From IMG/VR virus record IMGVR_UViG_3300045988_093152, positions 1 to 62,487 of that record: DNA of 62,487 nt; one strand, written 5' to 3'. The translations under genes were made by a program, and so were the position numbers. Origin of the DNA: a virus. The notes under the pieces are model-generated. The model was given only the letters and a program-made list of their open reading frames with translations, had not been told where the DNA came from and did not search any database. Positions 1-62,487 of the stretch are shown here, one piece after another. How positions within the stretch are numbered: the first letter of the stretch is position 1; the number at the start of each line of letters is the position of its first letter.

Positions 1-55
1 AGCTTGCATAATGTGCTGTATTGTCTCGTTTGAAATTCCGCTCCAAGTCATAGCC
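1..55. repeat. terminal direct repeat, identical to 62433..62487 (circular-closure overlap)
   Basis: agcttgcataatgtgctg...caagtcatagcc occurs at both ends of the window. Confidence 0.9.
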
Positions 56-174
56 TGATTCATCAATTGCAATGTGTTCTTGCGCCCACTAGATTTACCG
101 CGCGCATATTCCATATTGCCCATTGTAGTCATTACAACCTGAAGTGTTCTTTCTTCCATTTCAATTTTTCTCAT
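1..174 (-). CDS. hypothetical protein, N-terminal part of a gene that wraps the circular junction (rest is 62400..62432)
   Basis: ATG at 174 preceded by AAAGGAG. The frame is open to position 1 and continues through the overlap to TAA at 62400, about 68 aa in total. Confidence 0.6.
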   Translation of the reverse strand, partial: MRKIEMEERTLQVVMTTMGNMEYARGKSSGRKNTLQLMNQAMTWSGISNETIQHIMQA

Positions 175-207
175 GGTGCAATCTCCTTTGTTGAATTAGT
201 GGAATTT

Positions 208-237
208 CTTCCATAATAGAGATTGCTTTTTTTCGCG
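208..237 (-). promoter_or_regulatory. phage-specific promoter-like P-motif, copy 13
   Basis: Minus strand CGCGAAAAAAAGCAATCTCTATTATGGAAG (spacing +1). The real SD and ATG of the downstream gene lie about 30 nt further on. Confidence 0.5.
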
Positions 238-240
238 TCA

Positions 241-582
241 TTAAAGATGCTTATAGATTTCGTACAATTCTTCTGGTCCACAGCACATCTGAAGCGCTTC
301 ATATTTTCTTTCGCCATAGTCATCTTGTATCGTTCCATCATCGCAGTCGTAATTATAATCATCTGGACCGAAGGAACGGTAAAGCTCATCATACGAATAC
401 TCTGTTCCGCATTTTGAGCAACGCCAATGCTCTCGTCCATTTTTGCCAAGTATTCGTCCACATTCGCACACGGGTCTTTTTATATGAAGTTCTACATATT
501 TATTTGCGTAACAAGATATATGCCGACCTTTACGATCTTCAGTCCACCATTCTTCAAAACCATACTCATTAACGAAATCCAT
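241..582 (-). CDS. Cys-rich zinc-finger-like hypothetical protein
   Basis: 113-aa ORF with CECG...CSKCG cysteine pairs. Confidence 0.6.
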   Translation of the reverse strand: MDFVNEYGFEEWWTEDRKGRHISCYANKYVELHIKRPVCECGRILGKNGREHWRCSKCGTEYSYDELYRSFGPDDYNYDCDDGTIQDDYGERKYEALQMCCGPEELYEIYKHL

Positions 583-674
583 ATTTTACACCTCATAACC
601 GTCAGCGATAATGCAACCATACGCTGCATCTTTATCATACACTATCCGACGAGATTTTACAAGGCAAAAATCTA

Positions 675-882
675 TGGCCCTCGCGGCCAAATCGAGCTAA
701 AAACTCGCTGTGGCCAAAAGCCCATTTTTTATCTCCTATTACTATATATAAATTTTCAATTTTTTAAGTAACTTAAAGAAAAAAGTGGGTTTTTGGCCAA
801 ATGGCACATTTTTAACGTATTTGCGTTAGTTTTTGTGGCCATTTTTATAAAAATTTTTGGCCACAAAGTGGGTTTTTGGCCA
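675..882. repeat. AT-rich non-coding region with TGGCCA iterons (origin-like)
   Basis: TGGCCA at 711, 794, 836, 858 and 877, with degenerate copies at 675 and 685. 17-bp direct repeat aagtgggtttttggcca at 783..799 and 866..882. No ORF in 583..1004. Confidence 0.5.
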
Positions 883-1004
883 CGAAATTTACACTTTTTG
901 ATGTTTTCTCGAAAAGTTCACAAAAATTACGAAAAATAAAATGGGCAGAACCGGGCATCATCGGTCAAGTATTTTCAAAAATAAAAAGGCCGTGAAATTT
1001 TATC

Positions 1005-1328
1005 TTAACCGAAAAATTTCAAAATTATGCCGGCTATAACCGGAATCGCAATCATCAGCCCAATATAAACCGGCATCATTCTCCGATTTTTCTCAGCCTC
1101 TTCTCGCTCTTGCTCCTGTTTCTTTTCGTGAAGCTCCATGCCTTTCATGGCAATATCTTTGAACGCATCCACTCTCCGAACTTTTGCTTCATCCACGAAC
1201 CGATGCGTCTCCTGATAGTCATCCAGTCGAACCTTTGTCCCGCAGAATTCACAGAACATGAAATCTCGGTTACCATCTTTCACAGTCAGATCCGCGCCGC
1301 AGCTAGGGCATTTTACCGTCCGTGCCAT
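1005..1328 (-). CDS. zinc-ribbon protein with C-terminal membrane anchor
   Basis: CPSCG...CEFCG motif, hydrophobic tail PVYIGLMIAIPVIAGIILKFF, AGGAGG SD. Confidence 0.7.
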   Translation of the reverse strand: MARTVKCPSCGADLTVKDGNRDFMFCEFCGTKVRLDDYQETHRFVDEAKVRRVDAFKDIAMKGMELHEKKQEQEREEAEKNRRMMPVYIGLMIAIPVIAGIILKFFG

Positions 1329-1432
1329 AAAAGCACCTCCTATTCATACATCAAGAATATCATGTATATGGCCTGTAGTCAATCCCATTAGGGTGGTAAT
1401 ATCCAAATAATATTATTGCTTACCAACATGGC

Positions 1433-1630
1433 TCAATCCTCAATCTCAAACACAACGTTCACAAGTGAAATAATCGTATCATACTTCCTGCCCTTGAACC
1501 GAAATCTCACGAGTTGATCCGTGAAGCCACCAATTTTCTCGACCTGACCAGATTCAGCCGCATAAGCCGCCACGATCTTTGCTCTCACATGGCCCTGCTT
1601 TGCCAGTTTATTAAATTCACCCGCAGTCAT
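1433..1630 (-). CDS. hypothetical protein
   Basis: ORF track 1433..1639. ATG at 1630 has GGAGGTGA at proper spacing. Confidence 0.55.
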   Translation of the reverse strand: MTAGEFNKLAKQGHVRAKIVAAYAAESGQVEKIGGFTDQLVRFRFKGRKYDTIISLVNVVFEIED

Positions 1631-1976
1631 TACCCGCACTCACCTCCGTCATCAAACTTCTCCCCGCCGCATACAAGAATTTCTTCAGCGACAGCACCTT
1701 AATATCGTACGTACTCTTCAAATTCTCCAGCTCAACATTAACCCCACCAGAGCGATATTCCGCCATATCCAATGCATACCGCATCCGGCGATCCGCAACA
1801 CCAGGGCTACAATTGAACTTATCTGCCAGCGATGCCTCGATATCTCTCATGGACATAAATCGGTGCGTGTTCAAGTCATCGACGACCATCTCCACAGCCT
1901 CGCCCATCAGCTCCCCACCAAAGGTCAGCATGGGAACCTTCAACTTAGCGAGAAAATCATACGTTCTTTGCTGCAT
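1617..1976 (-). CDS. hypothetical protein
   Basis: 119-aa ORF in the co-directional gene array. Confidence 0.55.
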   Translation of the reverse strand: MQQRTYDFLAKLKVPMLTFGGELMGEAVEMVVDDLNTHRFMSMRDIEASLADKFNCSPGVADRRMRYALDMAEYRSGGVNVELENLKSTYDIKVLSLKKFLYAAGRSLMTEVSAGNDCG

Positions 1977-2001
1977 TTCTTATCACCACATCCTTTCCCA
2001 C

Positions 2002-2256
2002 TCAGGTTTTCATAATAGCATTTGCTGCATGAACCAGATATGTGGTGCCGTCAATCGTGATTTGCAGCTGATCGCCTTCGTAGTCAGTCCAGTTGTCCAC
2101 TTTGCCTTGAACAATAGTTCCATCTGGCAGCTTAATCTGTGCCCAGGAGTAGGTAAATGTCGTATCAAACACCCTATAGTTTCCGCAACTGCATAGCCCG
2201 AGGCAGCCAGCGAGCATCATCATACATGCAACGACGCAAATAATACGATTTTTCAT
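2002..2256 (-). CDS. putative lipoprotein
   Basis: MKNRIICVVACMMMLAGC signal peptide with an LAGC lipobox. GAGG SD before the internal ATG at 2256. Confidence 0.6.
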   Translation of the reverse strand: MKNRIICVVACMMMLAGCLGLCSCGNYRVFDTTFTYSWAQIKLPDGTIVQGKVDNWTDYEGDQLQITIDGTTYLVHAANAIMKT

Positions 2257-2410
2257 AGTTAATCGCCTCAACCAAATATCATGTAAATCAAAAGCAAGAA
2301 CCATCCTATATATCTGATGATTCTCTGTTTTTCTTCGCCGATGTTCTCCGCAAAAGACATTCCAATTGCGATAGCTTGTAAAATAATGCTTGCGAGCAGC
2401 ACAATTCGCA

Positions 2411-3118
2411 TCACTTCACCATACTTCCTTTCCGTGTCTGGTCATCCGCAGGCCAGTACGTGTAGATGTCATCGAACACCACCGGGATCTTCTTCTGAAG
2501 CTCCATCAGCAGCGGGCACATGAGCTCCCGCATCTGAGGATGGGCCGCCACAGGAGTACGCAGCTTGAAGATGTTGCGCCACTCACGGTAGTTGGCAGTC
2601 ACCACGATTTCGGTCTTCAGGCACAGCGGAAGTACACAACGGGCCTGTTCGGGACGCATACCGTTGGCAATCATAAGCTTGTAGTCCTTTTCGGCATAAG
2701 TCATGGCTTCAAGGAACGAACTCTTGATCGTAACCTCGCTATCGTTCAGTTCACAATACTGCTCGCCACGAATATAAGAAGGCCAGATAAACGTCAACTC
2801 TCCGCCAAACTTCTCCTTCGAGTAGTTGCAGTACCGGGTGCTCTCCTGCGCAAAGCTCGCAATACGGTGCCGTATCAGTTCATTGGCCACGCCACGATCA
2901 CAGGTGAACAGCACGGACAGCTGCGAATGCTCCAGCATAGCCTCATGCCCCTGCTTCACCAGAAAGCCCACCAGTTTCTTTGCCGACTCACCATCCGGCG
3001 TGATCTTGTCCTCGCTCTTGTAGCAGACCCGGGCCACCCGCTCGATCTGCTGGAGCTCCTTAATGCCTCCCTCAGAAATATCAGTGAGGATTTCGTACTT
3101 AGGTTCAACGATTTTCAT
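2411..3118 (-). CDS. thyX: flavin-dependent thymidylate synthase ThyX
   Basis: ThyX signature RHRIASFAQESTR (RHRxxSxxxxSxR), 235 aa, AAGGAG SD. Confidence 0.9.
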   Translation of the reverse strand: MKIVEPKYEILTDISEGGIKELQQIERVARVCYKSEDKITPDGESAKKLVGFLVKQGHEAMLEHSQLSVLFTCDRGVANELIRHRIASFAQESTRYCNYSKEKFGGELTFIWPSYIRGEQYCELNDSEVTIKSSFLEAMTYAEKDYKLMIANGMRPEQARCVLPLCLKTEIVVTANYREWRNIFKLRTPVAAHPQMRELMCPLLMELQKKIPVVFDDIYTYWPADDQTRKGSMVK

Positions 3119-3329
3119 AATTAGTTCTCCTTTTCATCAATGAATCAATGATTTCAAGCTGCCGCAGGCTCTTTCCATTACCTCTTTGGGCCACCATGCT
3201 GATGTCAATATCCTCGATCGGGATAATGTATCCGAGATGAGCCAGTTGCTTATGGTCGCAAGTTTCCACCTTCGGACACTTCTGGCATTTAGGTGCAAGT
3301 ATCGTAAGTGCTCCGAAGTTGTTGTTCAT
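3105..3329 (-). CDS. hypothetical protein (CxxC...C motif)
   Basis: ATG at 3329 overlaps the upstream TGA (ATGA coupling). Contains CQKCPKVETC. Confidence 0.5.
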   Translation of the reverse strand: MNNNFGALTILAPKCQKCPKVETCDHKQLAHLGYIIPIEDIDISMVAQRGNGKSLRQLEIIDSLMKRRTNYENR

Positions 3330-3505
3330 GTTGTCCCCTCCGATATCATTTTGCACTCCCAATCCCCACAGATATCACCCGAAGCATGTTTCTTTGCAAA
3401 CGCCATGCCCTTCTTGATAGCCTCCTGCTTATTTTCTGCTTTGACCACGAAACCCTGATGCCCGCCACCATTGTCCGTGCACTCAAACCAAAATGTGTAC
3501 TTCAT
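3326..3505 (-). CDS. hypothetical protein (59 aa, below the ORF-track cutoff)
   Basis: Hand translation MKYTFWFECTDNGGGHQGFVVKAENKQEAIKKG.... ATGA overlaps at both ends. Confidence 0.45.
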   Translation of the reverse strand: MKYTFWFECTDNGGGHQGFVVKAENKQEAIKKGMAFAKKHASGDICGDWECKMISEGTT

Positions 3506-3762
3506 ATATCAGCCAGCCTTTCTCTATCAGGATCTCGCAAAATAGAATCCCAGTCTCTAATAAGTTTCCGTAAGCCATGATCATCTGCTATTGGGTTCAT
3601 CGTTTCTTCATCATATTGCACTATGACACTGCCTGTTTTATCGCATCCAAATCCGCAATTCCGACACTGAATCTTATACTTGATTTCCAGGCTTGTCCCA
3701 GTGGTCGCTGTTCCGTATACAGTTGGCCTCACTTTTGAATAGCATACCGGACAACATCTCAT
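3502..3762 (-). CDS. zinc-ribbon protein
   Basis: CPVC...CRNCG motif pairs, 86 aa. Confidence 0.55.
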   Translation of the reverse strand: MRCCPVCYSKVRPTVYGTATTGTSLEIKYKIQCRNCGFGCDKTGSVIVQYDEETMNPIADDHGLRKLIRDWDSILRDPDRERLADI

Positions 3763-4334
3763 ATAAAATCCTCCAAAATCGAGTTAAGCAGAATCTCCAG
3801 CACCCGGTTTATGCCTGCCACCACTCGATATGGCCACGGTTCTTTCGGTTCCACCCGGGCAGGGTTATCAGGCTTTCTCAGTGCACCATAAAGCCACCTG
3901 TCAAACTGCCCAAGTGAAATATCATTCTCCATGCACCACTCACGAGCATCTGCGTAGCTAATGTCACCATTCATGCAAAGCTCGACCACATCACACAGCT
4001 TAGCGTTCGGCTTGATCAGGATATCTTTTTGAAGCTCGTAATCCTCAAAATACAAGTCCTCGCGTGACCCGTCAGCCCTGTGAATAACTTGCGCAAAGGG
4101 TTTGCCATCCGCATAAAGCGTCGTAATATCCTCATCAATGTCGATTCGAGGACAGTCGTACCTCCATATGGCCTCAACAACTTCTTCATAGTCAATCATA
4201 TCGCACCTCACAGCAGAATCCGGAACAAAATGAACCAGATCACCTTCAGCGTGAACGCAATAATGATCAGCCATGCACAAATAACCAGCGTTGCCGCCAG
4301 AATATGACCCAGCATATGGCCGATCTTCTCCCAA
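3759..4334 (-). CDS. hypothetical protein (start uncertain: TTG 4334 or ATG 4274)
   Basis: 191-aa ORF. The N-terminal 20 residues are low complexity. A 45-aa hydrophobic ORF overlaps in another frame (4208..4345). Confidence 0.5.
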   Translation of the reverse strand: MGEDRPYAGSYSGGNAGYLCMADHYCVHAEGDLVHFVPDSAVRCDMIDYEEVVEAIWRYDCPRIDIDEDITTLYADGKPFAQVIHRADGSREDLYFEDYELQKDILIKPNAKLCDVVELCMNGDISYADAREWCMENDISLGQFDRWLYGALRKPDNPARVEPKEPWPYRVVAGINRVLEILLNSILEDFI

Positions 4335-4337
4335 ACA

Positions 4338-4538
4338 TCATTCATCCTTATCAACCCTTTCAAGACCTGTAAAATATCCAATGCCAATATGACCACCATC
4401 GCAATAATGAATTGGGCGGAACGCCATCAGACCGGCCAGATTGTTCTTCGCATCTTCGAGATTACAATAGGGATGCCCATCGTTAAATTCCCTCTCGCAA
4501 AATCGGCACTTGTAAGTCGGATAATAAAACGCCTTCAC
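4338..4538 (-). CDS. hypothetical Cys/His-rich protein
   Basis: GTG at 4538 overlaps the upstream TGA and follows GAGGAGG. Confidence 0.5.
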   Translation of the reverse strand: MKAFYYPTYKCRFCEREFNDGHPYCNLEDAKNNLAGLMAFRPIHYCDGGHIGIGYFTGLERVDKDE

Positions 4539-4744
4539 CCCACACACCTCCTCGCCGCATCCAGACGGCTCTCCGCAGCGTTCAGCTCGAAGATAGCAGC
4601 CGTAATAAACTCCGGGTCGCAGTTCTCAAAGTGGTTCCGGGCCACCTCAAGATCCCGCATGGCATCTTTCAGCGTGTTGACTGTCGAAACCATCGGCTCT
4701 GTCCAGAATATCTTTTTGACGAAATCAACGATTTTTCGCAGCAT
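4535..4744 (-). CDS. hypothetical protein
   Basis: Internal ATG at 4744 is preceded by GGAGGTG. Confidence 0.5.
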   Translation of the reverse strand: MLRKIVDFVKKIFWTEPMVSTVNTLKDAMRDLEVARNHFENCDPEFITAAIFELNAAESRLDAARRCVG

Positions 4745-5102
4745 TTCTACACCTCCACATCTTTGTGACCTGATGAGCTGTGAGCCAGCCCTCAACATCA
4801 TCATGGCCAAGTAGCTGTGTGCCCATCACCTCGACAAGCCCTTGCTCAAAGCCATAGGAACCCCAACCCCAAACGCCATCCCAGATACGATTTCCAGCAG
4901 CATCATATGCAACGATTTGTTCACCACCATCGTGTCGTCCGCCCGGAAGATACTCCCGATAGTCCGGTATGTCCATCTCTGGCCAACGACGTCCATAAGT
5001 ATGCGGAACCTTAGCGTGCTTCAGCAGAATATCCAGCTTCTGCATCTCGGTCATGTGATTCCAAACCCGGAGTTTCCAAGTTTTCTTAGACATATTTCTC
5101 AT
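4725..5102 (-). CDS. hypothetical protein (start uncertain; ORF is open to 5216)
   Basis: ORF track 4725..5216. ATG at 5102 follows AAAGGA. Confidence 0.45.
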   Translation of the reverse strand: MRNMSKKTWKLRVWNHMTEMQKLDILLKHAKVPHTYGRRWPEMDIPDYREYLPGGRHDGGEQIVAYDAAGNRIWDGVWGWGSYGFEQGLVEVMGTQLLGHDDVEGWLTAHQVTKMWRCRNAAKNR

Positions 5103-5257
5103 TTCTGCATTTCCTTTCGTCAGCCTCCATGGCCTTTGCGATTTTATGCTGGATATAAAGTACACAGCCATCCTGACTATCACATCCAAATGAAGCCAGC
5201 AATCCAGCAATAGCATTCAGACAGTTCAAGTCTTCTTTAGTAAATATCATTTAACCT

Positions 5258-5485
5258 TCACCGTTCCTCCTGATACTCTACGATTTTGGTCACTTCACTC
5301 TGAACCCGGTGTAAGAAACCACACGTACCCGAGTAACCGCATTCCACCAATACCTCGGCGAGATCGCCCAAAATATCCATATCGGTTCTTGTGAGATTAA
5401 CTTGAGGAACAACTTCAATGTCCTCCTCTGCGATAAATGGGGTATAGTCTCCACAATGGCAACATTTAATGTTCATGCGTTGCAT
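5258..5485 (-). CDS. hypothetical CxxC protein
   Basis: ATG at 5485 after GAAGGAG. A terminator lies upstream of it. Confidence 0.55.
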   Translation of the reverse strand: MQRMNIKCCHCGDYTPFIAEEDIEVVPQVNLTRTDMDILGDLAEVLVECGYSGTCGFLHRVQSEVTKIVEYQEER

Positions 5486-5504
5486 ATAAACATCTCCTTC
5501 AACG

Positions 5505-5540
5505 ATAAAAATAAAGAGCCGCAGATTTCTCCACGGCTCT
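5505..5540 (-). terminator. rho-independent terminator, conserved hairpin family
   Basis: Minus strand AGAGCCGTGG-AGAAAT-CTGCGGCTCT followed by a T-run. Confidence 0.7.
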
Positions 5541-5544
5541 CGCC

Positions 5545-5820
5545 TTAAAAATAGTGAACCCCACAATTGAGTCTAGTCATAGAATCATCAAATCTACGGA
5601 TAATGTCATATGCATTTTCGTGCAAAGGGCTTTCTGCCTGATATCTTCGGGCTACTTCCATCAGCTTGGCTCTAGTTACTTCATTGAAGCCACCATTTTT
5701 TTCGGCTTCCATATAAATAGCACATGCCTTGCGTCCGTACCTCATTCCCATAAGTACACCGTGCAAATATCCTTTTGCATAATAATATGCTCCGTAAATT
5801 TTCAGAAACATCTTCATCAT
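5545..5820 (-). CDS. hypothetical protein
   Basis: ATG at 5820 lies 8 nt after the GGAGG of the P-motif. Confidence 0.55.
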   Translation of the reverse strand: MMKMFLKIYGAYYYAKGYLHGVLMGMRYGRKACAIYMEAEKNGGFNEVTRAKLMEVARRYQAESPLHENAYDIIRRFDDSMTRLNCGVHYF

Positions 5821-5828
5821 GTGTTTCA

Positions 5829-5857
5829 CCTCCATAAAGGAGCCTGTTATTTTCGCG
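5829..5857 (-). promoter_or_regulatory. P-motif, copy 1
   Basis: Minus strand CGCGAAAATAACAGGCTCCTTTATGGAGG. Confidence 0.55.
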
Positions 5858-6008
5858 TCTTCTCCTCAAACTTCAGAGGCTTAACCGTACCCTCCCGCGC
5901 ACACTCCGTCATGCACTCATTGCAGGGCTCGTCCGTCTCCAGCACCTTGAAGCTCTTGCACTTCGGGCAGTAGGTCGCATAATCCACTTCGCGCATCCAG
6001 TTATTCAT
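5847..6008 (-). CDS. zinc-ribbon hypothetical protein (53 aa, below the track cutoff)
   Basis: Hand translation MNNWMREVDYATYCPKCKSF...CNEC.... ATGA overlap with the upstream gene. Its 3' end overlaps P-motif 1. Confidence 0.45.
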   Translation of the reverse strand: MNNWMREVDYATYCPKCKSFKVLETDEPCNECMTECAREGTVKPLKFEEKTRK

Positions 6009-6529
6009 ATTTTGATATCCTCCATGTCAAATGTAGTGATGTGCTCGCAGTTAGGACACTTCAGATCAACAGTTCCAGCCGAGACTCGTACATACGCCAC
6101 GTCCACATCCGGGCAAAGGTGCTGTGTCGAACTTGTCAATACATAATTACACGTTGCACACCGAAGCTGCTTTTTCTTAGGTTCTAATTTTTTGCCTTCT
6201 TGATTGCACAACCTATCGTCCAGTTCCGGGTGCGTCATCCGCTGGTTCAGAGCCCACAGCAGGTTCCAACAGGCAGCACGCAGGTGATCCTCATCGTCCA
6301 TACCAACCATGTACTTTGCCAGATGCCGAGAAGCACTGTCCAGAAGAGAATGCAGCGGGATACCCTTATCCACATTGTGCTCGCCGTACTTCAATGCGCC
6401 CTCCTCGCAGTGCTTGCTGACCTCCATAATGCCATACCAGGGCAGAAGATCCATCCGTCCCTTCCCTGCGTGCATGTCACGCTTTGCACCGGTTTCAAAT
6501 TCGGTGCGGTCTCCAGAATCTTTAATCAT
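6005..6529 (-). CDS. putative dNTP pyrophosphohydrolase (all-alpha MazG-like N-domain) with C-terminal zinc ribbon
   Basis: KDSGDRTEFETGAKRD..GKGRMDLLPW...ALKYGEHN...DSASRHL...DEDHLRAACWNL matches my recollection of the phage dATP/dGTP diphosphohydrolase N-terminal family. C-terminal CATC...CPNC. Confidence 0.6.
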   Translation of the reverse strand: MIKDSGDRTEFETGAKRDMHAGKGRMDLLPWYGIMEVSKHCEEGALKYGEHNVDKGIPLHSLLDSASRHLAKYMVGMDDEDHLRAACWNLLWALNQRMTHPELDDRLCNQEGKKLEPKKKQLRCATCNYVLTSSTQHLCPDVDVAYVRVSAGTVDLKCPNCEHITTFDMEDIKI

Positions 6530-6755
6530 TTGTTTTCTCCTCCAGTTCATTGATTCGAGTGGTTAAGACAGTTCTTGCGGATATGAGCGAAATAAAACGC
6601 AGAAATTCCTCGTCAGAAGCCATTTTCACCACTATTCCCGCGCACAAAGGATTTACTTTGCAATATCCAACAAGTTCGGAACGATACAATTCGCGCTGTG
6701 CCTTTAGCTGAGCAATATCTGTGCAGTTGCAGATGTCATGTATGTTTTCCAGCAT
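6522..6755 (-). CDS. hypothetical protein
   Basis: 77-aa ORF, GGAGG SD. Confidence 0.5.
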   Translation of the reverse strand: MLENIHDICNCTDIAQLKAQRELYRSELVGYCKVNPLCAGIVVKMASDEEFLRFISLISARTVLTTRINELEEKTND

Positions 6756-6757
6756 TT

Positions 6758-7987
6758 TCAGCCTCCATAAAATTTCCTCTCATTAAACGCTTTCTTCGAG
6801 TTCAGGGCCCTCGAAATCGCAAGATCAATACCACTCCTACTCTTCAGATGGTAGTAGTACAGATCCTTGTAAGGTGTATTCAGCCGGTCGATACGCCCCG
6901 AGGCCTGCTCCATGATCTTATAGGAGTAGTTCTGGCTGTAAAATATAATGGTGTCCGTCTTGATGCAGTTCCAGCCTTCAGCACCGGCATTGTACTGCAC
7001 CAGATACACCCACCTGTCGCCTTCAGGAAGCGGCTGATGCTTGTGCCCGTTCCATTGTGCAACTTCGGTGTCCTTGCCATAGTCCAGACCCATCAGAATA
7101 TCAAGCTCATAATCAAAATTATAGAAGATAATGACCCTAGGTCTGCCTTTACAAATATCCAGCACTTTTTCTTGTCGGCTTGCATCAGCGTTCACCAACT
7201 TCCGCAGCAGATAGCAGAACTCACTGGCGGTCTCGATTGGTTTGTTCTCCCAGAGGTTCCACCGGTTCTTGCAGATTGAAAGATACTTCGCCTTGTCGTA
7301 CTCCACGAAAATATTCTCATGGTGCGAGACCGTCGGCCGCTCGAAGTCCATGTCAACCAGAATCCGTTCCCGTAGCCGTACCAAGCGCTGGGTATTCAGA
7401 TACCGGTCAATCTTCGGGTATTTCGTGCAGAATTGGCTGTATACCGCATGCTGGTTGTTGAAGTCCGTTCTGTTTCGATAGAATCCATTGGCGATGAACA
7501 CCGGGATATAATCCGTCCAGCAGTCCCCAGGGGTGGCGCTGAGCAGAATCCACTCGTTATTTTGCGTAATTTTGTAGAAAGATTTCACCCATGCGCCTTT
7601 TCCAACGACTCGCTGCTCGTCAAATATAAAGAACGCATTCTTTACACCAACGTACTTTCCGATATTATTCCAGGAATCCACCACGACCTTGTGCTCGTAA
7701 ATATCATGCTCTGGATCTGTAGACATATAGAAATGGGCCAGTTCTTCGTCCCACTCTCCCGTATCCCGTTTCCGGGCAGTCGTGATGATGTAAAGATCCG
7801 GGGGCTCTGTCATACGAACATAATTTTCCGTGTTCACCTCCCCATCGTAAAGTTTGTAATAGAACGCCAAACTCGTTCTTGATTTTCCGCTTCCTACGCC
7901 TCCGCATAAGATGCAGCCGATTTTCATACGGTTGATCGCATCCAATTGGTAGTCGTAGAGCGTTACACCTGCCATCAGGTCGCTCAC
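6758..7987 (-). CDS. superfamily-2 helicase (DEAD/SNF2-like)
   Basis: Walker A GGVGSGKSRT, DExx FIFDEQR, SAT-like SATPGD, motif VI QASGRIDRLNT. Confidence 0.8.
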   Translation of the reverse strand: MSDLMAGVTLYDYQLDAINRMKIGCILCGGVGSGKSRTSLAFYYKLYDGEVNTENYVRMTEPPDLYIITTARKRDTGEWDEELAHFYMSTDPEHDIYEHKVVVDSWNNIGKYVGVKNAFFIFDEQRVVGKGAWVKSFYKITQNNEWILLSATPGDCWTDYIPVFIANGFYRNRTDFNNQHAVYSQFCTKYPKIDRYLNTQRLVRLRERILVDMDFERPTVSHHENIFVEYDKAKYLSICKNRWNLWENKPIETASEFCYLLRKLVNADASRQEKVLDICKGRPRVIIFYNFDYELDILMGLDYGKDTEVAQWNGHKHQPLPEGDRWVYLVQYNAGAEGWNCIKTDTIIFYSQNYSYKIMEQASGRIDRLNTPYKDLYYYHLKSRSGIDLAISRALNSKKAFNERKFYGG

Positions 7988-8181
7988 CTCATTTCCAACG
8001 TCACATAAATGTCACTTTTCTTGCAGTGATTCTCATAGGCCAGAAGCGAGATCGTCGCCTCTTCCTCATCTTCGCCCTCCCCTCTGACGGTATAAGCAAA
8101 GAGCTCTTTCCGGTGCTTTCTGAACACCTTCCAGAGCTCTTTTTTCTTAGTAAAGTCCGTGCTTTTTGCAGTAGGACGCAT
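7984..8181 (-). CDS. hypothetical protein
   Basis: 65-aa ORF, AAGGAGG SD. Confidence 0.5.
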   Translation of the reverse strand: MRPTAKSTDFTKKKELWKVFRKHRKELFAYTVRGEGEDEEEATISLLAYENHCKKSDIYVTLEMR

Positions 8182-8374
8182 ATTGCAAGCCCTCCTTATC
8201 TGCTTCGCGCATGATTTCTGACAGTGTGAGCTTTTTAGACTTTTCTTCCGTCGTTGACATGTTACGCGGTACGGTGTCTCGACATTTATCGCAGTATAAT
8301 CTTTTTGACGGAACCTGGTACATCATACCGCCGCATTTTTTGCAAGCCTTATCTACTCTGCGAAGTCCGCCCAT
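8147..8374 (-). CDS. zinc-ribbon hypothetical protein
   Basis: CKKCGG...CDKC. ATG at 8374 after GAGGAGGTGTGATATTT. Confidence 0.55.
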   Translation of the reverse strand: MGGLRRVDKACKKCGGMMYQVPSKRLYCDKCRDTVPRNMSTTEEKSKKLTLSEIMREADKEGLQYASYCKKHGLY

Positions 8375-8379
8375 AAATA

Positions 8380-8655
8380 TCACACCTCCTCAGAACGACA
8401 GAAGTCCGTGTAATAAACCAGGTCGTAATCCAGCGGATGGTTGTTCCAGTCGTAGTTCTGCTCGTAATCAGCAATCTCATCACGCTCGTCTAGTTCGCGG
8501 CAAATATCATCGTTGTGCTCATAGAACCATTCCAGCGGAAGGTCGAACTTGTCGCACAGTTCCGGAATATCAAAGGCCCAGCAGCCGTAGTTGGTGTTCT
8601 GTGTACCCTCCGAAACCATGTAATCGACGATCTCTTTTACTTTTTCTCTGCTCAT
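8380..8655 (-). CDS. hypothetical acidic protein
   Basis: 91-aa ORF, AGAAGGAG SD. Confidence 0.55.
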   Translation of the reverse strand: MSREKVKEIVDYMVSEGTQNTNYGCWAFDIPELCDKFDLPLEWFYEHNDDICRELDERDEIADYEQNYDWNNHPLDYDLVYYTDFCRSEEV

Positions 8656-8704
8656 AATCCTTACTCCTTCTGTTGTTCAAATATCAGGCTCTCTGGCCCG
8701 GTTG

Positions 8705-8752
8705 TGAGTCATGCGGGAATCGAACCCACCGTACAGCCCATGCTAATGACTC
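8705..8752 (-). ncRNA. tRNA-like minihelix (acceptor stem plus T-arm only)
   Basis: Minus strand GAGTCAT-TAGCATGGGCTGTACG-GTGGG-TTCGATT-CCCGC-ATGACTC-A. Perfect 7-bp acceptor stem and canonical T-loop, but no D-arm or anticodon arm. Confidence 0.5.
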
Positions 8753-8785
8753 AAATAAAAGAGTCCCAGATTTCTCCAGGGCTCT
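8753..8785 (-). terminator. rho-independent terminator, conserved hairpin family
   Basis: AGAGCCCTGG-AGAAAT-CTGGGACTCT plus TTTTATTT. Confidence 0.65.
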
Positions 8786-8792
8786 CATGTGC

Positions 8793-9188
8793 TTATTCTT
8801 CAGGTGTACAATAATCAACGTCAAGATGCACTTTGCCTTCGCTATCCGTGTAGGTGACGAACTTTCTCGGTTGATGGAACATCTTCTCGTACTTCTCGGC
8901 GAACTCCGGCAAAAGCTCACCGAAATCATCCTCCGTGAGGCCTACAATCAGGAATGTTCCAACGATAATATCAATGGGGATACCATAAGGGCCGTCGAGC
9001 GTCCGGTTGAGTTTCTCCATGCAATCATCATGCAGCTTTCCTTCTTCGTTGCAAATCAATGCCACCTCATCGTCCCACGGGTAAACAGCCTGAATCGGGC
9101 CTTCCACCTCTTTCTGGAGCGATTCCAGAGAGCAGTCAATGTCGATCACTTCAGGGTAATGCTTTGGGCGAACCCTCAGAACTTTCAT
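8793..9188 (-). CDS. hypothetical protein (recalls DUF3846-type proteins)
   Basis: 131-aa ORF. MKVLRVRP...VYPWDDEVALICNEEGKL pattern. Assigned from memory only. Confidence 0.5.
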   Translation of the reverse strand: MKVLRVRPKHYPEVIDIDCSLESLQKEVEGPIQAVYPWDDEVALICNEEGKLHDDCMEKLNRTLDGPYGIPIDIIVGTFLIVGLTEDDFGELLPEFAEKYEKMFHQPRKFVTYTDSEGKVHLDVDYCTPEE

Positions 9189-9320
9189 ACTGTCAACCTC
9201 CCAAATTGCACATCAAAAATATAAATCGAGCTGTTTCCTTAGAGCCGCCATTTGCGACGTGGGCACTCACCGACTGGGCATTCGACCAGGGACTGACCCC
9301 GGCACTCGAAATATCATTGA

Positions 9321-9701
9321 TTAGTAACCAAAGCAGCTATACTTACGAGCCTCTTTCGCCCGTGCTTCGACGACATCCCGAGCCACATAGTTCAGGTTGA
9401 TGGTGTAACTGGGAATGCCGTAAGTCTTTGCGGCCTGGTTCTCGATTGCACAACCACGGTACGCTTTCTCTTCATCGTAGATCCCGATAAAGTAATCGGC
9501 CTCCGACAGCATCTTAATGCTTTCGCCGAGACACCAAAGTGCCTGGTTCATGCCACTCGGAGGATCAGGAATATAGGTTTGGATCACCTCCAGCTCCTCG
9601 CCAAACACAGCCTCAGCAATATGGTGCATCTGCTCCATGGTTGCTCGGATCTGTGCTTCAGTGCGGCCTTTCATCGGTGCGCTGATAAACAGTTTCTTCA
9701 T
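9321..9701 (-). CDS. nucleoside 2-deoxyribosyltransferase-like (DUF4406-like) protein, tentative
   Basis: ATG at 9701 after GAGGTG. MKKLFISAPMKGRT...LSEADYFIGIY...RGCAIENQAAKTYGIP pattern. Confidence 0.4.
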   Translation of the reverse strand: MKKLFISAPMKGRTEAQIRATMEQMHHIAEAVFGEELEVIQTYIPDPPSGMNQALWCLGESIKMLSEADYFIGIYDEEKAYRGCAIENQAAKTYGIPSYTINLNYVARDVVEARAKEARKYSCFGY

Positions 9702-9711
9702 ATGCTTCACC

Positions 9712-10251
9712 TCAGAACGGAATTTCGGTGTGGTCGCTCGGCTCTGCCATGTCTGCTTCAGGAGCTGCAAACCGGGCATAGCGCTCTGCATACGGATCAG
9801 CATCCGCATCCTGCTCAACGTACATCACATCCGCATACAGGCTGTACTCGCCGGGTGCGTTCCTCTTCTCGACAAGGTTTGCCTGGAGACAGACGTTCTT
9901 GACCCGGATAAAGTCCAGCTGGCTGATCGTGTCCGTGTTGCAGAGCAGGCGCTTGCCGGAAGTGGTGACCCAGTAGATATGCGGGGGCCACTTGGAATCC
10001 ATGTTGATCGTCACCGGCACGAAGTAGGTCGGAACGAACGGCTCGTCGTAGGTACGCTCAGGATTCGGATTGGTCTGACGAACCTTCACGCCGAGATCCA
10101 TGAGGTGATTCACCAGCTCCATGGTCTTGATCACCACGTTGACGCGGCGCTTGTCCGAGCCAAAGCGGTCACGGCTGGGATCACCGCTGAAGTTGGTGGT
10201 AAAGATGAAACGGGTATCGTCGATATTGACTTTCTGGCGCTTGGTGTACAT
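9712..10251 (-). CDS. putative single-stranded DNA-binding protein
   Basis: Sits next to the polymerase. Acidic C-terminal tail ending DHTEIPF, as in SSB/gp2.5-type proteins. Confidence 0.5.
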   Translation of the reverse strand: MYTKRQKVNIDDTRFIFTTNFSGDPSRDRFGSDKRRVNVVIKTMELVNHLMDLGVKVRQTNPNPERTYDEPFVPTYFVPVTINMDSKWPPHIYWVTTSGKRLLCNTDTISQLDFIRVKNVCLQANLVEKRNAPGEYSLYADVMYVEQDADADPYAERYARFAAPEADMAEPSDHTEIPF

Positions 10252-10268
10252 AAATATCAGTCTCCTTT

Positions 10269-10892
10269 TTACTTGTTGATTTCGAGTTCCAGCATGGAAA
10301 GCGCGGCAGACACTCGGCCCATCTCAGACAGAAAATTCGCAGGATTGCCTTTTGCTGCCGCCTCCAAAGCTGTTTCGTAGCTCTTCTTCGCCTGAGTGAT
10401 GTACTTCTTGAGCGCATCATTCTCGACAGAAGAGTTTTCCGTATAGGGCTTACCAGGATACTTCTTCCCGCTCTTCTCAACCCAATTCTGGATCTCCTTG
10501 TAATAGCTGCCCTTGTTGCCGCCGCAACGCTTTGCGATTGCCATGGCCAGCCCCTTCTCCGGGTCGAAAACATCCTTCTCGCTGCACTTCACAACGGTCT
10601 TGGAGCCATCCGACCAGTAAACGATCGTGGCCGGAGGAGCAAAAATCACATTCTTAATAACCACTGCATTCATTGCCGTCGCCGCTTTTGCATGTGCGGT
10701 GTTCAACGTACCCGGGTAATAGGGTTTGTTAATGAAGCAATTATGTCCCTTATCCCAATAAATGTCATAAGACTTAAACTGGAACGTATGGCCTGTGTCC
10801 AGTGTAATCATCGTCTCCCCATCCACCGTTCTAACAACATCGGTAATGTTACCAATCACACGTTTGTTACTGTCACAAAGTTTGTTTGCCAT
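10269..10892 (-). CDS. hypothetical protein
   Basis: 207-aa ORF, GAGGTGATATTTTATG start context. Confidence 0.55.
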   Translation of the reverse strand: MANKLCDSNKRVIGNITDVVRTVDGETMITLDTGHTFQFKSYDIYWDKGHNCFINKPYYPGTLNTAHAKAATAMNAVVIKNVIFAPPATIVYWSDGSKTVVKCSEKDVFDPEKGLAMAIAKRCGGNKGSYYKEIQNWVEKSGKKYPGKPYTENSSVENDALKKYITQAKKSYETALEAAAKGNPANFLSEMGRVSAALSMLELEINK

Positions 10893-10898
10893 AAAATA

Positions 10899-13800
10899 TC
10901 ACCTCACGTCAAAATTTCTTGCTGCTTCTTCCTGCGCATCGCTCCATGGAAGGTCAGGCGCAGTCCATGGAGCAACGCCGTCGTCGCCAACGAACCAGTT
11001 GAAGTCGCCGTACTTGGAGATCTCCTCAACTGCCTCATCGACTTCCCGGTTGAAATATCTTTTGTCGATATCCTCCTGCATCTGGAGCTGATAGACCGCC
11101 TCGCTTTCCAGCCAACGATAATCCTTTGCTCCGGTCACAGAAGCATATTTCCGTTCACCAGTATCCGTCAAGCCCGCTTCCCGCAGCAGCATAGCGCCGC
11201 CCTTTCCCGGCATGATCGGGCAGAACTGTCCCACGCGTCCCACAAAAATATAATTGTGTTCGCCTTCAGGCAGGTCCTCGTTCTTGTCGAGATAGATAGC
11301 GCCCTTGGAAACGGTCTTTGTCTCACAGAGGTCAGTGAACTCGATCTTCTCCTTGGAGAACAGGGTCTTGAACACATACGGCACCTGGAACTGTGTGCCC
11401 GTAGCCGTCCATTCGCCGCCTTCGTCCTTGCAGTCGCCCGGGATATAACCGTAAAGCGCCTCGCACTGGTCGGCAGCCATGTATTTCGCAATATAAACGG
11501 CATTGTTCACCAGACACATCCGCTCGTAGGTTGCCTCATGCTCGAACGTGTAGCCGTACTTCTTCGCAAAATCCATGCAGTACGCAATGATTTCCGGGGT
11601 CGCATCGGGGATCTTGATCGAATCCGTTTTGATATGCGCGACCTTAAAGCCGCGCTGCTGCACTTCGTCCTGCAAAGTGCGCATAAATAAAGCCCCTCGA
11701 AGCGCCACAATGTTGTTGACGTTCTTGGGGTTGCGGAACGGGTTGTCGAAGCTTGCACTGGTCAACCCGTAAACCGAATTGATGGCGATCTTCAACGCCT
11801 GCGCCAGAGCCTTTGCCTGCTGCGGATCATCGAGGTACTTTGCCAGTTTGCCGCCAAAGAGCCCCTTTGCCTTCTCGTACTCGCCGTGCTTGACGTAGAT
11901 TCGTACATCCATCAGGTCGTTGAAATGCTTGGTGTACTCGCCAAAGTAGTTCATGGCAACAGCCGAATGCGGATGCAGCGACGCAACGTCCAGCAGGGCT
12001 ACGTTCGTGTACATTCCTGGCTCAGCGTAGACATAACCACCCATGCCCAGGTCCGTGCCCCGGAACATGTTGTGGTACTTGCCGTCCTCACCTTTGGCCC
12101 ACTCGTAACCGGGAAAGGCATTGATGATGTTGCAGTCCGTCAAAATATCAGGCTCGACTTCCACGATCGCATCGGATTTTCCCGTAGCAAGGTCTGTGTA
12201 GACCAGCCTGGGGTGCTTTTCCTTGCCGAAAATAATGCGTGTTGTCAGCGAGTTTGTCGTATCGTTCACCGTCATGCCGGCAAGGTCTGCCAGAATCTCT
12301 CGTGCCACAAAGTCTGCCTGACGCTTTTTCGAGTAGAACAGGGTCTCGGTCGCGATCACATCGTTGTCGCAATACTCGGCCACCTTGTCCCACAGGCTCT
12401 TCGGCACCGGCTGATCCCATGGAAGTCCCAGCTCCTGATGGTGGATGCCCAAATCGATTTCAAATTTCTTCAGGCTCTGCTTTTTCGACGAGAAGTCGTA
12501 AATATCAGTGTAGGACAGATTGTACGCCTCGCCAAAGAAGCCCGTGTGCTCGTTGATGATCCGGTTGGACAGCGCATAGATCTGCTCCACCGACATCCCG
12601 ATCATGCGGGCCCAGAGGATATGGTTGTCGTACTTGCGGTTGTTGAAGCCGACCAGCCGATACTTTGTCAGGCTCTCGATCTCCTCCGGCGTAGGATTCA
12701 CCATGCGGTGTACAGGCTCCTGCTTGGCAAACTTCCAGTTCACGAGCAGCAGATTCGGGAACACCTCCACGTCGAAAAATATCAATGGCGTTTCTTCCCC
12801 CACAGGGGCCTCCCGCTGAATATCATCCTTCGATTTGAAGTGCATCTTCGCCACGATCTTCAGGCAGGTGTCCGCCTGGTTCGTGCTGCTGGCGGCAAAG
12901 CCCAGGATCGCATTCCGCATGTCGTCCACGTTGTAAACGACATTGCCCTCGTAGGCTTCGTCCATAATGTGCGCAATAAAGTCAATGCTGGGCTTCGTAT
13001 AGGGGCTGATTTCCTTGGCAAGGGCTTTCTTGATGAGGATACGCAGGTGCCGCTCATCCTGGATCTGCTTTGTATCAACCATTTTCGTTTCTCCCTTCAG
13101 TGGCAGGCCGCTGCTGATGGTCGCAACCGGAATATCATTGCATTTCGACAGTTTTCTCCGCAGAGAGGACTTGCCCGTGAACACCTTGACCTCGATGTTC
13201 TCGTCGTAGATCCTGCTCAGCTTCGTTGCATCGCCGGTGTAAATATAATGCAGGTGGATTCCCGCACCAGATTTGCTCAGCTCCGCATAGGTCTGGGGCC
13301 ATTTGGAGGCAGCTTCCAGGTTGCGCTCGAAGCTCTTTTTTCCATCCGGCCCGGGAATATCAAAGTCGATGACAATGTGATTCTCCGGAACTTTCACGTA
13401 GTGCAGTCTCGAAGCATCCAGTTCGGCCAATTTTGACTTGACATTCTCCCATTTTTGCATCGGAATGCCATCGTCTGTTGCATACTGTGCAGGGCAGTCC
13501 TTGCAAATATCATTGAAGAGAGAATGCTGCTCCTTGAACTCGATCCATGACGTTTCCGGCTCGGCAGTGGGTTCTTCTGCCTTCACAGGTTCGTCAAGGA
13601 ACTCTTTGAATTTCTCCGCTTTGAAGCCGCTGTAGTAGCTCCGCACCCGCTCGCCATTCACGGTCTCCGCGCGTTCCTTGTACTCCTCGAAGTAGTTCAT
13701 CAATTCTTCCCGGAATGCACGGCGTGAGTATGGGTACGCCACCTTTGCCTCGTCATTGTAGGTGTTGTACATCGCCCAGGCCCGCTTCAGGGATACACCG

Positions 13801-14903
13801 TCCTCCTTCTTGAAAATATAAAAGGAATCCAGCATAAAGTTGTAAAAGTCGTTCGATGCACCCAGCATACGGGTCGGAATATAATCATCGTAGAGATGCT
13901 TGTTCTGCTCGTATACCTCCTTGCAGTGCCATGCGATGCCTCCCAGCTCAAAGTCCACCTTTGCTACAAGGTCACGGTACTTTTTTGCAGGGATCTTTTC
14001 GCCGGTAGGTTCCACATCGATCAGTCGTCGGATCAGGCCCGATTTTGCATCCGTGATCTTAACGGGCTTGTTGGTGCCCAGAAACATGAAGCACTTGAAC
14101 TGGCTGGAATACTGGCTGCGGAACTTCTCGTTCACCAGCATGGTCTCGTGGGATACCAGCGAGTTCAGCCGGGTGTTGTCCTCGATGCGGGAAAGGTCAC
14201 CGTCGTGCTGGATCGCGATCAGCGGGTTCGATTTGAACGCCTCCAGCGCAAACGCATTGGACGATGACCCCAGCACCTTGGAGTCGAACACCGACCAGTA
14301 CCCGTCGAAAAGCTTCTGGACGATGTTCAACACAGTCGATTTACCGCTGCCGGGTGGGCCATAGAGCACGAGGAACTTCTGGATCTTGCGGGAATCGCCG
14401 TTCACGATCGCACCAACCGCCCATTCGATCTTCTTCCGCTCCTCGGGAGAATATAAGGTAGTCATCAGCTCGTCGTAGGCGCTGATGTTCCCCTCCTCCA
14501 GAAGATATGGCAGCCGCTTCGACGCATAGCTTTCCTTCTTGACCGGGGTGTTCGCAAATATCAATGTATCGTCAAGGGTGTGGTAGTTGTCCCGCATCTG
14601 ACGCTGACAGTATTTGTGCCAGTTGTCGATCATCCCGCTTTCCGCGTCCCACATGTGCAGAACACGGTAGCTGTCATTGAAGACCTGCTTGTGTTCCTCC
14701 GCGTAAATATCCAGCGCGCGGTCAATCATCTGGAGCGCATCCTGTTCGTCCGTGCTCCAAAGCCCCCGCTCTTCCATCCAGACCGCGTAAAAATCAGAAC
14801 CCCGGATCATCAGGTCTTTCGACTTTTTGATGATGAATTTGGGATAAATTTCGATTGTCCCGCGTTTTCCCGTCCGCGTTGCAATCATCAGGAAATCAAT
14901 CAT
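10899..14903 (-). CDS. SF3 (D5/P4-like) helicase - AEP primase - family B DNA polymerase fusion protein
   Basis: Walker A GPPGSGKST and GTNKP...RRLID. AEP motifs VIDFDI and SGAGIHLHY. PolB ExoI FFDVEV, ExoII FNNRKYD, ExoIII YCDNDV, motif A DVASLHPHS, motif B KIAINSVYG, motif C IKTDS. Confidence 0.9.
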   Translation of the reverse strand: MIDFLMIATRTGKRGTIEIYPKFIIKKSKDLMIRGSDFYAVWMEERGLWSTDEQDALQMIDRALDIYAEEHKQVFNDSYRVLHMWDAESGMIDNWHKYCQRQMRDNYHTLDDTLIFANTPVKKESYASKRLPYLLEEGNISAYDELMTTLYSPEERKKIEWAVGAIVNGDSRKIQKFLVLYGPPGSGKSTVLNIVQKLFDGYWSVFDSKVLGSSSNAFALEAFKSNPLIAIQHDGDLSRIEDNTRLNSLVSHETMLVNEKFRSQYSSQFKCFMFLGTNKPVKITDAKSGLIRRLIDVEPTGEKIPAKKYRDLVAKVDFELGGIAWHCKEVYEQNKHLYDDYIPTRMLGASNDFYNFMLDSFYIFKKEDGVSLKRAWAMYNTYNDEAKVAYPYSRRAFREELMNYFEEYKERAETVNGERVRSYYSGFKAEKFKEFLDEPVKAEEPTAEPETSWIEFKEQHSLFNDICKDCPAQYATDDGIPMQKWENVKSKLAELDASRLHYVKVPENHIVIDFDIPGPDGKKSFERNLEAASKWPQTYAELSKSGAGIHLHYIYTGDATKLSRIYDENIEVKVFTGKSSLRRKLSKCNDIPVATISSGLPLKGETKMVDTKQIQDERHLRILIKKALAKEISPYTKPSIDFIAHIMDEAYEGNVVYNVDDMRNAILGFAASSTNQADTCLKIVAKMHFKSKDDIQREAPVGEETPLIFFDVEVFPNLLLVNWKFAKQEPVHRMVNPTPEEIESLTKYRLVGFNNRKYDNHILWARMIGMSVEQIYALSNRIINEHTGFFGEAYNLSYTDIYDFSSKKQSLKKFEIDLGIHHQELGLPWDQPVPKSLWDKVAEYCDNDVIATETLFYSKKRQADFVAREILADLAGMTVNDTTNSLTTRIIFGKEKHPRLVYTDLATGKSDAIVEVEPDILTDCNIINAFPGYEWAKGEDGKYHNMFRGTDLGMGGYVYAEPGMYTNVALLDVASLHPHSAVAMNYFGEYTKHFNDLMDVRIYVKHGEYEKAKGLFGGKLAKYLDDPQQAKALAQALKIAINSVYGLTSASFDNPFRNPKNVNNIVALRGALFMRTLQDEVQQRGFKVAHIKTDSIKIPDATPEIIAYCMDFAKKYGYTFEHEATYERMCLVNNAVYIAKYMAADQCEALYGYIPGDCKDEGGEWTATGTQFQVPYVFKTLFSKEKIEFTDLCETKTVSKGAIYLDKNEDLPEGEHNYIFVGRVGQFCPIMPGKGGAMLLREAGLTDTGERKYASVTGAKDYRWLESEAVYQLQMQEDIDKRYFNREVDEAVEEISKYGDFNWFVGDDGVAPWTAPDLPWSDAQEEAARNFDVR

Positions 14904-14935
14904 TTGTAACTGACTTCCTCCTTTCTCCGAGGTTT

Positions 14936-15190
14936 TTATACGTCTTTCTCTTTCTGGAGGGTCATCTGGGCCAGCGTTGCCTCTGCCTCACGGGCACGCT
15001 CATCGGCTTCCTTGCGCTGTTTTTCCGCCTCGTTCACCATCTTGCAGGAGACAAAGCCAAACCACAGCAGACCAGCGATGAGAATGTTCTTCCGGATGCA
15101 CTTGCCCTTCATGCGGCGGATGGTGTGATTGGCCACCTCCAGTGCAGCCTTGCTGTTGCTCAGGTCGATCAAAATATCAGTCAGTTCCAT
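14936..15190 (-). CDS. small membrane protein
   Basis: ATG at 15190 after CTGGAGG. Hydrophobic segment ILIAGLLWFGFVSC. Confidence 0.55.
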   Translation of the reverse strand: MELTDILIDLSNSKAALEVANHTIRRMKGKCIRKNILIAGLLWFGFVSCKMVNEAEKQRKEADERAREAEATLAQMTLQKEKDV

Positions 15191-15346
15191 TGTCAATTTT
15201 CCTCCAGTAATTCGGGTCAGCCAGGATCAGCCGACCAATGTTATTCTCGTCTCGACACGCCGTGATTCGCAGCATCACATGGGAATCGTCGAGTATCTTC
15301 TCAACGAATCCTTCCATAGGGATGCAGATTTTTGATTCATATGTCA

Positions 15347-15898
15347 TCAAAACTCATTCTCATTCAACCAGTTCATCAGCTGGTACCAAATATCAATGGT
15401 ACGCATGTCGATGGACGTACGGGTAATCGTAAAGAGACCGCCAGCACCGTTCGGCTGGTAGCCCCGATCCATAAACCGGGCCAGGATCGGTTCCGCGCGC
15501 TCTTCGCTGAAACGGGTGTCGTCCATGGCAGCCAGACCCAGGCTGACGACCATGCTCCAGAACCACTGCCCCACACGGTTGCCCATGCTGCGGTCTTCCA
15601 TGATGTGCTCCTCGATGCGGATCGCCAGCGCCACCATCATCTCCAGCATAGAGCAGGGTACGCCCTGAAATACCGCATCGATCTTCCCGTACGGAATATT
15701 ATTCTCCGATGCAAAGCGGTACCGCAGGTTGATGCCGTCCGTTGCCCGGCAGACATCCATTTCGCACGCCGGAATATAATCCCGGTTAAAAAGATACATC
15801 AGCAAGCGGTGAAAGCTGAGGTTCCGGGGTTCCCATTCGCCGCAGACGATCTTGTAGAGCCAGTCATAATACTGCTCCGTCTCCCTCATAAAGTTCAT
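15347..15898 (-). CDS. hypothetical protein
   Basis: 183-aa ORF, ATGA coupling to the upstream gene. Confidence 0.6.
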   Translation of the reverse strand: MNFMRETEQYYDWLYKIVCGEWEPRNLSFHRLLMYLFNRDYIPACEMDVCRATDGINLRYRFASENNIPYGKIDAVFQGVPCSMLEMMVALAIRIEEHIMEDRSMGNRVGQWFWSMVVSLGLAAMDDTRFSEERAEPILARFMDRGYQPNGAGGLFTITRTSIDMRTIDIWYQLMNWLNENEF

Positions 15899-16431
15899 TC
15901 ATCCTCCTCATCGTCGTGGTTGCCGGGCCAATTCTCCCGAACCCGGAGAATCTCGTAATCCTTGTGATAGTTGTGGTTGCGGACATGAACAGCGCTCGGT
16001 GCAAACTCGCCAATGCGGTCCAGCGCCTCGTTGCCGATGATCTTCGGAATATCATCTTCGTCCACGGGCTGATTCTCCGCATCGAACACCAGCGTTCCAT
16101 CCGCGTAGTAAGTCAAGAAGGAAGTCTCGTAGTCGTCCAGCTCACCAAACTGATCCGGCTCAATGACTTCGATGGCCTCATGTGCCACCACATCTTCCGG
16201 GTCAGATTCGGTACGGTACTTCCCGGCCAGCTGTTCAAAGCTCTTCTGGGTCGCCCTTTCTTCGATGGTCTTATCCATATCGGCTTCCTTCTGCCGCAGA
16301 TTCTCACGCTCGGCCTCATACCGTTTGCCGTAATAGGTCTCGTATTTCTTCTCGAAAACGGTGTGCATCACAAGGGCACCTGCCCCAAAGCCTGCTGCAA
16401 AGAGCAGAATATCACGCACGGTCTTGTTCAT
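15895..16431 (-). CDS. membrane-anchored acidic protein
   Basis: N-terminal TM segment ILLFAAGFGAGALVMHTVF, acidic C-terminus. Confidence 0.6.
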   Translation of the reverse strand: MNKTVRDILLFAAGFGAGALVMHTVFEKKYETYYGKRYEAERENLRQKEADMDKTIEERATQKSFEQLAGKYRTESDPEDVVAHEAIEVIEPDQFGELDDYETSFLTYYADGTLVFDAENQPVDEDDIPKIIGNEALDRIGEFAPSAVHVRNHNYHKDYEILRVRENWPGNHDDEEDE

Positions 16432-16582
16432 TGTCGATGTCTCCTTTGATTGTCATCATGGTAAACGCCAGCCCGCCAAAGAAAAGGGAGACACTCATCA
16501 GAATGCCTCCCACCATGTGGCGCTTGCGTTTGGTATCGGTCAGATAGTCCAGAAACAGGAAAGTGCTTTCCAAAGTTTCCAT
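16412..16582 (-). CDS. small membrane protein (56 aa, below the track cutoff)
   Basis: Hand translation METLESTFLFLDYLTDTKRKRHMVGGILMSVSLFFGGLAFTMM... Confidence 0.4.
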   Translation of the reverse strand: METLESTFLFLDYLTDTKRKRHMVGGILMSVSLFFGGLAFTMMTIKGDIDNEQDRA

Positions 16583-16591
16583 CGTTCCACC

Positions 16592-16681
16592 TCACTCAGA
16601 AAGAACCGCCAGACCAGAGACGAAGCAGACTCCGGCCATGGCAGCAAACAGGTAAGACAGTCTCTTAACGAATCTGGTCAT
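16592..16681 (-). CDS. small membrane peptide (29 aa)
   Basis: GGAGGAATACGCT-ATG; MTRFVKRLSYLFAAMAGVCFVSGLAVLSE. Confidence 0.35.
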   Translation of the reverse strand: MTRFVKRLSYLFAAMAGVCFVSGLAVLSE

Positions 16682-16706
16682 AGCGTATTCCTCCAAAATA
16701 TCAGTC

Positions 16707-17693
16707 TCAGATCTTATCGATGATGGGCCCGTCGCAGTTGAACCGCAGCATCACCGAGCGCTCCCCGCCGTTGATAAAGCTGTTCAGCGCATCGTCGCCC
16801 TTGACGTAGTTGGTCACACCGAAATCCACGTGGTTCTGTCGGGTCGTGTCGTTCGGGTCATAGATCCAGCCCACGATCTGGCCTTCCGGGGTCTTCAGGG
16901 TCACACCACCGTGGGTGCCCAGAGATGCCAGAACGTCATTCAGGAACAGGTGACCCTGGGTGCGCAGACGCTTGTTTGCCGCCTGCTCCATCAGGAACAG
17001 GTAGTTGCGGTTCAGCATATTGTCGGGCTGCCAGGTGTCCACAGTCTCGTCAAAGATGCAGGTATAGGGGCTGGTGTGCTGCATGGCGATGTCCTTGTAT
17101 TCCTTGATGGTCTCCTCCATGCCCTGCTCGTTGGTGCTCTTGCTCTCGAGCTCCACAGCCTTGATGTTGTGCTCCAGCTCCTCCTGAACACGGCTTCCAA
17201 AGCGGTCGGATACACGGCTCTTGTATTCCTCAAAGGCCTTGTCCAGAGCAATATAAGCCGCAGTCAGGCTCGCATTGCGCTTGGACATGATGTGGTGGGA
17301 ACCGAACATGCAGCCCAGAGATACCGCACCCAGGGTAACCGCAGGCGCATACACCTTTGCCAGCTTCAGGCCGGTCTGGACGTAGGTGGTCGTAATATCG
17401 CTCTTGTAATCCTTCTCGGTGTAGGTCTCGCCCTCGCTCAGCTGGATCTCACCGCTCTCGATCTGCTGCTTGGTCGTGTGGATGCTCTCCACCTGAGCAT
17501 TGTGCTCGGTCAGAATATCCTGTGCCTTGATGGTCGCCTTGCAGGCCAGCACGGTAGCAGTCACACCACCAATGGCAGCGCCAACGATCATAATGGTGGG
17601 GCTTGCCTTCTTCAGCTTGTAGCCGCACTTGGATGCAGTACGGGTCATCTTTTCCATGATTTCGGTTTTGTCGATCTTTTTCAGGAACTTCAT
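16707..17693 (-). CDS. two-TM protein, paralog A of a three-member family
   Basis: Shares its architecture with 18825..19610 and 20155..20964: N-terminal TM, KAxxIL, second TM, N..L.AAY, C-terminal GW motif. Confidence 0.7.
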   Translation of the reverse strand: MKFLKKIDKTEIMEKMTRTASKCGYKLKKASPTIMIVGAAIGGVTATVLACKATIKAQDILTEHNAQVESIHTTKQQIESGEIQLSEGETYTEKDYKSDITTTYVQTGLKLAKVYAPAVTLGAVSLGCMFGSHHIMSKRNASLTAAYIALDKAFEEYKSRVSDRFGSRVQEELEHNIKAVELESKSTNEQGMEETIKEYKDIAMQHTSPYTCIFDETVDTWQPDNMLNRNYLFLMEQAANKRLRTQGHLFLNDVLASLGTHGGVTLKTPEGQIVGWIYDPNDTTRQNHVDFGVTNYVKGDDALNSFINGGERSVMLRFNCDGPIIDKI

Positions 17694-17716
17694 AAATATC
17701 AATCCTTTCTTATTGT

Positions 17717-18334
17717 TCAGCGCAGTGGTACAGGGCGAGGCAGCATCAGGCGATATCCGCCCGGGATGCCCTTGATGAACGCCCCGTCAAGGTTGTACCA
17801 GCCGTAATTGTAATCGGTGCTCTCGTTGGAAACGCCCATCAGATCCCACAGGTCGCCCACAGAGACCTGACCATACTGGCGAATCGCATCGTACATCTGG
17901 GAAAGCGTGTCGTCTGCATCCCCGCGGAACTCAAAGTCCAGGTTCTGCAAGCTGCGTCCTGCGGCCCGGTTCGGATTCCCCTGCCGGTTGCCAGAGCCAC
18001 CCTGATAGTAGGTGTCGTAGCTGTTCCGCTGGGTGCGGGAGCCGGAGTAGTTGCTCGAAGAGCCGCGGGAACGGTCCTCACCGAACAGTGCAATGCTGAC
18101 GGCTGAGTTGAAAATGCTCCACAGACCGTTCTTCAGCATGGGCAGCAGATAGTCCACCACAATGCGGTTCTTCACGGTCTTGAGGTCCTCGGCCAGGAAC
18201 TCGTTGGCGATCTTCTGGATATTGTTCTGCTCCTTGAGGGTCACTTTTCCCTTGACGACCTTCTGGAACTTCTTCTGGGGCTCTGCGGCAGGCTGCTGTC
18301 CGATGCTGCTCTTCGGCATGTTTACTTGTGCCAT
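17717..18334 (-). CDS. hypothetical protein with a G/S/N/R-rich centre
   Basis: 205-aa ORF, AAAGGA SD. Confidence 0.6.
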   Translation of the reverse strand: MAQVNMPKSSIGQQPAAEPQKKFQKVVKGKVTLKEQNNIQKIANEFLAEDLKTVKNRIVVDYLLPMLKNGLWSIFNSAVSIALFGEDRSRGSSSNYSGSRTQRNSYDTYYQGGSGNRQGNPNRAAGRSLQNLDFEFRGDADDTLSQMYDAIRQYGQVSVGDLWDLMGVSNESTDYNYGWYNLDGAFIKGIPGGYRLMLPRPVPLR

Positions 18335-18349
18335 GTTGTTATCCTTTCA

Positions 18350-18389
18350 AAAACAAAAAAGTAAGAGCCGCAGATTTCTCCACGGCTCT
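18350..18389 (-). terminator. rho-independent terminator, conserved hairpin family
   Basis: AGAGCCGTGG-AGAAAT-CTGCGGCTCT plus a T-run. Confidence 0.7.
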
Positions 18390-18403
18390 CGCCTTACCTA
18401 ACA

Positions 18404-18736
18404 TTACTTCTCTTCAGAAGTTTCCTCAACGTCCTCGTCAGGAACGTCCACCTGTGCAGAATCGACATTCTCGATCTTCCAGGGCTTCTGCCAGACGATC
18501 TTCTTCTTGGTCTTCGGCTTCTCCTCGTCCTTGTTCTGCTTCTTGGCCTTGTGCTTCCGGTACAGTCCGTATCCCACGGCTGCAACCAGACCCACAGCAC
18601 CAACAGCGAGACCAATGCCCGAGCTGTTGCTCGAAGTTTCCTCGTTATCGATCATCTGAACATTCTCCTCCGGAACGACCTCAACAGAAGTCTCGTTCTC
18701 CATAGTAGTTTCGTTCATGTTCGTCATTTCGTCCAT
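18404..18736 (-). CDS. single-pass membrane protein with acidic ends
   Basis: ATG at 18736 after AAAGAGG. TM segment GIGLAVGAVGLVAAVGYGLY. Confidence 0.6.
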   Translation of the reverse strand: MDEMTNMNETTMENETSVEVVPEENVQMIDNEETSSNSSGIGLAVGAVGLVAAVGYGLYRKHKAKKQNKDEEKPKTKKKIVWQKPWKIENVDSAQVDVPDEDVEETSEEK

Positions 18737-18783
18737 TTTTGTTACCTCTTTCTTAAATATAAGTTTATAATGTCGGAGTATTA

Positions 18784-18812
18784 CCTCCATAAAGGAAGCT
18801 GAATTTTTCGCG
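18784..18812 (-). promoter_or_regulatory. P-motif, copy 2
   Basis: CGCGAAAAATTCAGCTTCCTTTATGGAGG. Confidence 0.55.
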
Positions 18813-18824
18813 CCTGGTCAAATA

Positions 18825-19610
18825 TCAATAGCCGCCCAGCCACTTCGGAGGCGTGTGATACTCCAGCGTCAGACAGGGCATTCCATCCTCGTCCAGCCGG
18901 GACGCATAGAAAATATCAACGTTAAGCCCCGAATCCGTGTCCCAGCCCAGCAGGTCACCGTTGACGCAGTGGTCGATGCCCAGATAGTCGAACAGATCAT
19001 TCTCGCTCACCCGGAAGTCACTGAGCAGCTGTTTGTTGACCCCATTGACGGCCTTTTCGATCATGGCCTTGGTCGTCCAGAAGTAGGTGTTGGTCAGGCT
19101 TTCCCAGCACTTCACCCGCTGGTCATAGGAAACATCGGTCGTGGCAAGGCCCTTGGCAGACTGGATGGTTGCCGGTTCGGGGCACTTGGCCATCTTTTCC
19201 AGCGCAATAGTCTCCCGGATCTCCTGTTCCTTCTCGGGGCCGATGGCCTCCAGCACCTTGTCCTGATAGGTCTTGAGCGCGCTCTCAGAAAGGGTGCACG
19301 CCGCGGCCAGTGCAGCATTCCGCCGCTCGTCCACATGGACTGCGCCAATGACACAGCCCGCAGACAGCACCATGCTCAGCGCAGTCGGCACATACACCGG
19401 GCCTGCCGTCTTGACAATGGTCTTCACGTCCAGCTTTTCCACGCCCAGCTCCTGCTTTTTCTCGTCCAGCAGGATCATAGCCTTAGGGGTCGCGGTCACA
19501 GCGAAATAGACCGCCGTAATGCTTCCCGTGATCGCCAGACCACCCAGGATCTTGGATGCGTTCTTGCCTGCGCTCCTGCGCACTGCCTTTGCAAATGTTT
19601 TCAGGTTCAT
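18825..19610 (-). CDS. two-TM protein, paralog B
   Basis: See 16707..17693. GDLLGWDTD C-terminal motif. Confidence 0.7.
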   Translation of the reverse strand: MNLKTFAKAVRRSAGKNASKILGGLAITGSITAVYFAVTATPKAMILLDEKKQELGVEKLDVKTIVKTAGPVYVPTALSMVLSAGCVIGAVHVDERRNAALAAACTLSESALKTYQDKVLEAIGPEKEQEIRETIALEKMAKCPEPATIQSAKGLATTDVSYDQRVKCWESLTNTYFWTTKAMIEKAVNGVNKQLLSDFRVSENDLFDYLGIDHCVNGDLLGWDTDSGLNVDIFYASRLDEDGMPCLTLEYHTPPKWLGGY

Positions 19611-19631
19611 GTTCGTACCTCCAAAAATTTA

Positions 19632-19666
19632 TAAAAAGAAAGAGCCTACGATTTCTCGTAAGCTCT
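19632..19666 (-). terminator. rho-independent terminator, conserved hairpin family (variant stem)
   Basis: AGAGCTTACG-AGAAAT-CGTAGGCTCT plus a T-run. Confidence 0.7.
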
Positions 19667-19672
19667 CGCCTT

Positions 19673-19897
19673 TCAGATATGTCCGTGCTGCTTCAAATTC
19701 TCGAAGCGAATTTCTGTTTCACGCTGATCATCGCGTTCCAGTTGGATCTGGTAACAGATATACTCGTACAGTCTGGTCGGCTGCTTCTTCAGATAGTGAT
19801 ACAGCCCCGTAAAGCCGTATCCTACTGAACGTGCAACTGCCTTCAGTACGCGTACCATTGCCTTGTCCATCTTTGCATAATAGTCGTGATCGTACAT
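19673..19897 (-). CDS. hypothetical protein
   Basis: ATG at 19897 in the context GGGGATTGATATTTATG. Confidence 0.5.
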   Translation of the reverse strand: MYDHDYYAKMDKAMVRVLKAVARSVGYGFTGLYHYLKKQPTRLYEYICYQIQLERDDQRETEIRFENLKQHGHI

Positions 19898-19934
19898 AAA
19901 TATCAATCCCCTTTGTTTGTCAGTTTGGATACCT

Positions 19935-19963
19935 CTTCCATAAGGGAGACTGTATTTTTCGCG
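19935..19963 (-). promoter_or_regulatory. P-motif, copy 3
   Basis: CGCGAAAAATACAGTCTCCCTTATGGAAG. Confidence 0.55.
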
Positions 19964-19964
19964 T

Positions 19965-20129
19965 TTACAGGTTCTTTTCCGCAAGCTGACGCTGAACTTC
20001 CTCCCGCACCATGTCCTGCATTTCCTCTTCGCTGCGCTGCTCCTCGATCAGGTCGTGGCCAAAGCTCAGGATTGCGCTTGCAGCCATCATTGCCACGGAT
20101 GCAACTTTCCACCAATTGATCTTCTTCAT
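19965..20129 (-). CDS. small membrane protein (54 aa, below the track cutoff)
   Basis: GGAGACTGATATTTTATG; MKKINWWKVASVAMMAASAILSFGHDLIEEQRSEEEM... Confidence 0.5.
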   Translation of the reverse strand: MKKINWWKVASVAMMAASAILSFGHDLIEEQRSEEEMQDMVREEVQRQLAEKNL

Positions 20130-20154
20130 AAAATATCAGTCTCCTTTTCAAAAT

Positions 20155-20964
20155 TCAAAACGGTTCCCGTCTGGTCGGGTCGTAATCCAGATACTCTTTG
20201 ATCGGCTCCTGGAATGCTGTCACATAGTACACTTCCAGTCCATCATCCGTTGTCTGCCGGGCATAGTTGAAGTCGATCCAGTAATATTCCCACTCGTTGC
20301 TCAGATACTCCGCGCACCAGCCCAGCATATCTCCTTCCGGTATAAAGTCCAGTCCGGGCAGGAAGGAGTAGAAGTCATTCAGCGAGACTTCTCCATTCAA
20401 CGCAAAGTTCCGGTTCACGTTGTAGAAGGCATCCATCAGCTCCGTTTCCGTTGCATGGAAATATCTTTTTGAGATAGGCTCGTAACAGAGCAGCTTTTCT
20501 TCGTCTGTGCCTGCCGGGGTGGGGGTCTCCAGAACATCCTGCGTGTCCTTGTAAATATCTTTTTCTTCTTCCACGCCGATCCGCTCTGCCACCTGCCTGC
20601 GATACTCCTGATAGGTCTTTCCCAGCGCCATATACGCCGCGGTCAGGCCTGCGATCTGCTTTTTGTTCAGCGCGTTGGAGCCCAGGATGCAGGCAATGGT
20701 ACCGCTGCCAAGAATCGCAGCCGGAACGTATGCTTTCCAGCACATCTGAACAATTTGTTTCTTTGTCGGAGGCTCTTCTGTCACTCCAAACTCGTTTTCG
20801 TTGAACTTTGTCAGCTCCTTGTCAACTTCAAGTATATGCTGCGCCTTCGTAGTCGCCCGCCCGGTCTCGATGGCCGTTGCCACCACGCCTACAGATGCCG
20901 CCACCGCCAGAATAGTCCCGCCGTGCTTGCGCAGGAATTTCGCGCATGTTTTCGTCAGTTTCAT
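20155..20964 (-). CDS. two-TM protein, paralog C
   Basis: See 16707..17693. GDMLGWCAEY motif. Confidence 0.7.
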   Translation of the reverse strand: MKLTKTCAKFLRKHGGTILAVAASVGVVATAIETGRATTKAQHILEVDKELTKFNENEFGVTEEPPTKKQIVQMCWKAYVPAAILGSGTIACILGSNALNKKQIAGLTAAYMALGKTYQEYRRQVAERIGVEEEKDIYKDTQDVLETPTPAGTDEEKLLCYEPISKRYFHATETELMDAFYNVNRNFALNGEVSLNDFYSFLPGLDFIPEGDMLGWCAEYLSNEWEYYWIDFNYARQTTDDGLEVYYVTAFQEPIKEYLDYDPTRREPF

Positions 20965-20990
20965 TGTTCAACCTCCCATCACAAAATGAT

Positions 20991-21191
20991 TTAGCCATAG
21001 AGAATCTCGTAAAGCCGATTGGATGCGCTCAGATAGTTTTCATAAATATCTGCGTCCGCACACATGCTCATGTAGTCCTCCGCGTTTTCCACCTTGGAAT
21101 AGACCTGCTCAAGGTTTTCTTTGAGCGCCTGAAGTTCGCTCTTCATTGCCGGGTCCGTGCAGCGCTGAACGATGTCATCCATTGTTTTCAT
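20991..21191 (-). CDS. hypothetical protein
   Basis: 66-aa ORF. Upstream context is TTCAAAATGGAGG-N9-ATG. Confidence 0.55.
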   Translation of the reverse strand: MKTMDDIVQRCTDPAMKSELQALKENLEQVYSKVENAEDYMSMCADADIYENYLSASNRLYEILYG

Positions 21192-21211
21192 GATGTTTAA
21201 CCTCCATTTTG

Positions 21212-21246
21212 AAAAAAGAAAGAGCCGCAGATTTCTCCACGGCTCT
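21212..21246 (-). terminator. rho-independent terminator, conserved hairpin family
   Basis: AGAGCCGTGG-AGAAAT-CTGCGGCTCT plus a T-run. Confidence 0.7.
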
Positions 21247-21267
21247 AGCTTTAATGATTAGCTCGTA

Positions 21268-21486
21268 TTAACGTTCCATAAAGTCCGTATCTACTAAATC
21301 ATATTCCACATCATGGTCGTTGGAATTGCCGATAAATATCGAAAACGCCTTATCAAGGTCGGTAAAGTCGCACACTGCAATTTCATTATTTTTGAATGCA
21401 GGTGAGCCAACCAGTGCCTCGCACATGCGATCACGAAATTTAGCCATTTCCTCAGGATTTTTGCATTTGATGTTCAAAACGATCAT
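21268..21486 (-). CDS. hypothetical protein
   Basis: ATG at 21486 after TTGGAGG. Confidence 0.55.
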   Translation of the reverse strand: MIVLNIKCKNPEEMAKFRDRMCEALVGSPAFKNNEIAVCDFTDLDKAFSIFIGNSNDHDVEYDLVDTDFMER

Positions 21487-21523
21487 AGTTTCGTACCTCC
21501 AAAATATAATTCTGAGACTGATC

Positions 21524-21552
21524 ATCTCATAAAGCACCATGAAAATTTCGCG
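21524..21552 (-). promoter_or_regulatory. P-motif, copy 11
   Basis: CGCGAAATTTTCATGGTGCTTTATGAGAT. Confidence 0.5.
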
Positions 21553-21777
21553 TCAGATCACATCAGCCTTCTTGAGAATATCCATCAGCTGCGCCTTGGT
21601 CATCTCTGCATCCACTACAAGATGGATTTTCAACTTCTGCTCTTTTTCGCTCCAGTTCGCCTGAACCTCGCCCAGCTGTACCTCTGTACCGGGTAACTGC
21701 TTTTTCAGTATCTTGTTGATGACCTGCGAGATGATGCGGCGCAGAAAACTCGACCGAATCAGCATAATGTCCTCCAT
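21553..21777 (-). CDS. hypothetical protein
   Basis: 74-aa ORF, TTGGAGG SD. Confidence 0.55.
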   Translation of the reverse strand: MEDIMLIRSSFLRRIISQVINKILKKQLPGTEVQLGEVQANWSEKEQKLKIHLVVDAEMTKAQLMDILKKADVI

Positions 21778-21806
21778 AATCGTTCAACCTCCAAAAATAA
21801 AAATGA

Positions 21807-21876
21807 AAAAGAGAATGGGCCTCGAACCCATAACCTCCACAATAAAGTGGCGCTCTACCATTTGAGCTATCTCCTC
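21807..21876 (-). tRNA. tRNA-like gene with canonical acceptor, D- and T-arms but a shortened, non-canonical anticodon arm (identity not assignable)
   Basis: GAGGAGA-TA-GCTC-AAATGGTA-GAGC-G-CCAC-TTTATT-GTGG-AGGTT-ATGGG-TTCGAGG-CCCAT-TCTCTTT. There are 20 nt where a normal tRNA has 22-23. Its 5' end lies inside P-motif 4 and a T-run follows. Confidence 0.55.
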
Positions 21877-21901
21877 CATAAGGGAACATGAATTTTTCGC
21901 G
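21873..21901 (-). promoter_or_regulatory. P-motif, copy 4 (drives the tRNA-like gene)
   Basis: CGCGAAAAATTCATGTTCCCTTATGGAGG. Confidence 0.55.
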
Positions 21902-21902
21902 T

Positions 21903-22127
21903 TTACTTGATTCTTTTGACCGTCACTGTATATTCAAGCTTCATAGGATTGCCGGAAGCATCTTTACAAGAGAAAACATTACCAGTAAAACTAAGCTGGG
22001 CAGTGGAATTTTTACACAGGATATTCATTACAGTTCTATCTTTAAGTACTGCAATTTTGAAAATATCTGCGAGTTTTTCAAAATCATTCATAATACGATT
22101 AGCCTCGAACATATTTGCATTTGACAT
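21903..22127 (-). CDS. hypothetical protein
   Basis: 74-aa ORF, GGGAGG SD. Confidence 0.55.
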   Translation of the reverse strand: MSNANMFEANRIMNDFEKLADIFKIAVLKDRTVMNILCKNSTAQLSFTGNVFSCKDASGNPMKLEYTVTVKRIK

Positions 22128-22154
22128 AGTTACTACCTCCCATATTGTGGTTTA

Positions 22155-22189
22155 CAAAAATAAAGAGCCTACGATTTCTCGTAAGCTCT
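22155..22189 (-). terminator. rho-independent terminator, conserved hairpin family (variant stem)
   Basis: AGAGCTTACG-AGAAAT-CGTAGGCTCT plus a T-run. Confidence 0.7.
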
Positions 22190-22199
22190 TCTCTTTGGC

Positions 22200-22481
22200 T
22201 TATCGCCAATCAGGATGTTTCTTCAATGTAGCTAAATATTTGCATTGTGCTTCCTTAAGATACAATTCTTTGTAATATGCTTTCCATTCCGTGTGAATAT
22301 CATCCGGAAATACAATATCGTTTTCTTCAATAACATCAAGCATAATCTCGATTTGCTTTTTCTTTTCATCTCGGATTTTTATTCCGTTATCAAACTTCTT
22401 TATTGTATCTCTTGATAGTCCAGTCATTTCAACCATATGACAAAGAAATATATTCCTTTGTTCTTTCAGCTCTTTCAGCAT
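22200..22481 (-). CDS. putative helix-turn-helix DNA-binding protein
   Basis: ATG at 22481 after GAGGTG. FLCHMVEMTGLSRDTIKKFDNG resembles an XRE-type HTH. Confidence 0.5.
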   Translation of the reverse strand: MLKELKEQRNIFLCHMVEMTGLSRDTIKKFDNGIKIRDEKKKQIEIMLDVIEENDIVFPDDIHTEWKAYYKELYLKEAQCKYLATLKKHPDWR

Positions 22482-22488
22482 ACATATC

Positions 22489-22517
22489 ACCTCATAAAGT
22501 AAGGAGAATTTTTCGCG
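22489..22517 (-). promoter_or_regulatory. P-motif, copy 5
   Basis: CGCGAAAAATTCTCCTTACTTTATGAGGT. Confidence 0.5.
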
Positions 22518-22524
22518 TTTGGGC

Positions 22525-22559
22525 AAAAAGAAAAGAGCCTACGATCTCTCGTAAGCTCT
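22525..22559 (-). terminator. rho-independent terminator, conserved hairpin family (variant)
   Basis: AGAGCTTACG-AGAGAT-CGTAGGCTCT plus a T-run. Confidence 0.7.
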
Positions 22560-22564
22560 CTTAC

Positions 22565-22804
22565 TCATTTAGTGAAAACCGTTATGATTTCTTTATCTTC
22601 GTCGAAATGCTTCATAAGTTCATTGAATTCTTTTTCGCTGCAATGCGCATCAAATATAAAACTTGTAACACCTGTGTGCTTATTTTCAAAGTAACCATAC
22701 CGCTCAATATAAGCGCCCAGTTGTTTTGCTTCTTCTTTGATTCGTTCGCCGCAGCATGCCCTGCAATGAACTCTGAAATACTTTTCAACGTTAATAAGTA
22801 CCAT
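22565..22804 (-). CDS. hypothetical CxxC protein
   Basis: 79-aa ORF. The GGAGG of P-motif 6 serves as its SD. Confidence 0.55.
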   Translation of the reverse strand: MVLINVEKYFRVHCRACCGERIKEEAKQLGAYIERYGYFENKHTGVTSFIFDAHCSEKEFNELMKHFDEDKEIITVFTK

Positions 22805-22958
22805 TCTTAATCACCTCCATAATATAAGCTGATTTTATCGCGTTTATTCTTTGTTTCTCTCTGGCTAACCAGGCAAGATAGTCATTGGTTTCGAGCTCCG
22901 CTGTATCATGTGCTTCATGTTTTTCAATTATTATAGTTCCATCATTATGCTCGTGCAT
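22791..22958 (-). CDS. hypothetical protein (55 aa, below the track cutoff)
   Basis: AAAGGAGAAATATT-ATG; MHEHNDGTIIIEKHEAHDTAELETNDYLAWLAREKQ.... Its 3' end spans P-motif 6. Confidence 0.4.
   Translation of the reverse strand: MHEHNDGTIIIEKHEAHDTAELETNDYLAWLAREKQRINAIKSAYIMEVIKNGTY
22814..22842 (-). promoter_or_regulatory. P-motif, copy 6
   Basis: CGCGATAAAATCAGCTTATATTATGGAGG. Confidence 0.5.
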
Positions 22959-22973
22959 AATATTTCTCCTTTG

Positions 22974-23336
22974 TCAGATCAAACTCCGATCAAACACGGT
23001 TTCCCAGCGTTCTTTCTTGAGGGGCTTCATGCGCAGTGCCCACATGATCTGCCGTACGGTCACAGTCGGGTACTCGCCCTTTGCGTTTTTCTTCTTGGCG
23101 TGACTATCAAAATATTGCCGGAACCCTTCATGCAAATAGATCTTGTCGGTCAGCCAGGGGTCAATGGCGCTCCAGTAAGTAGCCTTGGTTTTCTCGTTGT
23201 ACCGCTGCTGGATCACGCACAGGCCTTTCCCCTGTTCCCGGTAGAGCGTGCAGACACGGTACACCGGGTGATTGCACCGGTAAACGCTCCCGTAATAGCT
23301 CGTCCACTCTTTTGGCGGTATGTCGTGATATCTCAT
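22974..23336 (-). CDS. hypothetical protein (start uncertain; no SD before ATG 23336)
   Basis: ORF track 22974..23432. The region upstream of 23336 forms the terminator hairpin. Confidence 0.5.
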   Translation of the reverse strand: MRYHDIPPKEWTSYYGSVYRCNHPVYRVCTLYREQGKGLCVIQQRYNEKTKATYWSAIDPWLTDKIYLHEGFRQYFDSHAKKKNAKGEYPTVTVRQIMWALRMKPLKKERWETVFDRSLI

Positions 23337-23374
23337 AAAAAATAAAGAGAGCCCGCAGCTTTCGCCACGAACTC
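23337..23374 (-). terminator. rho-independent terminator (10-bp stem, CGAAAG loop variant)
   Basis: GAGTTCGTGG-CGAAAG-CTGCGGGCTC plus TCTTTATTTTTT. Confidence 0.55.
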
Positions 23375-23388
23375 CCTCGGTTCCTCCT

Positions 23389-23793
23389 TTACTTTCTATC
23401 CGTAAAGCCTCTCTTGATCTCATGGAGACCATCGTTCATTGCTCTGGAAAGCGGCGCTACACCGCCAGCCTCGCAGATCGACCAGTATACCGTCGTGCCA
23501 ATCGTTCCCAAAAACGTCAGGCAGCTGATGCCAAACTTCGCCCACTCAATGCGCCGTGCCTTCGCAGCCTTCTCCTGATCGTTGATGACCTCCTGGCCCT
23601 TCCGCCGTTCCTCATCCTCTTTCAGGTTCTGGTCGCTCTCCTGCGCCTCGCTCTTGATTTGCATCTCGTACAGCTGCAATGCCGCCTTCGCTGTCTTTTC
23701 GTAATCCTCCGTACCCGGTTCCAGATCCTTCAGCTTGGCGAGCGATTGCTTTGCCGCTTCCTTCAGCAATTCTTTGTTTTCATAGTTTTCCAT
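23389..23793 (-). CDS. coiled-coil protein with C-terminal TM segment
   Basis: ATG at 23793 within GGAGAAAATCAAAATGGAA. TM segment FGISCLTFLGTIGTTVYW. Confidence 0.55.
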   Translation of the reverse strand: MENYENKELLKEAAKQSLAKLKDLEPGTEDYEKTAKAALQLYEMQIKSEAQESDQNLKEDEERRKGQEVINDQEKAAKARRIEWAKFGISCLTFLGTIGTTVYWSICEAGGVAPLSRAMNDGLHEIKRGFTDRK

Positions 23794-23828
23794 TTTGATT
23801 TTCTCCTTTACAAAGTAATTTAGAGTTT

Positions 23829-23857
23829 CCTCCATTAAGCACCATGTTTTTCTCGCG
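23829..23857 (-). promoter_or_regulatory. P-motif, copy 7
   Basis: CGCGAGAAAAACATGGTGCTTAATGGAGG. Confidence 0.5.
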
Positions 23858-24089
23858 TCAGGTCCAGCTTGTGCACCCGCAGTATGATGTACTTGTCGCC
23901 TTCAAAATTCTTCACCTCCTCATCCAGGCTCAGGCTCAGGTAGGGCCAGTCCGGGTTATCTTCATCGCCGATCAACAGCTCGCCCACCTCGTAAATATCA
24001 CGGTAATGGAACCAGCGGTAGAGTGCCATCCCGAAAAGTAGGCCCAGAATGATAGCAGCGAATAGGACAGCGTAGTAGATGTACAGCAT
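23835..24089 (-). CDS. small membrane protein
   Basis: N-terminal TM segment YAVLFAAIILGLLFGMALY, AAGGAG SD. Confidence 0.55.
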   Translation of the reverse strand: MLYIYYAVLFAAIILGLLFGMALYRWFHYRDIYEVGELLIGDEDNPDWPYLSLSLDEEVKNFEGDKYIILRVHKLDLTREKHGA

Positions 24090-24143
24090 TTTGATTTTCT
24101 CCTTTTTAATAATGTAGTTGATAAAACGGTCTTCTGCGTGATG

Positions 24144-24177
24144 AAAAATAAAGAGCCTACGATTTCTCGTAAGCTCT
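24144..24177 (-). terminator. rho-independent terminator, conserved hairpin family (variant stem)
   Basis: AGAGCTTACG-AGAAAT-CGTAGGCTCT plus a T-run. Confidence 0.7.
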
Positions 24178-24184
24178 CTACACC

Positions 24185-24418
24185 TTAGATGTCGTTGCGA
24201 ATCAGGAATAAGTCACCACGGCTGCAAGTAGCCCGTACAATTCCATTCGCCCGAATCAACGCAATCGCATTGGCGTAAGCTCCGCGTGCTGTCTGAGCGC
24301 TCTTATACTCGCCTGTATCAATGTACATAACTTTCTGATTGCTCTCAATAAACACCCGGATCTTATCCATCGCGTTCACATAGCCTCGGTCGTAATTTAC
24401 CTTTACTCGTTTGCCCAT
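24185..24418 (-). CDS. hypothetical protein
   Basis: 77-aa ORF, AAAGGAG SD. Confidence 0.55.
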   Translation of the reverse strand: MGKRVKVNYDRGYVNAMDKIRVFIESNQKVMYIDTGEYKSAQTARGAYANAIALIRANGIVRATCSRGDLFLIRNDI

Positions 24419-24454
24419 AATTTCAATCTCCTTTATTCATATTCGGAAGACATC

Positions 24455-24483
24455 CTTCCGTAAAGCACAAAGAAAATTTCGCG
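24455..24483 (-). promoter_or_regulatory. P-motif, copy 8
   Basis: CGCGAAATTTTCTTTGTGCTTTACGGAAG. Confidence 0.45.
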
Positions 24484-24497
24484 TTGAATCGTAACAG

Positions 24498-24513
24498 TCT
24501 ATTCTAGAATAGA
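24498..24513. promoter_or_regulatory. perfect 16-bp palindrome, operator-like
   Basis: TCTATTCTAGAATAGA. A CTAGAATAGA half-site recurs at 25749..25758 over the int promoter. Confidence 0.4.
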
Positions 24514-24544
24514 AAAAGAAAAGAGCTCAAGTTTCCTTGAGCCC
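24514..24544 (-). terminator. rho-independent terminator
   Basis: GGGCTCAAG-GAAA-CTTGAGCTC plus TTTTCTTTTT. Confidence 0.65.
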
Positions 24545-24563
24545 GTTTTCCGGTCAGAATCCA

Positions 24564-24710
24564 TTAGCGGATACCACACCGAACATCGTTCAGCATGAGG
24601 AATTCTTCGCCCTCATTCCAACCCGCATACTTGTCGTTGGACGATTCGTTAAATGCGGTCATAATAGAGTTCATCATTTCCTCAAAACCTTCAACAATAT
24701 TCTTCAGCAT
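24564..24710 (-). CDS. hypothetical acidic protein (48 aa, below the track cutoff)
   Basis: TAGGAGGTATTTACT-ATG; MLKNIVEGFEEMMNSIMTAFNESSNDKYAGWNEGEEF... Confidence 0.45.
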   Translation of the reverse strand: MLKNIVEGFEEMMNSIMTAFNESSNDKYAGWNEGEEFLMLNDVRCGIR

Positions 24711-24738
24711 AGTAAATACCTCCTAAAATTTGTTATTT

Positions 24739-24768
24739 CTTTCCATAATAGAAGGTGTATTTTTTCGC
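24739..24768 (-). promoter_or_regulatory. P-motif, copy 9
   Basis: CGCGAAAAAATACACCTTCTATTATGGAAA (spacing +1). Confidence 0.5.
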
Positions 24769-24772
24769 GCCG

Positions 24773-24925
24773 GAAAATAAAAAAGAAGAATGCTTGAGTT
24801 TTCAATCCCAAGTCATTGGATGAGTACCGTTTATTTTATGGAACGTTTCATTCCGTACTCGCATCGATGCCTATTTAAGTTGTCACAACTACCAATTATT
24901 CATTGGCTGACCAACACCCTTTATT
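24773..24925 (-). ncRNA. candidate non-coding RNA (P-motif-driven unit with no credible ORF)
   Basis: About 150 nt between P-motif 10 and a T-run. Only ORFs of 20 codons or fewer, none with an SD. Several local hairpins (CCAAT/ATTGG, GTTG/CAAC, GCATCGATGC, GGAA/TTCC). Confidence 0.35.
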
Positions 24926-24954
24926 CTTCCATAAAGGACCATGTATTTTTCGCG
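24926..24954 (-). promoter_or_regulatory. P-motif, copy 10
   Basis: CGCGAAAAATACATGGTCCTTTATGGAAG. Confidence 0.55.
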
Positions 24955-25365
24955 TCATCCACGCTCAATACTCAATGTCCAGAAGAATTTGCGGTATTGC
25001 TCATAATAACTTTCTCGGCAGCAGGGGCAGCCATGAATTCGCAGCACATCATACGGAACACATTCCGTCGCTCCTTTTAATACATAGGGTGCGATTGCCG
25101 GAGAAATATCTTTCAAGCAGTGTTCTATAAGGCTAATCCGCTTGCTGAAGAATGCCCTGGCAATGGCGGTCTGTTCTGTGGGGTTCGATTCACGGCTTCC
25201 TTTGACAGTATACGTCCGAAGTTCTTCTGGTTTTGCTTTCCAGGCATCCAGCATGACCAAGGCATCTTTCCATTCAGGATACTGCAAGCAGAAATGTTTA
25301 AGCTCATAGTATCGGTGCTTTGAAATATAATACGGATTCTTTTCAGATAGTTCAACGTGTGCCAT
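24955..25365 (-). CDS. putative ArpU/RinA/sigma-region-4-like transcription regulator
   Basis: ATG at 25365 after GGAGGGG. YYELKHFCLQYPEWK...PTEQTAIARAF...CCRESYYEQYRKFFWTLS resembles small phage late-activator/sigma-like proteins (from memory). Confidence 0.45.
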   Translation of the reverse strand: MAHVELSEKNPYYISKHRYYELKHFCLQYPEWKDALVMLDAWKAKPEELRTYTVKGSRESNPTEQTAIARAFFSKRISLIEHCLKDISPAIAPYVLKGATECVPYDVLRIHGCPCCRESYYEQYRKFFWTLSIERG

Positions 25366-25609
25366 CTTTACCCCTCCACAAAAATCCAGTTTGCTCATAG
25401 AGCGCTTTCGGTGAGATGTAAAAATTGATACGTCCGAACTTGGAGTTCATTTCTTTCAAATCTGTGATTTTCTTACCGTCTCTGGTAGCTGTTCCGATAG
25501 GCAGCCATCCAGAAATAATCCCCGCTCGCACCCACGATGGGTCACGTCCGTATACTTTTGCGGCAACTCGTACAGGTACTGATCCTGTTGGAAAAATAAG
25601 GTCATTCAT
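25352..25609 (-). CDS. small DNA-binding protein (excisionase/MerR-like HTH), tentative
   Basis: 85-aa ORF, TAGGAGG SD, divergent from int. Confidence 0.45.
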   Translation of the reverse strand: MNDLIFPTGSVPVRVAAKVYGRDPSWVRAGIISGWLPIGTATRDGKKITDLKEMNSKFGRINFYISPKALYEQTGFLWRGKDGTR

Positions 25610-25721
25610 AGAGCTTTCCTCCTAAAAATCTCTAAGGACATCTTACTACGTCCTCTATGCGCATTTTAGGGAAGAAAGCGGGGCAGTGCGTGATGCTTTT
25701 TATTTTTTCAATGATGAACCA

Positions 25722-25750
25722 TTGACAATCATCGTAGTATCGTTTAAGCT
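25722..25750 (+). promoter_or_regulatory. sigma70-type promoter candidate for int
   Basis: TTGACA, 17 nt, TAAGCT, about 35 nt upstream of the int start. Confidence 0.4.
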
Positions 25751-25786
25751 AGAATAGAATTCAGAGCCAAAAAGGAGGTATTTTTA

Positions 25787-27007
25787 GTGCTTATAACCTG
25801 TCCAGAGTGTGAATTGCAAATTTCTGATAAGGCACTTGTATGCCCTCATTGCGGTTTTCCACTCAAGAAGAATGCTCAAGTGTATCCTAGAAAAGCAAAT
25901 AAACGTCGTAGGCTGCCAAATGGATTCGGACAGATTTCAGAAATCAAGGGGCGCAATCTACGAAAGCCGTTCAGAGTTTTAGTAACCGTAGACAAAGGAT
26001 TAGATGGGAAACCAATCTGTAAGCCGCTTCAGCCACAGTCTTATTTTGAAACCTACAATGATGCATATTTAGCATTAGTTGAATACAACAAGAATCCATA
26101 TTCCATCGAGAAAAATATTACCATGGATGAATTGTATCAGGCATGGCTGAAGGAATACAGGACGCATGTTGGAGAGAAGATGATAGAAAAGACTGAGTGT
26201 TGCTGGCGGTATGTTCGCAAAATTCACAATATGAAATTACAGCAAGTTCGTATTCCACAACTCAAGCTCGCACTCGACGAGGCAACAACCTATAAAAGTG
26301 GCAACGAAGTAGAACTTCCTCGTTCAGCTAAAGGCAGAATCAAAAGCCTGTTCAATCTCATGTTTGACTATGCAGTAGAGAACGAGCTTGTTCCGCAAAA
26401 TTATGCAAGGTCTTTTGCTCTTTCCAGATCAGATCAAGAAGAAACAGCTAGAGTGGACAAAAGTCACATCCTATATTCAGACGAAGAGGTTGAACTGATT
26501 TGGGGCGCTCTCCCGGTCTATCCATATCTTGATATTACTTTAATTCAATTTTATTCTGGTTGGCGGCCCAATGAACTTTTGAGCATGAAACTAGAAGATG
26601 TTGATTTAGAGAACAAAACATTTCATGGGGGCTCCAAAACTGTCGCAGGTAAAAATCGTATTGTGCCAATTCATTCCAAAATATTCCATTTTGTCGAACA
26701 GCACTATAATGAAGCTGTTGCCGCAGGGAGCGAATATGTATTTCAATCAGATACCCAACCTGGTAAGGCATATACATACGATCGGTATTATGTTCGACTT
26801 ATAGAAGCACGCGATGCCTTGGGGCTAGATAAAAGTCATCGCCCCCATGATGGTCGTGTTCAGTTCGCAACCATGGCAAAGAAAGCTAAAATGGATCAAT
26901 ATGCACTAAAGAAAATTCTCGGTCACTATATCGACGACGTGACCGAGAAGTATTATATAAAACCTGGGATGGACTGGCTCCGAAACGAAATCGAAAAGAT
27001 CAAATGA
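25787..27007 (+). CDS. int: tyrosine recombinase (integrase) with N-terminal zinc ribbon
   Basis: GTG start after AAAGGAGG. CPEC...CPHCG. Catalytic-region motifs SGWRPNELLSM, HRPHDGRVQF, LGHYIDDVTEKYY. Confidence 0.9.
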   Translation: MLITCPECELQISDKALVCPHCGFPLKKNAQVYPRKANKRRRLPNGFGQISEIKGRNLRKPFRVLVTVDKGLDGKPICKPLQPQSYFETYNDAYLALVEYNKNPYSIEKNITMDELYQAWLKEYRTHVGEKMIEKTECCWRYVRKIHNMKLQQVRIPQLKLALDEATTYKSGNEVELPRSAKGRIKSLFNLMFDYAVENELVPQNYARSFALSRSDQEETARVDKSHILYSDEEVELIWGALPVYPYLDITLIQFYSGWRPNELLSMKLEDVDLENKTFHGGSKTVAGKNRIVPIHSKIFHFVEQHYNEAVAAGSEYVFQSDTQPGKAYTYDRYYVRLIEARDALGLDKSHRPHDGRVQFATMAKKAKMDQYALKKILGHYIDDVTEKYYIKPGMDWLRNEIEKIK

Positions 27008-27440
27008 TGTACTCCTCAAAAAATTAGTATAGGATTATTGTGTAGGCAGATATAGGAATATCGTATATGAATAATGTAGGAGTAATGTGCGAGTTGTGTG
27101 CGTCAAGCCACTACTTTCGGCATTCAATCACGTTCAAATACATCATGGATTCGCATTTTATTCGATGCTTCGTATTACTTCAGCTCCTCCAGAAGACTTT
27201 TACCCCAACACACCAACGTCATTTTTCTCTCAAAATATAGGACTAATCAAAGAATAATCCTCGTTCAATCAAATCCAATCACATTTTTAACGGTCTCTGA
27301 ATTCAAAAAATAAAAGTCCCTGAATATTCCGCGGCTCGACTCGCAGATACTCAGGGGCTTTTTTCTTTCGTGAAAGTCTTTCAAATATCAGTCTCGTATC
27401 GTGAGCTCTATTTCACATCCGTACATCAATTGGCCGCATC
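27008..27440. other. non-coding region adjacent to int: probable attP with arm-type repeats
   Basis: ATATAGGA-type repeats near 27028, 27050 and 27236, plus TGTAGG repeats. No ORF with an SD. Confidence 0.4.
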
Positions 27441-27812
27441 TCAAACAGCCCGGTCTGAAACGTCGCTCAAAATATCATAGCCCAATATCTGGGAGCCCTT
27501 TCTAAATATCATATTACCATAGTCCGCGATCCAATTGCAAGCCCATTCTTCAGCATCGACCCAGTAGGCCGATTTCACCATGCGGTGCAGCTCTGGCAGC
27601 AGACCGTAACTGACTAAGGTAACATGGCCCAGCTCATGGATCAGCACCCTTCGCAGCTTTTCCCCGCTCAGTCCTCGTGCCACAAACACATGTTGCAGCT
27701 TCGGGTCTGTCACGGCAATGGTCCTGCGTCCGGTGCGATCCACAAGGTATGGGCTGTCCGGGTCTACAAAACGGATGCGCCAAAGCCACCCGTTTACCGT
27801 AAACCGTTCCAT
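27441..27812 (-). CDS. ImmA/IrrE-like zinc metallopeptidase
   Basis: HExxH motif in LIHELGHVTL, 123 aa. Confidence 0.6.
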   Translation of the reverse strand: MERFTVNGWLWRIRFVDPDSPYLVDRTGRRTIAVTDPKLQHVFVARGLSGEKLRRVLIHELGHVTLVSYGLLPELHRMVKSAYWVDAEEWACNWIADYGNMIFRKGSQILGYDILSDVSDRAV

Positions 27813-27818
27813 TTTGAA

Positions 27819-28394
27819 TTATGCGGGCATGTCCGCCACGAGCTTGGTGAAGTCAGCCTTGATCTTCTTGCGCAGGTCAGGGTCAGCATCCCCGTAAATG
27901 GTTCGGATGGTGCTCATCGCGCTCGTCAGGTGCTCGCTTGCCCGGCGCTCCATCTCCGCCTTGTCCATGGCCGTGTGGCTCTCGGTGTAGTGCTTGCGGG
28001 CTTCCAGGTACTCGCCATAAGGCTTGCCGTACTGTCTGCCCTCATGCTCAAACTCCCCACGCCGACGCAGAGGGAACTCCCCGTGGTCGTCACGCATCTC
28101 CCTCTCGAACTCGTCCGGGTCGCGCAGCCACTTCTCCATGTAGCGGTGCTGTTTCGTCGAGGGCGTGTACCCCATCCGATAGTCTTCCGCTTCGCCCATG
28201 ACCTTACTGACCTTCTCGTAGTAGCAGGCTTCGTACAGGTTCCGCTTCGTTTCGGCAAGGTCCTTGATCATGTCAGTCACTTCCCCTGCCTCGTGGGTGT
28301 TCACGCTCTCGATGCCCTTCGCCAGCTCTCCCTTGAAGGCATCCACCAGAGTTTCCATCATCGAGCAAACACTCTCCATGCAACGATTCTCCAT
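27819..28394 (-). CDS. hypothetical acidic protein
   Basis: 191-aa ORF, AAGGAGG SD. Confidence 0.6.
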   Translation of the reverse strand: MENRCMESVCSMMETLVDAFKGELAKGIESVNTHEAGEVTDMIKDLAETKRNLYEACYYEKVSKVMGEAEDYRMGYTPSTKQHRYMEKWLRDPDEFEREMRDDHGEFPLRRRGEFEHEGRQYGKPYGEYLEARKHYTESHTAMDKAEMERRASEHLTSAMSTIRTIYGDADPDLRKKIKADFTKLVADMPA

Positions 28395-28406
28395 GTTGAT
28401 TCCTCC

Positions 28407-28811
28407 TTACGAAAGCTTCCGCACGATGAGATTCGCACCGGGCGAAACAGTCAGAGCGGCTGTTCCGGTGTTCACGATGCGGATCACGTCATACATGCCG
28501 CAGCCAGTTCCCAGCAGCATGGTTTTCGCCACGTTGAAGGCATCCCCGGCAGCGGTGCTGGTCACGATCATGTTGGAGCCGGGGAGCACTGCATTCCCTG
28601 CGGAAATGCTAAGCTGGACCGTACCGGCAGCCACACCTGCGATGTTGCCCGAGAACGCCACTTCGTAAATGCCGGGCAGTCTGAGCTTTACATCACTCAT
28701 GCCCGCACGGTGACATTCGGCGGTGCAACGGGTCTTGAGGTTCGTCACGTCAAACAGAATCGCCTGACCGACTTCCAGGGTCTGAGCAGCAGAATTGGAT
28801 ATCTCGATCAT
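28407..28811 (-). CDS. hypothetical beta-rich protein (composition recalls BclA C-terminal / C1q-like domains)
   Basis: ATG at 28811 after GAAGGAGG. G/A/T/V/N-rich, 134 aa. The family assignment is not secure. Confidence 0.5.
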   Translation of the reverse strand: MIEISNSAAQTLEVGQAILFDVTNLKTRCTAECHRAGMSDVKLRLPGIYEVAFSGNIAGVAAGTVQLSISAGNAVLPGSNMIVTSTAAGDAFNVAKTMLLGTGCGMYDVIRIVNTGTAALTVSPGANLIVRKLS

Positions 28812-28835
28812 CTGCAAATCCTCCTTCAAATATCA

Positions 28836-28870
28836 ATAAGAAAGGAGCGCCAGTCTCCCAGCGCCCCTCC
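28836..28870 (-). terminator. rho-independent terminator
   Basis: GGAG(GG)GCGC-loop-GCGCTCC plus TTTCTTATT. Confidence 0.5.
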
Positions 28871-28885
28871 ATTTTGAAATTTCGC

Positions 28886-29731
28886 TTAGGCGGCCATGTT
28901 GCAGCACCCGGTCAGACCAGCGATCTGGCAGCCCAGAGTACCGGTACCGGCGTAGGGGTTCTGCACGATGTAGGCAGGGCCGGGAGCCGGACGCAGCTGG
29001 TTCACCAGATAGTTGTTCTGAGCCTGCTGGCTTGCAGCGAGGGTCATCTGGCTCACCTGAGTGCGCAGCTGTGCGATGGTCTCATCCTTGTCGGCCATGC
29101 GGTTTGCAACGATCTCGTCATGCAGCTGGCGATAATTTGCATTGTCGTTCTGCATGATCTGCTGTGTCTGGTTGGCGATGGCGGTCGTGATGGCGCAGGT
29201 GTTGGTGGCCAGGTCGTACTGGATCTGTGCCTGCCCCTGACGGTTCTCACAGCAACAGTTTGCCAGCTGGGTCTGGAGGGCGTTGGTGTTCTGCATGTTG
29301 GCGACCGTGTCGGCGTTGATTGCCTGCTGGATGCCGAAGTTGCCCTGCATCATGGCAGTGTTCACGCCATTAAAGCCCTGAAGCATCGCGGTGTTGGTGT
29401 TGTTGAAGCCGTTCAGCAGGCTGGTGTTCATGGCGTAGAAACCGTTGCACAGACCGTTCTCCAGGCCATTCAGCTTGTTGATGACACTCTGATTATCGAA
29501 TCCACGCTGGATATCCGCCTGAGTAGCGGCACTTGCCAGAGCGCTGCGGGTTGCAGAACCATTCCCGCGGTTACCAAAACCGTTGCCGTCCCAGTTGCCA
29601 AATCCGCCCCACAGAGCGAACAGGATCACAATGATCCACCATGCACCGCAGCCGTCGCCGTTCCGGTTGCCGGTCACAGCAGCGATGTCAGCCAGACTCG
29701 GGATCATGCCCATCATACCATTGTTAAACAT
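28886..29731 (-). CDS. N/Q-rich, Cys-containing membrane-anchored protein of unknown function
   Basis: TM segment WWIIVILFALWGGF, repeated NGF/NT motifs, CCC and C-terminal GCC. AAAGGAGG SD. Confidence 0.65.
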   Translation of the reverse strand: MFNNGMMGMIPSLADIAAVTGNRNGDGCGAWWIIVILFALWGGFGNWDGNGFGNRGNGSATRSALASAATQADIQRGFDNQSVINKLNGLENGLCNGFYAMNTSLLNGFNNTNTAMLQGFNGVNTAMMQGNFGIQQAINADTVANMQNTNALQTQLANCCCENRQGQAQIQYDLATNTCAITTAIANQTQQIMQNDNANYRQLHDEIVANRMADKDETIAQLRTQVSQMTLAASQQAQNNYLVNQLRPAPGPAYIVQNPYAGTGTLGCQIAGLTGCCNMAA

Positions 29732-29864
29732 ATCATTTCCTCCTTTGGAAATTTCAGTGAGTGGAAAATACGGATATGTTCACTGAGCCTTCTTTCAGGC
29801 CGCGCGTATCCTGAGCAAAAGCTCAATTCACATCACTTGGGATATGTTTAACGTCCGTTTGCTT

Positions 29865-30086
29865 TTAACGACCTCTGAAGAACCGCATTGCCTGTGCGTA
29901 GGCCTCCTCGGGTGTGATCCCGTAGCTCTCGCACAAGTTCCGGGCGATCTGCTCACCCGTCGCGTCGTCTCCATTTTGAATTGCCGACAGCGCGTTGTGT
30001 GCCATCGGGTTGTTTCGCAGCTGTGGGTTTCCCGCCAGTAGACGGTTCACAAAGTTCATTCTCGGGTTATTCGGCGTTTGGTTCAT
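29865..30086 (-). CDS. hypothetical protein
   Basis: 73-aa ORF overlapping the end of the upstream gene. Confidence 0.5.
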   Translation of the reverse strand: MNQTPNNPRMNFVNRLLAGNPQLRNNPMAHNALSAIQNGDDATGEQIARNLCESYGITPEEAYAQAMRFFRGR

Positions 30087-30534
30087 GGTTCAGTCCCTCT
30101 TTTCCGTGTTTATAAGGTTCTTTGCGGTAAGGTCTTGACTTTTTCTGTACCAAACGCTTGATCTCGTCCAGCTTGTCCCGGATCTCTGCCAGCTCACCAT
30201 TTTCAGGCGGGTTCTCAGCGGTCTGGGCCATGGGAACGAAGGTCATGGTTTCGATTTTCCCGACATTCGATAGATACTTCACATACACACAGCTCATGTC
30301 ATCTTTCGGGAAGATGGCCACCGTGCCGTTGTTGGGCACTTCATTGGGGCGTACTTCCTGGATGTCATGGATCATTCGTCCAGGGATGGCCTGTACGAAC
30401 TGCTGCGGATATCCATTTTGAATTCCCACCCCCTGCATCTGTTGCAGGTTCTGATTGTTTTGCCATCCTCCCAGAGCAGCTGCCTGTTGAGGAGTAAGGC
30501 TCTGCGGAGGATATGCACCATAATACTGGTTCAT
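30067..30534 (-). CDS. Q/N-rich hypothetical protein
   Basis: 155-aa ORF, AAAGGAGG SD. Confidence 0.6.
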   Translation of the reverse strand: MNQYYGAYPPQSLTPQQAAALGGWQNNQNLQQMQGVGIQNGYPQQFVQAIPGRMIHDIQEVRPNEVPNNGTVAIFPKDDMSCVYVKYLSNVGKIETMTFVPMAQTAENPPENGELAEIRDKLDEIKRLVQKKSRPYRKEPYKHGKEGLNHEPNAE

Positions 30535-30561
30535 AAAGATCCTCCTTTGCAGGTTTAATAA

Positions 30562-30819
30562 TTACTGATTGTTCTTGGCCCTCAGCTCCGCATAGAGCTT
30601 GTCCGCCTCGATGGCCTCCTTGGTGAAGGAGTTGTTCTTCCACCAGTTGATAATGGCCACCACTACGGTGATGAGGGTGCTTACCACCTGCTGGAGCTGC
30701 TCGTTGTCAATGGGCAGCGGGCTTTTACCAAAGGCGGTCAGCAGACTGTTCAGCAGCGCCACAAGCAGGCAGATGGTTCTCGCCCACGTTGCGGCGGTCA
30801 CGGTCGTGTTCTGTTCCAT
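30562..30819 (-). CDS. holin (phiLC3 / LL-H-like family)
   Basis: TICLLVALLNSLLTAFGKSPLPI...INWWKNNSFTKEA signature. ATG at 30819 after GGAG. Confidence 0.75.
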   Translation of the reverse strand: MEQNTTVTAATWARTICLLVALLNSLLTAFGKSPLPIDNEQLQQVVSTLITVVVAIINWWKNNSFTKEAIEADKLYAELRAKNNQ

Positions 30820-30833
30820 TTTGAAATCTCCTC

Positions 30834-31163
30834 TCACGTCATGGCGTGTTCTTCCCGGACAGGCAGGCCTTCCACTCGCTCATACAGGTTCGTGCCGGTG
30901 CCGTTTCCATGCAGTTCGTGGTATGCCTCATAGACAACGCCGACGTTCGTCAGCCCTTCCACGTCCACATACCCCTGATGAAGATAATACCGGCAGCTCT
31001 GATACAATCGATCATGGAGCATCGCTTTCACGCCTTTTTTCAGCGCTTTCTGCTCCTGAATGGTCGCCCAGAGCGTCTTGCCCATCCAGCCCATGATGCC
31101 TGCCACCAGGATCGACACGATCTCGTTCAGATGTGTCAAGATAAAGCTCTCCGTGGGCTTCAC
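30834..31163 (-). CDS. lysis-cassette membrane protein (start uncertain: GTG overlapping the lysin stop)
   Basis: TM segment IVSILVAGIMGWMG. Sits between lysin and holin. The ORF is open to 31331. Confidence 0.45.
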   Translation of the reverse strand: MKPTESFILTHLNEIVSILVAGIMGWMGKTLWATIQEQKALKKGVKAMLHDRLYQSCRYYLHQGYVDVEGLTNVGVVYEAYHELHGNGTGTNLYERVEGLPVREEHAMT

Positions 31164-31786
31164 GCTCCTTTCACACAGGTAAGGCCGGCTTTCGCAATGA
31201 TGCCCGGGTAATCCTTGTAGACATGGTTCATGTCCACCACGCCGCTCACGCCAGCCACATTGCCCTTGGAGCTGTACTGCCACATGCCGTGCTTTCGGGT
31301 CGGACGCTTGTTTCGGTAGTCCGCCAGCCACAGGTCAAACTCGTTCAACTGCCACATATTCAGGTTGTAGTCGGCAAAGTTCGAGTAAGTGTACAGGATC
31401 GCGTACAGCCCCCACTTTTCGATCTCCCTGAGCTCCATTTTGACAAGTTTCGTCAACTCGGCTGCGGGCAGACCTTTCAGACGGGGGTCCTCCACGTCCA
31501 TAGCAATGGGCAGTTCAAAGCTCTTTCCTTCCAGGCAGGTCTTGAGCAGGTTCAGCTCCTTCTTTGCCATGCCTTCCGTTACCGCAACGGTGTAAGCATA
31601 TACGCCAACCGGCAAACCTACAGATTTGGCCCCGGCATAGTTCGCTTCAAAGCACGGATCGACGTAGAGCTGCCCGCTCTTGGTGGAAACTGCACGGATC
31701 ATCACGCCACCTACTTTTCCGCTGGCCTTGACTTTTTTCCAGTCAATGGTTCCCTGCCAGCGGGAAACGTCTATGACATCAAGCAT
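31160..31786 (-). CDS. GH25 muramidase endolysin
   Basis: DVSRWQGTIDWKKVKASG..VMIRA and catalytic-type DVE in PIAMDVEDP. Confidence 0.85.
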   Translation of the reverse strand: MLDVIDVSRWQGTIDWKKVKASGKVGGVMIRAVSTKSGQLYVDPCFEANYAGAKSVGLPVGVYAYTVAVTEGMAKKELNLLKTCLEGKSFELPIAMDVEDPRLKGLPAAELTKLVKMELREIEKWGLYAILYTYSNFADYNLNMWQLNEFDLWLADYRNKRPTRKHGMWQYSSKGNVAGVSGVVDMNHVYKDYPGIIAKAGLTCVKGA

Positions 31787-31943
31787 TGCCCTGCTCCTTC
31801 AGTTTCTCTGCCAGCTGGGTGCACAGCTTCTCGTATTCTTCTTCGGTCAGGCGGTCGTTGGCAAAGAAGATATCCAGCTTCTTTTGCATCCGGTTGGTCT
31901 TGCCGCGTTCGATCAGGCGTGCACAAGTGTTGTAAAGTTCCAT
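31779..31943 (-). CDS. small XkdX-like protein, tentative
   Basis: ATG at 31943 within GGAATCAAAATGGAA, 54 aa, downstream of the fibre genes. Confidence 0.4.
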   Translation of the reverse strand: MELYNTCARLIERGKTNRMQKKLDIFFANDRLTEEEYEKLCTQLAEKLKEQGNA

Positions 31944-32060
31944 TTTGATTCCTTTCTGCTCACGTTCTGCATGAGCCATCTTAATGTAAAAAAATCGCTC
32001 ATCAGCATTCCTTTTCAGTGGGCCAATAAGCGAAACGATACAAATGGTCTGACCCGCCTC

Positions 32061-32441
32061 TTATGTCTCCGGCGTAACCCCCAGCTCCAGCAGGGTCAAC
32101 CTGTACTCCTGATCCACCATCAGGCTGTCGGTGTCATTCTGGGCACTTTGCAGGGCGGTCAGTGTTTCGGGCAGGGTGTCCACGGCTTTCTGCTTTGCCG
32201 CTGCCTTTTGCTGGGCCGCTTCCTGTGCAGCCAGCTCTTCGGCGGTCGGTGGCTGGGGTACTTCCCCGTATTCGTACACCTCGTACTCCGCCCCGCATAG
32301 CCGGATGCCCCAGTAAGCTTCCCCGGGCTGTGCGTTTTGGTTGTGTGCGTTCACCGCAGCCTCGATCTCGCTGTAATCTGCCGGGGTGCCGTCAGTCTCG
32401 GTCGGTACCTTGTACCCGGGACGGATCGTTGCTTCTTCCAT
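32061..32441 (-). CDS. hypothetical protein of the tail-fibre region
   Basis: 126-aa ORF, AAAGGAGAG SD. Confidence 0.55.
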   Translation of the reverse strand: MEEATIRPGYKVPTETDGTPADYSEIEAAVNAHNQNAQPGEAYWGIRLCGAEYEVYEYGEVPQPPTAEELAAQEAAQQKAAAKQKAVDTLPETLTALQSAQNDTDSLMVDQEYRLTLLELGVTPET

Positions 32442-32464
32442 TTTGAACTCTCCTTTCCGGGTGC

Positions 32465-33289
32465 TCAGTCAATATAGTTCTGAGGGACAAATAAAAATGT
32501 AGACGTTCTCACCAGCGTATTCAGCGGCAGCACGATGCAGGGGCGCAGACCGTACGAGTCCTCTCTGTGGCCGCCTACACTGGAAAAACTACCATCCTTA
32601 TAGAACGTGTACATATAGTTGCCGTTGTAGCTTCGCTTGGAGCGTGTCCAGTATATAGTGTCTGCTTTTCGCTTGTCGGTGGCAGCAGTCGTGTAGTCGA
32701 AGTAATCCAGTTTTGCACCTTCTTGTGCCATCAGGCCATCTATGCCCTGCCAGGTGTAAACGCCCATCTCGACCGCGGAAAGCAGAAAGCACTTTCTCGA
32801 AAGGCCGTTCGAGCCGGAGGAAACATTGGCCGAACTGTAATCCGCCTGTTTCACGTAGGGCAGATGCACGGTCATCAGGCGGTTTGCTACACTGGGTGTG
32901 ATATTTCCGCCCGGGTAGTTGACACACCAGTTGTCCAGCGCATACTTTTCGTAACCGTAGATGTAGTTACTGCTATCGATCGCTGTTGAGCCTGCAATGT
33001 TCGACCTCCAGAGCCATGCTCCGTTTGCCGTGCTGTCGTATAACCCGCCGCCCGGAACGCCCTTATGGATCAGCTTATACCAGTAGGTATTGTTGCCGCT
33101 CGGGTCTGCAATGCCAAATAGTGTCCCCAATGCAAAGGAGCTGATGGGATTGCCGCCGTCATAGAACTTCTTGGCTACGCCATCCACGCCGATATAGCCC
33201 TTGTGCACTGTCCTTGCGGCACCGTCCACGCCGGTGTAGATTTTGGAGACCGACTTGGCACTTCCGTCAATTCCGGTATAAATTGCCAT
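32465..33289 (-). CDS. tail fibre / receptor-binding-region protein
   Basis: N-terminal repeats YTGIDGSAK/YTGVDGAAR/YIGVDGVAK. C-terminal YWTRS...YGLRPCIVL motif, typical of the surface-binding domains I recall as DUF6273-like. Confidence 0.55.
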   Translation of the reverse strand: MAIYTGIDGSAKSVSKIYTGVDGAARTVHKGYIGVDGVAKKFYDGGNPISSFALGTLFGIADPSGNNTYWYKLIHKGVPGGGLYDSTANGAWLWRSNIAGSTAIDSSNYIYGYEKYALDNWCVNYPGGNITPSVANRLMTVHLPYVKQADYSSANVSSGSNGLSRKCFLLSAVEMGVYTWQGIDGLMAQEGAKLDYFDYTTAATDKRKADTIYWTRSKRSYNGNYMYTFYKDGSFSSVGGHREDSYGLRPCIVLPLNTLVRTSTFLFVPQNYID

Positions 33290-33301
33290 GTTCCCACCTC
33301 C

Positions 33302-34537
33302 TTATGCGTACACCAGCAGGATAGAGCCGGTTGCAAGGCTGCTTCCCGCACCGGGGTCACTGGTTTGGGAGGTGATGGGGGTCACACTCAGCCAACTCTG
33401 CAAAACAGCCTTGCTGACATCCTTGATCTTCGTACCGTTGTCCGTATAACCGGCAATGTGCGTCAGGTTCGACGTGTTAAGGCCGTCACCCGCATAACCG
33501 ATTTTAATGACATGGCCCGAGTTGTTATAGTCAGTGACCCCACCATCCAGCGAACCAATGAATTTGTTGGCCCTGACATTTGCAAAAGCGCCGCTTCCTC
33601 GACCGTCATTAAACTGATACTCATCAATGGTGTTGCCTCGGTATCCCCAGTAGACAGTGTTGCCTTCTGGGGTGCCAACAAAATTCACTTCATTATTTTG
33701 CTCGAACGCCAATTTTGAGTGGTTATGCTCACTCGGTGGAAACGTACTCGGCTTATCCGTCACGGAATTCCAGTCGGTCTTGATGCTCTTGAGCTTGTCG
33801 CCCACGATCTTTGCGTCCGCGGGTGCGCCGTCAATGGTCAGGGTCTTGTCGGTGCTCACCACCTTCTTGGCCGCTTCCACCAGTTTGCGGGTTTCGTTTT
33901 CACTGGCCTTGGCGTTTCCTTCGCTGGTCTTTGCATTCCCCTCGCTGGCCGCGGCCTTCCCTGCGCTTGCTTCGGCTTCCTTGGCCTTGGCGGTGCAGGT
34001 GGCCACGCTGGTCCCCATGCTGTCGGCGCTGGCTTTCGCGTTGGTCTCGCTGGTCTTCGCGTTGGCGGCGCTGGTGGCAGCTTTCGTTTCGCTGCTCTTG
34101 GCGTTGGTCTCACTGGTCTTCGCGTTGGTCTCTGAGGTCTTGGCCGCATTCTCGCTTGCCTTGGCGTTGGTCTCCGAGGTCTTGGCCGCATTCTCACTTG
34201 CCTTAGCATTGGTCTCCGAGGTCTTGGCATTGGTCTCGCTGGTCTTTGCGGCGTTCTCGCTGGTCTTGGCCGCACTGGCCGAACCTGCCGCCGCAGAAGC
34301 AGAGGATGCCGCCGCATTCTCGCTGGCCTTGGCGTTGGTCTCGCTCACCTTGGCAGCATCCTGGCTTGCCTTTGCCGCATCCCGTGCCGCTTCGGCCTGA
34401 CGGAGCAGCTCTTTGATGTTGGTGATGCTCTGGTTCACAAAGTCCCGGGTCCACTCCATCGAGCTGGCGATGTATTCACGGACTTCCCGGCCATAGATCG
34501 CCTTTCGGATGCCCGTAATGATCGCATCAAAATCCAT
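33302..34537 (-). CDS. tail fibre protein with long heptad-repeat stalk
   Basis: ATG at 34537 after GGAGGAGG. MDFDAIITGIRKAIYGREVR N-terminus, then about 170 aa of (A/T)SE(T/N)NAK heptads. Confidence 0.7.
   Translation of the reverse strand: MDFDAIITGIRKAIYGREVREYIASSMEWTRDFVNQSITNIKELLRQAEAARDAAKASQDAAKVSETNAKASENAAASSASAAAGSASAAKTSENAAKTSETNAKTSETNAKASENAAKTSETNAKASENAAKTSETNAKTSETNAKSSETKAATSAANAKTSETNAKASADSMGTSVATCTAKAKEAEASAGKAAASEGNAKTSEGNAKASENETRKLVEAAKKVVSTDKTLTIDGAPADAKIVGDKLKSIKTDWNSVTDKPSTFPPSEHNHSKLAFEQNNEVNFVGTPEGNTVYWGYRGNTIDEYQFNDGRGSGAFANVRANKFIGSLDGGVTDYNNSGHVIKIGYAGDGLNTSNLTHIAGYTDNGTKIKDVSKAVLQSWLSVTPITSQTSDPGAGSSLATGSILLVYA
33881..34396 (-). repeat. 21-bp-periodic tandem repeats encoding TSETNAK/ASENAAK heptads
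   Basis: Visible 21/42-nt periodicity (gcgttggtctc.ctggtcttcg...). Confidence 0.8.
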
Positions 34538-34568
34538 TGATATTCTCAACCTCCTCCATTTTGAGCCC

Positions 34569-35909
34569 TTACGAACTGCTCAGGTTGCCCAGCAGCTGGT
34601 TCAGGAAACTGATGATCGCCTGTGCGATCGTCCATACGCTGTCCATGGCCTGCTTCTGCACCTGCTGTTTGGTCAGCTTCTCGGGGGTCAGACCAAAGGT
34701 GAACTGCTTCTTGTTGGGCGCATCCAGCGGCAGCCTCAGCTTGGTGCACACCAGCCACTTGTCGATCTCGTGGGGGCTGGAGATGATGTGGGTCTTGATC
34801 AGAAATCCCAGTCGGTCATTGCTTTCCCCGCTGTCCACCCGGTCGTAAGCGGTCAGGGTCATCACAGGCTCGATGTTCTGCTTGTACCCCTTCAGCTCGG
34901 TCTGTGCTTCATTGCGCAGGTTGTCGTTGTTCGTGTTGCCGTCGATCTGGATGCACTTCTCAATGATGCCGTACTTTGCTTCTGCCGCCTCGTCCCGCAC
35001 CGTTTCCGAGATCGCGCTCACGGTGGTCGTCTTGAAGATCCACCATCCGCTGGTGGTCGTCTGGGTGCCGTATGCGGTCACACGGGTCACCACGTCGCTG
35101 GACATCTGCTCCACATAGCTGAAATCCAGCAGGTTCACGCCATATTCAATGGTCTGCGTCGTGGTGGCATCCGTATCCACAAGGTAATCGATGTATACCC
35201 GCCATACCGCAGTGCCGTTGTCTGCCCGCACGATCCGTGTCCGCAGGTATCCGTCGTATTCTTCCAGCAAAAAGGTGTTCAGCAGGCTCCACTGGCTCTC
35301 GAACAGGGTTCCCTTGCTGGAGGTGTCGATGGTGCGCCCGGGCTGGATGTTCACCTTCCCGATGCCAAAGGTCCCGTAAGGCCCCTGATAGTAGTCCTTC
35401 AACGCCTGCGTTGCAAGGTAGAAGATGCTGTTGGAGGGCACGCTCGACCACTGCTCCAGCGGGTTGTCGGTGGTCAGGTAGTAGGTTCCGCCGTTCACCT
35501 TCGGTACAAATCGCTGGAGATATCCCAGCACGCCCTCGGCATACAGCTTGTAGCTCAGGTCAAACAGCTTTTCCGTCTCGGTCACATAACCCAGCCAGAT
35601 CGGTTTGCCGTCCTCTTCCACCACCAGCCACGTTTTCTCGTACTTCAGGGTGGTGTACACAGGGTTCTTGTAACTGCCGAATGCCGTGTTGATCTGGTAC
35701 GGAATGGTCGCCTCAAAGCTGCCGAACTCGTTTTTGGCCAGGTTCAGCACCGGGTCTTCGAGGAATCGGTTGGAAACGCTTCCCTCTATCGTGTCGCCCT
35801 GGGAATCAAAGATGCACTCCCGGGTGTCCCACTGAAACCCCAGAGCACTCGTGCCGTTAAAGGTCTCCGTCTTCTTTGAGATGGTTCCCGCATAAACTTG
35901 ATATCCGAT
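34569..35909 (-). CDS. tail-associated lysin / Tal (prophage endopeptidase-tail type), probable non-canonical ATC start
   Basis: LNLAKNEFGSFEATIPYQ...IWLGYVTETEK pattern. The frame is open, and looks like real protein, for 53 codons upstream of the first canonical start (GTG 35750). AGGAGG lies 8 nt before ATC 35909. Confidence 0.6.
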   Translation of the reverse strand: MGYQVYAGTISKKTETFNGTSALGFQWDTRECIFDSQGDTIEGSVSNRFLEDPVLNLAKNEFGSFEATIPYQINTAFGSYKNPVYTTLKYEKTWLVVEEDGKPIWLGYVTETEKLFDLSYKLYAEGVLGYLQRFVPKVNGGTYYLTTDNPLEQWSSVPSNSIFYLATQALKDYYQGPYGTFGIGKVNIQPGRTIDTSSKGTLFESQWSLLNTFLLEEYDGYLRTRIVRADNGTAVWRVYIDYLVDTDATTTQTIEYGVNLLDFSYVEQMSSDVVTRVTAYGTQTTTSGWWIFKTTTVSAISETVRDEAAEAKYGIIEKCIQIDGNTNNDNLRNEAQTELKGYKQNIEPVMTLTAYDRVDSGESNDRLGFLIKTHIISSPHEIDKWLVCTKLRLPLDAPNKKQFTFGLTPEKLTKQQVQKQAMDSVWTIAQAIISFLNQLLGNLSSS

Positions 35910-35965
35910 GGCTCCTCCCTCCTTTCTGCATCCATTTTGAAATTTCGTAAAGCTGACGGAGAGGT

Positions 35966-36811
35966 TTATAGATACGCTGGCTGGTAATACAGGTTGAGCG
36001 TTCCCTCACCCGCCATCAGGCCAGTCACCCGCACTTCGTACACGTCATATCGCAGATCGTTGTCGATCAGGCCGATGTCCACCTTTCCCATGCTCTCGCT
36101 CAGTTGGGCCGGGATGGGCGAAACTGACACCGCCGGAAGTCCCAGCTCTTTTGCTTTTTCGTAGGGGTAGGTCTGGCTCTTTGCCAGTGTAACCCCCACA
36201 TAACCGCTACCGGTCCATTTTGCTTGCAGCAGGCTCGGTTTTTCGCTGGGCGGCATCCGGAAGGTCTTGCTCTGGAGTGCCTTGATGGGGATGTCCTTGC
36301 AGTAGGGCACGGCCAGATCGGTCTCAAACCCAAAGGTATCCCACACCCAGTCCTCCTGAATGTTGTCGTACAGGAACTTGAACGGGTAAAGGCTGTAAGC
36401 AAAGGGCACGACGCTGCGTCCGTTCTTCTGCTTGATGCCTCCGTTCACCCAGACACGCCCCAGATAAAAGAACGCCGGGTCATCCTCCAGCCGCACCCTG
36501 GTCTGTGCCGGGATCGAGTTGCTCTTCGCCAGCGCTCTGGAAAGATACTCCAGCGCTCCGGTTCCAACAGGGGTCGAAAGGTTCTGGCCCCGCCACTCGT
36601 CCGTGTCCAGATAAAACTCCCAGCTTCCCTCCCGGGCCTTGAATACCGGGTAACCCGTCAGGCTCTTGGAAAGGTAGGTGGTTCCGTCTCGTCCGGGTAC
36701 GTTCACAGAGAGGACTTTTTCCACCGGGGGAGCCACCACAGGCCGGGAGACCGGGATCATCTTCCAGTCATCCCAGGTGTTCTTGTCACCAATGGTGATG
36801 GAATGGTACAT
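35966..36811 (-). CDS. distal tail protein (Dit)
   Basis: MYHSITIGDKNTWDDWKMIP...GSWEFYLD pattern, positioned after the tape measure. Confidence 0.7.
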   Translation of the reverse strand: MYHSITIGDKNTWDDWKMIPVSRPVVAPPVEKVLSVNVPGRDGTTYLSKSLTGYPVFKAREGSWEFYLDTDEWRGQNLSTPVGTGALEYLSRALAKSNSIPAQTRVRLEDDPAFFYLGRVWVNGGIKQKNGRSVVPFAYSLYPFKFLYDNIQEDWVWDTFGFETDLAVPYCKDIPIKALQSKTFRMPPSEKPSLLQAKWTGSGYVGVTLAKSQTYPYEKAKELGLPAVSVSPIPAQLSESMGKVDIGLIDNDLRYDVYEVRVTGLMAGEGTLNLYYQPAYL

Positions 36812-36820
36812 GGCTCCTCC

Positions 36821-37441
36821 TTAACTCAGCATGTCGGCAGGCGGCTGGAAGTCATAGGAGATGGTCAGCGTCACCCGTCCGTCGTTGCCGTTCTTGACGT
36901 TGCTGATCCAGCAGCGCCCTTTGTAGCTTCTCGTCTGCGCGGTGGAGAGCACGGTTCCCCCCAGCTCCATCCGCACCTCGCATTCTCTTCCCTGAATGAT
37001 CCGCATCAGCCGGAAATAGGTGCTTGTCCAGTCACCTTCCCGGCTCGACCAGTCGGGGTAAAGCTGAATGCTCTGTTCGGTCTTGTCGGGGATGCCGCAT
37101 CGCTCCCGCACATCGTCCATGGCGTGCCGTCCGTAGTCATCCCAGCTGGAATGTGGTACGCCGTCCGCCACGTAATAAAAGTCCCAGCTCCCGGTCGAGT
37201 TCTGGAACACCCTCTTTCCCAGCGGAGCCTTTTCCGGCATGCCGTGGTAGGAAGGAAAATCCATCGTCTCGTATTTTTCCTCAAAGGCATTGACGTGCAG
37301 GGGGTTCAGGGGGACCAGGTTGAAGTCTCTCGTGCTGTATTCCCGGGAAGCCCCTGCATTGTCATATACCTTAAAAATAAGCCCCGCAAATGTGGGAATC
37401 TTTGAGGAAAGCGCCGGGTCAGTTGCGCTCCGTCCCATCAT
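36821..37441 (-). CDS. tail component (second Dit-like protein)
   Basis: 206-aa ORF between TMP and Dit. GSWDFYYV resembles GSWEFYLD of the neighbouring gene. Confidence 0.5.
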   Translation of the reverse strand: MMGRSATDPALSSKIPTFAGLIFKVYDNAGASREYSTRDFNLVPLNPLHVNAFEEKYETMDFPSYHGMPEKAPLGKRVFQNSTGSWDFYYVADGVPHSSWDDYGRHAMDDVRERCGIPDKTEQSIQLYPDWSSREGDWTSTYFRLMRIIQGRECEVRMELGGTVLSTAQTRSYKGRCWISNVKNGNDGRVTLTISYDFQPPADMLS

Positions 37442-40400
37442 CGGTTGTTCCTCCGGTTGATCTTCCCCAGTCCCTCGTCCACGTCGTTGATGATCTCGCC
37501 AACCAGTTTCCGGCCGTTCATCTGGACCTTCATGTTGGCCACGGCACGGGCAATGCTGTCGATGTGCTCGCCCAGTGCCTCCACGCTCGAAACAATGTCG
37601 GCGTTGGGGTTTGCCTTCTGGTCAGCCTTGTTGTCCTCTTCCTGCTGAGCCTTGGTCACCTCGGCTCTGCGCACCACGTTGGCGGCAAGGCCTGCGGTGC
37701 GCTCTGCATTCAGGGCGACCGTGCCGTTCTGGAACAGGGTGTCGTTCAGCCAGTCCACTCCATTTTGAACGTCGCTCATGTCCACTACGGGCTGGATGCT
37801 GGGCTCATACTCGAAGTCGTCGCTGGCAATGTCGCCCACTCGCTGAGCCAGATCCATCATGGTGGAAAGGGCAGTGTTGCTCACGTCCTGTACGCCCTGC
37901 ACCACGGAGTCGGTCTCGTCGGTGATGCCCTGCGCCAAACCAAGGCTCAGGTATTCGCCAATGCCCGCCATCACGCGGCTGGGGGAATGGATGCCAAAGA
38001 AGTCGCAGAATCCGTCCACGATACTGCTGCCGAAGTCGCAGATGGCGTTCCACACCGTACCCGCCGTGCCTGTAATGCCCTGCCACAGGCCGGAGATCAG
38101 ATTCCCGCCAACCTCCACCAAGCCCTTGAAGCCGTTGCTGATCCAGTCCCACAGGTGCGAGAAGGCATTTCCCAGCCAGTCAAAGAACCCGCTGAAGAAA
38201 TCACCCACCTTGTCCCAGTTGGCGATCAGCAGTCCGCCGCCCACAACGGCCGCACCAATGAGCCAGCCTTCGGGGCCAATGGAGCCCAGCACACTCATCA
38301 GAGTGCCGCCCAGTTCTCCCAGACCGCCCAGTAAGCCGCCGGAGCCGGTGATCATCTCACCGATGCTGCCAAGGCCGCCCAGTGCTTCTCCCAGCAGCCC
38401 CGTGCCGCCCGTGGCAGAGCCCAGCAGGCCGCTCATGTTGCCCAGGATGCTGCCAAGGTTCTTGGTCGCGCCGGTCACCTTGACCACCTGTCCCATCACC
38501 TTCAGGGTGCCGCCGCCCTGTGCCAGTTTGTTGAAGGTCAGCATGGTCTTTCCCAGATTCATCATGGTCTGTCCGAACTCGCTGCCCATAAAGTCCAGCA
38601 CGGTGGTAATGCCGCCGGTCACTGCCCCGCCCCAGTCACCGCTCACAAGGGCGGTAATGGTGCCAATAAGGTCGGTGATCACGTTGGTCACGCCGTCCTG
38701 GGTGGCCACACCAAAGGCTCTGCTGAGCTTCGCGGCCATTTCCGGGGCGCTCTTCTGCACCTGTGCCCAGACGCTGTTGAAGCCCTCCTGAATTGGCCGC
38801 CAGTTCTTCGAGATGGAGTAGCCCAGCTGCATCATCATCCGCTTGCCGGAGTCGTCCAGCTCAAAGGCATCCGCCAGATTTTCCGCAAAGCCCACAAAGT
38901 TGTACTGTTCGCTTTGCAGGTCTGCCAGTGCATCCAGTGCGGTCTCGCTGTTCTTGCCAAACTTCTTCACAGCCTCGTCGTACTTCAGCTGCTTGTTCGT
39001 TACCTTCTTCAGGCTGTAGCTCATGCTGTCCAGTGCCGTGCCCACGCCGATGATGGCGGTCATGGTGCCCTGAGTAGCTGCCTTCCGTGCCTGGGCGCTG
39101 TCGGCTCCGTATTGTTCCACCGCAGCCTTGTAAGCGTCCTCCCGGCCCGCAAGGTCCCCGTCGCCGTAGAGCTTGGCCAACATGTTCTGCCGGTTGGTCA
39201 CCAGCTTCTCCTGCTTTTCCAGGTAGGAGACCTTGCTGTCGTAGGCATCCAGCTGGGCCTGATTCAGCTCGTTGATGAGCTTCTGTTGTTCGGTCTGTGC
39301 CTCCAGATACTGCTGGTAGGCCGCCTGGGTCTTCTGGCTTGCCTCACCGAACTCGTTTTTGATGGCGATATAGTCCTTCTCGGCGGCCAGCAGGATCTCC
39401 GCCTGGTTCTTGATCTTCCGGTTGATGTAGTCGATCTTCTTGTTGGACTTCTCGGTCACCTCGGCGCTGTCCTCATACAGGGCGCTCCACAGTTCGTATT
39501 CGTCCTCCGCGGTCTTGGCATCGGTCTCGTACCGCTCCTGAATGACCTTCAGGATGCTGTCCTGCTTGCTCCTCTGAAGCTCCGCAAGGGTCTTCTGTTC
39601 GCTCAGCAGGGTGCCGTATGCGTCCTTGGTCTTGCTGTTGTTCGCGCCCACCTTGGCCAGCAGGGTGTCGTACTGCTCTTTCGCAATGGCCACCCGTTTG
39701 GTCTGGAGCTCGATCTCCCTTGTCAGACTCTCGGTCTTTTTGGTGATGAGCTCTTCCACCGTGGCCGTGTCACCGCCCGTCACTTCCCACAGCGCGTATT
39801 CGCCGGTGGCGTTGGACATCTCGGTCTTGTTGGCCTTCAGCTTGTCGGAGAATGCACTTGCCAGCGTGTCTGCCAGTGACTTGCCGGATTTGGAAGCTTT
39901 GGATTTCGTGGAACTGGTCGGGGTGACTGCGTCGGCCACAGCGTCCTGTGCTTTCTGCCACCAGTTACCGAGGATGCCATACGGATCGTTCAGTGCCGTC
40001 TGGGCATCCGCGTTTCCCTGCTTGGCATTTGCAATTTCGGATTTTGTTGCGTTCCGGCTGCTGCCCGCTTTCTTCAGGCCGGTTTTGCCGGGGATGACAA
40101 TTGCATCATCCATTGCATCGCTGAACTCATCCATCGCGGTAGACAATCCATTTTGATAAATTAGATTGCCAGGGTGCAGGGTGCTCAGCTTGAACGCATT
40201 GTAGAGCTCAGGCATCTTCTTCTGGATCGCAAGGGTCGTCTCGTCGATAGCCTGGAGGAAGCCGTCCTTCATCACCAACGCGCCAGAATAGCTTGCCTGC
40301 CGGAGTTCTTCCTGTTTTTGCTTGTCACCGATACCCAATAGTGCGCCCTCGAGAATGTTCTCGCTGTCGCTTGCTGCCAGGTCACTGGGCGAATGGATGC

Positions 40401-43400
40401 CCCAGAATGTCGTAAATACGCTTCGGATGGAAGAAGCCACGTTCAGCATGTTCGCCTTGGCCTGTGCCAGTGCACTCGGGTCGGCAATGCCTTCCGCCAG
40501 TCCCACGGTCACATACCGGCCAAGTTCTGCCATCACCCGGGAGGGAGAATGAGAATCGAAAGTCGTTTTGCTGGTCTCAATGACCGCGTTCGCAACTTCT
40601 TCTGAAGCATCTGCGGCTTCCTTCTTACCGTCAAGCTGGCCTTCTTTCATGCCCTCGCTTGCATTTTTACCGATGCCTGCAAATGCCTGATAAATGCCCG
40701 CCATCATGGAATCGCCGTTTTTCAGCTCATCCAGAATATCCGCAAAAGGCAGCACGAATGTCTGGGCCGAAACGCCCTTATCCTGCCCGCCCCAGTTTTT
40801 CGGGTCGAGCGGGTTGTGGCTCCCTGCCCAGGTCGTGAATTTCGTCCAGAGGTCGTTCAGTGCTGGCTCGATTTTCTCCCAGATATACTCTGTCAGGCTC
40901 ACCACCGTATCGATCACAGTTGTGCCCAAAACATACAGCGCCTGTCCGATCGAGGGGGCCGCCAGAATGATTGCGTCGCAGATAGCCTTGATGATTTTGG
41001 CGATTGAAGTCACCAGACTGCTTGCCACCTCGGCCAGACCCTGGAAAACACCGGCGATAAATTCGACCAGCGTCCATGCCAGTGCCTTGATGCCGTTCAA
41101 AAATACCTGGAAATTCAGGCCGTTCAGCAAACTTAGGCTGGATGCCAGATTCTGTACAAAGTTTGCGGCAGAGCTCAATGCCAACAGTGCACCAAGGCTC
41201 AGGGCCAGTGCACTTAGCGAGAGGCTTAATGCCACAATGACCGGCGTTACAGGCGAAAGTATGACTGCCGCGCCACCCAGCACCACAAAAGCACCCACAA
41301 TGGTCAGCAGTCCTTTACCAATTGCTTCCCAGCTCAGATTTCCAAGCCCCTGGAATGCCGGAACCAGAAGATTCACTGCCGCAGCCATCATGGTCAGGCT
41401 GATTGCACTGCCAATCCCCCCTTTCAGGAGGTTCATAGCAGCAACAAAAATAACCAATGCGCCACCGATCGATGTCAGGCCACGAACGACTGCTTCGTTA
41501 TCCATCTCACCGAACTTCGCAACTGCATCCTGAAGGATCTCCATGGATGCTGCCATCAGAACAAAGCCGGTTCCCTTTCCGATGCCGAATTTTACACCGT
41601 TCATGGTTTTAGCAGCGACAACAAGTCCAGCACAAAGGGCCCCTACACCTACAAGCCCTCTTGTAAGTGCACTTGAATTAAGCCCACTCAATGCTTTCAC
41701 ACTGGAAGCAAGGATTCGGATGCTCACCGCAAAGGCCATCATCCCGGCAGTGCCTTTCGTAAAGCGCCCGCCATCCTTCGAGAGAACTGCCGCAACTGCG
41801 GCCAACTCGAGCATAACACCACCAAGGGCGACCACACTTCCTAGCAGCTTATCAGAGTCAATGGTCGAAATGACTTTCAACGCACCCGAAAGGACCAGAA
41901 CGGCTGCCGAAACTGCCACCATTCCACCGGCGAGAACACTCAGCTTCAGGCTCTGCACGTTCTTCGTCAGCTGGGTCATCACTGCCATCACACCCAGCAG
42001 TTCACCGAACGTAACAGTCAGTGCACCGATCGCAGCACCAAGTCGATCTGCTTTCACCATGGAGAGCACAGCCAGTGAACCGGCCATCAATGCCACAGCC
42101 TTTGCGATCGTCATCAGGGTGTCTGCCTTCTTGGCTGATTTCCACGCATCGATTGCTTCGCCCAGAGATTCGATGCAGTCTTTGATACCGCCGACCACGT
42201 CCTTTGCACTGGAACCGATGGACTTGATGCTTTCAAAGAATCCCTTGATGGAGACCAACATACTGGCTCCCATGCCACCCAGAATAAACTGATTCAGTTT
42301 CTCTGGGTCGAATTCATCGAATGCTTCTTTCGCATCCTGCGCAAGCTGTGCAAAGATCTTGTCCGCAACAGAGCCAAAAGAATAAAGCACCGGAGCAGCC
42401 GCATCCACAAAATTGGTCACCCAAGTACCAATGGTACCCAGCGGGTGAAGCCCTTTCGTGATCTCCGAAGCAAATTCACCGGCAGCCGATGCCGCATCCA
42501 GCAGAATATCGGCCAAAGGCTTTGTCAGGTTCAGAACCCGTGCCACACCAGAGATGATGCCTTCCAGAATATCTTTCCCGACCCGCAAAACAGAGAATAC
42601 GCCCTCTGCGGTTGTCTTGATCTTCTTGGCCGTATCATCACTGATGATAAGCTTCTTTGTGATGCTATCTAGCCATTGTGCAAAGCTCTTGATCTCCTCG
42701 CCTGTCTTTGGCGGGAAAATATCTTGAAATGCCTCATGGATGGGCTTCACTATGGCACTCACTGCATCCATCAGGTTCCACAGGCTCTGCATCAGATGCT
42801 CTCGTCCAGAGAGTTCCCGGATCTGTTTCGAGTATCCTTCCAGATCAAGCGTTCCATTTTGAACCTTTTGATTCAGTTCTTCAAATGCGCTCGCCTGTTT
42901 CTCAATTTCTTCCCGCTCAAGCCCTCGCGCCTTCAATTCGGCATCGCTCAGGGTCAGCATCTTCTCTGCACTTGCCCGTGCTTCATCCAGGCCTTTTTTC
43001 AAAAGATCTGCACTGATGCCTCCCTGTTTGATGGCTTCGCCAAAACTACCTGCATCGGAGATCTGCTTTTCAGTGATCGCACCGGAAGCCAGTGCCACCT
43101 GCTCCATGGTATACGCATACACGTCTGCCTGATTGCCCAGCTCATTTTCAAGCAGTTTATTCCATCCGCTGTTCAGTCCGTCCTTCAGCCGTTCGTTCAG
43201 CGCTTCGATGGGCGGCACAAAGATGTCGTACAGCCGGTTCGCCAGCTCCGTCCATGTGTCGGCGGCCTCTTCCTTGTTGCCAAAGATCGTCTCAAACACG
43301 CCCATCCATTTTGAACTGGCAGCGTCTTTCGTTGAGTCGATGGCCTGTGCGAAGCTGGTGGCCTGCTGGGCGGCGAGAGCGGCGCGTTCTGCCAGCTCTC

Positions 43401-44307
43401 CGTACTGCCCTTTCAGCTGTTCCAGCGCCTCCGAGCTGGTCATGCCCGGGTTCTTCTGGGTCAGCTCATAGGCCGCCTCCATCATGGAAGCATACTTTGC
43501 GAAGGTCTTTTCCATGACCTCAGTGTTGGCCCACTTCTTCTGCAGGCTCGACTCAAAGCTGGCGATGGTCACTTCGCCTTCTTTGATGACACCCAGCTCC
43601 ACTGCTGTGTCAATGAGCTCCTGCTTCAGGGCCTTGGTGGCCGTACCCATCAGGTTCAGGCTCTTCCAGTCCTGAAGCTGCAAATGTCCGGCGCTGTAGC
43701 TCTGGGTCAGGTTCCGGATGGTGCTCTGGAACGCAAAGCCAGTTTTGCCCGCGTCTGCGGTGGCGTTGGCAATGCCCATGATCATGGGGATCATCTTGTC
43801 GATGTTGCCGCCCGCAGCCGTCATCTGGGAAAGGGCACTGGTCATCTCGCTGAAGCTGTAGCTGGTCTCGTCCGAGTACCACATCAGCTTGTTCAGGTAA
43901 CCGTTCACCTGATCGATGCTCTTGCCCGTGGCGTTCATGATGGTCTGAACGTTGGAGGTCTTTTCGGTGTACTTGTCCCAGCCGCTCATCACCTGATCGA
44001 CGGAAAGGCTCTTCACCAGCTTTTCGCCCGCGTCCACGAATTTGTTGGTAATGTTCACCAGCGCCGTGGTTGCTACGATGTTCAGGCTTGAGAATTTGTT
44101 CTCCAGCGTGTCCAGACTGCGCTGCATCGTGGTAAAGTCCATGTCCTCGGCAGCGGCATCCAGCTTCTCAAAGCCCTTTTCCGCTCCCTTGAACTGGAGT
44201 TTTTCCATCAACCTATCGATGGACGAGATGGTCTTTTTTGTATTCTTCTCAAAGTTTTCGTTGTCGAACCGCATTTCAACAACACGGCTGTCCACTTCCC
44301 TGCTCAT
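37438..44307 (-). CDS. tail tape measure protein (2289 aa)
   Basis: Very long, Ala/Gly/Leu-rich with TM-like central segments. Three HSPS(R/D)xMA...G...GI repeats. ATG at 44307 overlaps the upstream TGA. Confidence 0.9.
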   Translation of the reverse strand: MSREVDSRVVEMRFDNENFEKNTKKTISSIDRLMEKLQFKGAEKGFEKLDAAAEDMDFTTMQRSLDTLENKFSSLNIVATTALVNITNKFVDAGEKLVKSLSVDQVMSGWDKYTEKTSNVQTIMNATGKSIDQVNGYLNKLMWYSDETSYSFSEMTSALSQMTAAGGNIDKMIPMIMGIANATADAGKTGFAFQSTIRNLTQSYSAGHLQLQDWKSLNLMGTATKALKQELIDTAVELGVIKEGEVTIASFESSLQKKWANTEVMEKTFAKYASMMEAAYELTQKNPGMTSSEALEQLKGQYGELAERAALAAQQATSFAQAIDSTKDAASSKWMGVFETIFGNKEEAADTWTELANRLYDIFVPPIEALNERLKDGLNSGWNKLLENELGNQADVYAYTMEQVALASGAITEKQISDAGSFGEAIKQGGISADLLKKGLDEARASAEKMLTLSDAELKARGLEREEIEKQASAFEELNQKVQNGTLDLEGYSKQIRELSGREHLMQSLWNLMDAVSAIVKPIHEAFQDIFPPKTGEEIKSFAQWLDSITKKLIISDDTAKKIKTTAEGVFSVLRVGKDILEGIISGVARVLNLTKPLADILLDAASAAGEFASEITKGLHPLGTIGTWVTNFVDAAAPVLYSFGSVADKIFAQLAQDAKEAFDEFDPEKLNQFILGGMGASMLVSIKGFFESIKSIGSSAKDVVGGIKDCIESLGEAIDAWKSAKKADTLMTIAKAVALMAGSLAVLSMVKADRLGAAIGALTVTFGELLGVMAVMTQLTKNVQSLKLSVLAGGMVAVSAAVLVLSGALKVISTIDSDKLLGSVVALGGVMLELAAVAAVLSKDGGRFTKGTAGMMAFAVSIRILASSVKALSGLNSSALTRGLVGVGALCAGLVVAAKTMNGVKFGIGKGTGFVLMAASMEILQDAVAKFGEMDNEAVVRGLTSIGGALVIFVAAMNLLKGGIGSAISLTMMAAAVNLLVPAFQGLGNLSWEAIGKGLLTIVGAFVVLGGAAVILSPVTPVIVALSLSLSALALSLGALLALSSAANFVQNLASSLSLLNGLNFQVFLNGIKALAWTLVEFIAGVFQGLAEVASSLVTSIAKIIKAICDAIILAAPSIGQALYVLGTTVIDTVVSLTEYIWEKIEPALNDLWTKFTTWAGSHNPLDPKNWGGQDKGVSAQTFVLPFADILDELKNGDSMMAGIYQAFAGIGKNASEGMKEGQLDGKKEAADASEEVANAVIETSKTTFDSHSPSRVMAELGRYVTVGLAEGIADPSALAQAKANMLNVASSIRSVFTTFWGIHSPSDLAASDSENILEGALLGIGDKQKQEELRQASYSGALVMKDGFLQAIDETTLAIQKKMPELYNAFKLSTLHPGNLIYQNGLSTAMDEFSDAMDDAIVIPGKTGLKKAGSSRNATKSEIANAKQGNADAQTALNDPYGILGNWWQKAQDAVADAVTPTSSTKSKASKSGKSLADTLASAFSDKLKANKTEMSNATGEYALWEVTGGDTATVEELITKKTESLTREIELQTKRVAIAKEQYDTLLAKVGANNSKTKDAYGTLLSEQKTLAELQRSKQDSILKVIQERYETDAKTAEDEYELWSALYEDSAEVTEKSNKKIDYINRKIKNQAEILLAAEKDYIAIKNEFGEASQKTQAAYQQYLEAQTEQQKLINELNQAQLDAYDSKVSYLEKQEKLVTNRQNMLAKLYGDGDLAGREDAYKAAVEQYGADSAQARKAATQGTMTAIIGVGTALDSMSYSLKKVTNKQLKYDEAVKKFGKNSETALDALADLQSEQYNFVGFAENLADAFELDDSGKRMMMQLGYSISKNWRPIQEGFNSVWAQVQKSAPEMAAKLSRAFGVATQDGVTNVITDLIGTITALVSGDWGGAVTGGITTVLDFMGSEFGQTMMNLGKTMLTFNKLAQGGGTLKVMGQVVKVTGATKNLGSILGNMSGLLGSATGGTGLLGEALGGLGSIGEMITGSGGLLGGLGELGGTLMSVLGSIGPEGWLIGAAVVGGGLLIANWDKVGDFFSGFFDWLGNAFSHLWDWISNGFKGLVEVGGNLISGLWQGITGTAGTVWNAICDFGSSIVDGFCDFFGIHSPSRVMAGIGEYLSLGLAQGITDETDSVVQGVQDVSNTALSTMMDLAQRVGDIASDDFEYEPSIQPVVDMSDVQNGVDWLNDTLFQNGTVALNAERTAGLAANVVRRAEVTKAQQEEDNKADQKANPNADIVSSVEALGEHIDSIARAVANMKVQMNGRKLVGEIINDVDEGLGKINRRNNR

Positions 44308-44690
44308 TCTGTCCTCACCTCGCCCCATGCTCTGGCCGCGATCCGCTCAAAGACCGGCCGCATTGCCGGGTTAATGTAATCCACACCCTCTACATACCCT
44401 CCGTTTCGTGTTCCGTGGCCATATTGCAGGATCACCGCAATGGGCACGCCGTCCACGATGTTGGAGTTTTTCCATGTAATAACGATGCTTTCCCTGCCCT
44501 TTGTCACCTCGTAGCTCCAGCTGGCCGCGGTCTTTCCCGTGTCCTTGGGGGTCGCTTTCGCAAGGGCATCCACCCCTTCCTGGCCGTACAGGTTCAGTAC
44601 GTCGTCCAGGTCGAGGTCGGAACATCGCTTCAAAAATTTCCGGGTCTTTTTCCAGTCGCCTTTCTGGCGAAAGATGATGACTTTCGACAT
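44304..44690 (-). CDS. HK97 gp10-like head-tail/tail component
   Basis: AKATPKDTGKTAASWSYEV resembles the P.DTG.L..S motif of that family. Confidence 0.45.
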   Translation of the reverse strand: MSKVIIFRQKGDWKKTRKFLKRCSDLDLDDVLNLYGQEGVDALAKATPKDTGKTAASWSYEVTKGRESIVITWKNSNIVDGVPIAVILQYGHGTRNGGYVEGVDYINPAMRPVFERIAARAWGEVRTE

Positions 44691-44692
44691 GC

Positions 44693-45292
44693 TTATCCTC
44701 TTGTTTTCAGCTTGGCCTTTCTCTGCTCATTCAGCATTCTCTGCTGGGCCATCCGTTTGCCCTTGCTCATCTTCTTCGTCGGTGCCTGGCTCTCCTGGCA
44801 GACCCGGATCATGGTAAGGAGCCGGTTCAGATGCCACTTTTCGCACTCCTTCGGGATGCCGTATGTGAACATCTGGCAATAAAGAATCTCGGCCGTTGTC
44901 TCCGTTCCATTTCTCCTGGGCGGGCGTTTCGGTCGAGGTTTCGTTTTATTTTTTATTTCGTTCGGTCTTGGCTCCCCGGCAAACCATGTTGCGGTCATCG
45001 GGGCTTCCATATATGTGTTAATGGCTTTATACTGTTCTTTCGTCAGTCTGGCGTATACTTCAGGGTCTACCCCTTTCGTGATCGTCATGCAGCGGATGTA
45101 GTCCAGCCACTGCTCCACGGTCAGCTTGTCCAGATTGCTCAGGAACGGTATATTCCAGTTGCTTTCCCAATGAGCCAGGGAGAGCAGTGAGTGCTCCAGT
45201 TTCAGCGTTACCGGTTCCGAATAGACAAATTCCTCTGTCTTTGCGTTCCAGCTCTGCTTTGCCGGAATGTTTAACGTCAGCACCCGCTCCAC
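44693..45292 (-). CDS. tail-assembly-associated protein (position of gpT/Gp15-like genes); start GTG 45292 or 45283
   Basis: 199-aa ORF between chaperone and TMP, basic C-terminus. Confidence 0.45.
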   Translation of the reverse strand: MERVLTLNIPAKQSWNAKTEEFVYSEPVTLKLEHSLLSLAHWESNWNIPFLSNLDKLTVEQWLDYIRCMTITKGVDPEVYARLTKEQYKAINTYMEAPMTATWFAGEPRPNEIKNKTKPRPKRPPRRNGTETTAEILYCQMFTYGIPKECEKWHLNRLLTMIRVCQESQAPTKKMSKGKRMAQQRMLNEQRKAKLKTRG

Positions 45293-45371
45293 CTCCCTGG
45301 GGTGTTTTCATTGAGGCGCTCTTTTCAGAGTGCTCTCCATTTTGAATGTTCGGTCAGTTGTGAGGGCAGGC

Positions 45372-45821
45372 TTACTGCTCGTCGGTGCCCTTCTTCGGGC
45401 CTTCCAGCACCATCAGGCCGGGCTGGGCGTTCACAGGGGCGGCCTTCTTGGTCTCCTCCTTCATGTCCTCCGGCAGGATGCCCTCAAAGAATGCGGCCGC
45501 TGCCTCTCCGTTGGAGGCCAGCTTGTAGTACAGGTCGCTGTAGGCCTGGGTAGACATAAAGTCCGCCAGCACCGCATCGTTCTTGATGAACTTCCGGCCA
45601 TCCGGGCTCAGCACACCGTAGCTCTTGCAGATGATCTGCTTGAAGAGCTTTGCAAGCTCCAGCTGGCTCTGGGCGGCAGTGATACGGTTGATCATCTGCA
45701 CAAGGCCGCCCTCGGTGGTCAGCTCCATCTCCATGATCTCGGCACGGGTCAGATTGAAGTAGTAATCTTCCGTCCGCTCAGTACCGCCAAAGTCCACGGT
45801 GGTCATCGTCTTTTTCAGCAT
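45372..45821 (-). CDS. tail assembly chaperone
   Basis: Position after the major tail protein. FNLTRAEIMEMEL...FIKNDAVLADFMST pattern. Confidence 0.55.
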   Translation of the reverse strand: MLKKTMTTVDFGGTERTEDYYFNLTRAEIMEMELTTEGGLVQMINRITAAQSQLELAKLFKQIICKSYGVLSPDGRKFIKNDAVLADFMSTQAYSDLYYKLASNGEAAAAFFEGILPEDMKEETKKAAPVNAQPGLMVLEGPKKGTDEQ

Positions 45822-45984
45822 TTTTCTTCTCCTTTATGGTGTTCATTGATTCTTGGCCCCTACCAGGGGTCTGCTCACAAAACTTGCCCGTACTGCCAAG
45901 GGCTCCCCTACTAGGGGAGCTGTCAGCGAAGCTGACTGAGAGGTTTAATCCGTTCTCCTTGGCGAGACCGAAGCGGTGAGAGGT
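45822..45984 (-). promoter_or_regulatory. structured intergenic region (four GC hairpins) after the major tail gene
   Basis: CCGCTTCGG, GTCAGCTTCGCTGAC, CTCCCCTAGTAGGGGAG and GACCCCTGGTAGGGGCC on the minus strand. Confidence 0.4.
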
Positions 45985-46650
45985 TTACACCTGGCCCTCG
46001 CTGTCGGTGATCAGCTTGATCAGATCATCCGGGGTGGGCAGGGTCGCCTCAACAGTCTCGGTGCCCCAGAGCTTGTCCTGAATGGCCTTCACGGTGGCAG
46101 GCTTCAGCTTGGAGCAGTCGATCTCCATGTGGCTGGTGGGGCGGTGGCCGGTCACGTTCACGGGGGAGGTGGTGCACTCCCAGCTGAAGGTGATGGCATC
46201 GGGGTTGTCGTTGATGGTGGCGTAGCTCTTCTCGCTGGGAGAAGCGGTGCTGTTCCACGCAATGTGGATCTTCTGGCCCACCTCGTCGTCAACGTCGTTG
46301 CCCACGGTGGTCACCCAGCTGAAACCAAAGCCCTGACGCTTCTGCTGGCCGATGGAAACACCCGTTGCAACCTGTGCGGAACCGTCGCAGGGCTCCCACT
46401 CGGTGGGGTAGGTGTAGGCTTCGATGGTGTAGCCGTACTCCTCGGCAGAGCGCAGAGAAGCATACTTGATGTCGTCAGCGTAGAGCTTGGTCTCCTCAGC
46501 GCCGGAGGGGCTCTCGGTCACGGCGGTCAGGCCATTCCAGGCCACGCCCTTGTCGTAAGCGCCGGTGTTGTTCATGGGGTACAGGACACCCATCTTGGTG
46601 CCCATCTCGTAAAACTTTTCGCCAACGGCATCCCAAATCAGTCTTGCCAT
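45985..46650 (-). CDS. major tail protein
   Basis: ATG at 46650 after AGAAGGAGG, 221 aa. Position and composition are typical of siphovirus tube proteins. Confidence 0.65.
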   Translation of the reverse strand: MARLIWDAVGEKFYEMGTKMGVLYPMNNTGAYDKGVAWNGLTAVTESPSGAEETKLYADDIKYASLRSAEEYGYTIEAYTYPTEWEPCDGSAQVATGVSIGQQKRQGFGFSWVTTVGNDVDDEVGQKIHIAWNSTASPSEKSYATINDNPDAITFSWECTTSPVNVTGHRPTSHMEIDCSKLKPATVKAIQDKLWGTETVEATLPTPDDLIKLITDSEGQV

Positions 46651-46664
46651 AAACTTCCTCCTTC

Positions 46665-46982
46665 TTAAGTGTAGATCGTAAATACGGTGTGGTATAATCC
46701 ATCCGAAACAAAAGAGCGGTCGTAGGTGCATTTCGGCAACACACTTACGGCCGCTTTGATTTTGCTGTCCGGATCTCTGTCCATCACGGTCACCGTGTAG
46801 AACGGATGCTGAATGTAGACCCGGTCATTCGCATGGTTGTTCCGGATTCTGCTTTCGCTGTACACGATGCAGGGATATTGGAGCTGGAATCCAGCTTTCG
46901 GCTGAAAATAGAGGTGGATCGACGCGGTATTCTCTTTCAGCACTTCGCGTAAGAGTGCGTCAACCTTCAGTCGTGCATCCAT
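46665..46982 (-). CDS. tail terminator / head-tail joining protein, tentative
   Basis: 105-aa ORF directly upstream of the major tail gene. Confidence 0.45.
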   Translation of the reverse strand: MDARLKVDALLREVLKENTASIHLYFQPKAGFQLQYPCIVYSESRIRNNHANDRVYIQHPFYTVTVMDRDPDSKIKAAVSVLPKCTYDRSFVSDGLYHTVFTIYT

Positions 46983-47289
46983 TCCAGAGCCCTCCCAGGG
47001 TCAGGATCAGGCGCGGGTATTGTACCTTCACGCTGGATACCTGCCATTTCTGTCCCATGAACGTCGCATACCGGAGCTTGTAGAGATGATCTCGTGCAAA
47101 CGGGTCGGCTACAATGCTCAGTTGGTTTCCCACCGTGATGTCAGGGTTCACCTTGTCCCCCAGCTGCATCTGCCGTCCAAATTCCAGTACATCGCCAAAA
47201 TATTGGCGTTCGGTCATCTTTTCGGTAAATACACTGGGGGCAGTCTCTTCTACCTCATCGGCAAAGCCAAGCTTTCCGCTGTATTTCAT
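46960..47289 (-). CDS. head-tail adaptor / head closure protein, tentative
   Basis: 109-aa ORF. YKLRYATFMGQKWQVSSV...LTLGG resembles the SPP1 gp16-type pattern. Confidence 0.45.
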   Translation of the reverse strand: MKYSGKLGFADEVEETAPSVFTEKMTERQYFGDVLEFGRQMQLGDKVNPDITVGNQLSIVADPFARDHLYKLRYATFMGQKWQVSSVKVQYPRLILTLGGLWNGCTTEG

Positions 47290-47340
47290 CTCTTCTCACT
47301 CCATTTTGATTAGTTATAACTAACTAAAAGGGCTGAAAAC

Positions 47341-47604
47341 TCAGTCCTCAGCCTTTGCCGTCCAGGTTGCCGCAGCGCTGCCGTCGTAGGTGATAAAGCC
47401 AGTGGCGGTCATTGCCACAGCCTGGAGCACGTTGGTGCCGTCGTCAATCATCAGGCGGCCCAGCTTGAATGCCTTCTCGGCATCTGCCTTCTTCACCTCG
47501 GTGGTGTGGGCGGCATCCTCGTACAGCTTGTTGTCGGAATGGCCATAGGCAATGTAGTTTGCCACATGCAGGTCATAGCCGGTCTCGTAATAGGGTTTCA
47601 GCAT
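47341..47604 (-). CDS. hypothetical head-associated protein
   Basis: ATG at 47604 after AAAGGAGAG, immediately after the capsid gene. Confidence 0.5.
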   Translation of the reverse strand: MLKPYYETGYDLHVANYIAYGHSDNKLYEDAAHTTEVKKADAEKAFKLGRLMIDDGTNVLQAVAMTATGFITYDGSAAATWTAKAED

Positions 47605-47630
47605 AGGTTTCTCTCCTTTCCCACAACGGG

Positions 47631-49415
47631 TTAAGTGGCCCACTCAACGGCCATTGCGCTGAACGGGGTGGTCAGAGCGCCGGAGCAGCGGGTCTCGATC
47701 AGGTACTTCTGCGCGTTGAAGTCGATGTCGAAGTCATCGAACATGGAAACAGCGCCGCCCTTGTCAGCACCCACAGTGTAATCGGCCAGGTTGACAACGA
47801 TAGCGACCAGGTCGCCGCCCTTGGCACCCTTGCGGCCCTCCATCTCGGGCACAGTCACGATCTTTGCAACACGCAGCTTGCGGGCCAGAGCAGCCTCGTC
47901 GGCATACAGCGGGTGGCCGATGCCGTCCTCCAGCAGGAGCATCTCGGTCAGAGCGTCCTCGGTGGTGAACAGGGTCGGAGTGCCGGAGCCGCGGTAGTCC
48001 TTGCGGGCACGGATGATCTGCTTGATCAGGGCCTTGTACTTGTCCTCCACGGTGGTCAGGCCGGTGGTCTTGCACTGAACCTTGATGGTAAACAGGTCTG
48101 CATCATTGAAGACGGGGCGGATGCAGTTCTCATCGATCTTGTCCTCAGAGGCTGCCAGACGGCCATCACCCAGCAGGTATGCCAGAGCCAGCTCACGGTT
48201 CAGCTTCAGGCGCATCTCCTGCTTCAGCCATGCCACAACGTCAAAGCTGGTAATGTCGATCACATCGTCGCGATCCAGCTTCTGCTTCTTGTAGACGGTG
48301 GTGGGGCTGGTGGAGCGGCGCAGCAGGCCAAAGACCTCTTCCTTCTTGAAGTTGCCCTTGATGTAACCCTTGGCGCGAGCATCCTCCTCGGTCAGGTCAG
48401 CAAACATGCTCTTGAAGCGGCTGAACGGGATGTGGTGGACAGCGCCCATGACCACGCTCACCCAGTCGTCGGGCTTGTCGATGATGCGGGGCGTGGTGTC
48501 CAGCAGGTGATCCTCAGGGAACAGCCAGTCGATGTTGTCGATGCTGTGGGCCAGCTCGTCACTGTCCATGCCGGCATCCTCAAAGGCAGCCTTCATGGTG
48601 CCGTGGCTCTTGGCGGTCTTGACCACCTGGTTGATGTCCTCAATGCTGTGCTTCAGCACGGTCTGGTTGGTGTCCTTGTCAAATGCATTGTGCTTCACGG
48701 TATCGTCCTCCTCACCGTCATCGTTGTTGCCGCCTTCCTTCTCTTCCAGGGCCAGGCCCACCAGAGCGTGGCAGCACTCTTTCTGCTCGTCGGTCATGCT
48801 GTTGTAGACCTGTTCGAGCGTCTTGCCTTCGTTCTTTTCGTCCGCCATTTTGGCTTCCTCCTGTGTTGCTTTATCGTCGGTCACGGCATCGCCGCTGTCC
48901 GCACTGTGTGTAAGGTCTTCCAGCGGGTTGCCCTCGGGGTCCATGCCGTGGGTCAGGCTCAGGCCGTCCTCGTTATAGATAAAGGCCTCGCCGCCCTCGT
49001 AGTCCTCTTCGGCACTGTGCTTCACCACCTCGTCGATCAGGGCACCCGGGTTGCATCCGGCCAGCACCAGGCTCACTTCCCGGATAAAGCCGTGCTTCAC
49101 GGTGCTGCCCACCTTCTTCAGGCCGTTGGCAAAAATGGAAAAGGCGCTCAGGTCGCCGCTCTCCACGCACTGTCTTGCGGTCTTGCCGGTGTCGGTGTCG
49201 TTGAATTTGGCATAGCAGTACACGCCGCCGGGCCGGTTCTCCAGCAGGCAGTGGCCGATCACATTGTCCACGTTGGCGTGGTCGTGGTTGTACACCATGG
49301 GCACAACCTTGCCGCTGCACTCCTTAAAGGCATCCTGCGCGATCACCAGCCCGTCATAGCACCGGACGTTCGCTTTCGTCGCCCAGCCGCTGCAATCGTA
49401 GTCAAAATTAACCAT
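47631..49415 (-). CDS. prohead protease (HK97 S78-type) fused to major capsid protein
   Basis: N-terminal VPMVYNHDHANVDNVIGH...SAFSIFANG...REVSLVLAGCNPGA is protease-like. The C-terminal ~400 aa are HK97-fold-capsid-like. ATG at 49415. Confidence 0.75.
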   Translation of the reverse strand: MVNFDYDCSGWATKANVRCYDGLVIAQDAFKECSGKVVPMVYNHDHANVDNVIGHCLLENRPGGVYCYAKFNDTDTGKTARQCVESGDLSAFSIFANGLKKVGSTVKHGFIREVSLVLAGCNPGALIDEVVKHSAEEDYEGGEAFIYNEDGLSLTHGMDPEGNPLEDLTHSADSGDAVTDDKATQEEAKMADEKNEGKTLEQVYNSMTDEQKECCHALVGLALEEKEGGNNDDGEEDDTVKHNAFDKDTNQTVLKHSIEDINQVVKTAKSHGTMKAAFEDAGMDSDELAHSIDNIDWLFPEDHLLDTTPRIIDKPDDWVSVVMGAVHHIPFSRFKSMFADLTEEDARAKGYIKGNFKKEEVFGLLRRSTSPTTVYKKQKLDRDDVIDITSFDVVAWLKQEMRLKLNRELALAYLLGDGRLAASEDKIDENCIRPVFNDADLFTIKVQCKTTGLTTVEDKYKALIKQIIRARKDYRGSGTPTLFTTEDALTEMLLLEDGIGHPLYADEAALARKLRVAKIVTVPEMEGRKGAKGGDLVAIVVNLADYTVGADKGGAVSMFDDFDIDFNAQKYLIETRCSGALTTPFSAMAVEWAT

Positions 49416-50670
49416 TTTGATTTGCAATACTCCTCTCTACGGCATCCCGCCCTGCCGTGATTGTTTTGTTCTGCGCCGCAATTTCCTCACTGCTCTGGCT
49501 GATGTTTGCATTCCGCAGTTCATCTGCCTTGGGGTCCTTGCTGGGTTTCATGCCAATGGCCTGCCGGAACTCGTTGGAGGTCATGATCTCATTGCGGGTA
49601 AACTTGTCGGCCATTTCGGCAACGGCGGAAACAGGGGTCAGCTTGAACGGGTCACGGAAGTACATCACGGATTCCCGGTTCGCCCGGTCGTCCTCGGTCA
49701 GGAACTTCCGCCGGATCTCGTCCACGGCAGCCGCCACAATGGGTTCGATGGTACGGTTCTCGTAGTTGGTCATCACAGCATCGGAAGCAGTACCGTTCAT
49801 GATCTCCGGGGTGATACCCAACTGGCTGTATGCCATGTTGGTCAGGTATTCCACGGTCTTCAAAAGGTTGTTTTCGAGGCTGCGGTTCAGCTGCGTGATA
49901 TGCTCCGTGCCATCGGTGTAGGCAATGCCGTATTTGGAACCGGCGAGCTGCTGTTCGATCTGTGCCCGCCGTTCTTCGGCCTGTTTCTTCCGGGTCTCGC
50001 CCTTCACAACGTAGGGCAGCTGGATGATCAGGTCGAGCTTGCCGCTGCCCACCTGCTCGTCGATCACGTCCATCAGGTTCAGTTTCCGGATCAGGCGCTG
50101 CACCGTGCCGTTGGGCTCGTTCATCACGGCATAGAACGGGTTCTCCACCAGGGCCACCTGTGTCTTCGGCAGGGTGATTTCCTCTTTCCGTCCGGTCCGG
50201 TCGTTGTACACTTCCAGCCGCACGTCGTCCGGGTACCATTCCAGCACCTTTCCCACCCGCATGGATTCGATCCGGGTCTTACCGGTCTTTCCGTCGTAGT
50301 CCACGTCAATCGGCACCAGTGCAATGCATCCCTCATCCAGCATGGAAAGGAACATGTCATATCGCAGTGCCCGGCCCGTCTGGTCCTTGTTGCCGGAAAG
50401 ATTCAGGCAAGAATTAAGGCCCGAATCAACGGTTTCGTCGTAGCGTCCGTTTTCATCGAGCCTTACATGATTGATGGTGATCGCCGCAGCATCCATTGCA
50501 ATGCGGGTGTTGATGGCCGTCATAATCGTCCGGTCATTGGTTCGGTTCAGCCGTACCCGGTCGGGCCGGTTGCTGTAACCTCCCCCAATATAAATTTTTC
50601 CGGGAGGGTCCCGGTTCAAAAACGCATTCCAGGCGTGTCTCAGTCTGGAGCCAAAGGTTTGTGATGCCAT
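49408..50670 (-). CDS. portal protein
   Basis: 420-aa ORF between the terminase region and protease-capsid, GGAGGAAATCAAAATG start. Confidence 0.65.
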   Translation of the reverse strand: MASQTFGSRLRHAWNAFLNRDPPGKIYIGGGYSNRPDRVRLNRTNDRTIMTAINTRIAMDAAAITINHVRLDENGRYDETVDSGLNSCLNLSGNKDQTGRALRYDMFLSMLDEGCIALVPIDVDYDGKTGKTRIESMRVGKVLEWYPDDVRLEVYNDRTGRKEEITLPKTQVALVENPFYAVMNEPNGTVQRLIRKLNLMDVIDEQVGSGKLDLIIQLPYVVKGETRKKQAEERRAQIEQQLAGSKYGIAYTDGTEHITQLNRSLENNLLKTVEYLTNMAYSQLGITPEIMNGTASDAVMTNYENRTIEPIVAAAVDEIRRKFLTEDDRANRESVMYFRDPFKLTPVSAVAEMADKFTRNEIMTSNEFRQAIGMKPSKDPKADELRNANISQSSEEIAAQNKTITAGRDAVERSIANQNG

Positions 50671-50686
50671 TTTGATTTCCTCCAGA

Positions 50687-51238
50687 TCAGGACTTCTTTA
50701 CAGCCGAAGCCATTGCGGCCGTTACAACGGCTTTTTTCAAAGCATCGCTCCCAGTCGCATTTACGGCAGCCGCAGCGATATCGCCATAGTGATTCAGCAC
50801 GGCGTCCACTGCCACCTTGCCAGCCACGCCCCCGATTGCACCGGCTGCGCCACCAACGATTTTGTTGCCGGCAGTTTTCAGCAGATCAGTCACATAAGCC
50901 TTACCAGGTGACGTGCTCTTCTTCAGTTCCAGATACTGCTTTTCTTTCTGCATCCGGGCGATTCGCTGATTCAGCTCTTCATCTGTCATCTTTTTGGGAT
51001 TATTAAAGTGAGCCTTTCCTTGAGGTGTCCATCCATCCTTGTCCATCGGGCGAGCCGTACCCTTCAAAAACCGTTTGGCAACATTTCCGGCTTTCTTGAC
51101 ACCGTTTTTGTAGTCATCCGCGGAGTACCGTTTTCTGCCAGCAGATGTCAAAGTACCATCCTGGTTCTGGTACCGCCGCACACCCCACTTCATGCCTTTG
51201 ATACCCCAATGGCACAGTTCATCGTTATAAACGGTCAC
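50687..51238 (-). CDS. leader-motif protein with glycine/alanine-rich hydrophobic C-terminus
   Basis: GTG start after AAAGGAGG. N-terminus CHWGIKGMKWGVRRYQNQDGTLTSAGRKRY. C-terminus GGAAGAIGGVAGKVAVDAV... Confidence 0.65.
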   Translation of the reverse strand: MTVYNDELCHWGIKGMKWGVRRYQNQDGTLTSAGRKRYSADDYKNGVKKAGNVAKRFLKGTARPMDKDGWTPQGKAHFNNPKKMTDEELNQRIARMQKEKQYLELKKSTSPGKAYVTDLLKTAGNKIVGGAAGAIGGVAGKVAVDAVLNHYGDIAAAAVNATGSDALKKAVVTAAMASAVKKS

Positions 51239-51303
51239 ACTTTACCTCCTTTGCAAATAAAAAACGCACCAGCAATTAAGCTGATGCGTTCAGATGTACC
51301 GTA

Positions 51304-51507
51304 TTACGGAATGATGTCTAAAATAGATTCGCACATCGTTCCTATCTCATTCGGAAAATAATTGTCATCCAACCCCCGATATTCCAGTTCATCGCCGACT
51401 CGTTCTTCGATTTTGGCCCACTCATCGGAAAAATCATCGATTTTGGTATAATCGTAATCAAGCCCCAGACTTTTCAAAAAATCGATCTGTTTCTCGGTAA
51501 GCATCAT
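51304..51507 (-). CDS. putative immunity protein for the upstream toxin
   Basis: 67-aa acidic ORF starting 4 nt after the toxin stop, GAGGTG SD. Confidence 0.5.
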   Translation of the reverse strand: MMLTEKQIDFLKSLGLDYDYTKIDDFSDEWAKIEERVGDELEYRGLDDNYFPNEIGTMCESILDIIP

Positions 51508-51510
51508 GGA

Positions 51511-51948
51511 TCACCTCTTAGTGTATTTTCGGATTGCATTATGCCCTGTTTTCCAGACAGTCGTGACACAGCCATTTTCGGGGTTCACGTTTACCGTAGC
51601 GTGCTGACCAATAAATCGTTGACTCGGCTGTCCCTTCTCATTATACCGCACCTTTATTGTATCAGAGTTTAGCGGCTTTTGCAACGCATCCAGCAATCCT
51701 TCCAGAGTCACCTGTCTGGTAGGGTCTTGGGTACGGTCCAGTGCATGAATTGATAGGCCTTTCACAAGGACACCATTTGAAGCATAAAACGGTTTTCTGA
51801 ATTTCCGAGCAGCTCTCGCTTCGATTGAATATCGGTCATGTGCGAGTTGCTCTTTTGTCCGCCGGACTCCCCATTTCATACCTTTAATGCCATAGTGATA
51901 AAGCTCATCTGGATTTCTCCATCTCCAGATGTTGGTATATTCGTGCAT
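51511..51948 (-). CDS. leader-motif protein with C-terminal RNase-toxin-like (DUF4258/BECR-like) domain
   Basis: N-terminus YHYGIKGMKWGVRR. C-terminus SIHALDRTQDPTRQVTLEGLLDAL...QRFIGQHATVNVNPENGCVTTVWKT resembles the H..R...R.I...V.V.....V.TV pattern of that toxin fold. Confidence 0.55.
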   Translation of the reverse strand: MHEYTNIWRWRNPDELYHYGIKGMKWGVRRTKEQLAHDRYSIEARAARKFRKPFYASNGVLVKGLSIHALDRTQDPTRQVTLEGLLDALQKPLNSDTIKVRYNEKGQPSQRFIGQHATVNVNPENGCVTTVWKTGHNAIRKYTKR

Positions 51949-52015
51949 GGTCAACCTTTCTTGATAATCCTTATATTTTATGATAAACTAAAGCTAAAAA
52001 ATGGGAGGCACTCTT

Positions 52016-52654
52016 ATGAAATTTCCACAAATATCACAAGAACAGGCTGCTTCTATTCTGGATGCCTGCTATGAAAAAGCACTTCATGGTGCCCCAGGGG
52101 CAAAAAGTTGTTCGCAGCTGGCAGAAGAATATCTCGAGAAATATCCAAACCCGATTACAGCAATAGATGAATTTGTGAAATGGCAGATTGGCAAATGCAC
52201 TACTTCCGGTTTTCTCACGAGCCTTGGTGGGATCATAACCTTACCCGTTACGCTTCCAGCCAATCTTGTAACTGTCTGGTATGTTCAATTACGGATGATT
52301 GGAACAATTGCAACCATTTCTGGTTGTGATCCATCAGATGATGACGTACAGGCACTCTCGTATATTTGCCTTGCTGGTGGCTCCGTATCTAAAATATGTA
52401 GAGAGGCAGGTGTTCAGTTCACCAATAAACTTACTGCATCTATGCTAAAAAGAATACCCGGAGCCGTCTTTACAAAAATCAACCAAAAAGTTGGTTTTCG
52501 ATTTGTTACAAAGGCCGGTTCAAAAGGGATTGTCAACATGGCAAAGCTCATACCTCTTGCAGGAGGTATCGTCGGCGGCGGAATTGATTATGTTGGCACC
52601 AAAGTAATGGCTGATCGGGCAATCAAGACATTCCTCTGGAAGAATTACGATTGA
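52016..52654 (+). CDS. EcsC-family protein (moron on the opposite strand)
   Basis: GGGAGG SD. SILDACYEKAL...FVKWQIGKCTTSGFLTSLGG...LVTVWYVQLRMIGTIA pattern recalled as EcsC. Confidence 0.55.
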   Translation: MKFPQISQEQAASILDACYEKALHGAPGAKSCSQLAEEYLEKYPNPITAIDEFVKWQIGKCTTSGFLTSLGGIITLPVTLPANLVTVWYVQLRMIGTIATISGCDPSDDDVQALSYICLAGGSVSKICREAGVQFTNKLTASMLKRIPGAVFTKINQKVGFRFVTKAGSKGIVNMAKLIPLAGGIVGGGIDYVGTKVMADRAIKTFLWKNYD

Positions 52655-52655
52655 T

Positions 52656-54401
52656 TCACTCAAACGCATCCCGGTTCTGTTTCCACGCCACGTAAGCGTC
52701 CATCATGGCAGCCACTGCATCGATCTTCTGATCCTGCCGCTGTTTGTAGAGCTTCCGGTTGCCATTGGTGTCCACCAGTGTAATGCAGTTGCCCATGGCA
52801 AATTGCATCAGCTGTTCGTCAAACAGCAGCTTCCGCTGTTCGCTCAGCTTTTTCAGCTCACCCAGCGGCACGCTTTCGGTCTTTGCACCCTGGATCACTT
52901 TCACAACGCCAAAGGTACTGTTTTCATCGCCCCAGCGCTTCACGAACTCCTGTGCGTTGTAGGGATCGTAGCCAAACGCCCGTACGTCGTACTCGTTCTC
53001 CATGATAAAGTTGTCCAGATCATCGTACACCTGCATCATGTCCAGGACCGTGCCGTCAAACACGAACAGGGTCCCTTCCCGCATAAACTCCTCATACTGC
53101 TGCCGTCTCGAAGCCGGAAGCTGGCTGAGGGTGTAGGATGTGATGTAGTCCCGCGTCTTGACCCCAAAATATCCATTGGACAGCGGAAACAGGAAGGTAA
53201 AGGCACAGAAGTCGTCGCCCATGGAAAGGTCCGCGCCCATGGCACAGGGCATCTGCCAGAAGCTTCTCTTCCTGTGGCATAGGGTCTCCTCGTAGGGGAA
53301 GAAATAGGTGTAGCCCTCCATAGGCAGATTGAAGCGCTTGGCCAGAATATCGTTTCGGGCGCTGGGGGATTTCTCCGCACGCTCCACGTCCAACTGGTAG
53401 GTCTCGTAGCTCACGGTCTTGCCCAGGTTCGGGTTGGCCTTCAGCCACATCTCCGGCTGGCCCACTTCCTCAATGGAGTCCAGCTTGTAGTACCAGATGG
53501 ACACATGGGGGTTGACGTACTCCCCTTTCAGGATGCTCATCAACTCCATTTTGATGTCGTCGCCGCAGCCGTTGCGCACCGTGCCCTCGGAGGAAGCCGC
53601 CACGATGAGATAATTCTCGTTCTTGGCTGCGCCCTGTTCAATGGCACCAATGGGGTCTTCCCGGATGTCGCAGGAGAGCCACTCGTCTACGGTCGCCACA
53701 GTGTCGCGCCGTCCTTGCAGCTTCTCAATGGTCATCGGGCGCACTTCCAGCAGGCTGTTGGTCAAAAAGTTCTCGATGCCCTTCTTGGTGGAAGCCATCT
53801 TCACCCGGTCTGCCTTGGAGCCGGTGGTGTTTTGCAGGCTGCCCTCTGTCATAAACTGGAACACCGGCCCCTTTGCCCGCGCCAATGCGGTGCGGAAGGG
53901 TGCCAGCACCTCCTCGGCCTGTTTCATGGTCGGGGCAGTGGTCAGCTGTTGGGTCGTGGTGGTGTACGCCGTCAGGAAGTAGGCCTGCAAAAACTCAAGG
54001 TACATGGTCTTCGCAGCCGATCGGGTAATGATGAGGTACTGCTTTGTCACCAGCCGCTTTTTCAGCCGCCGGGTCTCGTAGTGTCCACCGCCTCCGTGCT
54101 CATTCGGCACAAAGACGCTCCGCTCCACAAAGTAGTACCACCCGAAGATCTCTTCTGCCCATAGCTTAAAACTATCCAGCATCTTCACGTCGGTGCCGTC
54201 CGTCAGGGTCAGCTCGTCCTCGCAGAACGAAATAAAGCCGTTCACCGCTTTGTCGTCATAGTAGATGCCGGGGTTGGCGATCAGGTCGTCGATCCGCTCC
54301 ATCTCCATGGCGATTTCCCGGCAGACCGGTATTTCACCACGCATCACGGCCTCTCTGAAACGGCCGTAATAGATCGGCGTGGCCGTGTTCGAGAGTGCCA
54401 T
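52656..54401 (-). CDS. terL: terminase large subunit
   Basis: 581 aa. ATPase region ITRSAAKT, nuclease region GADLSMGDDFCAF and DAVAAMMDAY. AGGAGAATTGAAAATG start. Confidence 0.85.
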   Translation of the reverse strand: MALSNTATPIYYGRFREAVMRGEIPVCREIAMEMERIDDLIANPGIYYDDKAVNGFISFCEDELTLTDGTDVKMLDSFKLWAEEIFGWYYFVERSVFVPNEHGGGGHYETRRLKKRLVTKQYLIITRSAAKTMYLEFLQAYFLTAYTTTTQQLTTAPTMKQAEEVLAPFRTALARAKGPVFQFMTEGSLQNTTGSKADRVKMASTKKGIENFLTNSLLEVRPMTIEKLQGRRDTVATVDEWLSCDIREDPIGAIEQGAAKNENYLIVAASSEGTVRNGCGDDIKMELMSILKGEYVNPHVSIWYYKLDSIEEVGQPEMWLKANPNLGKTVSYETYQLDVERAEKSPSARNDILAKRFNLPMEGYTYFFPYEETLCHRKRSFWQMPCAMGADLSMGDDFCAFTFLFPLSNGYFGVKTRDYITSYTLSQLPASRRQQYEEFMREGTLFVFDGTVLDMMQVYDDLDNFIMENEYDVRAFGYDPYNAQEFVKRWGDENSTFGVVKVIQGAKTESVPLGELKKLSEQRKLLFDEQLMQFAMGNCITLVDTNGNRKLYKQRQDQKIDAVAAMMDAYVAWKQNRDAFE

Positions 54402-54434
54402 TTTCAATTCTCCTATTATAATAAGGTGGGAACC

Positions 54435-54707
54435 TTACGTTTTATCCTGAATCACTGTCCAGTATCTCGGCCAAGTGGTCATTTCCAAATATTCGAGCAG
54501 CCATTTAGGATCGCTCAAATCTCGTTCGATTCCATCCTCACGATGCACCACCAAATGCCCGTCGGCATTGATATACCAGTAATCTTTGTAGTCATGCCTA
54601 CCAGTTTCATCAACATAGTAGCAGTACATACAAATTTTCTTACCCGAAACCAATTGGCGATATGCTTCGGGCCATTCCATCAGGATGTTGCCTTCATGTT
54701 TCACCAT
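54435..54707 (-). CDS. hypothetical protein
   Basis: ORF track 54435..54746. An internal ATG at 54707 avoids the overlap. Confidence 0.45.
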   Translation of the reverse strand: MVKHEGNILMEWPEAYRQLVSGKKICMYCYYVDETGRHDYKDYWYINADGHLVVHREDGIERDLSDPKWLLEYLEMTTWPRYWTVIQDKT

Positions 54708-54711
54708 GTTG

Positions 54712-55062
54712 TCACGCTTCTTTCTCAAAATTATCGTGCTCCACATTCAGCCGCCATTCCATTTCCGCCACGGTGTTCTTCAGTGCTTCCATGGTAGTGC
54801 TGCTCTGTGGCGGGTCAAAGCCCAGCAGCCGTACCTTCACGGCCACGTAAGCCTTCACCGCTTCCACCTTCACCGGGTCGGCAACGAACTCCGTCCATTC
54901 GTTTTCTTTCCCGGAAATGGCATACCCTTCGCCGGGCCCCACGCCCATCTGCACCAGTGCAAACAGCGCCATGTTGATGTACATGATGATGTCCGCATCA
55001 AAGTCGGTGCACTCCTCGGCAATGCCCAGCAGCTTCTTCACGCTCATCAGGATCGAATTCAT
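54712..55062 (-). CDS. gp6-like head-tail connector protein, tentative
   Basis: VKKLLGIAEECTDFDADIIMYINMALFAL pattern typical of that family. Confidence 0.5.
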   Translation of the reverse strand: MNSILMSVKKLLGIAEECTDFDADIIMYINMALFALVQMGVGPGEGYAISGKENEWTEFVADPVKVEAVKAYVAVKVRLLGFDPPQSSTTMEALKNTVAEMEWRLNVEHDNFEKEA

Positions 55063-55655
55063 TTTGATTCCTCCTCGGCATCGCTGTCGCCACCCATAAT
55101 GTAGCTCATCATGGCGTAGTACCAGTCCTTCTGAGCCCTCGCCAGCAGTTCCAGTTCGGCCAAATGGTGGGACGCACCGTCCTTACCCATGGCCGCTTCT
55201 TTCTGTGCACTCTCCTCGACCAGCTTGGCCAGCCTCCCCGCATCTATCGCCACTTGACCAGGTTTCAGCAAAACGAGATCCCCCTCAGCACTCGGAGCAG
55301 CGTTTTGTGCGGTCACAGCATGATTCTCATCCCTCCGCGGGACAATCTTCATCCCATCAAGCGTAATATCCCCGGCCCGTGTTGCCCGCACCTGCTGCCC
55401 ATCCACATTCGTGGCCAAAGCATCGTCAAAGTCAAAGCCCTTGTTCCGCGGAGCAGCCGTATAGCCCTGCTGGAGCCCGGCTTCTGCAATGCCCACGTTC
55501 GCCCAGAGCAGTGCTTCGTCCAGCTTCGTCAGTGCCAGGCTCCTCGAATGACTCGGTGCAAGGTTCTGAATCATTGTTTCCGCTTCTTCCAGCTTCCGCC
55601 GCAGCCCCATGGCGTAGTCCTGCTCTCGCCGGTTAAATGCTTTTTTCTGGTACAT
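55059..55655 (-). CDS. hypothetical protein
   Basis: ORF track 55059..55670. ATG at 55655 lies 8 nt after GGAGG. Confidence 0.55.
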   Translation of the reverse strand: MYQKKAFNRREQDYAMGLRRKLEEAETMIQNLAPSHSRSLALTKLDEALLWANVGIAEAGLQQGYTAAPRNKGFDFDDALATNVDGQQVRATRAGDITLDGMKIVPRRDENHAVTAQNAAPSAEGDLVLLKPGQVAIDAGRLAKLVEESAQKEAAMGKDGASHHLAELELLARAQKDWYYAMMSYIMGGDSDAEEESK

Positions 55656-55756
55656 ACTCATTTCCTCCACTGGATATCAGACTTTCTTCTTTACATACAA
55701 CATACGGATTGATATACTTATCTCAAACGGTATTTCTTATACTTCGGAGGCAATAT

Positions 55757-56101
55757 ATGCAGTCTTACACCTGTCCAAACTGCGGCGCTCCTGTAAAAAT
55801 GGATGACCACGGTGCATTTCTCGAGTGTCCTTATTGCGGATCACAGTTCAAGCCCGATGATTCTTTATCTGATGAGCCAAGCAGTCGTCAAACGGATTCG
55901 GACGATGATAACGAAGAACTTCGCACCTATGCAGAAATAGTAAATCACCATATTCCAGAATTTTCGGTCACCGAATTTATCGATAGAGCCAAGCATATTC
56001 TCGAAAGAACTCTTGATTTTCTCGGTGATCACGGAATGTACATCCAAGTCGGTGTCGTTTTGCTTTTTGTCGCCTTAGCCATTGTCAGTTTCTTCTCGTA
56101 A
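55757..56101 (+). CDS. zinc-ribbon protein with C-terminal TM anchor (moron on the opposite strand)
   Basis: CGGAGG SD. CPNCG...CPYCG. TM segment VGVVLLFVALAIVSFF. Confidence 0.6.
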   Translation: MQSYTCPNCGAPVKMDDHGAFLECPYCGSQFKPDDSLSDEPSSRQTDSDDDNEELRTYAEIVNHHIPEFSVTEFIDRAKHILERTLDFLGDHGMYIQVGVVLLFVALAIVSFFS

Positions 56102-56102
56102 C

Positions 56103-56246
56103 TTATTCATGTTTTATCCATGGGCAGGTGTCGCCCGGTCTTCTTTCTCCGTCCGGCAGCTTCGGGCCCTTCCCCGTTCCGTAATGGATCACCTTGTGCG
56201 TTGCCGCCGAAACACAAATGGCGTTCTCCGGGTCAAGCAGCTTTTC
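56103..56246 (-). pseudogene. start-less remnant of an HNH endonuclease 3' end
   Basis: Encodes EKLLDPENAICVSAATHKVIHYGTG..PDGER.PGDTCPW, near-identical to the C-terminus of 56833..57291. No start codon; follows the GNAT stop directly in frame. Confidence 0.7.
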
Positions 56247-56282
56247 ACACTTGTCAGGATGTTTTCCATCTTGATTTTTTCC

Positions 56283-56831
56283 TTATTTATACTGATACTT
56301 AACCCATGGATCATCAGGGAGTACCGACGATTCGTCCAACTTAAATCCGGATTTCTCGGCGATTTTTATAGATCCAGCATTATCTTTTCTGGCCCACCAG
56401 ACAATTTGGTCGTATTCGTCTTTATGTGCGTCCAGCCATTTCATGCCTTTTTCGGCTACTTTTGAGCAATAGCCCTTGTTCCGATACTTACTTCCAGCTC
56501 TTGTTCCAATGGAGACCGCCACTCCTTTTTCATCACCAATGATGTCAAAAAAAGAAATAGGCACATCCCCTGATTTTTCAACAAAACGTTTTACGTATGC
56601 ATACCCATCCTCGGCTCTTTCCTGATAAACATCCCCATCAAGGTTGAGGAGTTCTCTGTCTTTTCGAGACATTGTTTTTACAATTTCGTTTACAGCATCC
56701 ATGTTTTTGTTTACATCCATGGCACGCTTCCGCGCTTTCCCCTCACTCGTCAATGTTCCATCCGGGTTCTGGAACCGGCGCACGCCCCACTTTTGGCCCT
56801 TGATGCCATGGTGATAAATATAATCGCTCAT
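56283..56831 (-). CDS. leader-motif protein with C-terminal GNAT acetyltransferase domain
   Basis: N-terminus YHHGIKGQKWGVRRFQNPDGTLTSEGKARKR. C-terminus YRNKGYCSKVAEKGMKWL...VWWARKDNAGSIKIAEKSGFK is GNAT-like. Confidence 0.6.
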   Translation of the reverse strand: MSDYIYHHGIKGQKWGVRRFQNPDGTLTSEGKARKRAMDVNKNMDAVNEIVKTMSRKDRELLNLDGDVYQERAEDGYAYVKRFVEKSGDVPISFFDIIGDEKGVAVSIGTRAGSKYRNKGYCSKVAEKGMKWLDAHKDEYDQIVWWARKDNAGSIKIAEKSGFKLDESSVLPDDPWVKYQYK

Positions 56832-56832
56832 T

Positions 56833-57291
56833 TTATTTCCTCCATGGGCAGGTGTCGCCCGGCTTCCGTTCACCATCCGGCATATTTTTATTTTGACCGG
56901 TGCCATAATGGATCACCTTGTGCGTTGCCGCCGAAACACAAATGGCGTTCTCCGGATCAAGCAGTTTTTCGCTGTGCTGGAGAACGTCATTTTTTGTTAT
57001 GGGGTTTATGTGGTGGATGGAGATCTTCGGTCGGATCGGCCTTCCGTCCCGCAGCACCCAGTCTGTGATCGGATGGTCTTTGCACCCCAGGTCGCATCCC
57101 ATGTCCCGGGCGATGATTCTGTCCCTGAACTGCCGCCACTCTCTCGATTGGTAGAAGTCCTGGTTCAGCCATCGGTCAAACCCGAAGGTGTCCTTCCCCA
57201 CCTCACCGTGCAGCTGTAAATATTCCAGCCGCTCTTCATAGGTCGGCAGGGTGCATAGTTCTGTGTAGCTTTTCATAAGCGCTTTCATCAC
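56833..57291 (-). CDS. HNH endonuclease (packaging-associated)
   Basis: ISIHHINPITKNDV...NAICVSAATHKVIH, located in the terminase region. Confidence 0.8.
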   Translation of the reverse strand: MMKALMKSYTELCTLPTYEERLEYLQLHGEVGKDTFGFDRWLNQDFYQSREWRQFRDRIIARDMGCDLGCKDHPITDWVLRDGRPIRPKISIHHINPITKNDVLQHSEKLLDPENAICVSAATHKVIHYGTGQNKNMPDGERKPGDTCPWRK

Positions 57292-57388
57292 TTTTATTAT
57301 TTACGGTAACCGCCAAACCATCCTTCAACGGCTCGCCTGACTGATACATAAGGTAACGCCATAATTGCTCGAGTTCATCTCGTGTCAT
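57236..57388 (-). CDS. hypothetical protein (50 aa)
   Basis: ATG at 57388 after GAGGTG. Confidence 0.4.
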   Translation of the reverse strand: MTRDELEQLWRYLMYQSGEPLKDGLAVTVNNKSDESAYEKLHRTMHPADL

Positions 57389-57398
57389 GTTCAACACC

Positions 57399-57584
57399 TC
57401 AAAAGACCCAGCCATCTGCCACAAATGCACCGAACAGCATAACACCTACTGTTCCGGAGATTGCACACATGAGAATCGTGTCGAATTTCCGGTTCACGCC
57501 GGTGTATTCAAGCGACAGGAAAACTTCCACCAGAAGAACCGGAATCATAGCAAACACCAGAATACGAAATACCTCAGCACTCAT
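57399..57584 (-). CDS. small two-TM membrane protein
   Basis: Hydrophobic 61-aa ORF. Confidence 0.45.
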   Translation of the reverse strand: MSAEVFRILVFAMIPVLLVEVFLSLEYTGVNRKFDTILMCAISGTVGVMLFGAFVADGWVF

Positions 57585-57918
57585 ACTCGTCATCCTCTCC
57601 CAGGCCGTTGTATTTCTTCATAGCAGCAATGGCCTTCTCGTACAGTTCCTCGGAGTGCTTTGCATTCTGGAGTGTCTCGGTCTTTGCCCGCAGCAGCTTG
57701 TTTTCCTCTTCCAGCTTTGTTTTCTCCAACTCGTTCTTAGAGGTCGCCAGCTTCAGAAAATGGGTCGTCTCAGCGCTGGATGCCGTACCTTCCAGCAGTC
57801 GTTTCTCAACCAGCTTCATCGCCAGGTTGATCATATAGTTTTCTTGTGCTTCCGGGGTTCTTGCAGGCCGCGAAGTTGCAGCCGACATTTCGCCCGGGGC
57901 AGACTTCTTAGGTTTCAT
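57574..57918 (-). CDS. putative terminase small subunit
   Basis: First gene after a 410-nt non-coding region. LLEGTASSAETTHFLKL followed by a coiled coil recalls TerS proteins of Firmicutes phages. Confidence 0.4.
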   Translation of the reverse strand: MKPKKSAPGEMSAATSRPARTPEAQENYMINLAMKLVEKRLLEGTASSAETTHFLKLATSKNELEKTKLEEENKLLRAKTETLQNAKHSEELYEKAIAAMKKYNGLGEDDEYEC

Positions 57919-58331
57919 TGCAATAACCTCGTTTCACATTCTTATTTTGCTTTTGCAAGGGTTCATGGGAGTCGCAGTAGTACCAGTTAAGCCTGTCTCA
58001 TTTGAAAGGAGAAGAAAAAGCAGATCATGCCCAATGGAGGTTGAACATCACGAAAGCCCTGAACCCAAACATATAGGAGGATACTACTCCCATGAGCCCT
58101 TGCAAAAACCGCCGAAGTCCCGGTCTACACCCCAGAACCTCGGCAATTTCCCATATGACTGTAAATCTTAACACCTGCTGTGGATACAGGCATCGAGAGT
58201 TTACACAAATATAATCGGCAGCTTTCACTGTCGGAGCCTTAAAGCCCAAATATCAATTTTCCCTCCGGGGAAATATCACAGACCGGCGCGATTTGAGAGG
58301 GGGTGCCGATTTTGAGACCCCTCCCTATGGT
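57919..58331. other. long non-coding region upstream of the packaging genes (candidate cos/pac or late control region)
   Basis: No SD-preceded ORF. G/C-rich hairpin GAGGGG...CCCCTC near 58290..58325. Confidence 0.3.
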
Positions 58332-58601
58332 TTACGCAGTTTGGCCTAGCGTATCTTCGTCAGATACATTGATTTTGAGCTTTTTGTAAATGTTTATTGG
58401 ATCAGCAGCAACAATCTTGTCGATTGCTTTCTCAATTTCATAGGCATTTTCGTTGTCCGTGAACTGAGAGGAGGTCTCGGCGATCCTCATAAGCAAACCA
58501 GAAGAGTTGTAGCCATGATCAACGTCATATTGGTACCACTTTTCAAACTCCTCATACGGACTGTACGGGTTGTCAAAGGTGGTAAGAAAGCATCGAACCA
58601 T
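58332..58601 (-). CDS. hypothetical protein
   Basis: 89-aa ORF, AAAGAGG SD. Confidence 0.55.
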   Translation of the reverse strand: MVRCFLTTFDNPYSPYEEFEKWYQYDVDHGYNSSGLLMRIAETSSQFTDNENAYEIEKAIDKIVAADPINIYKKLKINVSDEDTLGQTA

Positions 58602-58629
58602 AATTCAAAGCCTCTTTCTTGATGGATTG

Positions 58630-61401
58630 TTACTTATTGAGTGCACTATAAACAGTAGATTCAGGAATGCCACAAGCCTTTGCGATTTCGGCATAAGAAT
58701 AACCGCTTCGCAGCATTGCACTTGCTTTGGATATCTTTGCAGAAGTCATAACAGTTGCATTCTTTGGCATTGCACGCTTCACAATTTCATCAGAATCAGA
58801 CGAATTAAGGAATTTCGTCAGCATGTTGTCTGAAATTGCACCAGCTTGAACAGCTTCCCATTCCTTATCCGTGAAGGTGACCTTGGATCTGCGTCCGCTT
58901 GCACCAACTGAATCACGAGCACGCTGCATTTCGACAGAAGAGATTTTCTTAATCTCTTTTTTATCTTCTGTAATGTTGGGGTTCAAACCTTGCTCTTGAA
59001 TCTTTGCCTTAATATTAGCATTAGCAATTAGCATCGCCTTGCGTTCTTTGGGTTTATTGGCGATCATATTTGCATACTTAGCTTTCAGCGAAGCTACTTC
59101 AGGGGCATACTTTTTAGCAGCTTCAGCACTGTATTCGAGTCCTTTCATATTAACAGCTTCTTTTCGAGCTTGAGCGGCCATGGCCTTCAGCTTATTAGAG
59201 AAGTCCGCATATAGGTTCTCTTGAACAGTGCCAGAAGACAGAGTTCGAGCATCTTTCGTTTCGGAAATCAGGCTGACAGTATCCTCCGCTAGACGCTTCT
59301 TGCCGCTTTTGGGGTCAGTGAATGTCCGTCCGCTCTCCTTGTAAATATACTCACCGGTCTCCTTGTCTATGCGGACACTGCCACGACGCTCCGGCACTCG
59401 TACTGTCTGCTTACGCCGGGACAGCAGCGTGGATGCACCACCATACTTAGTGTTTCCTTCTTCGTCAACACGAATCTGCCACTTCTGCTTCAGCTCGGGG
59501 ATGCCATTCTCGCGCTCAGAACGCTTATAGTCCAGCTTATGCTTTTCTGCATCGATAACGACCATAGAGTGCTTAACCGCACGTGCAAGCTCGTCCTCAT
59601 CGGCACCTCGCAATGTCATATCAGTGATGAGGTTGGAGATCACGCCCATTTCGCGCTGCTTCTCCTCTTTCTTCATCAGCCTGACATTGTTCGGATTGCC
59701 TTCAGGAACTGCATAAGCAGTCTTAGGATCGAATTCTTCGAGTGCTTTCAATGCACGGGTGGACTTGATGTTGACCTTGTCGGTAACAGGAATCGCCATA
59801 ACCGTGTCGCCATCGAAGTCTGCGCCCGAAAGCCGCTCTGCAACCTTTGCATTGATGCCGATTGCATCCTGAATTGCACCGAGATTCCGCTTGCCGCTGA
59901 CGTTCTTGTTGTTGACGGTCACGATAGGAATCTCGAAGGTGCCTGCATGAGGATAGCGAATCAGTGCAAGTCTGGTGCCATTCTCATAAGTAGGACAATA
60001 AGCCTCTGTCTCCTTGATCTTATTGATCGGCAGGATAACCTTCGTGGACTGGCCCGGGAATGCAGATGCCTTCAGGGTCATGGACGTTCCTTCAACCGTA
60101 TCAGCAAAATCGTTGAGCAGCTTCTTTTTGACCGTAGGACTATCGTACCGCATGATCTCATCATATTGGGCTTTGTAATCCGCAACAGTAAGGTTAAGCT
60201 GGTTCTCGATCAGCTTTTTAGGCTGCTTGGAAAGGAACTGAGAAGAGACGTTCCGAGACATCGTATCCCAGTCGCCTTCCTCCTTCAGCTTATTGATCGG
60301 CGAGAGGTGCTCTTTGCCATCGTCACCGATGTACATGCTCTGGCCGTTAGCCTTGATAGCTGCGCCAAACGGGTTGTCAGGATCAGCTTTTGCTTCCTTA
60401 AGGACCTTCATCTTGGGCGTGCCGGAAGGCTTGTTGGTGTTAAACATAACGTCCACACCATCCGGCAGGTCATCAGAATAGACTGCCATACCTTTCAGAT
60501 AATGGTCTCCGTCAACGAGGATACGAACCTGCGCATAATGGCTCTTGCCCAGATCGAGGTCAGGAACACCACGGCGAATCTCCATAACGCCGTCTTTATC
60601 CAGGCCGCCTTCGTCGCCATAGCGAATCGCAACACGATTGGAATCCAGACTTGCAGGACGCTGAAGCTTCGTAAAGGTCTCGCCGCCGTCATCAGAATGG
60701 TAATCGCCCAGAGAATCGATCTGATCCTGATGCTGGTAAGCATACTTCTGGTCAAACTCAGGCTTCGCAAGAACTGTAATGTTCGTTTGCTGGCGAGGAT
60801 TGGTAGGCTGCTTGATGCCCACACCGTAGCGCTTATAGCCATATTCGGCCTCTAACTTGTATGCGGCCTCATCCAACTCCGTTTGAGTTATTCCTAAAAC
60901 AGAATTTGCTCCTTCAGAAATGTCAATTATACCTTTTTTATCGACTTCAGCCTTCAATGTATTTGCGATATTTACAGCACGTTGTTCTTTTTTACTAATG
61001 TTGCCATTATATTTAGAGCGAACACTAGATTCGCTCATCCCTAGTTTATCACCAATTTCTTTCCATCCAAGACCATCTTCTTTTAGAGCACGAATCTTGT
61101 CGTACTCCAATGCTTGGCGTTCATGTGTAGCCGTCCGCTGAGCTACTCTAAACTCTGTAAGCCCCATTTTATATTCATCGGGAAGAGAATTATTGATAGT
61201 TTCCAGAATATCTTTTTCAGAGAGGCCTTTCTTTTTTAATTCTTTCACCCGGGACAAAAAATCACCAGAATGCTGATACGGATTATCACCAGAGCCCCAG
61301 GGATAACGCCCGGAATGGCGTTTCGTACCGTAATGCTCCAGAATATTACTTTCAGAGGTAATGCCAAAATAAGAACGAAGGTCTTTTTCAATCGGGTTCA
61401 T
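58630..61401 (-). CDS. YonO / QDE-1-like two-barrel (double-psi beta-barrel) RNA polymerase homolog with terminal HTH-like regions
   Basis: HYLKGMAVY...VMFNTNK. LALIRYPHAGTFEI, then about 39 aa, then LSGADFDGDTVMAIPV (compare beta-prime NADFDGDQMAVH). HSMVVIDAEKHKLDY. C-terminal GYSYAEIAKACGIPESTVYSAL. Confidence 0.65.
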   Translation of the reverse strand: MNPIEKDLRSYFGITSESNILEHYGTKRHSGRYPWGSGDNPYQHSGDFLSRVKELKKKGLSEKDILETINNSLPDEYKMGLTEFRVAQRTATHERQALEYDKIRALKEDGLGWKEIGDKLGMSESSVRSKYNGNISKKEQRAVNIANTLKAEVDKKGIIDISEGANSVLGITQTELDEAAYKLEAEYGYKRYGVGIKQPTNPRQQTNITVLAKPEFDQKYAYQHQDQIDSLGDYHSDDGGETFTKLQRPASLDSNRVAIRYGDEGGLDKDGVMEIRRGVPDLDLGKSHYAQVRILVDGDHYLKGMAVYSDDLPDGVDVMFNTNKPSGTPKMKVLKEAKADPDNPFGAAIKANGQSMYIGDDGKEHLSPINKLKEEGDWDTMSRNVSSQFLSKQPKKLIENQLNLTVADYKAQYDEIMRYDSPTVKKKLLNDFADTVEGTSMTLKASAFPGQSTKVILPINKIKETEAYCPTYENGTRLALIRYPHAGTFEIPIVTVNNKNVSGKRNLGAIQDAIGINAKVAERLSGADFDGDTVMAIPVTDKVNIKSTRALKALEEFDPKTAYAVPEGNPNNVRLMKKEEKQREMGVISNLITDMTLRGADEDELARAVKHSMVVIDAEKHKLDYKRSERENGIPELKQKWQIRVDEEGNTKYGGASTLLSRRKQTVRVPERRGSVRIDKETGEYIYKESGRTFTDPKSGKKRLAEDTVSLISETKDARTLSSGTVQENLYADFSNKLKAMAAQARKEAVNMKGLEYSAEAAKKYAPEVASLKAKYANMIANKPKERKAMLIANANIKAKIQEQGLNPNITEDKKEIKKISSVEMQRARDSVGASGRRSKVTFTDKEWEAVQAGAISDNMLTKFLNSSDSDEIVKRAMPKNATVMTSAKISKASAMLRSGYSYAEIAKACGIPESTVYSALNK

Positions 61402-61958
61402 GCTGCCACTCCTAACAAAATATCAGTGATAATCGGATCAAACTCTTTGATTTTAGCAATGATCGGATTGATTTCATCTTCAGTAGGATTCTCGATCCAG
61501 ATTTCATCGTTCTGGTAGATACGGGTTTCTATCCGAATATCTTTCGGGTCGTATCCGTACTCCAGACAGAAAAGAGCGGCATAAATATAGAGCTGCTCCA
61601 TGTGTGCAGGAACAGCTCCAGTTTTGAGATCGTGAATGCGAAGGAAACCGTCGTTGAATGTAATTGCATCTGCGGTTCCGAAGCAGTTGTCGCTATAATA
61701 GAGGACTTGTTCAGTATCCATGCGGAAGCCAATGGCATCATTCACATAGGTATTTAATGTCTTTTTGCTCTTTGGCAACTTTTGCTTAAGAGCAATGCAC
61801 TCAGCTGCAAACGCGTGCAGGCGGGTTCCTCGTTCTTTCGCCTGATAATTAAGAACGGCATTGGTCAGCCTATCTGCATCATAGTTTAACCAATGATAGT
61901 TACTTGCTCCGAGGAGGGCATGTTTCCCCGTGAGCCTCGAATGATCTCGCCAGTTCAT
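61398..61958 (-). CDS. PD-(D/E)XK nuclease (Cas4/RecB/YqaJ-like exonuclease)
   Basis: GTADAITFNDGFLRIHDLKTG (D...D/ExK core). ATG at 61958 after AAGGAGG. Confidence 0.55.
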   Translation of the reverse strand: MNWRDHSRLTGKHALLGASNYHWLNYDADRLTNAVLNYQAKERGTRLHAFAAECIALKQKLPKSKKTLNTYVNDAIGFRMDTEQVLYYSDNCFGTADAITFNDGFLRIHDLKTGAVPAHMEQLYIYAALFCLEYGYDPKDIRIETRIYQNDEIWIENPTEDEINPIIAKIKEFDPIITDILLGVAA

Positions 61959-62220
61959 TAAGAACTTCCTCCTTGTTTTCAGGATAGATAAAGGAAGCAA
62001 AACTCATCTCGTCCATTTGCCGAACATAATAGTCCTGATTTGGACGATGAGATGCAGTCGCTGACTTCTTGCCTTCCAGTGCGCCCCAGGTTTTACCATA
62101 AAGAACTAAGAGATCGGGAATACCCTGAATCTCCGTAGGATCTAAATGGACAACCTTACAGCCTGGAAAGCGTTCTTTCAGTTCCTTTACCAATCCTGTC
62201 TTGAATTTATTTTCGAGCAT
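61900..62220 (-). CDS. VRR-NUC / PD-(D/E)XK-type nuclease
   Basis: ATG at 62220 after TTGGAGG. GIPDLLVLYGKTWGALEGK (PD...ExK). Confidence 0.55.
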   Translation of the reverse strand: MLENKFKTGLVKELKERFPGCKVVHLDPTEIQGIPDLLVLYGKTWGALEGKKSATASHRPNQDYYVRQMDEMSFASFIYPENKEEVLNELARSFEAHGETCPPRSK

Positions 62221-62273
62221 GATACAACCTCCAAAAATAAGAGGAATAGCACGTCTTGAGACACATTCTATTC

Positions 62274-62302
62274 CTCCCATAAAAGGGGATGTTTTTCTCG
62301 CG
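62274..62302 (-). promoter_or_regulatory. P-motif, copy 12 (heads the nuclease / RNA-polymerase-like operon)
   Basis: CGCGAGAAAAACATCCCCTTTTATGGGAG. The real SD and ATG lie about 45 nt downstream. Confidence 0.55.
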
Positions 62303-62361
62303 TGAGTTTTTAGGAAATAATGTGAATTTTTAGGAATTTTTGAGAAAACAGAGCAAAAGAA

Positions 62362-62395
62362 AAAGCCCCTGCGTTTTTCGCGCAAGGGCTTTTAA
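62362..62395 (-). terminator. rho-independent terminator
   Basis: AAAAGCCCTTGCG-CGAAAAA-CGCAGGGGCTTTTT. Confidence 0.7.
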
Positions 62396-62399
62396 AAAT

Positions 62400-62487
62400 T
62401 TACAACTTATCCACTTTTTCAAGCTGTCGATAAGCTTGCATAATGTGCTGTATTGTCTCGTTTGAAATTCCGCTCCAAGTCATAGCC
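62400..62487 (-). CDS. C-terminal part of the junction-spanning gene (see 1..174)
   Basis: Same frame through the 55-bp overlap, TAA at 62400..62402. Confidence 0.6.
   Translation of the reverse strand, partial: AMTWSGISNETIQHIMQAYRQLEKVDKL

Follow-up and report, generated by a model that had tools for sequence, protein, structure and literature searches.

Thirteen near-identical copies of a 29-nt motif, all on the minus (gene) strand of the 62,487-nt stretch of gut-phage DNA analysed here (the window), precede early genes and are, judging from sequence comparison, the local form of a promoter-like element common to ~250 cultured phages with the same unusual single-chain RNA polymerase. What is directly observed is the motif itself, together with its restriction to one strand, its genomic surroundings and the in-register conservation that it shows across polymerase-sharing phages of different phyla. 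The initial annotation had interpreted the repeats as a phage-specific, non-sigma-70 promoter class heading an early/middle regulon; comparative evidence strengthens this interpretation, for which we continue to infer promoter function and the reader. We give roughly even chances to the reading in which this promoter class is served by the phage's own 923-aa polymerase.

All 13 copies lie where they had been placed, with the first C of CGCG at 62302, 24954, 24769, 24483, 23857, 22842, 22517, 21901, 21552, 19963, 18812, 5857 and 237. The two copies described as one nucleotide longer (24769 and 237) indeed carry a one-base insertion, an extra A in the A-run. The annotated consensus, as written, C(C/T)TTTATGGAGG, contained one surplus T and yielded 0 matches even with up to 3 mismatches, whereas the corrected consensus, CGCGAAAAAT-N-CA-N5-CYTTATGGAGG, yields 6 matches (≤3 mismatches), compared with 0.00 in 100 shuffles. 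A weight matrix, proposed at the time as a check, was derived from the 11 ungapped copies and run on both strands of the window: the source copies score 36–48 bits, which is by construction, and the meaningful result is that no other position reaches 12 bits. The same matrix, applied to 1.43 Mb of related viral contigs, recovered 133 gene-strand sites and 0 on the opposite strand. Three window copies (24769, 22842 and 237) carry a TATTAT hexamer, and a competing hairpin within the motif (positions 16–19 with 25–29) is possible in approximately half of the copies; both points count against the polymerase reading.

As described earlier, the copies follow terminators or gene ends, and two precede a tRNA-like gene (copy at 21901) and an ORF-less unit (copy at 24954). 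Four copies sit 14–60 nt past an intrinsic terminator and ahead of genes, and transcription must therefore restart there. These are the copy at 62274..62302 (CGCGAGAAAAACATCCCCTTTTATGGGAGG), which follows the terminator 62393-62361, heads the endonuclease-exonuclease-RNA polymerase operon and has orthologues in the related viral contigs covering that site; the copy at 24740..24769, located between the terminator 24812-24793 and an SD AGGAGG with ATG 24710; and those at 24455..24483 and 22489..22517, preceded by terminators 24544-24523 and 22562-22531, respectively. Where no terminator lies upstream, the copies adjoin the preceding ORF's stop codon or overlap it: 24926..24954 adjoins the stop of the gene for a 136-aa protein, 23829..23857 extends over the final codons of ORF 23835-24089 (the gene that follows likely starting at ATG 23793), and 21524..21552 and 19935..19963 adjoin the stops of ORFs 21553-21777 and 19965-20129. 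The copy at 18784..18812 comes after gene 18825-19610, with the real SD and ATG ~50 nt downstream, that at 5829..5857 belongs to the replication/nucleotide-metabolism module, and the last one occupies 208..237. The scan of the window found no motif copy in the structural/lysis module.

Transcription probably starts at the G following TTTAT (motif position 25, hereafter +1), judging only by the placement of SD sequences, the tRNA-like gene and RNA hairpins. In three or four copies, the GGAGG of the motif acts as ribosome-binding site, and three of them (22842, at 22814..22842, with ATG 22804; 22517, where GAGGTG precedes ATG 22481; and 5857, with the ATG ~9 nt downstream) have no SD other than this GGAGG, which spans +1 to +5; in seven copies of phage 1706, the SD lies at +3 to +10. 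The copy at 21873..21901 directly adjoins the tRNA-like gene (21807..21876, minus strand), the 5′ end of which is motif position 26, that is, +2. RNA hairpins with differing stems have +1 as their first base in 6 of the 13 copies in the window, including 24483 (GGAAG/CTTCC), 23857, 21552 (GAGAT/GTCTC), 18812 (GGAG/CTCC) and 237 (GGAA/TTCC), and in 8 of 14 FP_oengus copies; in an offset scan, the peak falls at 0 in 37 of 59 instances, compared with 6–12 at neighbouring offsets. The sixth window hairpin is a 40-nt leader (62239..62278, minus strand) which has the G after TTTTAT as its first base and is followed by a U-run, an SD GGAGG and ATG 62220. It folds at -18.2 kcal/mol, and its consensus from 10 variants comprises 15 pairs, with 15 cells in which a change on one side preserves the structure, 1 broken cell and no instance of a double compensatory change. 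The copy at 24926..24954 heads a transcription unit of ~150 nt, a candidate small RNA (24780..24930, minus strand), in which no minus-strand ORF of ≥30 aa starts; its first 8 nt, GGAAGAAU, counted from motif position 25, base-pair with AUUCUUCU, which immediately precedes the terminal U-run (MFE -36.9 kcal/mol, z = -2.48).

Given these SD, tRNA and hairpin positions, the start would have to lie at or before +2 and the hexamer would span -6 to -1. In a sigma-70-family holoenzyme, the -10 element has to be located at roughly -12 to -7, and the geometry of the motif does not fit this. The initial annotation had noted no TTGACA/TATAAT pair at 16–18 nt spacing. Sigma-70-type hexamer pairs are not enriched in any of the three regions scanned (15 found versus 10.9 ± 3.4 expected, 6 versus 6.6 and 13 versus 10.8), and the only motif copy coinciding with such a pair is the one-base-longer copy at 237.

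Faecalibacterium phage FP_oengus, to which the window is related, carries 13–15 copies of the same motif. The early regions of the two are mosaic (68% covered, 75% identity), and at the copy heading the ORF-less unit the motif is conserved, whereas the sequence downstream is poorly conserved. The repeated motif recurs in the same register in six of six further genomes, namely, FP_oengus, Lactococcus 1706, Streptomyces Scap1, Arthrobacter Mudcat, Gordonia Secretariat and the oral contig89, and comprises CGCR (-24 to -21), T-N-CA (-15 to -12), a T/A-rich hexamer (-6 to -1) and a purine (+1). A single degenerate pattern gives 3–10 gene-strand matches, against 0–1 on the other strand and ~0.1 in shuffles. 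The arrangement of motif and tRNA-like gene is also present in FP_oengus and MT835485, and in phage 1706 with a ~30-nt spacer, and a motif copy stands upstream of the polymerase-containing operon in at least five lineages.

The candidate single-chain RNA polymerase itself (923 aa, 58630..61401, minus strand, phrog_4291) has full-length homologues with 36%–45% identity in 250 cultured phages that infect Actinobacteria or Firmicutes. Its SGADFDGD motif is invariant in an alignment of six lineages, and HHpred and DxDGD evidence on the polymerase has been presented in a preprint (10.1101/842583); the Pfam RdRP match (E = 0.02) is below the cut-off. Sigma-70 region-4-like HTH domains are located near residues 100–135 and 890–923 (Pfam Sigma70_r4_2, E = 3.5e-10, two stretches), and both are kept across the aligned lineages; among the 33 non-structural proteins of Scap1, just one is matched by any given HTH or sigma Pfam family. 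The initial annotation had named two candidate readers of the motif, this polymerase and the 136-aa protein. The polymerase is favoured because it is the only transcription-related protein common to all motif-bearing phages examined and possesses the two HTH domains, whereas no homologue of the 136-aa protein was detected, at maximum HMM sensitivity, in four motif-bearing lytic lineages (1706, Scap1, Mudcat and Secretariat).

Under the polymerase reading, the promoter would be laid out as C-24 G-23 C-22 G-21, an A-rich stretch, T-15 N C-13 A-12, N5 and C-6 T T T A T-1, followed by G+1 G A G G. The two-barrel enzyme would bind the upstream blocks CGCG and T-N-CA via its N- and C-terminal HTH domains, which would act as built-in specificity modules, melt the T/A-rich hexamer and initiate at the G, such that each transcript would begin with GGAGG. 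This GGAGG would be the ribosome-binding site when an ATG lies within 6–9 nt and would be folded into a 5′-terminal hairpin when the real ribosome site is further downstream. The 13 promoters would drive small early genes, the tRNA-like gene and the small non-coding unit, along with two replication-module blocks and the very operon that encodes endonuclease, exonuclease and polymerase, but not the structural or lysis genes. Because the polymerase operon lies behind a motif copy, the first polymerase molecules would need another source, such as virion delivery, read-through or weak host initiation, if the phage enzyme were the sole reader. Furthermore, YonO, a putative distant relative encoded by SPbeta, transcribes late genes (PMC5467207) and reads the late operon only, whereas the late module of the window is devoid of motif copies, which counts against the polymerase reading. 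The motif-sharing phages also share many other genes, and co-inheritance alone therefore does not single out the polymerase.

Both the bootstrapping problem and the discrepancy with SPbeta would vanish if host core RNA polymerase were redirected to the motif by the 136-aa protein acting as a small sigma/ArpU/RinA-type factor, a possibility that we consider unlikely. Host sigma-A would then produce the 136-aa factor, which would activate the 13 motif promoters, including that of the polymerase operon, leaving the late genes to the phage polymerase. The gene (24955..25365, minus strand) is the second in the only motif-less rightward operon, and in three lineages (the window, FP_oengus and MT835485) it is directly upstream of the first motif copy, its stop codon in the window adjoining that copy (24954); MT835485 encodes a 41% identical homologue and carries ~16 motif copies. 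The first gene of this operon (25352..25609, minus strand, phrog_6058) has no motif upstream and is presumably expressed by host RNA polymerase; its 85-aa product looks excisionase/Cro-like by eye, on a reading of the sequence only. The two blocks of the motif at fixed spacing resemble a -35/-10 design, and the AlphaFold2 model of the all-helical 136-aa protein (pLDDT 83) has TM scores of 0.5–0.6 to models of a phage ‘transcriptional activator’, sigma-70 region 4, ECF sigma and DUF1492, suggesting a weak resemblance in fold to small phage sigma/DUF1492-type activators. By contrast, the protein (phrog_11237) has no Pfam or NCBIfam match, the ‘ArpU-like’ label that it had been given finds no support in Pfam, NCBIfam or PHROGs, none of which places it in a sigma or ArpU family, and its model has no fold match in the PDB with E <1. 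The four lineages without a homologue have the same promoter architecture, whereas MT835477 encodes a 31% identical homologue, yet has no motif. Finally, a sigma-70-family start 6–8 nt past TTATGG would forfeit the GGAGG SD, shorten the tRNA-like gene and cut through the hairpins beginning at +1.

It is highly unlikely, in our estimation, that the motif acts as an ordinary sigma-A promoter of the host in an unusually conserved context, with the hexamer as -10 element, although this is how published genome notes interpret the actinophage hexamer, including that of the homologous 43–50-bp motif in cluster DJ Gordonia phages (PMC9671010, PMC10868162). Such a promoter would require no special enzyme early in infection, and the hexamer is indeed an invariant, perfect or near-perfect TATAAT or TATAGT in actinophages and phage 1706, with TATTAT in three window copies, one of which (237) passes the sigma-70 pattern scan. 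Nevertheless, CTTTAT, CCTTAT or a similar hexamer lacking the essential A at the -11-equivalent is present in 10 of the 13 copies in the window, which have T or C there, and in nearly all those of FP_oengus. No -35 hexamer is found at 16–18 nt, the conserved upstream block being just 14 nt from the hexamer, and sigma-70-type pairs show no enrichment. The SD, tRNA and hairpin positions place the start directly after the hexamer, and CGCR and T-N-CA are not sigma-A elements, yet they are conserved across host phyla.

Least probable of all would be a motif serving mainly as an RNA processing or translation-initiation signal, likened to T4 RegB cleavage at GGAG or to the start-associated sequences of cluster K mycobacteriophages, as a repressor ‘stoperator’, or as a recombination boundary shuffling early gene cassettes. 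The GGAGG within the motif and the many copies adjoining a stop codon without a terminator agree with such roles, and intergenic repeats kept strictly in a single orientation resemble the stoperators of L5. A cluster AU preprint took a homologous 32-bp repeat for a recombination boundary, and the window and FP_oengus have mosaic early regions. Against these options stand the re-initiation needed past strong terminators, the location of the most strongly conserved block, CGCGAAAAAT, ahead of the inferred RNA 5′ end and in no conserved RNA structure, the pointlessness of a translation signal before the tRNA-like gene and the ORF-less unit, the presence of the same element in strictly lytic phages without an immunity repressor, and the cross-phylum conservation of register, which repeat recombination, a by-product, would leave unexplained.

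Two genes next to motif copies deserve mention. The tRNA-like gene matches Rfam RF00005 (48.6 bits, E = 3e-8) and is reported by ARAGORN as ‘tRNA-???’ with anticodon (ta); on manual reading of the sequence, its anticodon loop appears to be 6 nt. Gene 18825-19610 is the counterpart of FP_oengus genes annotated as DUF6353, a label taken from the FP_oengus annotation and a Scap1 scan.

All 13 sites at which the initial annotation had placed a 29-nt promoter-like motif were recovered by reading the minus strand of positions 18700–25000 together with a loose search for a CGCGA-type core. Named by the position of the first C of their CGCG, the copies lie at 62302, 24954, 24769, 24483, 23857, 22842, 22517, 21901, 21552, 19963, 18812, 5857 and 237, all on the minus strand, where nearly all coding sequence of the window also lies. 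The aligned copies read RR-A-CGCGAAAAAT-W-CA-N5-C-Y-TTATGGAGG, with one additional A in the A-run of copies 24769 and 237. The consensus as first written contained one T in excess and had no matches at up to three mismatches; once this T is removed, six sites are found at the same threshold, compared to none in 100 shuffles. A weight matrix derived from the 11 ungapped copies scores those copies at 36–48 bits, a match by construction, and the informative part of the scan is the absence of any further position scoring 12 bits or more on either strand of the window. The element is a long conserved motif in gene orientation, found ahead of many phage transcription units and absent elsewhere. Intrinsic terminators are enriched in the early region (19 found vs 7.5 ± 2.6 expected), mostly on the minus strand. 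An ATG at motif positions 23–25 was considered as a leaderless start, but is in frame with the downstream gene in just two copies; in the others, by manual reading, a stop codon is reached after 3–13 codons. No RNA hairpin conserved across the whole motif was found, and partial pairing of positions 16–19 with 25–29 is seen in about half of the copies.

The window is inverted and circularly permuted relative to the record of its relative, Faecalibacterium phage FP_oengus, and the early regions of the two are 75% identical at the nucleotide level. In minus-strand reading order, the integrase gene (25787–27007, plus strand) comes first, followed by an 85-aa gene and the gene for a 136-aa protein (24955–25365), the small-gene region with ten motif copies, and the replication module, which includes the DNA polymerase gene (10899–14903) and motif copies 5857 and 237. 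Across the window ends, copy 62302 heads an operon encoding an endonuclease, an exonuclease and the 923-aa candidate single-chain RNA polymerase (58630–61401), and a small conserved gene comes next. A non-coding gap of ~400 nt (57920–58330, minus strand) follows, at the position of the genome ends (cos) of lytic relatives, and the structural and lysis genes come last. The window scan detected no motif copy within this late module and no motif-like site in the cos-like gap, where a sigma-70-like promoter for the late genes was likewise not found; no promoter dedicated to the late module could be recognised.

The motif is shared with relatives. FP_oengus carries 13–15 copies, all on the gene strand, one of them directly before a tRNA-like gene and one before the endonuclease–exonuclease–polymerase operon. 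At sites where the two phages have diverged, such as a unit devoid of open reading frames that follows the first copy (24954), the flanks are only ~50% identical and the motif is almost invariant. The scan of relatives with a weight matrix, which the initial annotation had proposed as a check, confirmed the specificity seen in the window: in 80 viral contigs (1.43 Mb), chosen for encoding a polymerase 86%–99% identical to that of the window, 133 sites lie on the polymerase strand and none on the other.

Full-length homologues of the 923-aa polymerase, with 36%–45% identity, are encoded in 250 records of cultured phages, infecting Arthrobacter (95), Gordonia (55), Streptomyces (54), Lactococcus (13) and other hosts, and the family is also represented by thousands of metagenomic copies. 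An assumption-free search for over-represented words in five further genomes or contigs revealed, in each, a repeated gene-strand motif within the small-gene region: CACAtGTTTTACA-N4-CTATAGT/AGAAAGAAGG in Lactococcus phage 1706 (11–13 copies; the slash precedes +1), TCGCAAGtTTTaCA-N4-tTATAGT/GAGACCCCTAC in Streptomyces phage Scap1 (6 copies), TTCGCA-N3-ATTACAcGCCcTATAAT/GAGACCCC in Gordonia phage Secretariat (9–10 copies), TCGCGtaAAtTACA-N-GGGCTATAAT/GA in Arthrobacter phage Mudcat (7 copies) and TTTCGCrgAwTCwGCA-N5-TATAAT/GAGACC in the oral contig89 (3 copies). Anchored at +1, the window motif and these five have a common register, comprising C-24, R-23, C-22 and R-21, T/A-15, C-13 and A-12, a T/A-rich hexamer at -6 to -1 that ends in T, and a purine at +1. 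A degenerate pattern confined to the shared positions occurs 7/0 times (gene strand/other strand) in the window, 10/0 in FP_oengus, 7/0 in 1706, 4/0 in Scap1, 6/1 in Mudcat, 9/0 in Secretariat and 3/0 in contig89, with ~0.1 occurrences in shuffles. The motif is therefore found in the same register in all seven polymerase-encoding genomes and contigs, and in five of them (window, FP_oengus, Mudcat, Secretariat and 1706) a copy precedes the operon whose last gene encodes the polymerase. The phages that share the motif also have a backbone of other genes in common, so that its co-inheritance with the polymerase does not in itself point to that enzyme.

Four independent features converge on the position at which transcription would begin. 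The RNA 5' end is probably located at or just before the G that follows TTTAT (motif position 25, hereafter +1). In copies 22842, 22517 and 5857, GGAGG or GAGGTG at +1 to +6 is the sole Shine–Dalgarno (SD) sequence, with the ATG 6–9 nt further on, and in seven copies of 1706 the SD sequence lies at +3 to +10. The 5' end of the tRNA-like gene coincides with motif position 26, that is, +2 (Rfam, 48.6 bits), and its counterparts start at +3 in FP_oengus and at +6 in MT835485, as judged by manual register against the D-arm. A hairpin begins exactly at +1 in the six window copies with a distant SD sequence (62302, 24483, 23857, 21552, 18812 and 237) and in 8 of the 14 copies of FP_oengus, with variable stems (GGAAG/CTTCC, GGAG/CTCC, GAGAT/GTCTC, GGAA/TTCC, GAGACG/CGTCT). 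When offsets were scanned over 59 distinct instances, a terminal hairpin was found at offset 0 in 37 and at -1 in 26, compared to 1–12 at offsets -2 to -5 and +1 to +2; a second peak, at -8/-9, reflects pairing of the pyrimidine run at positions 16–19 with GGAG and excludes the first structure. In the ORF-less unit, the first eight bases from +1 pair with the eight bases that precede the terminal U-run (z = -2.5). In the copy that heads the polymerase operon, a 40-nt hairpin starting at +1 is kept in ten sequence variants, with all 15 pairs maintained; covariation support for it is weak, because the variants include one broken cell and no double compensatory change alongside 15 one-sided, pairing-preserving cells. 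Judged from SD usage, the 5' end of the tRNA-like gene, the hairpins and the fold of the ORF-less unit, GGAGG would be part of the transcript, which would place the T/A-rich hexamer at about -6 to -1.

Comparative evidence of this kind supports the view, advanced in the initial annotation, that the motif represents a phage-specific, non-sigma-70 class of putative promoters heading an early/middle regulon. Of the two readers, that is, the enzyme or factor recognising the motif, put forward at the same time, the phage polymerase is favoured and unproven, and the 136-aa protein has fared less well, no homologue of it having been detected in four lytic lineages. We rank the 923-aa polymerase first, at what we consider an even chance, host polymerase with the 136-aa factor second and host sigma-A alone third. 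The polymerase is favoured because it co-occurs with the motif and carries two conserved helix-turn-helix (HTH) domains, and because the alternatives fit poorly. The protein matches phrog_4291 and has predicted polymerase activity; within its SGADFDGD motif (DxDGD, akin to the NADFDGD metal loop), residues D528, F529, D530, G531 and D532 are invariant across six lineages. Its two HTH domains are of the sigma-region-4 type (Pfam Sigma70_r4_2, E = 3.5e-10, two stretches), and their cores (E-I/V-A ... G ... S-T-V/L) are conserved over the six aligned lineages alongside the invariant loop. The Pfam RdRP profile PF05183 matches with E = 0.02 and 14 bits, under its 23.8-bit cut-off, and no sequence match was found in the PDB. 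A preprint that noted this polymerase-sharing 'supercluster' of phages likewise described the DxDGD motif and HTH domains at both ends of the protein, reported an HHpred match to RdRP-type two-barrel polymerases (P = 95.7%) and listed the polymerase as one of only ~10 supercluster-wide genes and the sole one with DNA-binding domains (10.1101/842583). All complete genomes bearing the motif encode the polymerase, and in Scap1, each HTH or sigma Pfam family is matched by just one of the 33 non-structural proteins. A further feature of the polymerase is an invariant segment, L-x-HYG-xx-R-x-SGRYPWGSG, at residues 21–38, upstream of the first HTH domain, seen in the Faecalibacterium, Lactococcus, Streptomyces, Arthrobacter and Gordonia phages; a role as a signal for packaging or for binding a partner is conceivable.

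If the polymerase is the reader, its two HTH domains and the two upstream blocks of the motif, which lie nearer the start than those of bacterial promoters, would be in keeping with a compact enzyme that carries its own specificity modules. A broader reading, to which we lend slightly less belief than doubt, is that the motif provides the first promoter consensus for a large family of single-chain, two-barrel polymerases from ~250 cultured phages of Actinobacteria and Firmicutes, with specificity residing in the two fused HTH domains: CGCR at -24 and T-N-CA at -13 would be read, initiation would occur right after the A/T-rich hexamer, and the resulting compact, sigma-free and possibly rifampicin-insensitive system would have been kept across two bacterial phyla. 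Since the polymerase operon itself lies behind a motif copy, a model in which the polymerase alone reads the motif needs a source of the first molecules, which might be virion-borne protein, read-through or low-level initiation by the host enzyme at copies of the TATTAT/TATAAT type. The late module might, speculatively, be reached by read-through from the putative promoter at 62302 across the cos-like gap; the high processivity reported for YonO, the single-chain polymerase of Bacillus prophage SPbeta, would fit such a scheme.

Recognition of the motif by host polymerase together with the 136-aa factor appears unlikely, even though the genomic arrangement is suggestive. In three lineages with 41%–48% identity, namely, the window, FP_oengus (gp03, 1872–2285) and MT835485 (50960–51355, minus strand; 41% identical), the first motif copy follows the stop codon of the 136-aa gene by 0–10 nt, which suggests that the protein is functionally tied to the motif regulon even should another factor be the reader. 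The AlphaFold model (pLDDT 83) predicts two helical bundles joined by a disordered linker, with some resemblance (TM 0.5–0.6, E 0.01–0.5) to BFVD models of predicted phage proteins labelled transcriptional activator, sigma-70 region 4, ECF sigma or DUF1492, and with no PDB match with E below 1. The label of ArpU-like protein, like a RinA identity, found no backing in family profiles: the protein matched no Pfam or NCBIfam family at E up to 0.1 and hit only phrog_11237, to which no function is assigned; its own family comprises >4000 database proteins without a Pfam domain. Against this factor as the reader, its family profile detected no homologue in 1706, Scap1, Mudcat or Secretariat, four lytic lineages that bear the motif, and MT835477 encodes a 31% identical homologue yet lacks the motif. 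MT835485, with about 16 motif copies and the 136-aa gene, could have served as a polymerase-minus test case but is not decisive, given that the scaffold is a truncated prophage beside bacterial genes, from which the polymerase region may merely be missing.

Recognition by host sigma-A alone is more doubtful still. The TATAAT/TATAGT hexamers of the relatives and TATTAT in 3 of the 13 window copies leave room for it, but the fit is poor because of the hexamer bases, the block spacing and a start that would lie too near the hexamer. In promoters used by holoenzymes of the sigma-70 family, the -10 element spans about -12 to -7 and requires an A at -11; the other ten window copies have CTTTAT, CCTTAT, CTTAAT or CTTTAC, with T or C where this A is needed. 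The only conserved upstream block of the motif is 14 nt from the hexamer. A start 6–8 nt after the hexamer would also disagree with SD sequences at +1 to +5, the tRNA-like 5' end at +2 and the hairpins at +1. The earlier impression that no sigma-70 hexamer pair underlies the motif agrees with our scans, in which pairs with 16–18-nt spacing were not enriched in the early region (15 vs 10.9 ± 3.4 expected) or in two other regions (6 vs 6.6 and 13 vs 10.8 expected) and only copy 237 overlaps one. A sigma-54 promoter was rejected in that TCGCA...TTACA resembles TGGCA...TTGCA but has its blocks ~2 nt closer together, and Actinobacteria, whose phages carry the motif, are not known to have sigma-54.

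The repressor-binding stoperators of L5 and the translation-associated, start-associated sequences of cluster K, both from temperate mycobacteriophages, likewise occur as many asymmetric copies in one orientation within short intergenic gaps, and the latter include the ribosome-binding site. Unlike them, the window motif follows terminators, precedes non-coding genes and is also found in lytic relatives; a stoperator of the L5 type was rejected on the grounds that the element occurs in lytic 1706, Scap1, Mudcat and Secretariat, phages with no annotated integrase. Gordonia phage Vardy has similarly been described as lytic, with no integrase found (PMC9671010).

A homologous element has been partly glimpsed in earlier literature under other interpretations. 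An intergenic motif of 43–50 bp in the cluster DJ Gordonia phages Vardy (PMC9671010) and Conley (PMC10868162) was read as a sigma-70 promoter with a TATAAT -10 element, and a 32-bp repeat on the flanks of early genes in the Arthrobacter phages of cluster AU was read as a recombination boundary (10.1101/2020.01.10.891226). Both are very probably homologous to the window motif: they occur as many gene-strand copies in a central small-gene region of phages with the same polymerase, and the DJ-type element of Secretariat, placed in the window register, reads TTCGCA-N3-ATTACA-N5-TATAAT/GAGACC. The Faecalibacterium version differs in having CTTTAT in place of TATAAT and a start region fused to GGAGG. 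Each of those reports concerned one genome or cluster and noted neither a link to the polymerase nor conservation beyond the cluster. Neither a promoter for this polymerase nor the motif strings in a phage context were found in the literature searched, the original papers on 1706 and ReqiPepy6 lying outside it.

The closest characterised system in kind is that of Thermus phage P23-45, which encodes two single-chain two-barrel polymerases, the virion protein gp96 and the non-virion protein gp64. Their structures have been solved, and each has its own promoter motif, unlike host promoters and mapped by ONT-cappable-seq, which is located directly upstream of many early starts, with the gene for one enzyme under the promoter of the other (PMC10770324). 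By contrast, the P23-45 enzymes have no detectable sequence relation to the 923-aa protein, no HTH fusion has been reported for them, and the motif sequences differ. YonO is a single-chain enzyme of ~100 kDa from a temperate phage of Firmicutes and a distant relative of multisubunit polymerases; starting from a single site, it transcribes one long operon of late genes; its promoter sequence is described as undefined, and HTH domains are not mentioned in the paper (PMC5467207). In the window, by contrast, early/middle units are headed by the motif, and the late module has no copy. T7-type, phiKZ and AR9 promoters resemble the window motif in geometry: conservation reaches the start and continues beyond it, an A/T-rich element that melts lies at about -6 to -1, transcription begins at a purine, and the bases conferring specificity are ~8–17 nt upstream. 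TATA/GGGAGA of T7 may be compared to TTTAT/GGAGG of the window. The T7 enzyme is unrelated, whereas those of phiKZ and AR9 are multisubunit; the window motif reaches further from the start, to -24, in keeping with one more contact by an HTH domain.

Two-barrel phage polymerases are considered potential relics or minimal forms of the cellular enzyme, and little is known of how their single-chain forms find promoters; that of YonO is explicitly undefined (PMC5467207). We infer that the motif is assigned to the phage polymerase with better support than to any other reader; were this unproven assignment true, a widespread family of minimal RNA polymerases would gain its first promoter. If read by the HTH-flanked enzyme, the motif would supply a 25–30-bp consensus, with natural variants from hosts of 34%–61% GC, and a simple model of a catalytic chain with sigma-like domains fused to it. 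Lactococcus phage 1706 and the SEA-PHAGES isolates from Gordonia, Arthrobacter and Streptomyces would then be tractable systems, synthetic biology in Gram-positive bacteria would gain a compact orthogonal promoter/polymerase pair, and an explanation would be at hand for the regulation of early genes in FP_oengus-like phages, detected in up to 40% of virome samples from the human gut (PMC5883640). If host polymerase with the 136-aa factor reads the motif, the copies would delineate which genes are controlled by a new family of small, sigma-like factors of phages, >4000 in number.

Several other elements accompany the motif. The octamer TGATATTT has 33 gene-strand copies vs 1 on the other strand, 54 times the compositional expectation; examples, all on the minus strand, are at 20138, 19905, 17701, 14563, 13512, 12784, 12507, 12150, 10901, 10259, 8382, 58278, 58255, 27511, 27477 and 27390. 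The octamer occurs in SD–ATG spacers, within open reading frames in mixed frames, twice in the cos-like gap (57920–58330, minus strand), where one copy lies on either side of a hairpin, TTTCCCCGGAGGGAAA, and three times in the integrase-side gap, and is dense in the early/replication half of the window and sparse in the structural half. The wider pattern GATATT[TC] is distributed 70 vs 6 between the gene strand and the other strand. In FP_oengus, the octamer counts are 36 vs 2, and ATATT[TC] occurs 95 vs 1 in Gordonia phage Secretariat and 24 vs 0 in Streptomyces phage Scap1, with no skew in Mudcat and 1706. Candidate roles are a primase site, a Chi-like signal, a pause or processivity signal for the polymerase, or a minimal promoter.

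Right after the motif copy heading the polymerase operon, within the first 50 nt of the leader and before the SD sequence, a conserved 40-nt hairpin (62239–62278, minus strand) followed by a U-run has a terminator-like appearance; orthologues are present in related sequences (L019, L026, L068, L071, L074, L078, L082 and L083) and in FP_oengus after motif copy 27684. It could attenuate host-polymerase transcripts or stabilise the 5' end. The tRNA-like gene (21807–21876, minus strand) has, by manual reading, a 4-bp anticodon stem and a 6-nt loop, TTTATT (TTGATT in FP_oengus), and ARAGORN could assign no anticodon to it; counterparts lie at ~2936–3005 in FP_oengus and just downstream of motif copy 45690 in MT835485, so that both the odd loop and the place directly behind a motif copy are kept in three lineages. 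The ORF-less unit (24780–24930, minus strand) spans ~150 nt between the first two motif copies, with a terminator at its end, and has a more stable predicted fold than shuffled controls (z = -2.5); little of its sequence is conserved in FP_oengus, and in MT835485, just 66 nt separate the motif copies that match its ends.

Two terminator families are reused on the minus strand, GAGAGCTTACGAGAAATCGTAGGCTCTT four times (24181–24148, 22562–22531, 22191–22162 and 19667–19640) and GAGAGCCGTGGAGAAATCTGCGGCTCTT three times (21246–21221, 18390–18363 and 5541–5514). Combined with the putative promoter copies, they turn the early region into a series of cassettes whose ends are standardised; genes without a motif copy follow several of the reused terminators, which implies read-through. 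A translation-initiation region, AAAGGAGAAAATCAAAATG, is also repeated at gene starts (24100, 23800 and others, minus strand), and TCAAAATG, present 24 times on the gene strand vs 0 on the other, indicates duplicated or standardised ribosome sites in the small early genes.

Follow-up and report, generated by a model that had tools for sequence, protein, structure and literature searches.

The word TCAAAATGGA is a hallmark of the late genes in a very common human-gut Faecalibacterium phage family and constitutes a signal at the DNA or RNA level, a peptide motif being excluded. In the window, that is the whole stretch of 62,487 nucleotides analysed, an exact-match count gives 19 copies on the minus (coding) strand and none on the plus strand, which bears out all 19 coordinates of the preliminary description as well as its statement that no copy has the other orientation. 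It outranks every other 10-mer in the window (z = 42, with an order-3 Markov expectation of 0.20 on the coding strand), and dinucleotide-preserving shuffles (n = 100) contain a mean of 0.26 copies and a maximum of 2, both strands summed. All the copies lie inside one contiguous arc of 32.4 kb (21203-53554) and none in the remaining 30.1 kb; no copy occurs in the first 5 kb past the polymerase gene, nor in the terminase gene as far as 53554.

The conserved core is the 9-mer TCAAAATGG, with 21 copies in the window, the two beyond the 10-mer set being the start codons of the portal (50666) and capsid-protease (49411) genes. Around this core, positions -1 to -3 favour T or A and position +10 favours G, and the information content is limited to about 12 bp (63 independent contexts). 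No second conserved strand-specific element was found in the 26 kb late region.

Placement of the copies and selection on nucleotides

The window belongs to a circularly permuted Oengus-like Faecalibacterium siphophage, and the copies it carries are as follows.

53545-53554, minus: 10-mer in the large terminase gene (52656-54401), read I-K-M-E
50666-50675, minus: 9-mer variant TCAAAATGGC, ATG is the start of ORF 49408-50670, counterpart of the FP_oengus portal
49411-49420, minus: 9-mer variant TCAAAATGGT, at the protease/capsid start codon that relatives use
47300-47309, minus: 10-mer, intergenic, 21 nt past the capsid-gene hairpin (47353-47331)
45336-45345, minus: 10-mer, intergenic, upstream of the 196-aa ORF 44693-45283
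43305-43314, minus: 10-mer in the tape measure gene, S-K-W, site in 43 of the 64 tape measure genes aligned
42853-42862, minus: 10-mer in the tape measure gene, Q-N-G, site in 60 of 64
40147-40156, minus: 10-mer in the tape measure gene, Q-N-G, site in 18 of 64
37759-37768, minus: 10-mer in the tape measure gene, Q-N-G, site in 47 of 64
35931-35940, minus: 10-mer, intergenic, 26 nt past the stop of ORF 35966-36811, GGAGGGAGG Shine-Dalgarno downstream
34555-34564, minus: 10-mer, intergenic, directly past a TAA stop codon
32437-32446, minus: 10-mer, ATG is the start of ORF 32061-32441, Shine-Dalgarno sequence upstream
31939-31948, minus: 10-mer, ATG is the start of ORF 31779-31943
31434-31443, minus: 10-mer in the 208-aa ORF 31160-31786, K-M-E
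30815-30824, minus: 10-mer, ATG is the start of the 85-aa ORF 30562-30819
30412-30421, minus: 10-mer in ORF 30067-30534, Q-N-G
29970-29979, minus: 10-mer in ORF 29865-30086, Q-N-G
28868-28877, minus: 10-mer between the stop of ORF 28886-29731 and the terminator hairpin 28870-28841
27808-27817, minus: 10-mer, ATG is the start of ORF 27441-27812
23789-23798, minus: 10-mer, ATG is the start of ORF 23389-23793, integrase-proximal early region
21203-21212, minus: 10-mer, early region, fused to the T-tract of terminator 21246-21221

The context tally of the preliminary description is correct: five of the 19 copies supply a start codon (32437, 31939, 30815, 27808 and 23789), six are intergenic (47300, 45336, 35931, 34555, 28868 and 21203) and eight are intragenic, read as Q-N-G five times, K-M-E twice and S-K-W once, with half of these eight in the tape measure gene. 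Placement is thus flexible, encompassing start codons, Shine-Dalgarno sequences, positions past stops or terminators and all three frames of long genes. A start codon is found within about 65 nt for 11 of the 19 10-mers, 7 of the 21 nine-mers are true start codons and several more provide the Shine-Dalgarno sequence, such as the GGAG of the 47300 copy for the gene starting at 47289, the GGAGG of the 21203 copy for ORF 20991-21191, or the 3' end of the 34555 copy, which merges into GGAGGAGG, the Shine-Dalgarno sequence of the following gene. Regarding gene identities, ORF 44693-45283 corresponds by position to the FP_oengus major tail gene, and the L075 counterparts of ORFs 31160-31786 (208 aa in both) and 30562-30819 have Glyco_hydro_25 and Holin_SPP1 domains, respectively.

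Occurrence in every reading frame as well as outside coding DNA, the excess over a codon shuffle and a footprint at synonymous sites establish selection at the nucleotide level, as frame independence had originally suggested. When synonymous codons were permuted inside each of 102 called genes (500 rounds), 1.24 +/- 0.86 intragenic copies were obtained (max 4) against 9 observed with our own gene calls, so that the count is not reproduced; since the 35931 copy sits in a doubtful 50-aa ORF, the earlier intragenic count of 8 is preferable. At nt 1445 of the tape measure gene (42853 copy), third-position identity reaches 0.98 within the motif versus 0.57 in the flanks. Along this gene the copies come every 0.4-2.7 kb, and the sites turn over while their number holds steady at 2-5 per gene.

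Occurrence in relatives and the phage RNA polymerase

Across 1.5 Mb of late regions from 69 relatives, the same word is again the top 10-mer, with 729 copies on the coding strand and none on the reverse, and the corresponding ratios are 88:0 around the polymerase gene in relatives and 12:1 in FP_oengus. Conservation in relatives, put forward in the preliminary description as a check, is borne out, the word being retained in part at non-homologous positions. Some sites are nonetheless homologous: the terminase-gene site (53545) is also present in FP_oengus, in L040 (the most divergent tape-measure lineage) and in L184, L185 and L201, the 23789 copy has its homologue at FP_oengus 3724, and the arrangement at FP_oengus 6070 matches that of the 21203 copy. 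The word is class-specific, all copies falling in the late/lysis arc and in integrase-proximal cassettes, and another word, TGATATTT, fills the complementary arc; the changeover from one to the other lies 1-3.5 kb past the polymerase gene in 32 polymerase-anchored relatives. In distant lineages, most copies form Shine-Dalgarno-spacer-AUG starts.

The polymerase gene has the following location.

58630-61401, minus: 923-aa single-subunit two-barrel RNA polymerase, GADFDGD motif

This protein is a QDE-1/YonO-like two-barrel RNA polymerase. It matches PHROG 4291 (E = 0), and Foldseek, with a structure model of pLDDT 80.5, recovers QDE-1 (E 7e-8), the gp62 non-virion polymerase of Thermus phage P74-26 (E 4.5e-7) and RDR2. 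Besides the catalytic motif, it bears two helix-turn-helix domains, one N-terminal (residues 104-130 approximately) and the other C-terminal and sigma-70 region-4-like (895-921). The late genes of SPbeta are transcribed by the related polymerase YonO, for which the promoter is undefined (PMC5467207), and Thermus phage P23-45 has two two-barrel polymerases, each with its own conserved motif immediately upstream of mapped starts (PMC10770324). The 923-aa enzyme is proposed as the reader of the word, which tracks this polymerase family in the genomes compared: it is enriched with no reversed copy downstream of polymerase genes only 50-56% identical (e.g. L184, L185, L201), and F. prausnitzii phages Mushu and Lugh, where the polymerase family is absent, have no copy of it.

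Companion elements

Two further strand-specific elements occur in the genome, namely TGATATTT, which occupies the early/middle half and often fills the Shine-Dalgarno-to-ATG spacer of middle genes, with a copy at 28828-28835 past the terminator hairpin 28870-28841, and the bipartite CGCGAAAAA-N-TTTAT/GGAGG.

21873-21901, minus: bipartite element CGCGAAAAAT-N-CCTTAT/GGAGG, one of about 11, adjoining the 5' end of the tRNA-like gene
24954, 24769, 24483, 22517, 21552, 19963, 18812, 5857 and 237, minus: other bipartite copies (C of CGCGAAA)
62302: bipartite variant ahead of the exonuclease-polymerase operon
21807-21876, minus: tRNA-like gene (Rfam tRNA 48.6 bits; ARAGORN 21805-21877)

The bipartite element (consensus CGCGAAAaaaaCa...tcttTTATGgag over 102 non-redundant contexts) is strictly intergenic, with a fixed 22-nt spacing, 20-45 nt ahead of start codons, after terminators and adjoining tRNA 5' ends. 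In these respects it behaves as a classical promoter. The first base of the tRNA-like gene is the G directly after the TTAT of the element, so the transcription start is expected at or before that G. In two lineages, tRNA genes start at +1 to +6 from TTAT/GG, which means that the TTTATGGAGG block contains the start or follows it; a -10 box with a downstream start is ruled out for this block by the same tRNA genes.

Both the bipartite element and the 10-mer have the core C-W-W-W-A-T-G-G-A-G, the resemblance to an early motif pointed out in the preliminary description being thereby upheld, and when the 10-mer is set against the TTTATGGAGG block, 7 of 11 positions agree (C, A, T, G, G, A, G). At 21203, at FP_oengus 6070 and at 47300 (capsid-gene hairpin), the 10-mer replaces the bipartite element in the interval from a terminator to the following ribosome site, and neighbouring cassettes have the bipartite element in the slot held by the 10-mer at 21203. 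Several terminators lead straight into a ribosome site without any motif, however, which makes the argument from a promoter slot weak, and the flexible placement fits any density-selected signal equally well.

Possible functions of the word

Of the three functions initially put forward, the evidence speaks most for a late promoter or initiator element read by the phage polymerase, though it falls short of proof. We tentatively favour this explanation, at somewhat less than an even chance: TCAAAATGG(A) would be a late-class core promoter of initiator type, containing the transcription start, for the two-barrel polymerase, and from the bipartite element we infer where in the word this start would lie. 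Produced from the middle region, the polymerase would recognise the word on double-stranded DNA by means of its fused helix-turn-helix domains, a late factor or both, the A/T-rich TCAAAAT would be melted and transcription would begin at the next GGA(G). The early/middle bipartite element would combine the same initiator core (CTTTAT/GGAGG) with the CGCGAAAAA block upstream, whereas the late word, devoid of this block, would have bases -7 to -1 fixed instead. Since a promoter needs only to lie upstream of the genes it drives, copies could settle in any place where A/T-rich sequence costs little in the packed late region of 55-60% G+C, i.e. ribosome-site spacers (ATG reused as start codon, GGAG as Shine-Dalgarno sequence), gaps past stops or terminators and, in genes whose length leaves no such gaps, synonymous or tolerated codons; the copies internal to the terminase and tape measure genes would raise transcription of genes downstream.

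Several observations weaken the promoter reading, namely the eight intragenic copies, four of them in one gene, the copy-free stretches past the polymerase gene and in the terminase gene, and the SPbeta late (YonO-dependent) operon, which contains neither the word nor a comparable repeated one. If transcription begins at GG, copies whose ATG is a start codon are unable to serve their own gene, and the word directly before a terminator hairpin (28868, FP_oengus 2441, L059 and L062) is sensible only if the phage polymerase ignores such hairpins. In addition, TGATATTT behaves like the late word without resembling an initiator, which calls for a second reader or another mechanism, and the bipartite element ahead of the polymerase's own operon requires autoregulation or another polymerase.

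It is unlikely that the word is instead a non-template-strand elongation signal, read as single-stranded DNA in the bubble or by a polymerase-riding factor and causing pausing, factor loading or anti-termination on the model of ops/RfaH, sigma-dependent -10-like pauses and the TTNTTT pauses of Bacillus NusG, with one word (TGATATTT) for the middle regime of transcription and another for the late one. Every copy is carried by the non-template strand, in transcribed regions and regardless of frame, and the word is about as long as a transcription bubble; turnover in the tape measure gene at steady copy number suggests that density, not position, is what is required, copies right before terminator hairpins (28868, FP_oengus 2441) would suit anti-termination, enrichment at ribosome sites would suit a pause for ribosome loading, and TGATATTT acts alike in the other genome half. 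Known signals of this kind nevertheless lie in leaders, one or two to an operon, a scan of roughly 50 proteins found no NusG/RfaH-like or Q-like gene, the 5-6 kb copy-free gaps at the start of the late region speak against strict spacing, and the core common to the bipartite promoter-like element is left unexplained. Quite unlikely too is an RNA-level operator, in which an RNA-binding protein of the phage or the host would recognise UCAAAAUGGA in late mRNAs and control translation or stability of one whole temporal class, in the manner of the T4 RegA operators, which overlap start codons. Strand specificity would then be automatic, and the AUG within the word, the nine-mers serving as start codons or Shine-Dalgarno sequences, the starts formed in distant lineages and the TGATATTT copies in spacers of middle genes all agree with it; yet the word takes three different registers relative to start codons, the eight deep-intragenic copies, with AUG mostly out of frame, are conserved, which a translational operator would not explain, the 21203 copy begins in a terminator T-tract, so that terminated transcripts lack it, and no candidate RNA-binding protein was identified. 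RNA processing by cleavage, as suggested earlier, is improbable given the conserved copies within essential long genes, as cutting there would destroy essential mRNAs.

Two readings at the DNA level fare worse. It is very improbable that the copies are sites where a phage nickase opens the coding (non-template) strand of virion or replicating DNA, even if a short, exact, one-strand consensus, repeated about 20 times without regard to genes or frames, recalls T5, phiKMV-like phages and Pseudomonas phage tf, the last with 14 nicks in a single strand at a consensus of 9 nt. Transcription would not be blocked by interruptions of the non-template strand, and the phage has an HNH endonuclease gene (56833-57288), albeit next to the terminase, the usual spot of packaging-associated HNH genes; strong enrichment at gene starts is not expected of nick sites, two nickases would be needed to account for one word in one gene class and a second word in the other half, and the contig ends of the 69 relatives do not fall on copies. 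Apparent coincidences between contig ends and copies in relatives reflect gene-boundary trimming of proviruses. As for a Chi-like or orientation signal for host machinery (AddAB, FtsK/SpoIIIE-type translocases or the packaging motor), also among the original proposals, its probability is lower still. Absolute polarity, over-representation and frame independence do resemble Chi and KOPS, and an enzyme that enters at the end lying past the polymerase gene would fit such a polarity, but about 10 kb of Faecalibacterium chromosome beside the prophage in 9 assemblies, a small sample, contains neither the 9-mer nor TGATATTT, the same-host phages Mushu and Lugh have no copy, and half of the genome, where the second word resides, is without it. 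Known Chi sites are 5-8 nt long and G-rich, unlike this A/T-rich word of 9-10 nt.

Returning to the promoter reading, it counts against it that the word is constant across polymerases only about 50% identical, whereas polymerases of the T7 group shift specificity at much higher identity. T7 transcription starts at TATA/GGGAGA, to which the proposed start at GGA(G) after TCAAAAT may be likened. T7 has 17 promoters in 40 kb, some of them inside gene 4, and 19 co-oriented copies in 32 kb represent about the same density; besides, yeast mitochondria use 9-nt promoters that contain the start.

A coding-strand 10-mer of the late genes

Nineteen perfect copies of the 10-mer TCAAAATGGA, between 21203 and 53554, had been listed in a preliminary description; every one of these coordinates is exact, and the word is confined to the minus strand, the plus strand having no copy. 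After dinucleotide-preserving shuffling, 0.26 copies are seen on average and 2 at most, and the coding-strand expectation under an order-3 Markov model is 0.20 (z = 42), which makes TCAAAATGGA the most over-represented 10-mer of the window. If one mismatch is tolerated, nine further sites appear on the minus strand and three on the plus strand, for 6.7 expected over both strands summed; two of these nine are copies of the conserved 9-base core (the 9-mer), and constitute the start codons of the portal (50666) and capsid-protease (49411) genes. Since the minus strand carries nearly all genes of the window, TCAAAATGGA is always found on the coding, non-template strand. Reverse-oriented partial words are not significantly depleted in the window as regards the 10-mer cores, and a marginal depletion is seen for AATATC (10 observed vs. 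16.7 expected, P about 0.04).

The contexts had also been tallied correctly, that is five copies supplying a start codon, six intergenic and eight intragenic, the latter read as Q-N-G five times, K-M-E twice and S-K-W once. Eleven of the 19 copies coincide with a start codon or precede one by no more than about 65 nt, the copies occur in three registers with respect to start codons, and the intragenic ones occur mainly in the longest genes. For the 9-mer, 7 of 21 copies serve as start codon, several more as Shine-Dalgarno sequence, and the eight intragenic copies are conserved. A shuffled-codon control, as suggested in the preliminary description, was performed by permuting synonymous codons inside each of the 102 called genes over 500 rounds and yielded 1.24 +/- 0.86 intragenic copies (maximum 4) against 9 observed with the gene calls of the present analysis; this null is inflated because the codons composing the real copies are retained. 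Some terminators of the window have no motif at all after them.

The late region of the window resembles that of the Faecalibacterium phage FP_oengus, with which gene order agrees, the window being circularly permuted.

Gene layout of the window
25787-27007, plus strand: integrase
About 27.4-31.8 kb, minus strand: lysis and accessory genes
37438-44307, minus strand: tape measure
47.6-50.7 kb, minus strand: capsid and portal
52656-54401, minus strand: large terminase
58630-61401, minus strand: RNA polymerase, 923 aa
10899-14903, minus strand: primase-DNA polymerase fusion
25.6-20 kb, minus strand: early region, cassette-like

Exact copies of the integrase are present in Faecalibacterium-type metagenome contigs, where the prophage adjoins aconitase and threonine-pathway genes, and one such contig contains the circular junction of the phage. 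Regarding other genes of this layout, the DNA polymerase (10899-14903, minus strand; 1334 aa) has an N-terminal primase-like region at residues ~120-450, with DUF5906 in relatives, and the ORF at 55059-55655 (minus strand) matches the Acb2/Tad1 hairpin domain (E 4e-6), being a possible sponge for cyclic-nucleotide defence signals.

Loss of the motif in relatives had been named in the preliminary description as an outcome that would speak against the signal; the relatives actually keep it. In FP_oengus, 12 copies are on the coding strand and one is reversed, and across 69 IMG/VR relatives (1.5 Mb), gathered via the tape measure protein at 48-98% identity, 729 coding-strand copies face none in reverse, the word being the top 10-mer in almost all loci. 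Once clustered by flanks, 63 independent contexts show information limited to the ten bases, T/A at -1 to -3 and G at +10, and the most divergent lineage (loci L038 and L040) retains TCAAAATGG with the last base free. In 64 aligned tape measure proteins, the sites fall in eight distinct columns, with two to five per gene and a stable count; some columns are nearly universal (60/64), others are lineage-specific, and the tape measure of FP_oengus has two site columns unused by the window. For the best-conserved site, identity at third codon positions reaches 98% within the word vs. 57% in the flanks. This column pattern together with the third-position identity indicates that the 10-mer is under nucleotide-level selection, with positional conservation plus turnover. 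In 32 relatives anchored on the polymerase gene, the 10-mer (88:0) begins about 3.5 kb past that gene.

Companion words and the phage RNA polymerase

Companion words were found by an unbiased k-mer scan of the coding strand. The word TGATATTT counts 33 coding-strand copies and one reverse copy in the window (82:11 for its core GATATT).

Copies of TGATATTT in the window (examples)
61418-61425, minus strand: single copy
58271-58278, minus strand: single copy
58248-58255, minus strand: single copy
28828-28835, minus strand: single copy
20131-20138, minus strand: single copy
10252-10259, minus strand: single copy
14563 to 12150, minus strand: five copies within the DNA polymerase gene

In both the window and FP_oengus, TGATATTT occupies the early/middle arc devoid of the 10-mer; in the 32 polymerase-anchored relatives (672:7), it extends about 1.2 kb past the polymerase gene and then ends. 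Its placement is as flexible as that of the 10-mer, i.e. in the spacer between Shine-Dalgarno and ATG, before the Shine-Dalgarno, after stop codons or within genes, and the codon shuffle gives 3.2 copies for 19 observed. It is conserved also in lineages with about 55% polymerase identity and bears no likeness to the proposed initiator core. In the middle region (271-10033) of the relative L199, the polymerase of which is 52% identical, GGTCAAAATG(G/A), with 16 copies of TCAAAATG, replaces TGATATTT, a natural variant that may prove useful for telling apart what each of the two words does. As for a protein reading TGATATTT, neither a phage sigma nor a NusG-like factor was found among the ~50 proteins scanned, the sole lead being a weak TFIIB-type zinc ribbon in the ORF at 1005-1328. 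Of note, the non-coding maximum of the window (57919-58331, ~410 nt), between the polymerase module and the packaging/late genes, holds a small hairpin flanked by two TGATATTT copies and a further hairpin with the loop CTCAAAATCGG, similar to the 10-mer. This stretch may be a cos site or the region of the late switch.

A promoter-like bipartite element, CGCGAAAWWT-N-yCTTTAT/GGAgG, has a fixed spacing of 22 nt, rarely 23, from first C to ATG. All its copies are intergenic, as a rule past a terminator and 20-45 nt ahead of the start codon, and the consensus over 102 non-redundant contexts is CGCGAAAaaaaCa...tcttTTATGgag.

Starts of the bipartite element in the window
24954, minus strand: bipartite element
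24769, minus strand: bipartite element
24483, minus strand: bipartite element
22517, minus strand: bipartite element
21901, minus strand: bipartite element
21552, minus strand: bipartite element
19963, minus strand: bipartite element
18812, minus strand: bipartite element
5857, minus strand: bipartite element
237, minus strand: bipartite element
62302, minus strand: variant ahead of the exonuclease-polymerase operon

The arrangement at 62302 is kept at only ~50% polymerase identity, and the element is conserved across the whole polymerase family. A sigma-A promoter was considered and rejected for this element, both the spacing and the -10 match being poor. One copy is adjoined by a tRNA-like gene (Rfam 21876-21807, 48.6 bits; sequence ...CCCTTAT/GGAGGAGATAGCTC), an abutment shared by FP_oengus and further close relatives; in L199, a distant lineage, a tRNA-Val starts 5 nt past the TTAT/G of the element, and tRNA genes begin at +1 to +6 from TTAT/GG. 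As a tRNA cannot begin upstream of its own transcript, the TTTATGGAGG block is not a -10 box with a start 6-8 nt downstream and, by prediction, must contain the transcription start or follow it. The element is thereby akin to the promoters of single-polymerase phages, in which a block for recognition spans about -24 to -16, positions -5 to -1 are A/T-rich and initiation is at G's. Set against the bipartite block, the 10-mer reads C-A-A-A-A-T/G-G-A-g for C-T-T-T-A-T/G-G-A-g; hybrid elements (a CGCGA block then CAAAATGG) are encountered in none of the loci, so that 10-mer and bipartite element are distinct classes.

Besides, the tRNA-like gene (21807-21876, minus strand) is reported by ARAGORN as 'tRNA-???' with a two-base anticodon, the anticodon loop varies among close relatives (ta, ca, ga), and the gene may be a suppressor or a decoy. 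The early cassettes (24544-18335 and 5540-5513, minus strand) terminate in near-identical hairpins of two types (GAGAGCTTACGAGAAATCGTAGGCTCTT and GAGAGCCGTGGAGAAATCTGCGGCTCTT), repeated ~8 times, and three DUF6353 paralogues are found among the cassettes.

The 923-aa protein displays a GADFDGD motif and matches PHROG 4291 (E = 0; annotated 'RNA-dependent RNA polymerase'). A Protein Data Bank sequence search returned weak helix-turn-helix matches only, which called for a fold comparison; the AlphaFold model (15-sequence alignment, pLDDT 80.5) matched QDE-1 (E 7e-8), the non-virion gp62 of the Thermus phage P74-26 (E 4.5e-7) and plant RDR2 in Foldseek, with E-values from 1e-6 to 1e-8 overall. 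By motif, PHROG and fold matches, it is thus a predicted phage-encoded DNA-dependent RNA polymerase and, as modelled, belongs to the single-chain two-barrel class, which includes YonO. Helix-turn-helix matches lie at residues ~104-130 and 895-921, the second being sigma-70 region-4-like, and in each of them the putative recognition helix (ESTVR; SxST) is conserved among family members of 42-59% identity. The family comprises 845 clusters at 50% identity (E below 1e-30, mostly full length), and in closer relatives the polymerase is 86-99% identical even where the tape measure protein is only 48-70% identical. The window encodes one polymerase gene only; a second, virion polymerase fused to the tape measure, as in P23-45, was considered and rejected, the tape measure having a TMP_3 domain only and no DxDxD.

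Among the loci retrieved by means of the polymerase alignment are lineages of 49-77% identity, in which TCAAAATGG(A) is enriched downstream of the polymerase gene with no reverse copy and TGATATTT/TTGATATT is often enriched upstream. In the distant lineages, most word copies are Shine-Dalgarno-spacer-ATG starts, and all have a terminase-internal I-K-M-E copy. On the host side, an exact look-up of the integrase protein provided nine prophage-host junctions, and neither the 9-mer nor TGATATTT occurs in the ~10 kb of host flank of each of these nine lysogen assemblies, a small sample of a single host locus; an integrase scan of genome contigs for host DNA was discarded, as it gave one unrelated locus only. 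Likewise, Mushu and Lugh, two F. prausnitzii phages without this polymerase, contain neither word. The 10-mer tracks the polymerase, not the host: it is present with the polymerase down to ~50% identity and missing from SPbeta, where the polymerase homologue is distant and the YonO-dependent late operon has no comparable repeated strand-specific word. A repeated word as a general YonO-type trait was therefore rejected (best z ~9, n=6 in SPbeta vs. z = 42, n=19 here). In the yonN-yonK gap of SPbeta (NC_001884), TCATTTATGARGGT occurs twice on the minus strand, at 60600 and 60443, one copy being within the interval bounded by the published YonO-promoter primer-extension primers, as located by an exact match of the forward primer and a match of the reverse primer only with four insertions; its resemblance to the TTTATGGAGG core is suggestive only. 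As a separate observation, TGCCCACTTT is a top k-mer in distant lineages (L184 6669-6925, L236 8664-8935, L206 7843-8104 and others). There it forms clustered iterons, in both orientations, on either side of an A/T-rich tract located 1-3 kb ahead of the polymerase gene, which probably make up an origin or operator; these iterons are absent from the window.

Candidate functions of the words

From this analysis, the 10-mer is predicted to be a late-class, initiator-type promoter of the phage two-barrel polymerase, a reading favoured tentatively and falling somewhat short of probable. Its polarity is strand-absolute, the copies being co-oriented in the window (19:0), in the 69 relatives (729:0) and in the polymerase-anchored loci (88:0), and the word is limited to one temporal class and conserved alongside a phage polymerase bearing DNA-binding domains. 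Consisting of an A/T-rich stretch then GGAG, it has a core in common with the bipartite element, which resembles a bona fide promoter, and it stands in for this element at 21203 and at FP_oengus 6070, in the gap separating a terminator from the ribosome site that follows, as well as past the capsid-gene hairpin (47300). The 26-kb late region contains no other conserved element. A precedent is offered by the two two-barrel polymerases of P23-45, each with its own motif at mapped starts (PMC10770324). Against a promoter stand the eight intragenic copies, the copies located directly ahead of terminator hairpins (28868; FP_oengus 2441) and the several terminators that have no motif after them. The late region is also devoid of copies over its first 5 kb, the word is invariant across ~50% polymerase identity, and TGATATTT is left unaccounted for. 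Flexible placement is the expectation for any signal merely required on this strand, and does not separate a promoter from an elongation signal; in a region of 55-60% G+C, such a signal would be cheapest within the A/T-rich spacers of ribosome sites. An ops/NusG-type elongation signal, for which every copy is indeed on the non-template strand of transcribed DNA, is nonetheless unlikely, since one or few copies in leaders would be expected vs. 19 mostly outside leaders, and no NusG-like domain appears among the proteins scanned, which represent part of the proteome.

Alternatively, instead of being promoters, the 10-mer and TGATATTT could jointly form an 'addressing' code of two strand-absolute words, inscribed on the non-template strand in two complementary genome halves, a minority possibility worth keeping in view. 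The reader of such a code would be the two-barrel polymerase or a partner at the elongation stage, or else binders specific to each class and acting on the RNA; each genome half would be handled under its own regime, and the code would be conserved over a gut-phage family with more than 800 polymerase clusters at 50% identity. A RegA-type operator at the RNA level would suit the 7 of 21 nine-mer copies that are start codons and the several others that are Shine-Dalgarno sequences; an RNA-binding operator gives no reason for out-of-frame intragenic copies, though, and the eight conserved intragenic sites fail to show such overlap, which renders it rather unlikely. RNA cleavage is likewise unlikely, considering the conserved copies within essential genes. 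A nick site as in T5 or tf fits the bare pattern, with its consensus on a single strand, but accommodates neither the partition by gene class nor the enrichment at gene starts and is very improbable; contig ends were tried and abandoned as a nick proxy, as the six relatives ending exactly before a copy do so at stop-codon boundaries from provirus trimming, and the contig ends of relatives show no true coincidence with 10-mer copies. A Chi-like or orientation signal, also proposed in the preliminary description, would be expected to protect the whole replicon, when the 10-mer is absent over 30.1 kb of the 62.5-kb genome, and has no copies in the host flanks (~10 kb, nine assemblies, one locus), Mushu or Lugh; it is scarcely credible. 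The probability left over belongs to none of these readings.

Significance and comparison with known systems

The single-chain two-barrel class of RNA polymerase (YonO, crAss-like, P23-45-like) is regarded as close to the ancestral form of all cellular RNA polymerases, and accounts of how its members locate their genes are few. The family of the window polymerase is very large, uncharacterised and carried by Oengus-like phages, which have been reported from as many as 40% of the virome samples of the human gut (PMC5883640). A search of the literature for the motif or for YonO-family promoters returned no description; the 10-mer is real, strongly selected, conserved and, as far as the searchable literature shows, undescribed. 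With three conserved strand-specific words partitioned by gene class, polymerase recognition and the temporal switch become directly testable, the genome offering 19 predicted late start sites, a predicted start base and a comparison set down to 50% polymerase identity. Should the 10-mer be a promoter, it would provide a 10-bp orthogonal promoter/polymerase pair from an anaerobic Firmicute and a genetic tool for Faecalibacterium; should the words have another role, the division of a phage genome between two words would lack a clear precedent. The 10-mer would be akin to phage-polymerase-specific promoters, a known kind, and a two-word partition without precedent has a minority chance.

In the T7 group, promoters are all co-oriented with the genes, without antisense copies and with some inside coding sequence, and exhibit an exactly conserved core, A/T-rich then initiating GGGAGA, with classes differing in time of use. 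The 10-mer has a similar density, and its AAAT/GGAG parallels the initiating GGGAGA. T7 polymerase is a right-hand enzyme, unrelated to the two-barrel class, with promoters spanning 23 bp, whereas only ~10-12 bp are conserved here, alongside a two-barrel polymerase with fused helix-turn-helix domains. The interruption sites of T5, phiKMV-like phages and tf have a short one-strand consensus in a dozen or more copies and are indifferent to frame; they are defined by physical nicks, whereas the 10-mer is known from sequence, and unlike the 10-mer they have neither partition by gene class nor enrichment at gene starts. The yeast mitochondrial nonanucleotide promoters (ATATAAGTA) are A/T-rich 9-nt words including the start site, in ~20 copies and read by a simple polymerase; the polymerase family and organism being unrelated, the analogy is one of size and logic only.

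The homologous single-chain two-barrel class brings the window polymerase close to YonO, whose gene immediately precedes the late operon transcribed by it and which has a single mapped start upstream of yonK, its promoter being undefined (PMC5467207). The Thermus phage P23-45 has two single-subunit two-barrel RNA polymerases, gp96 (virion) and gp64 (non-virion), and motifs of at least 15 nt upstream of mapped start sites, serving pre-early and early genes, while its late genes depend on the host polymerase; a sequence-specific terminator motif is also described (PMC10770324). The window and P23-45 both encode polymerases of the QDE-1/YonO class, P74-26 gp62 being the homologue of gp64, and both have several distinct phage-specific words distributed by gene class and conserved in relatives keeping the polymerase. 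The 10-mer differs from the P23-45 motifs in its length of 9-10 nt, its association with late genes, its often intragenic position and its definition by sequence analysis instead of start-site mapping.
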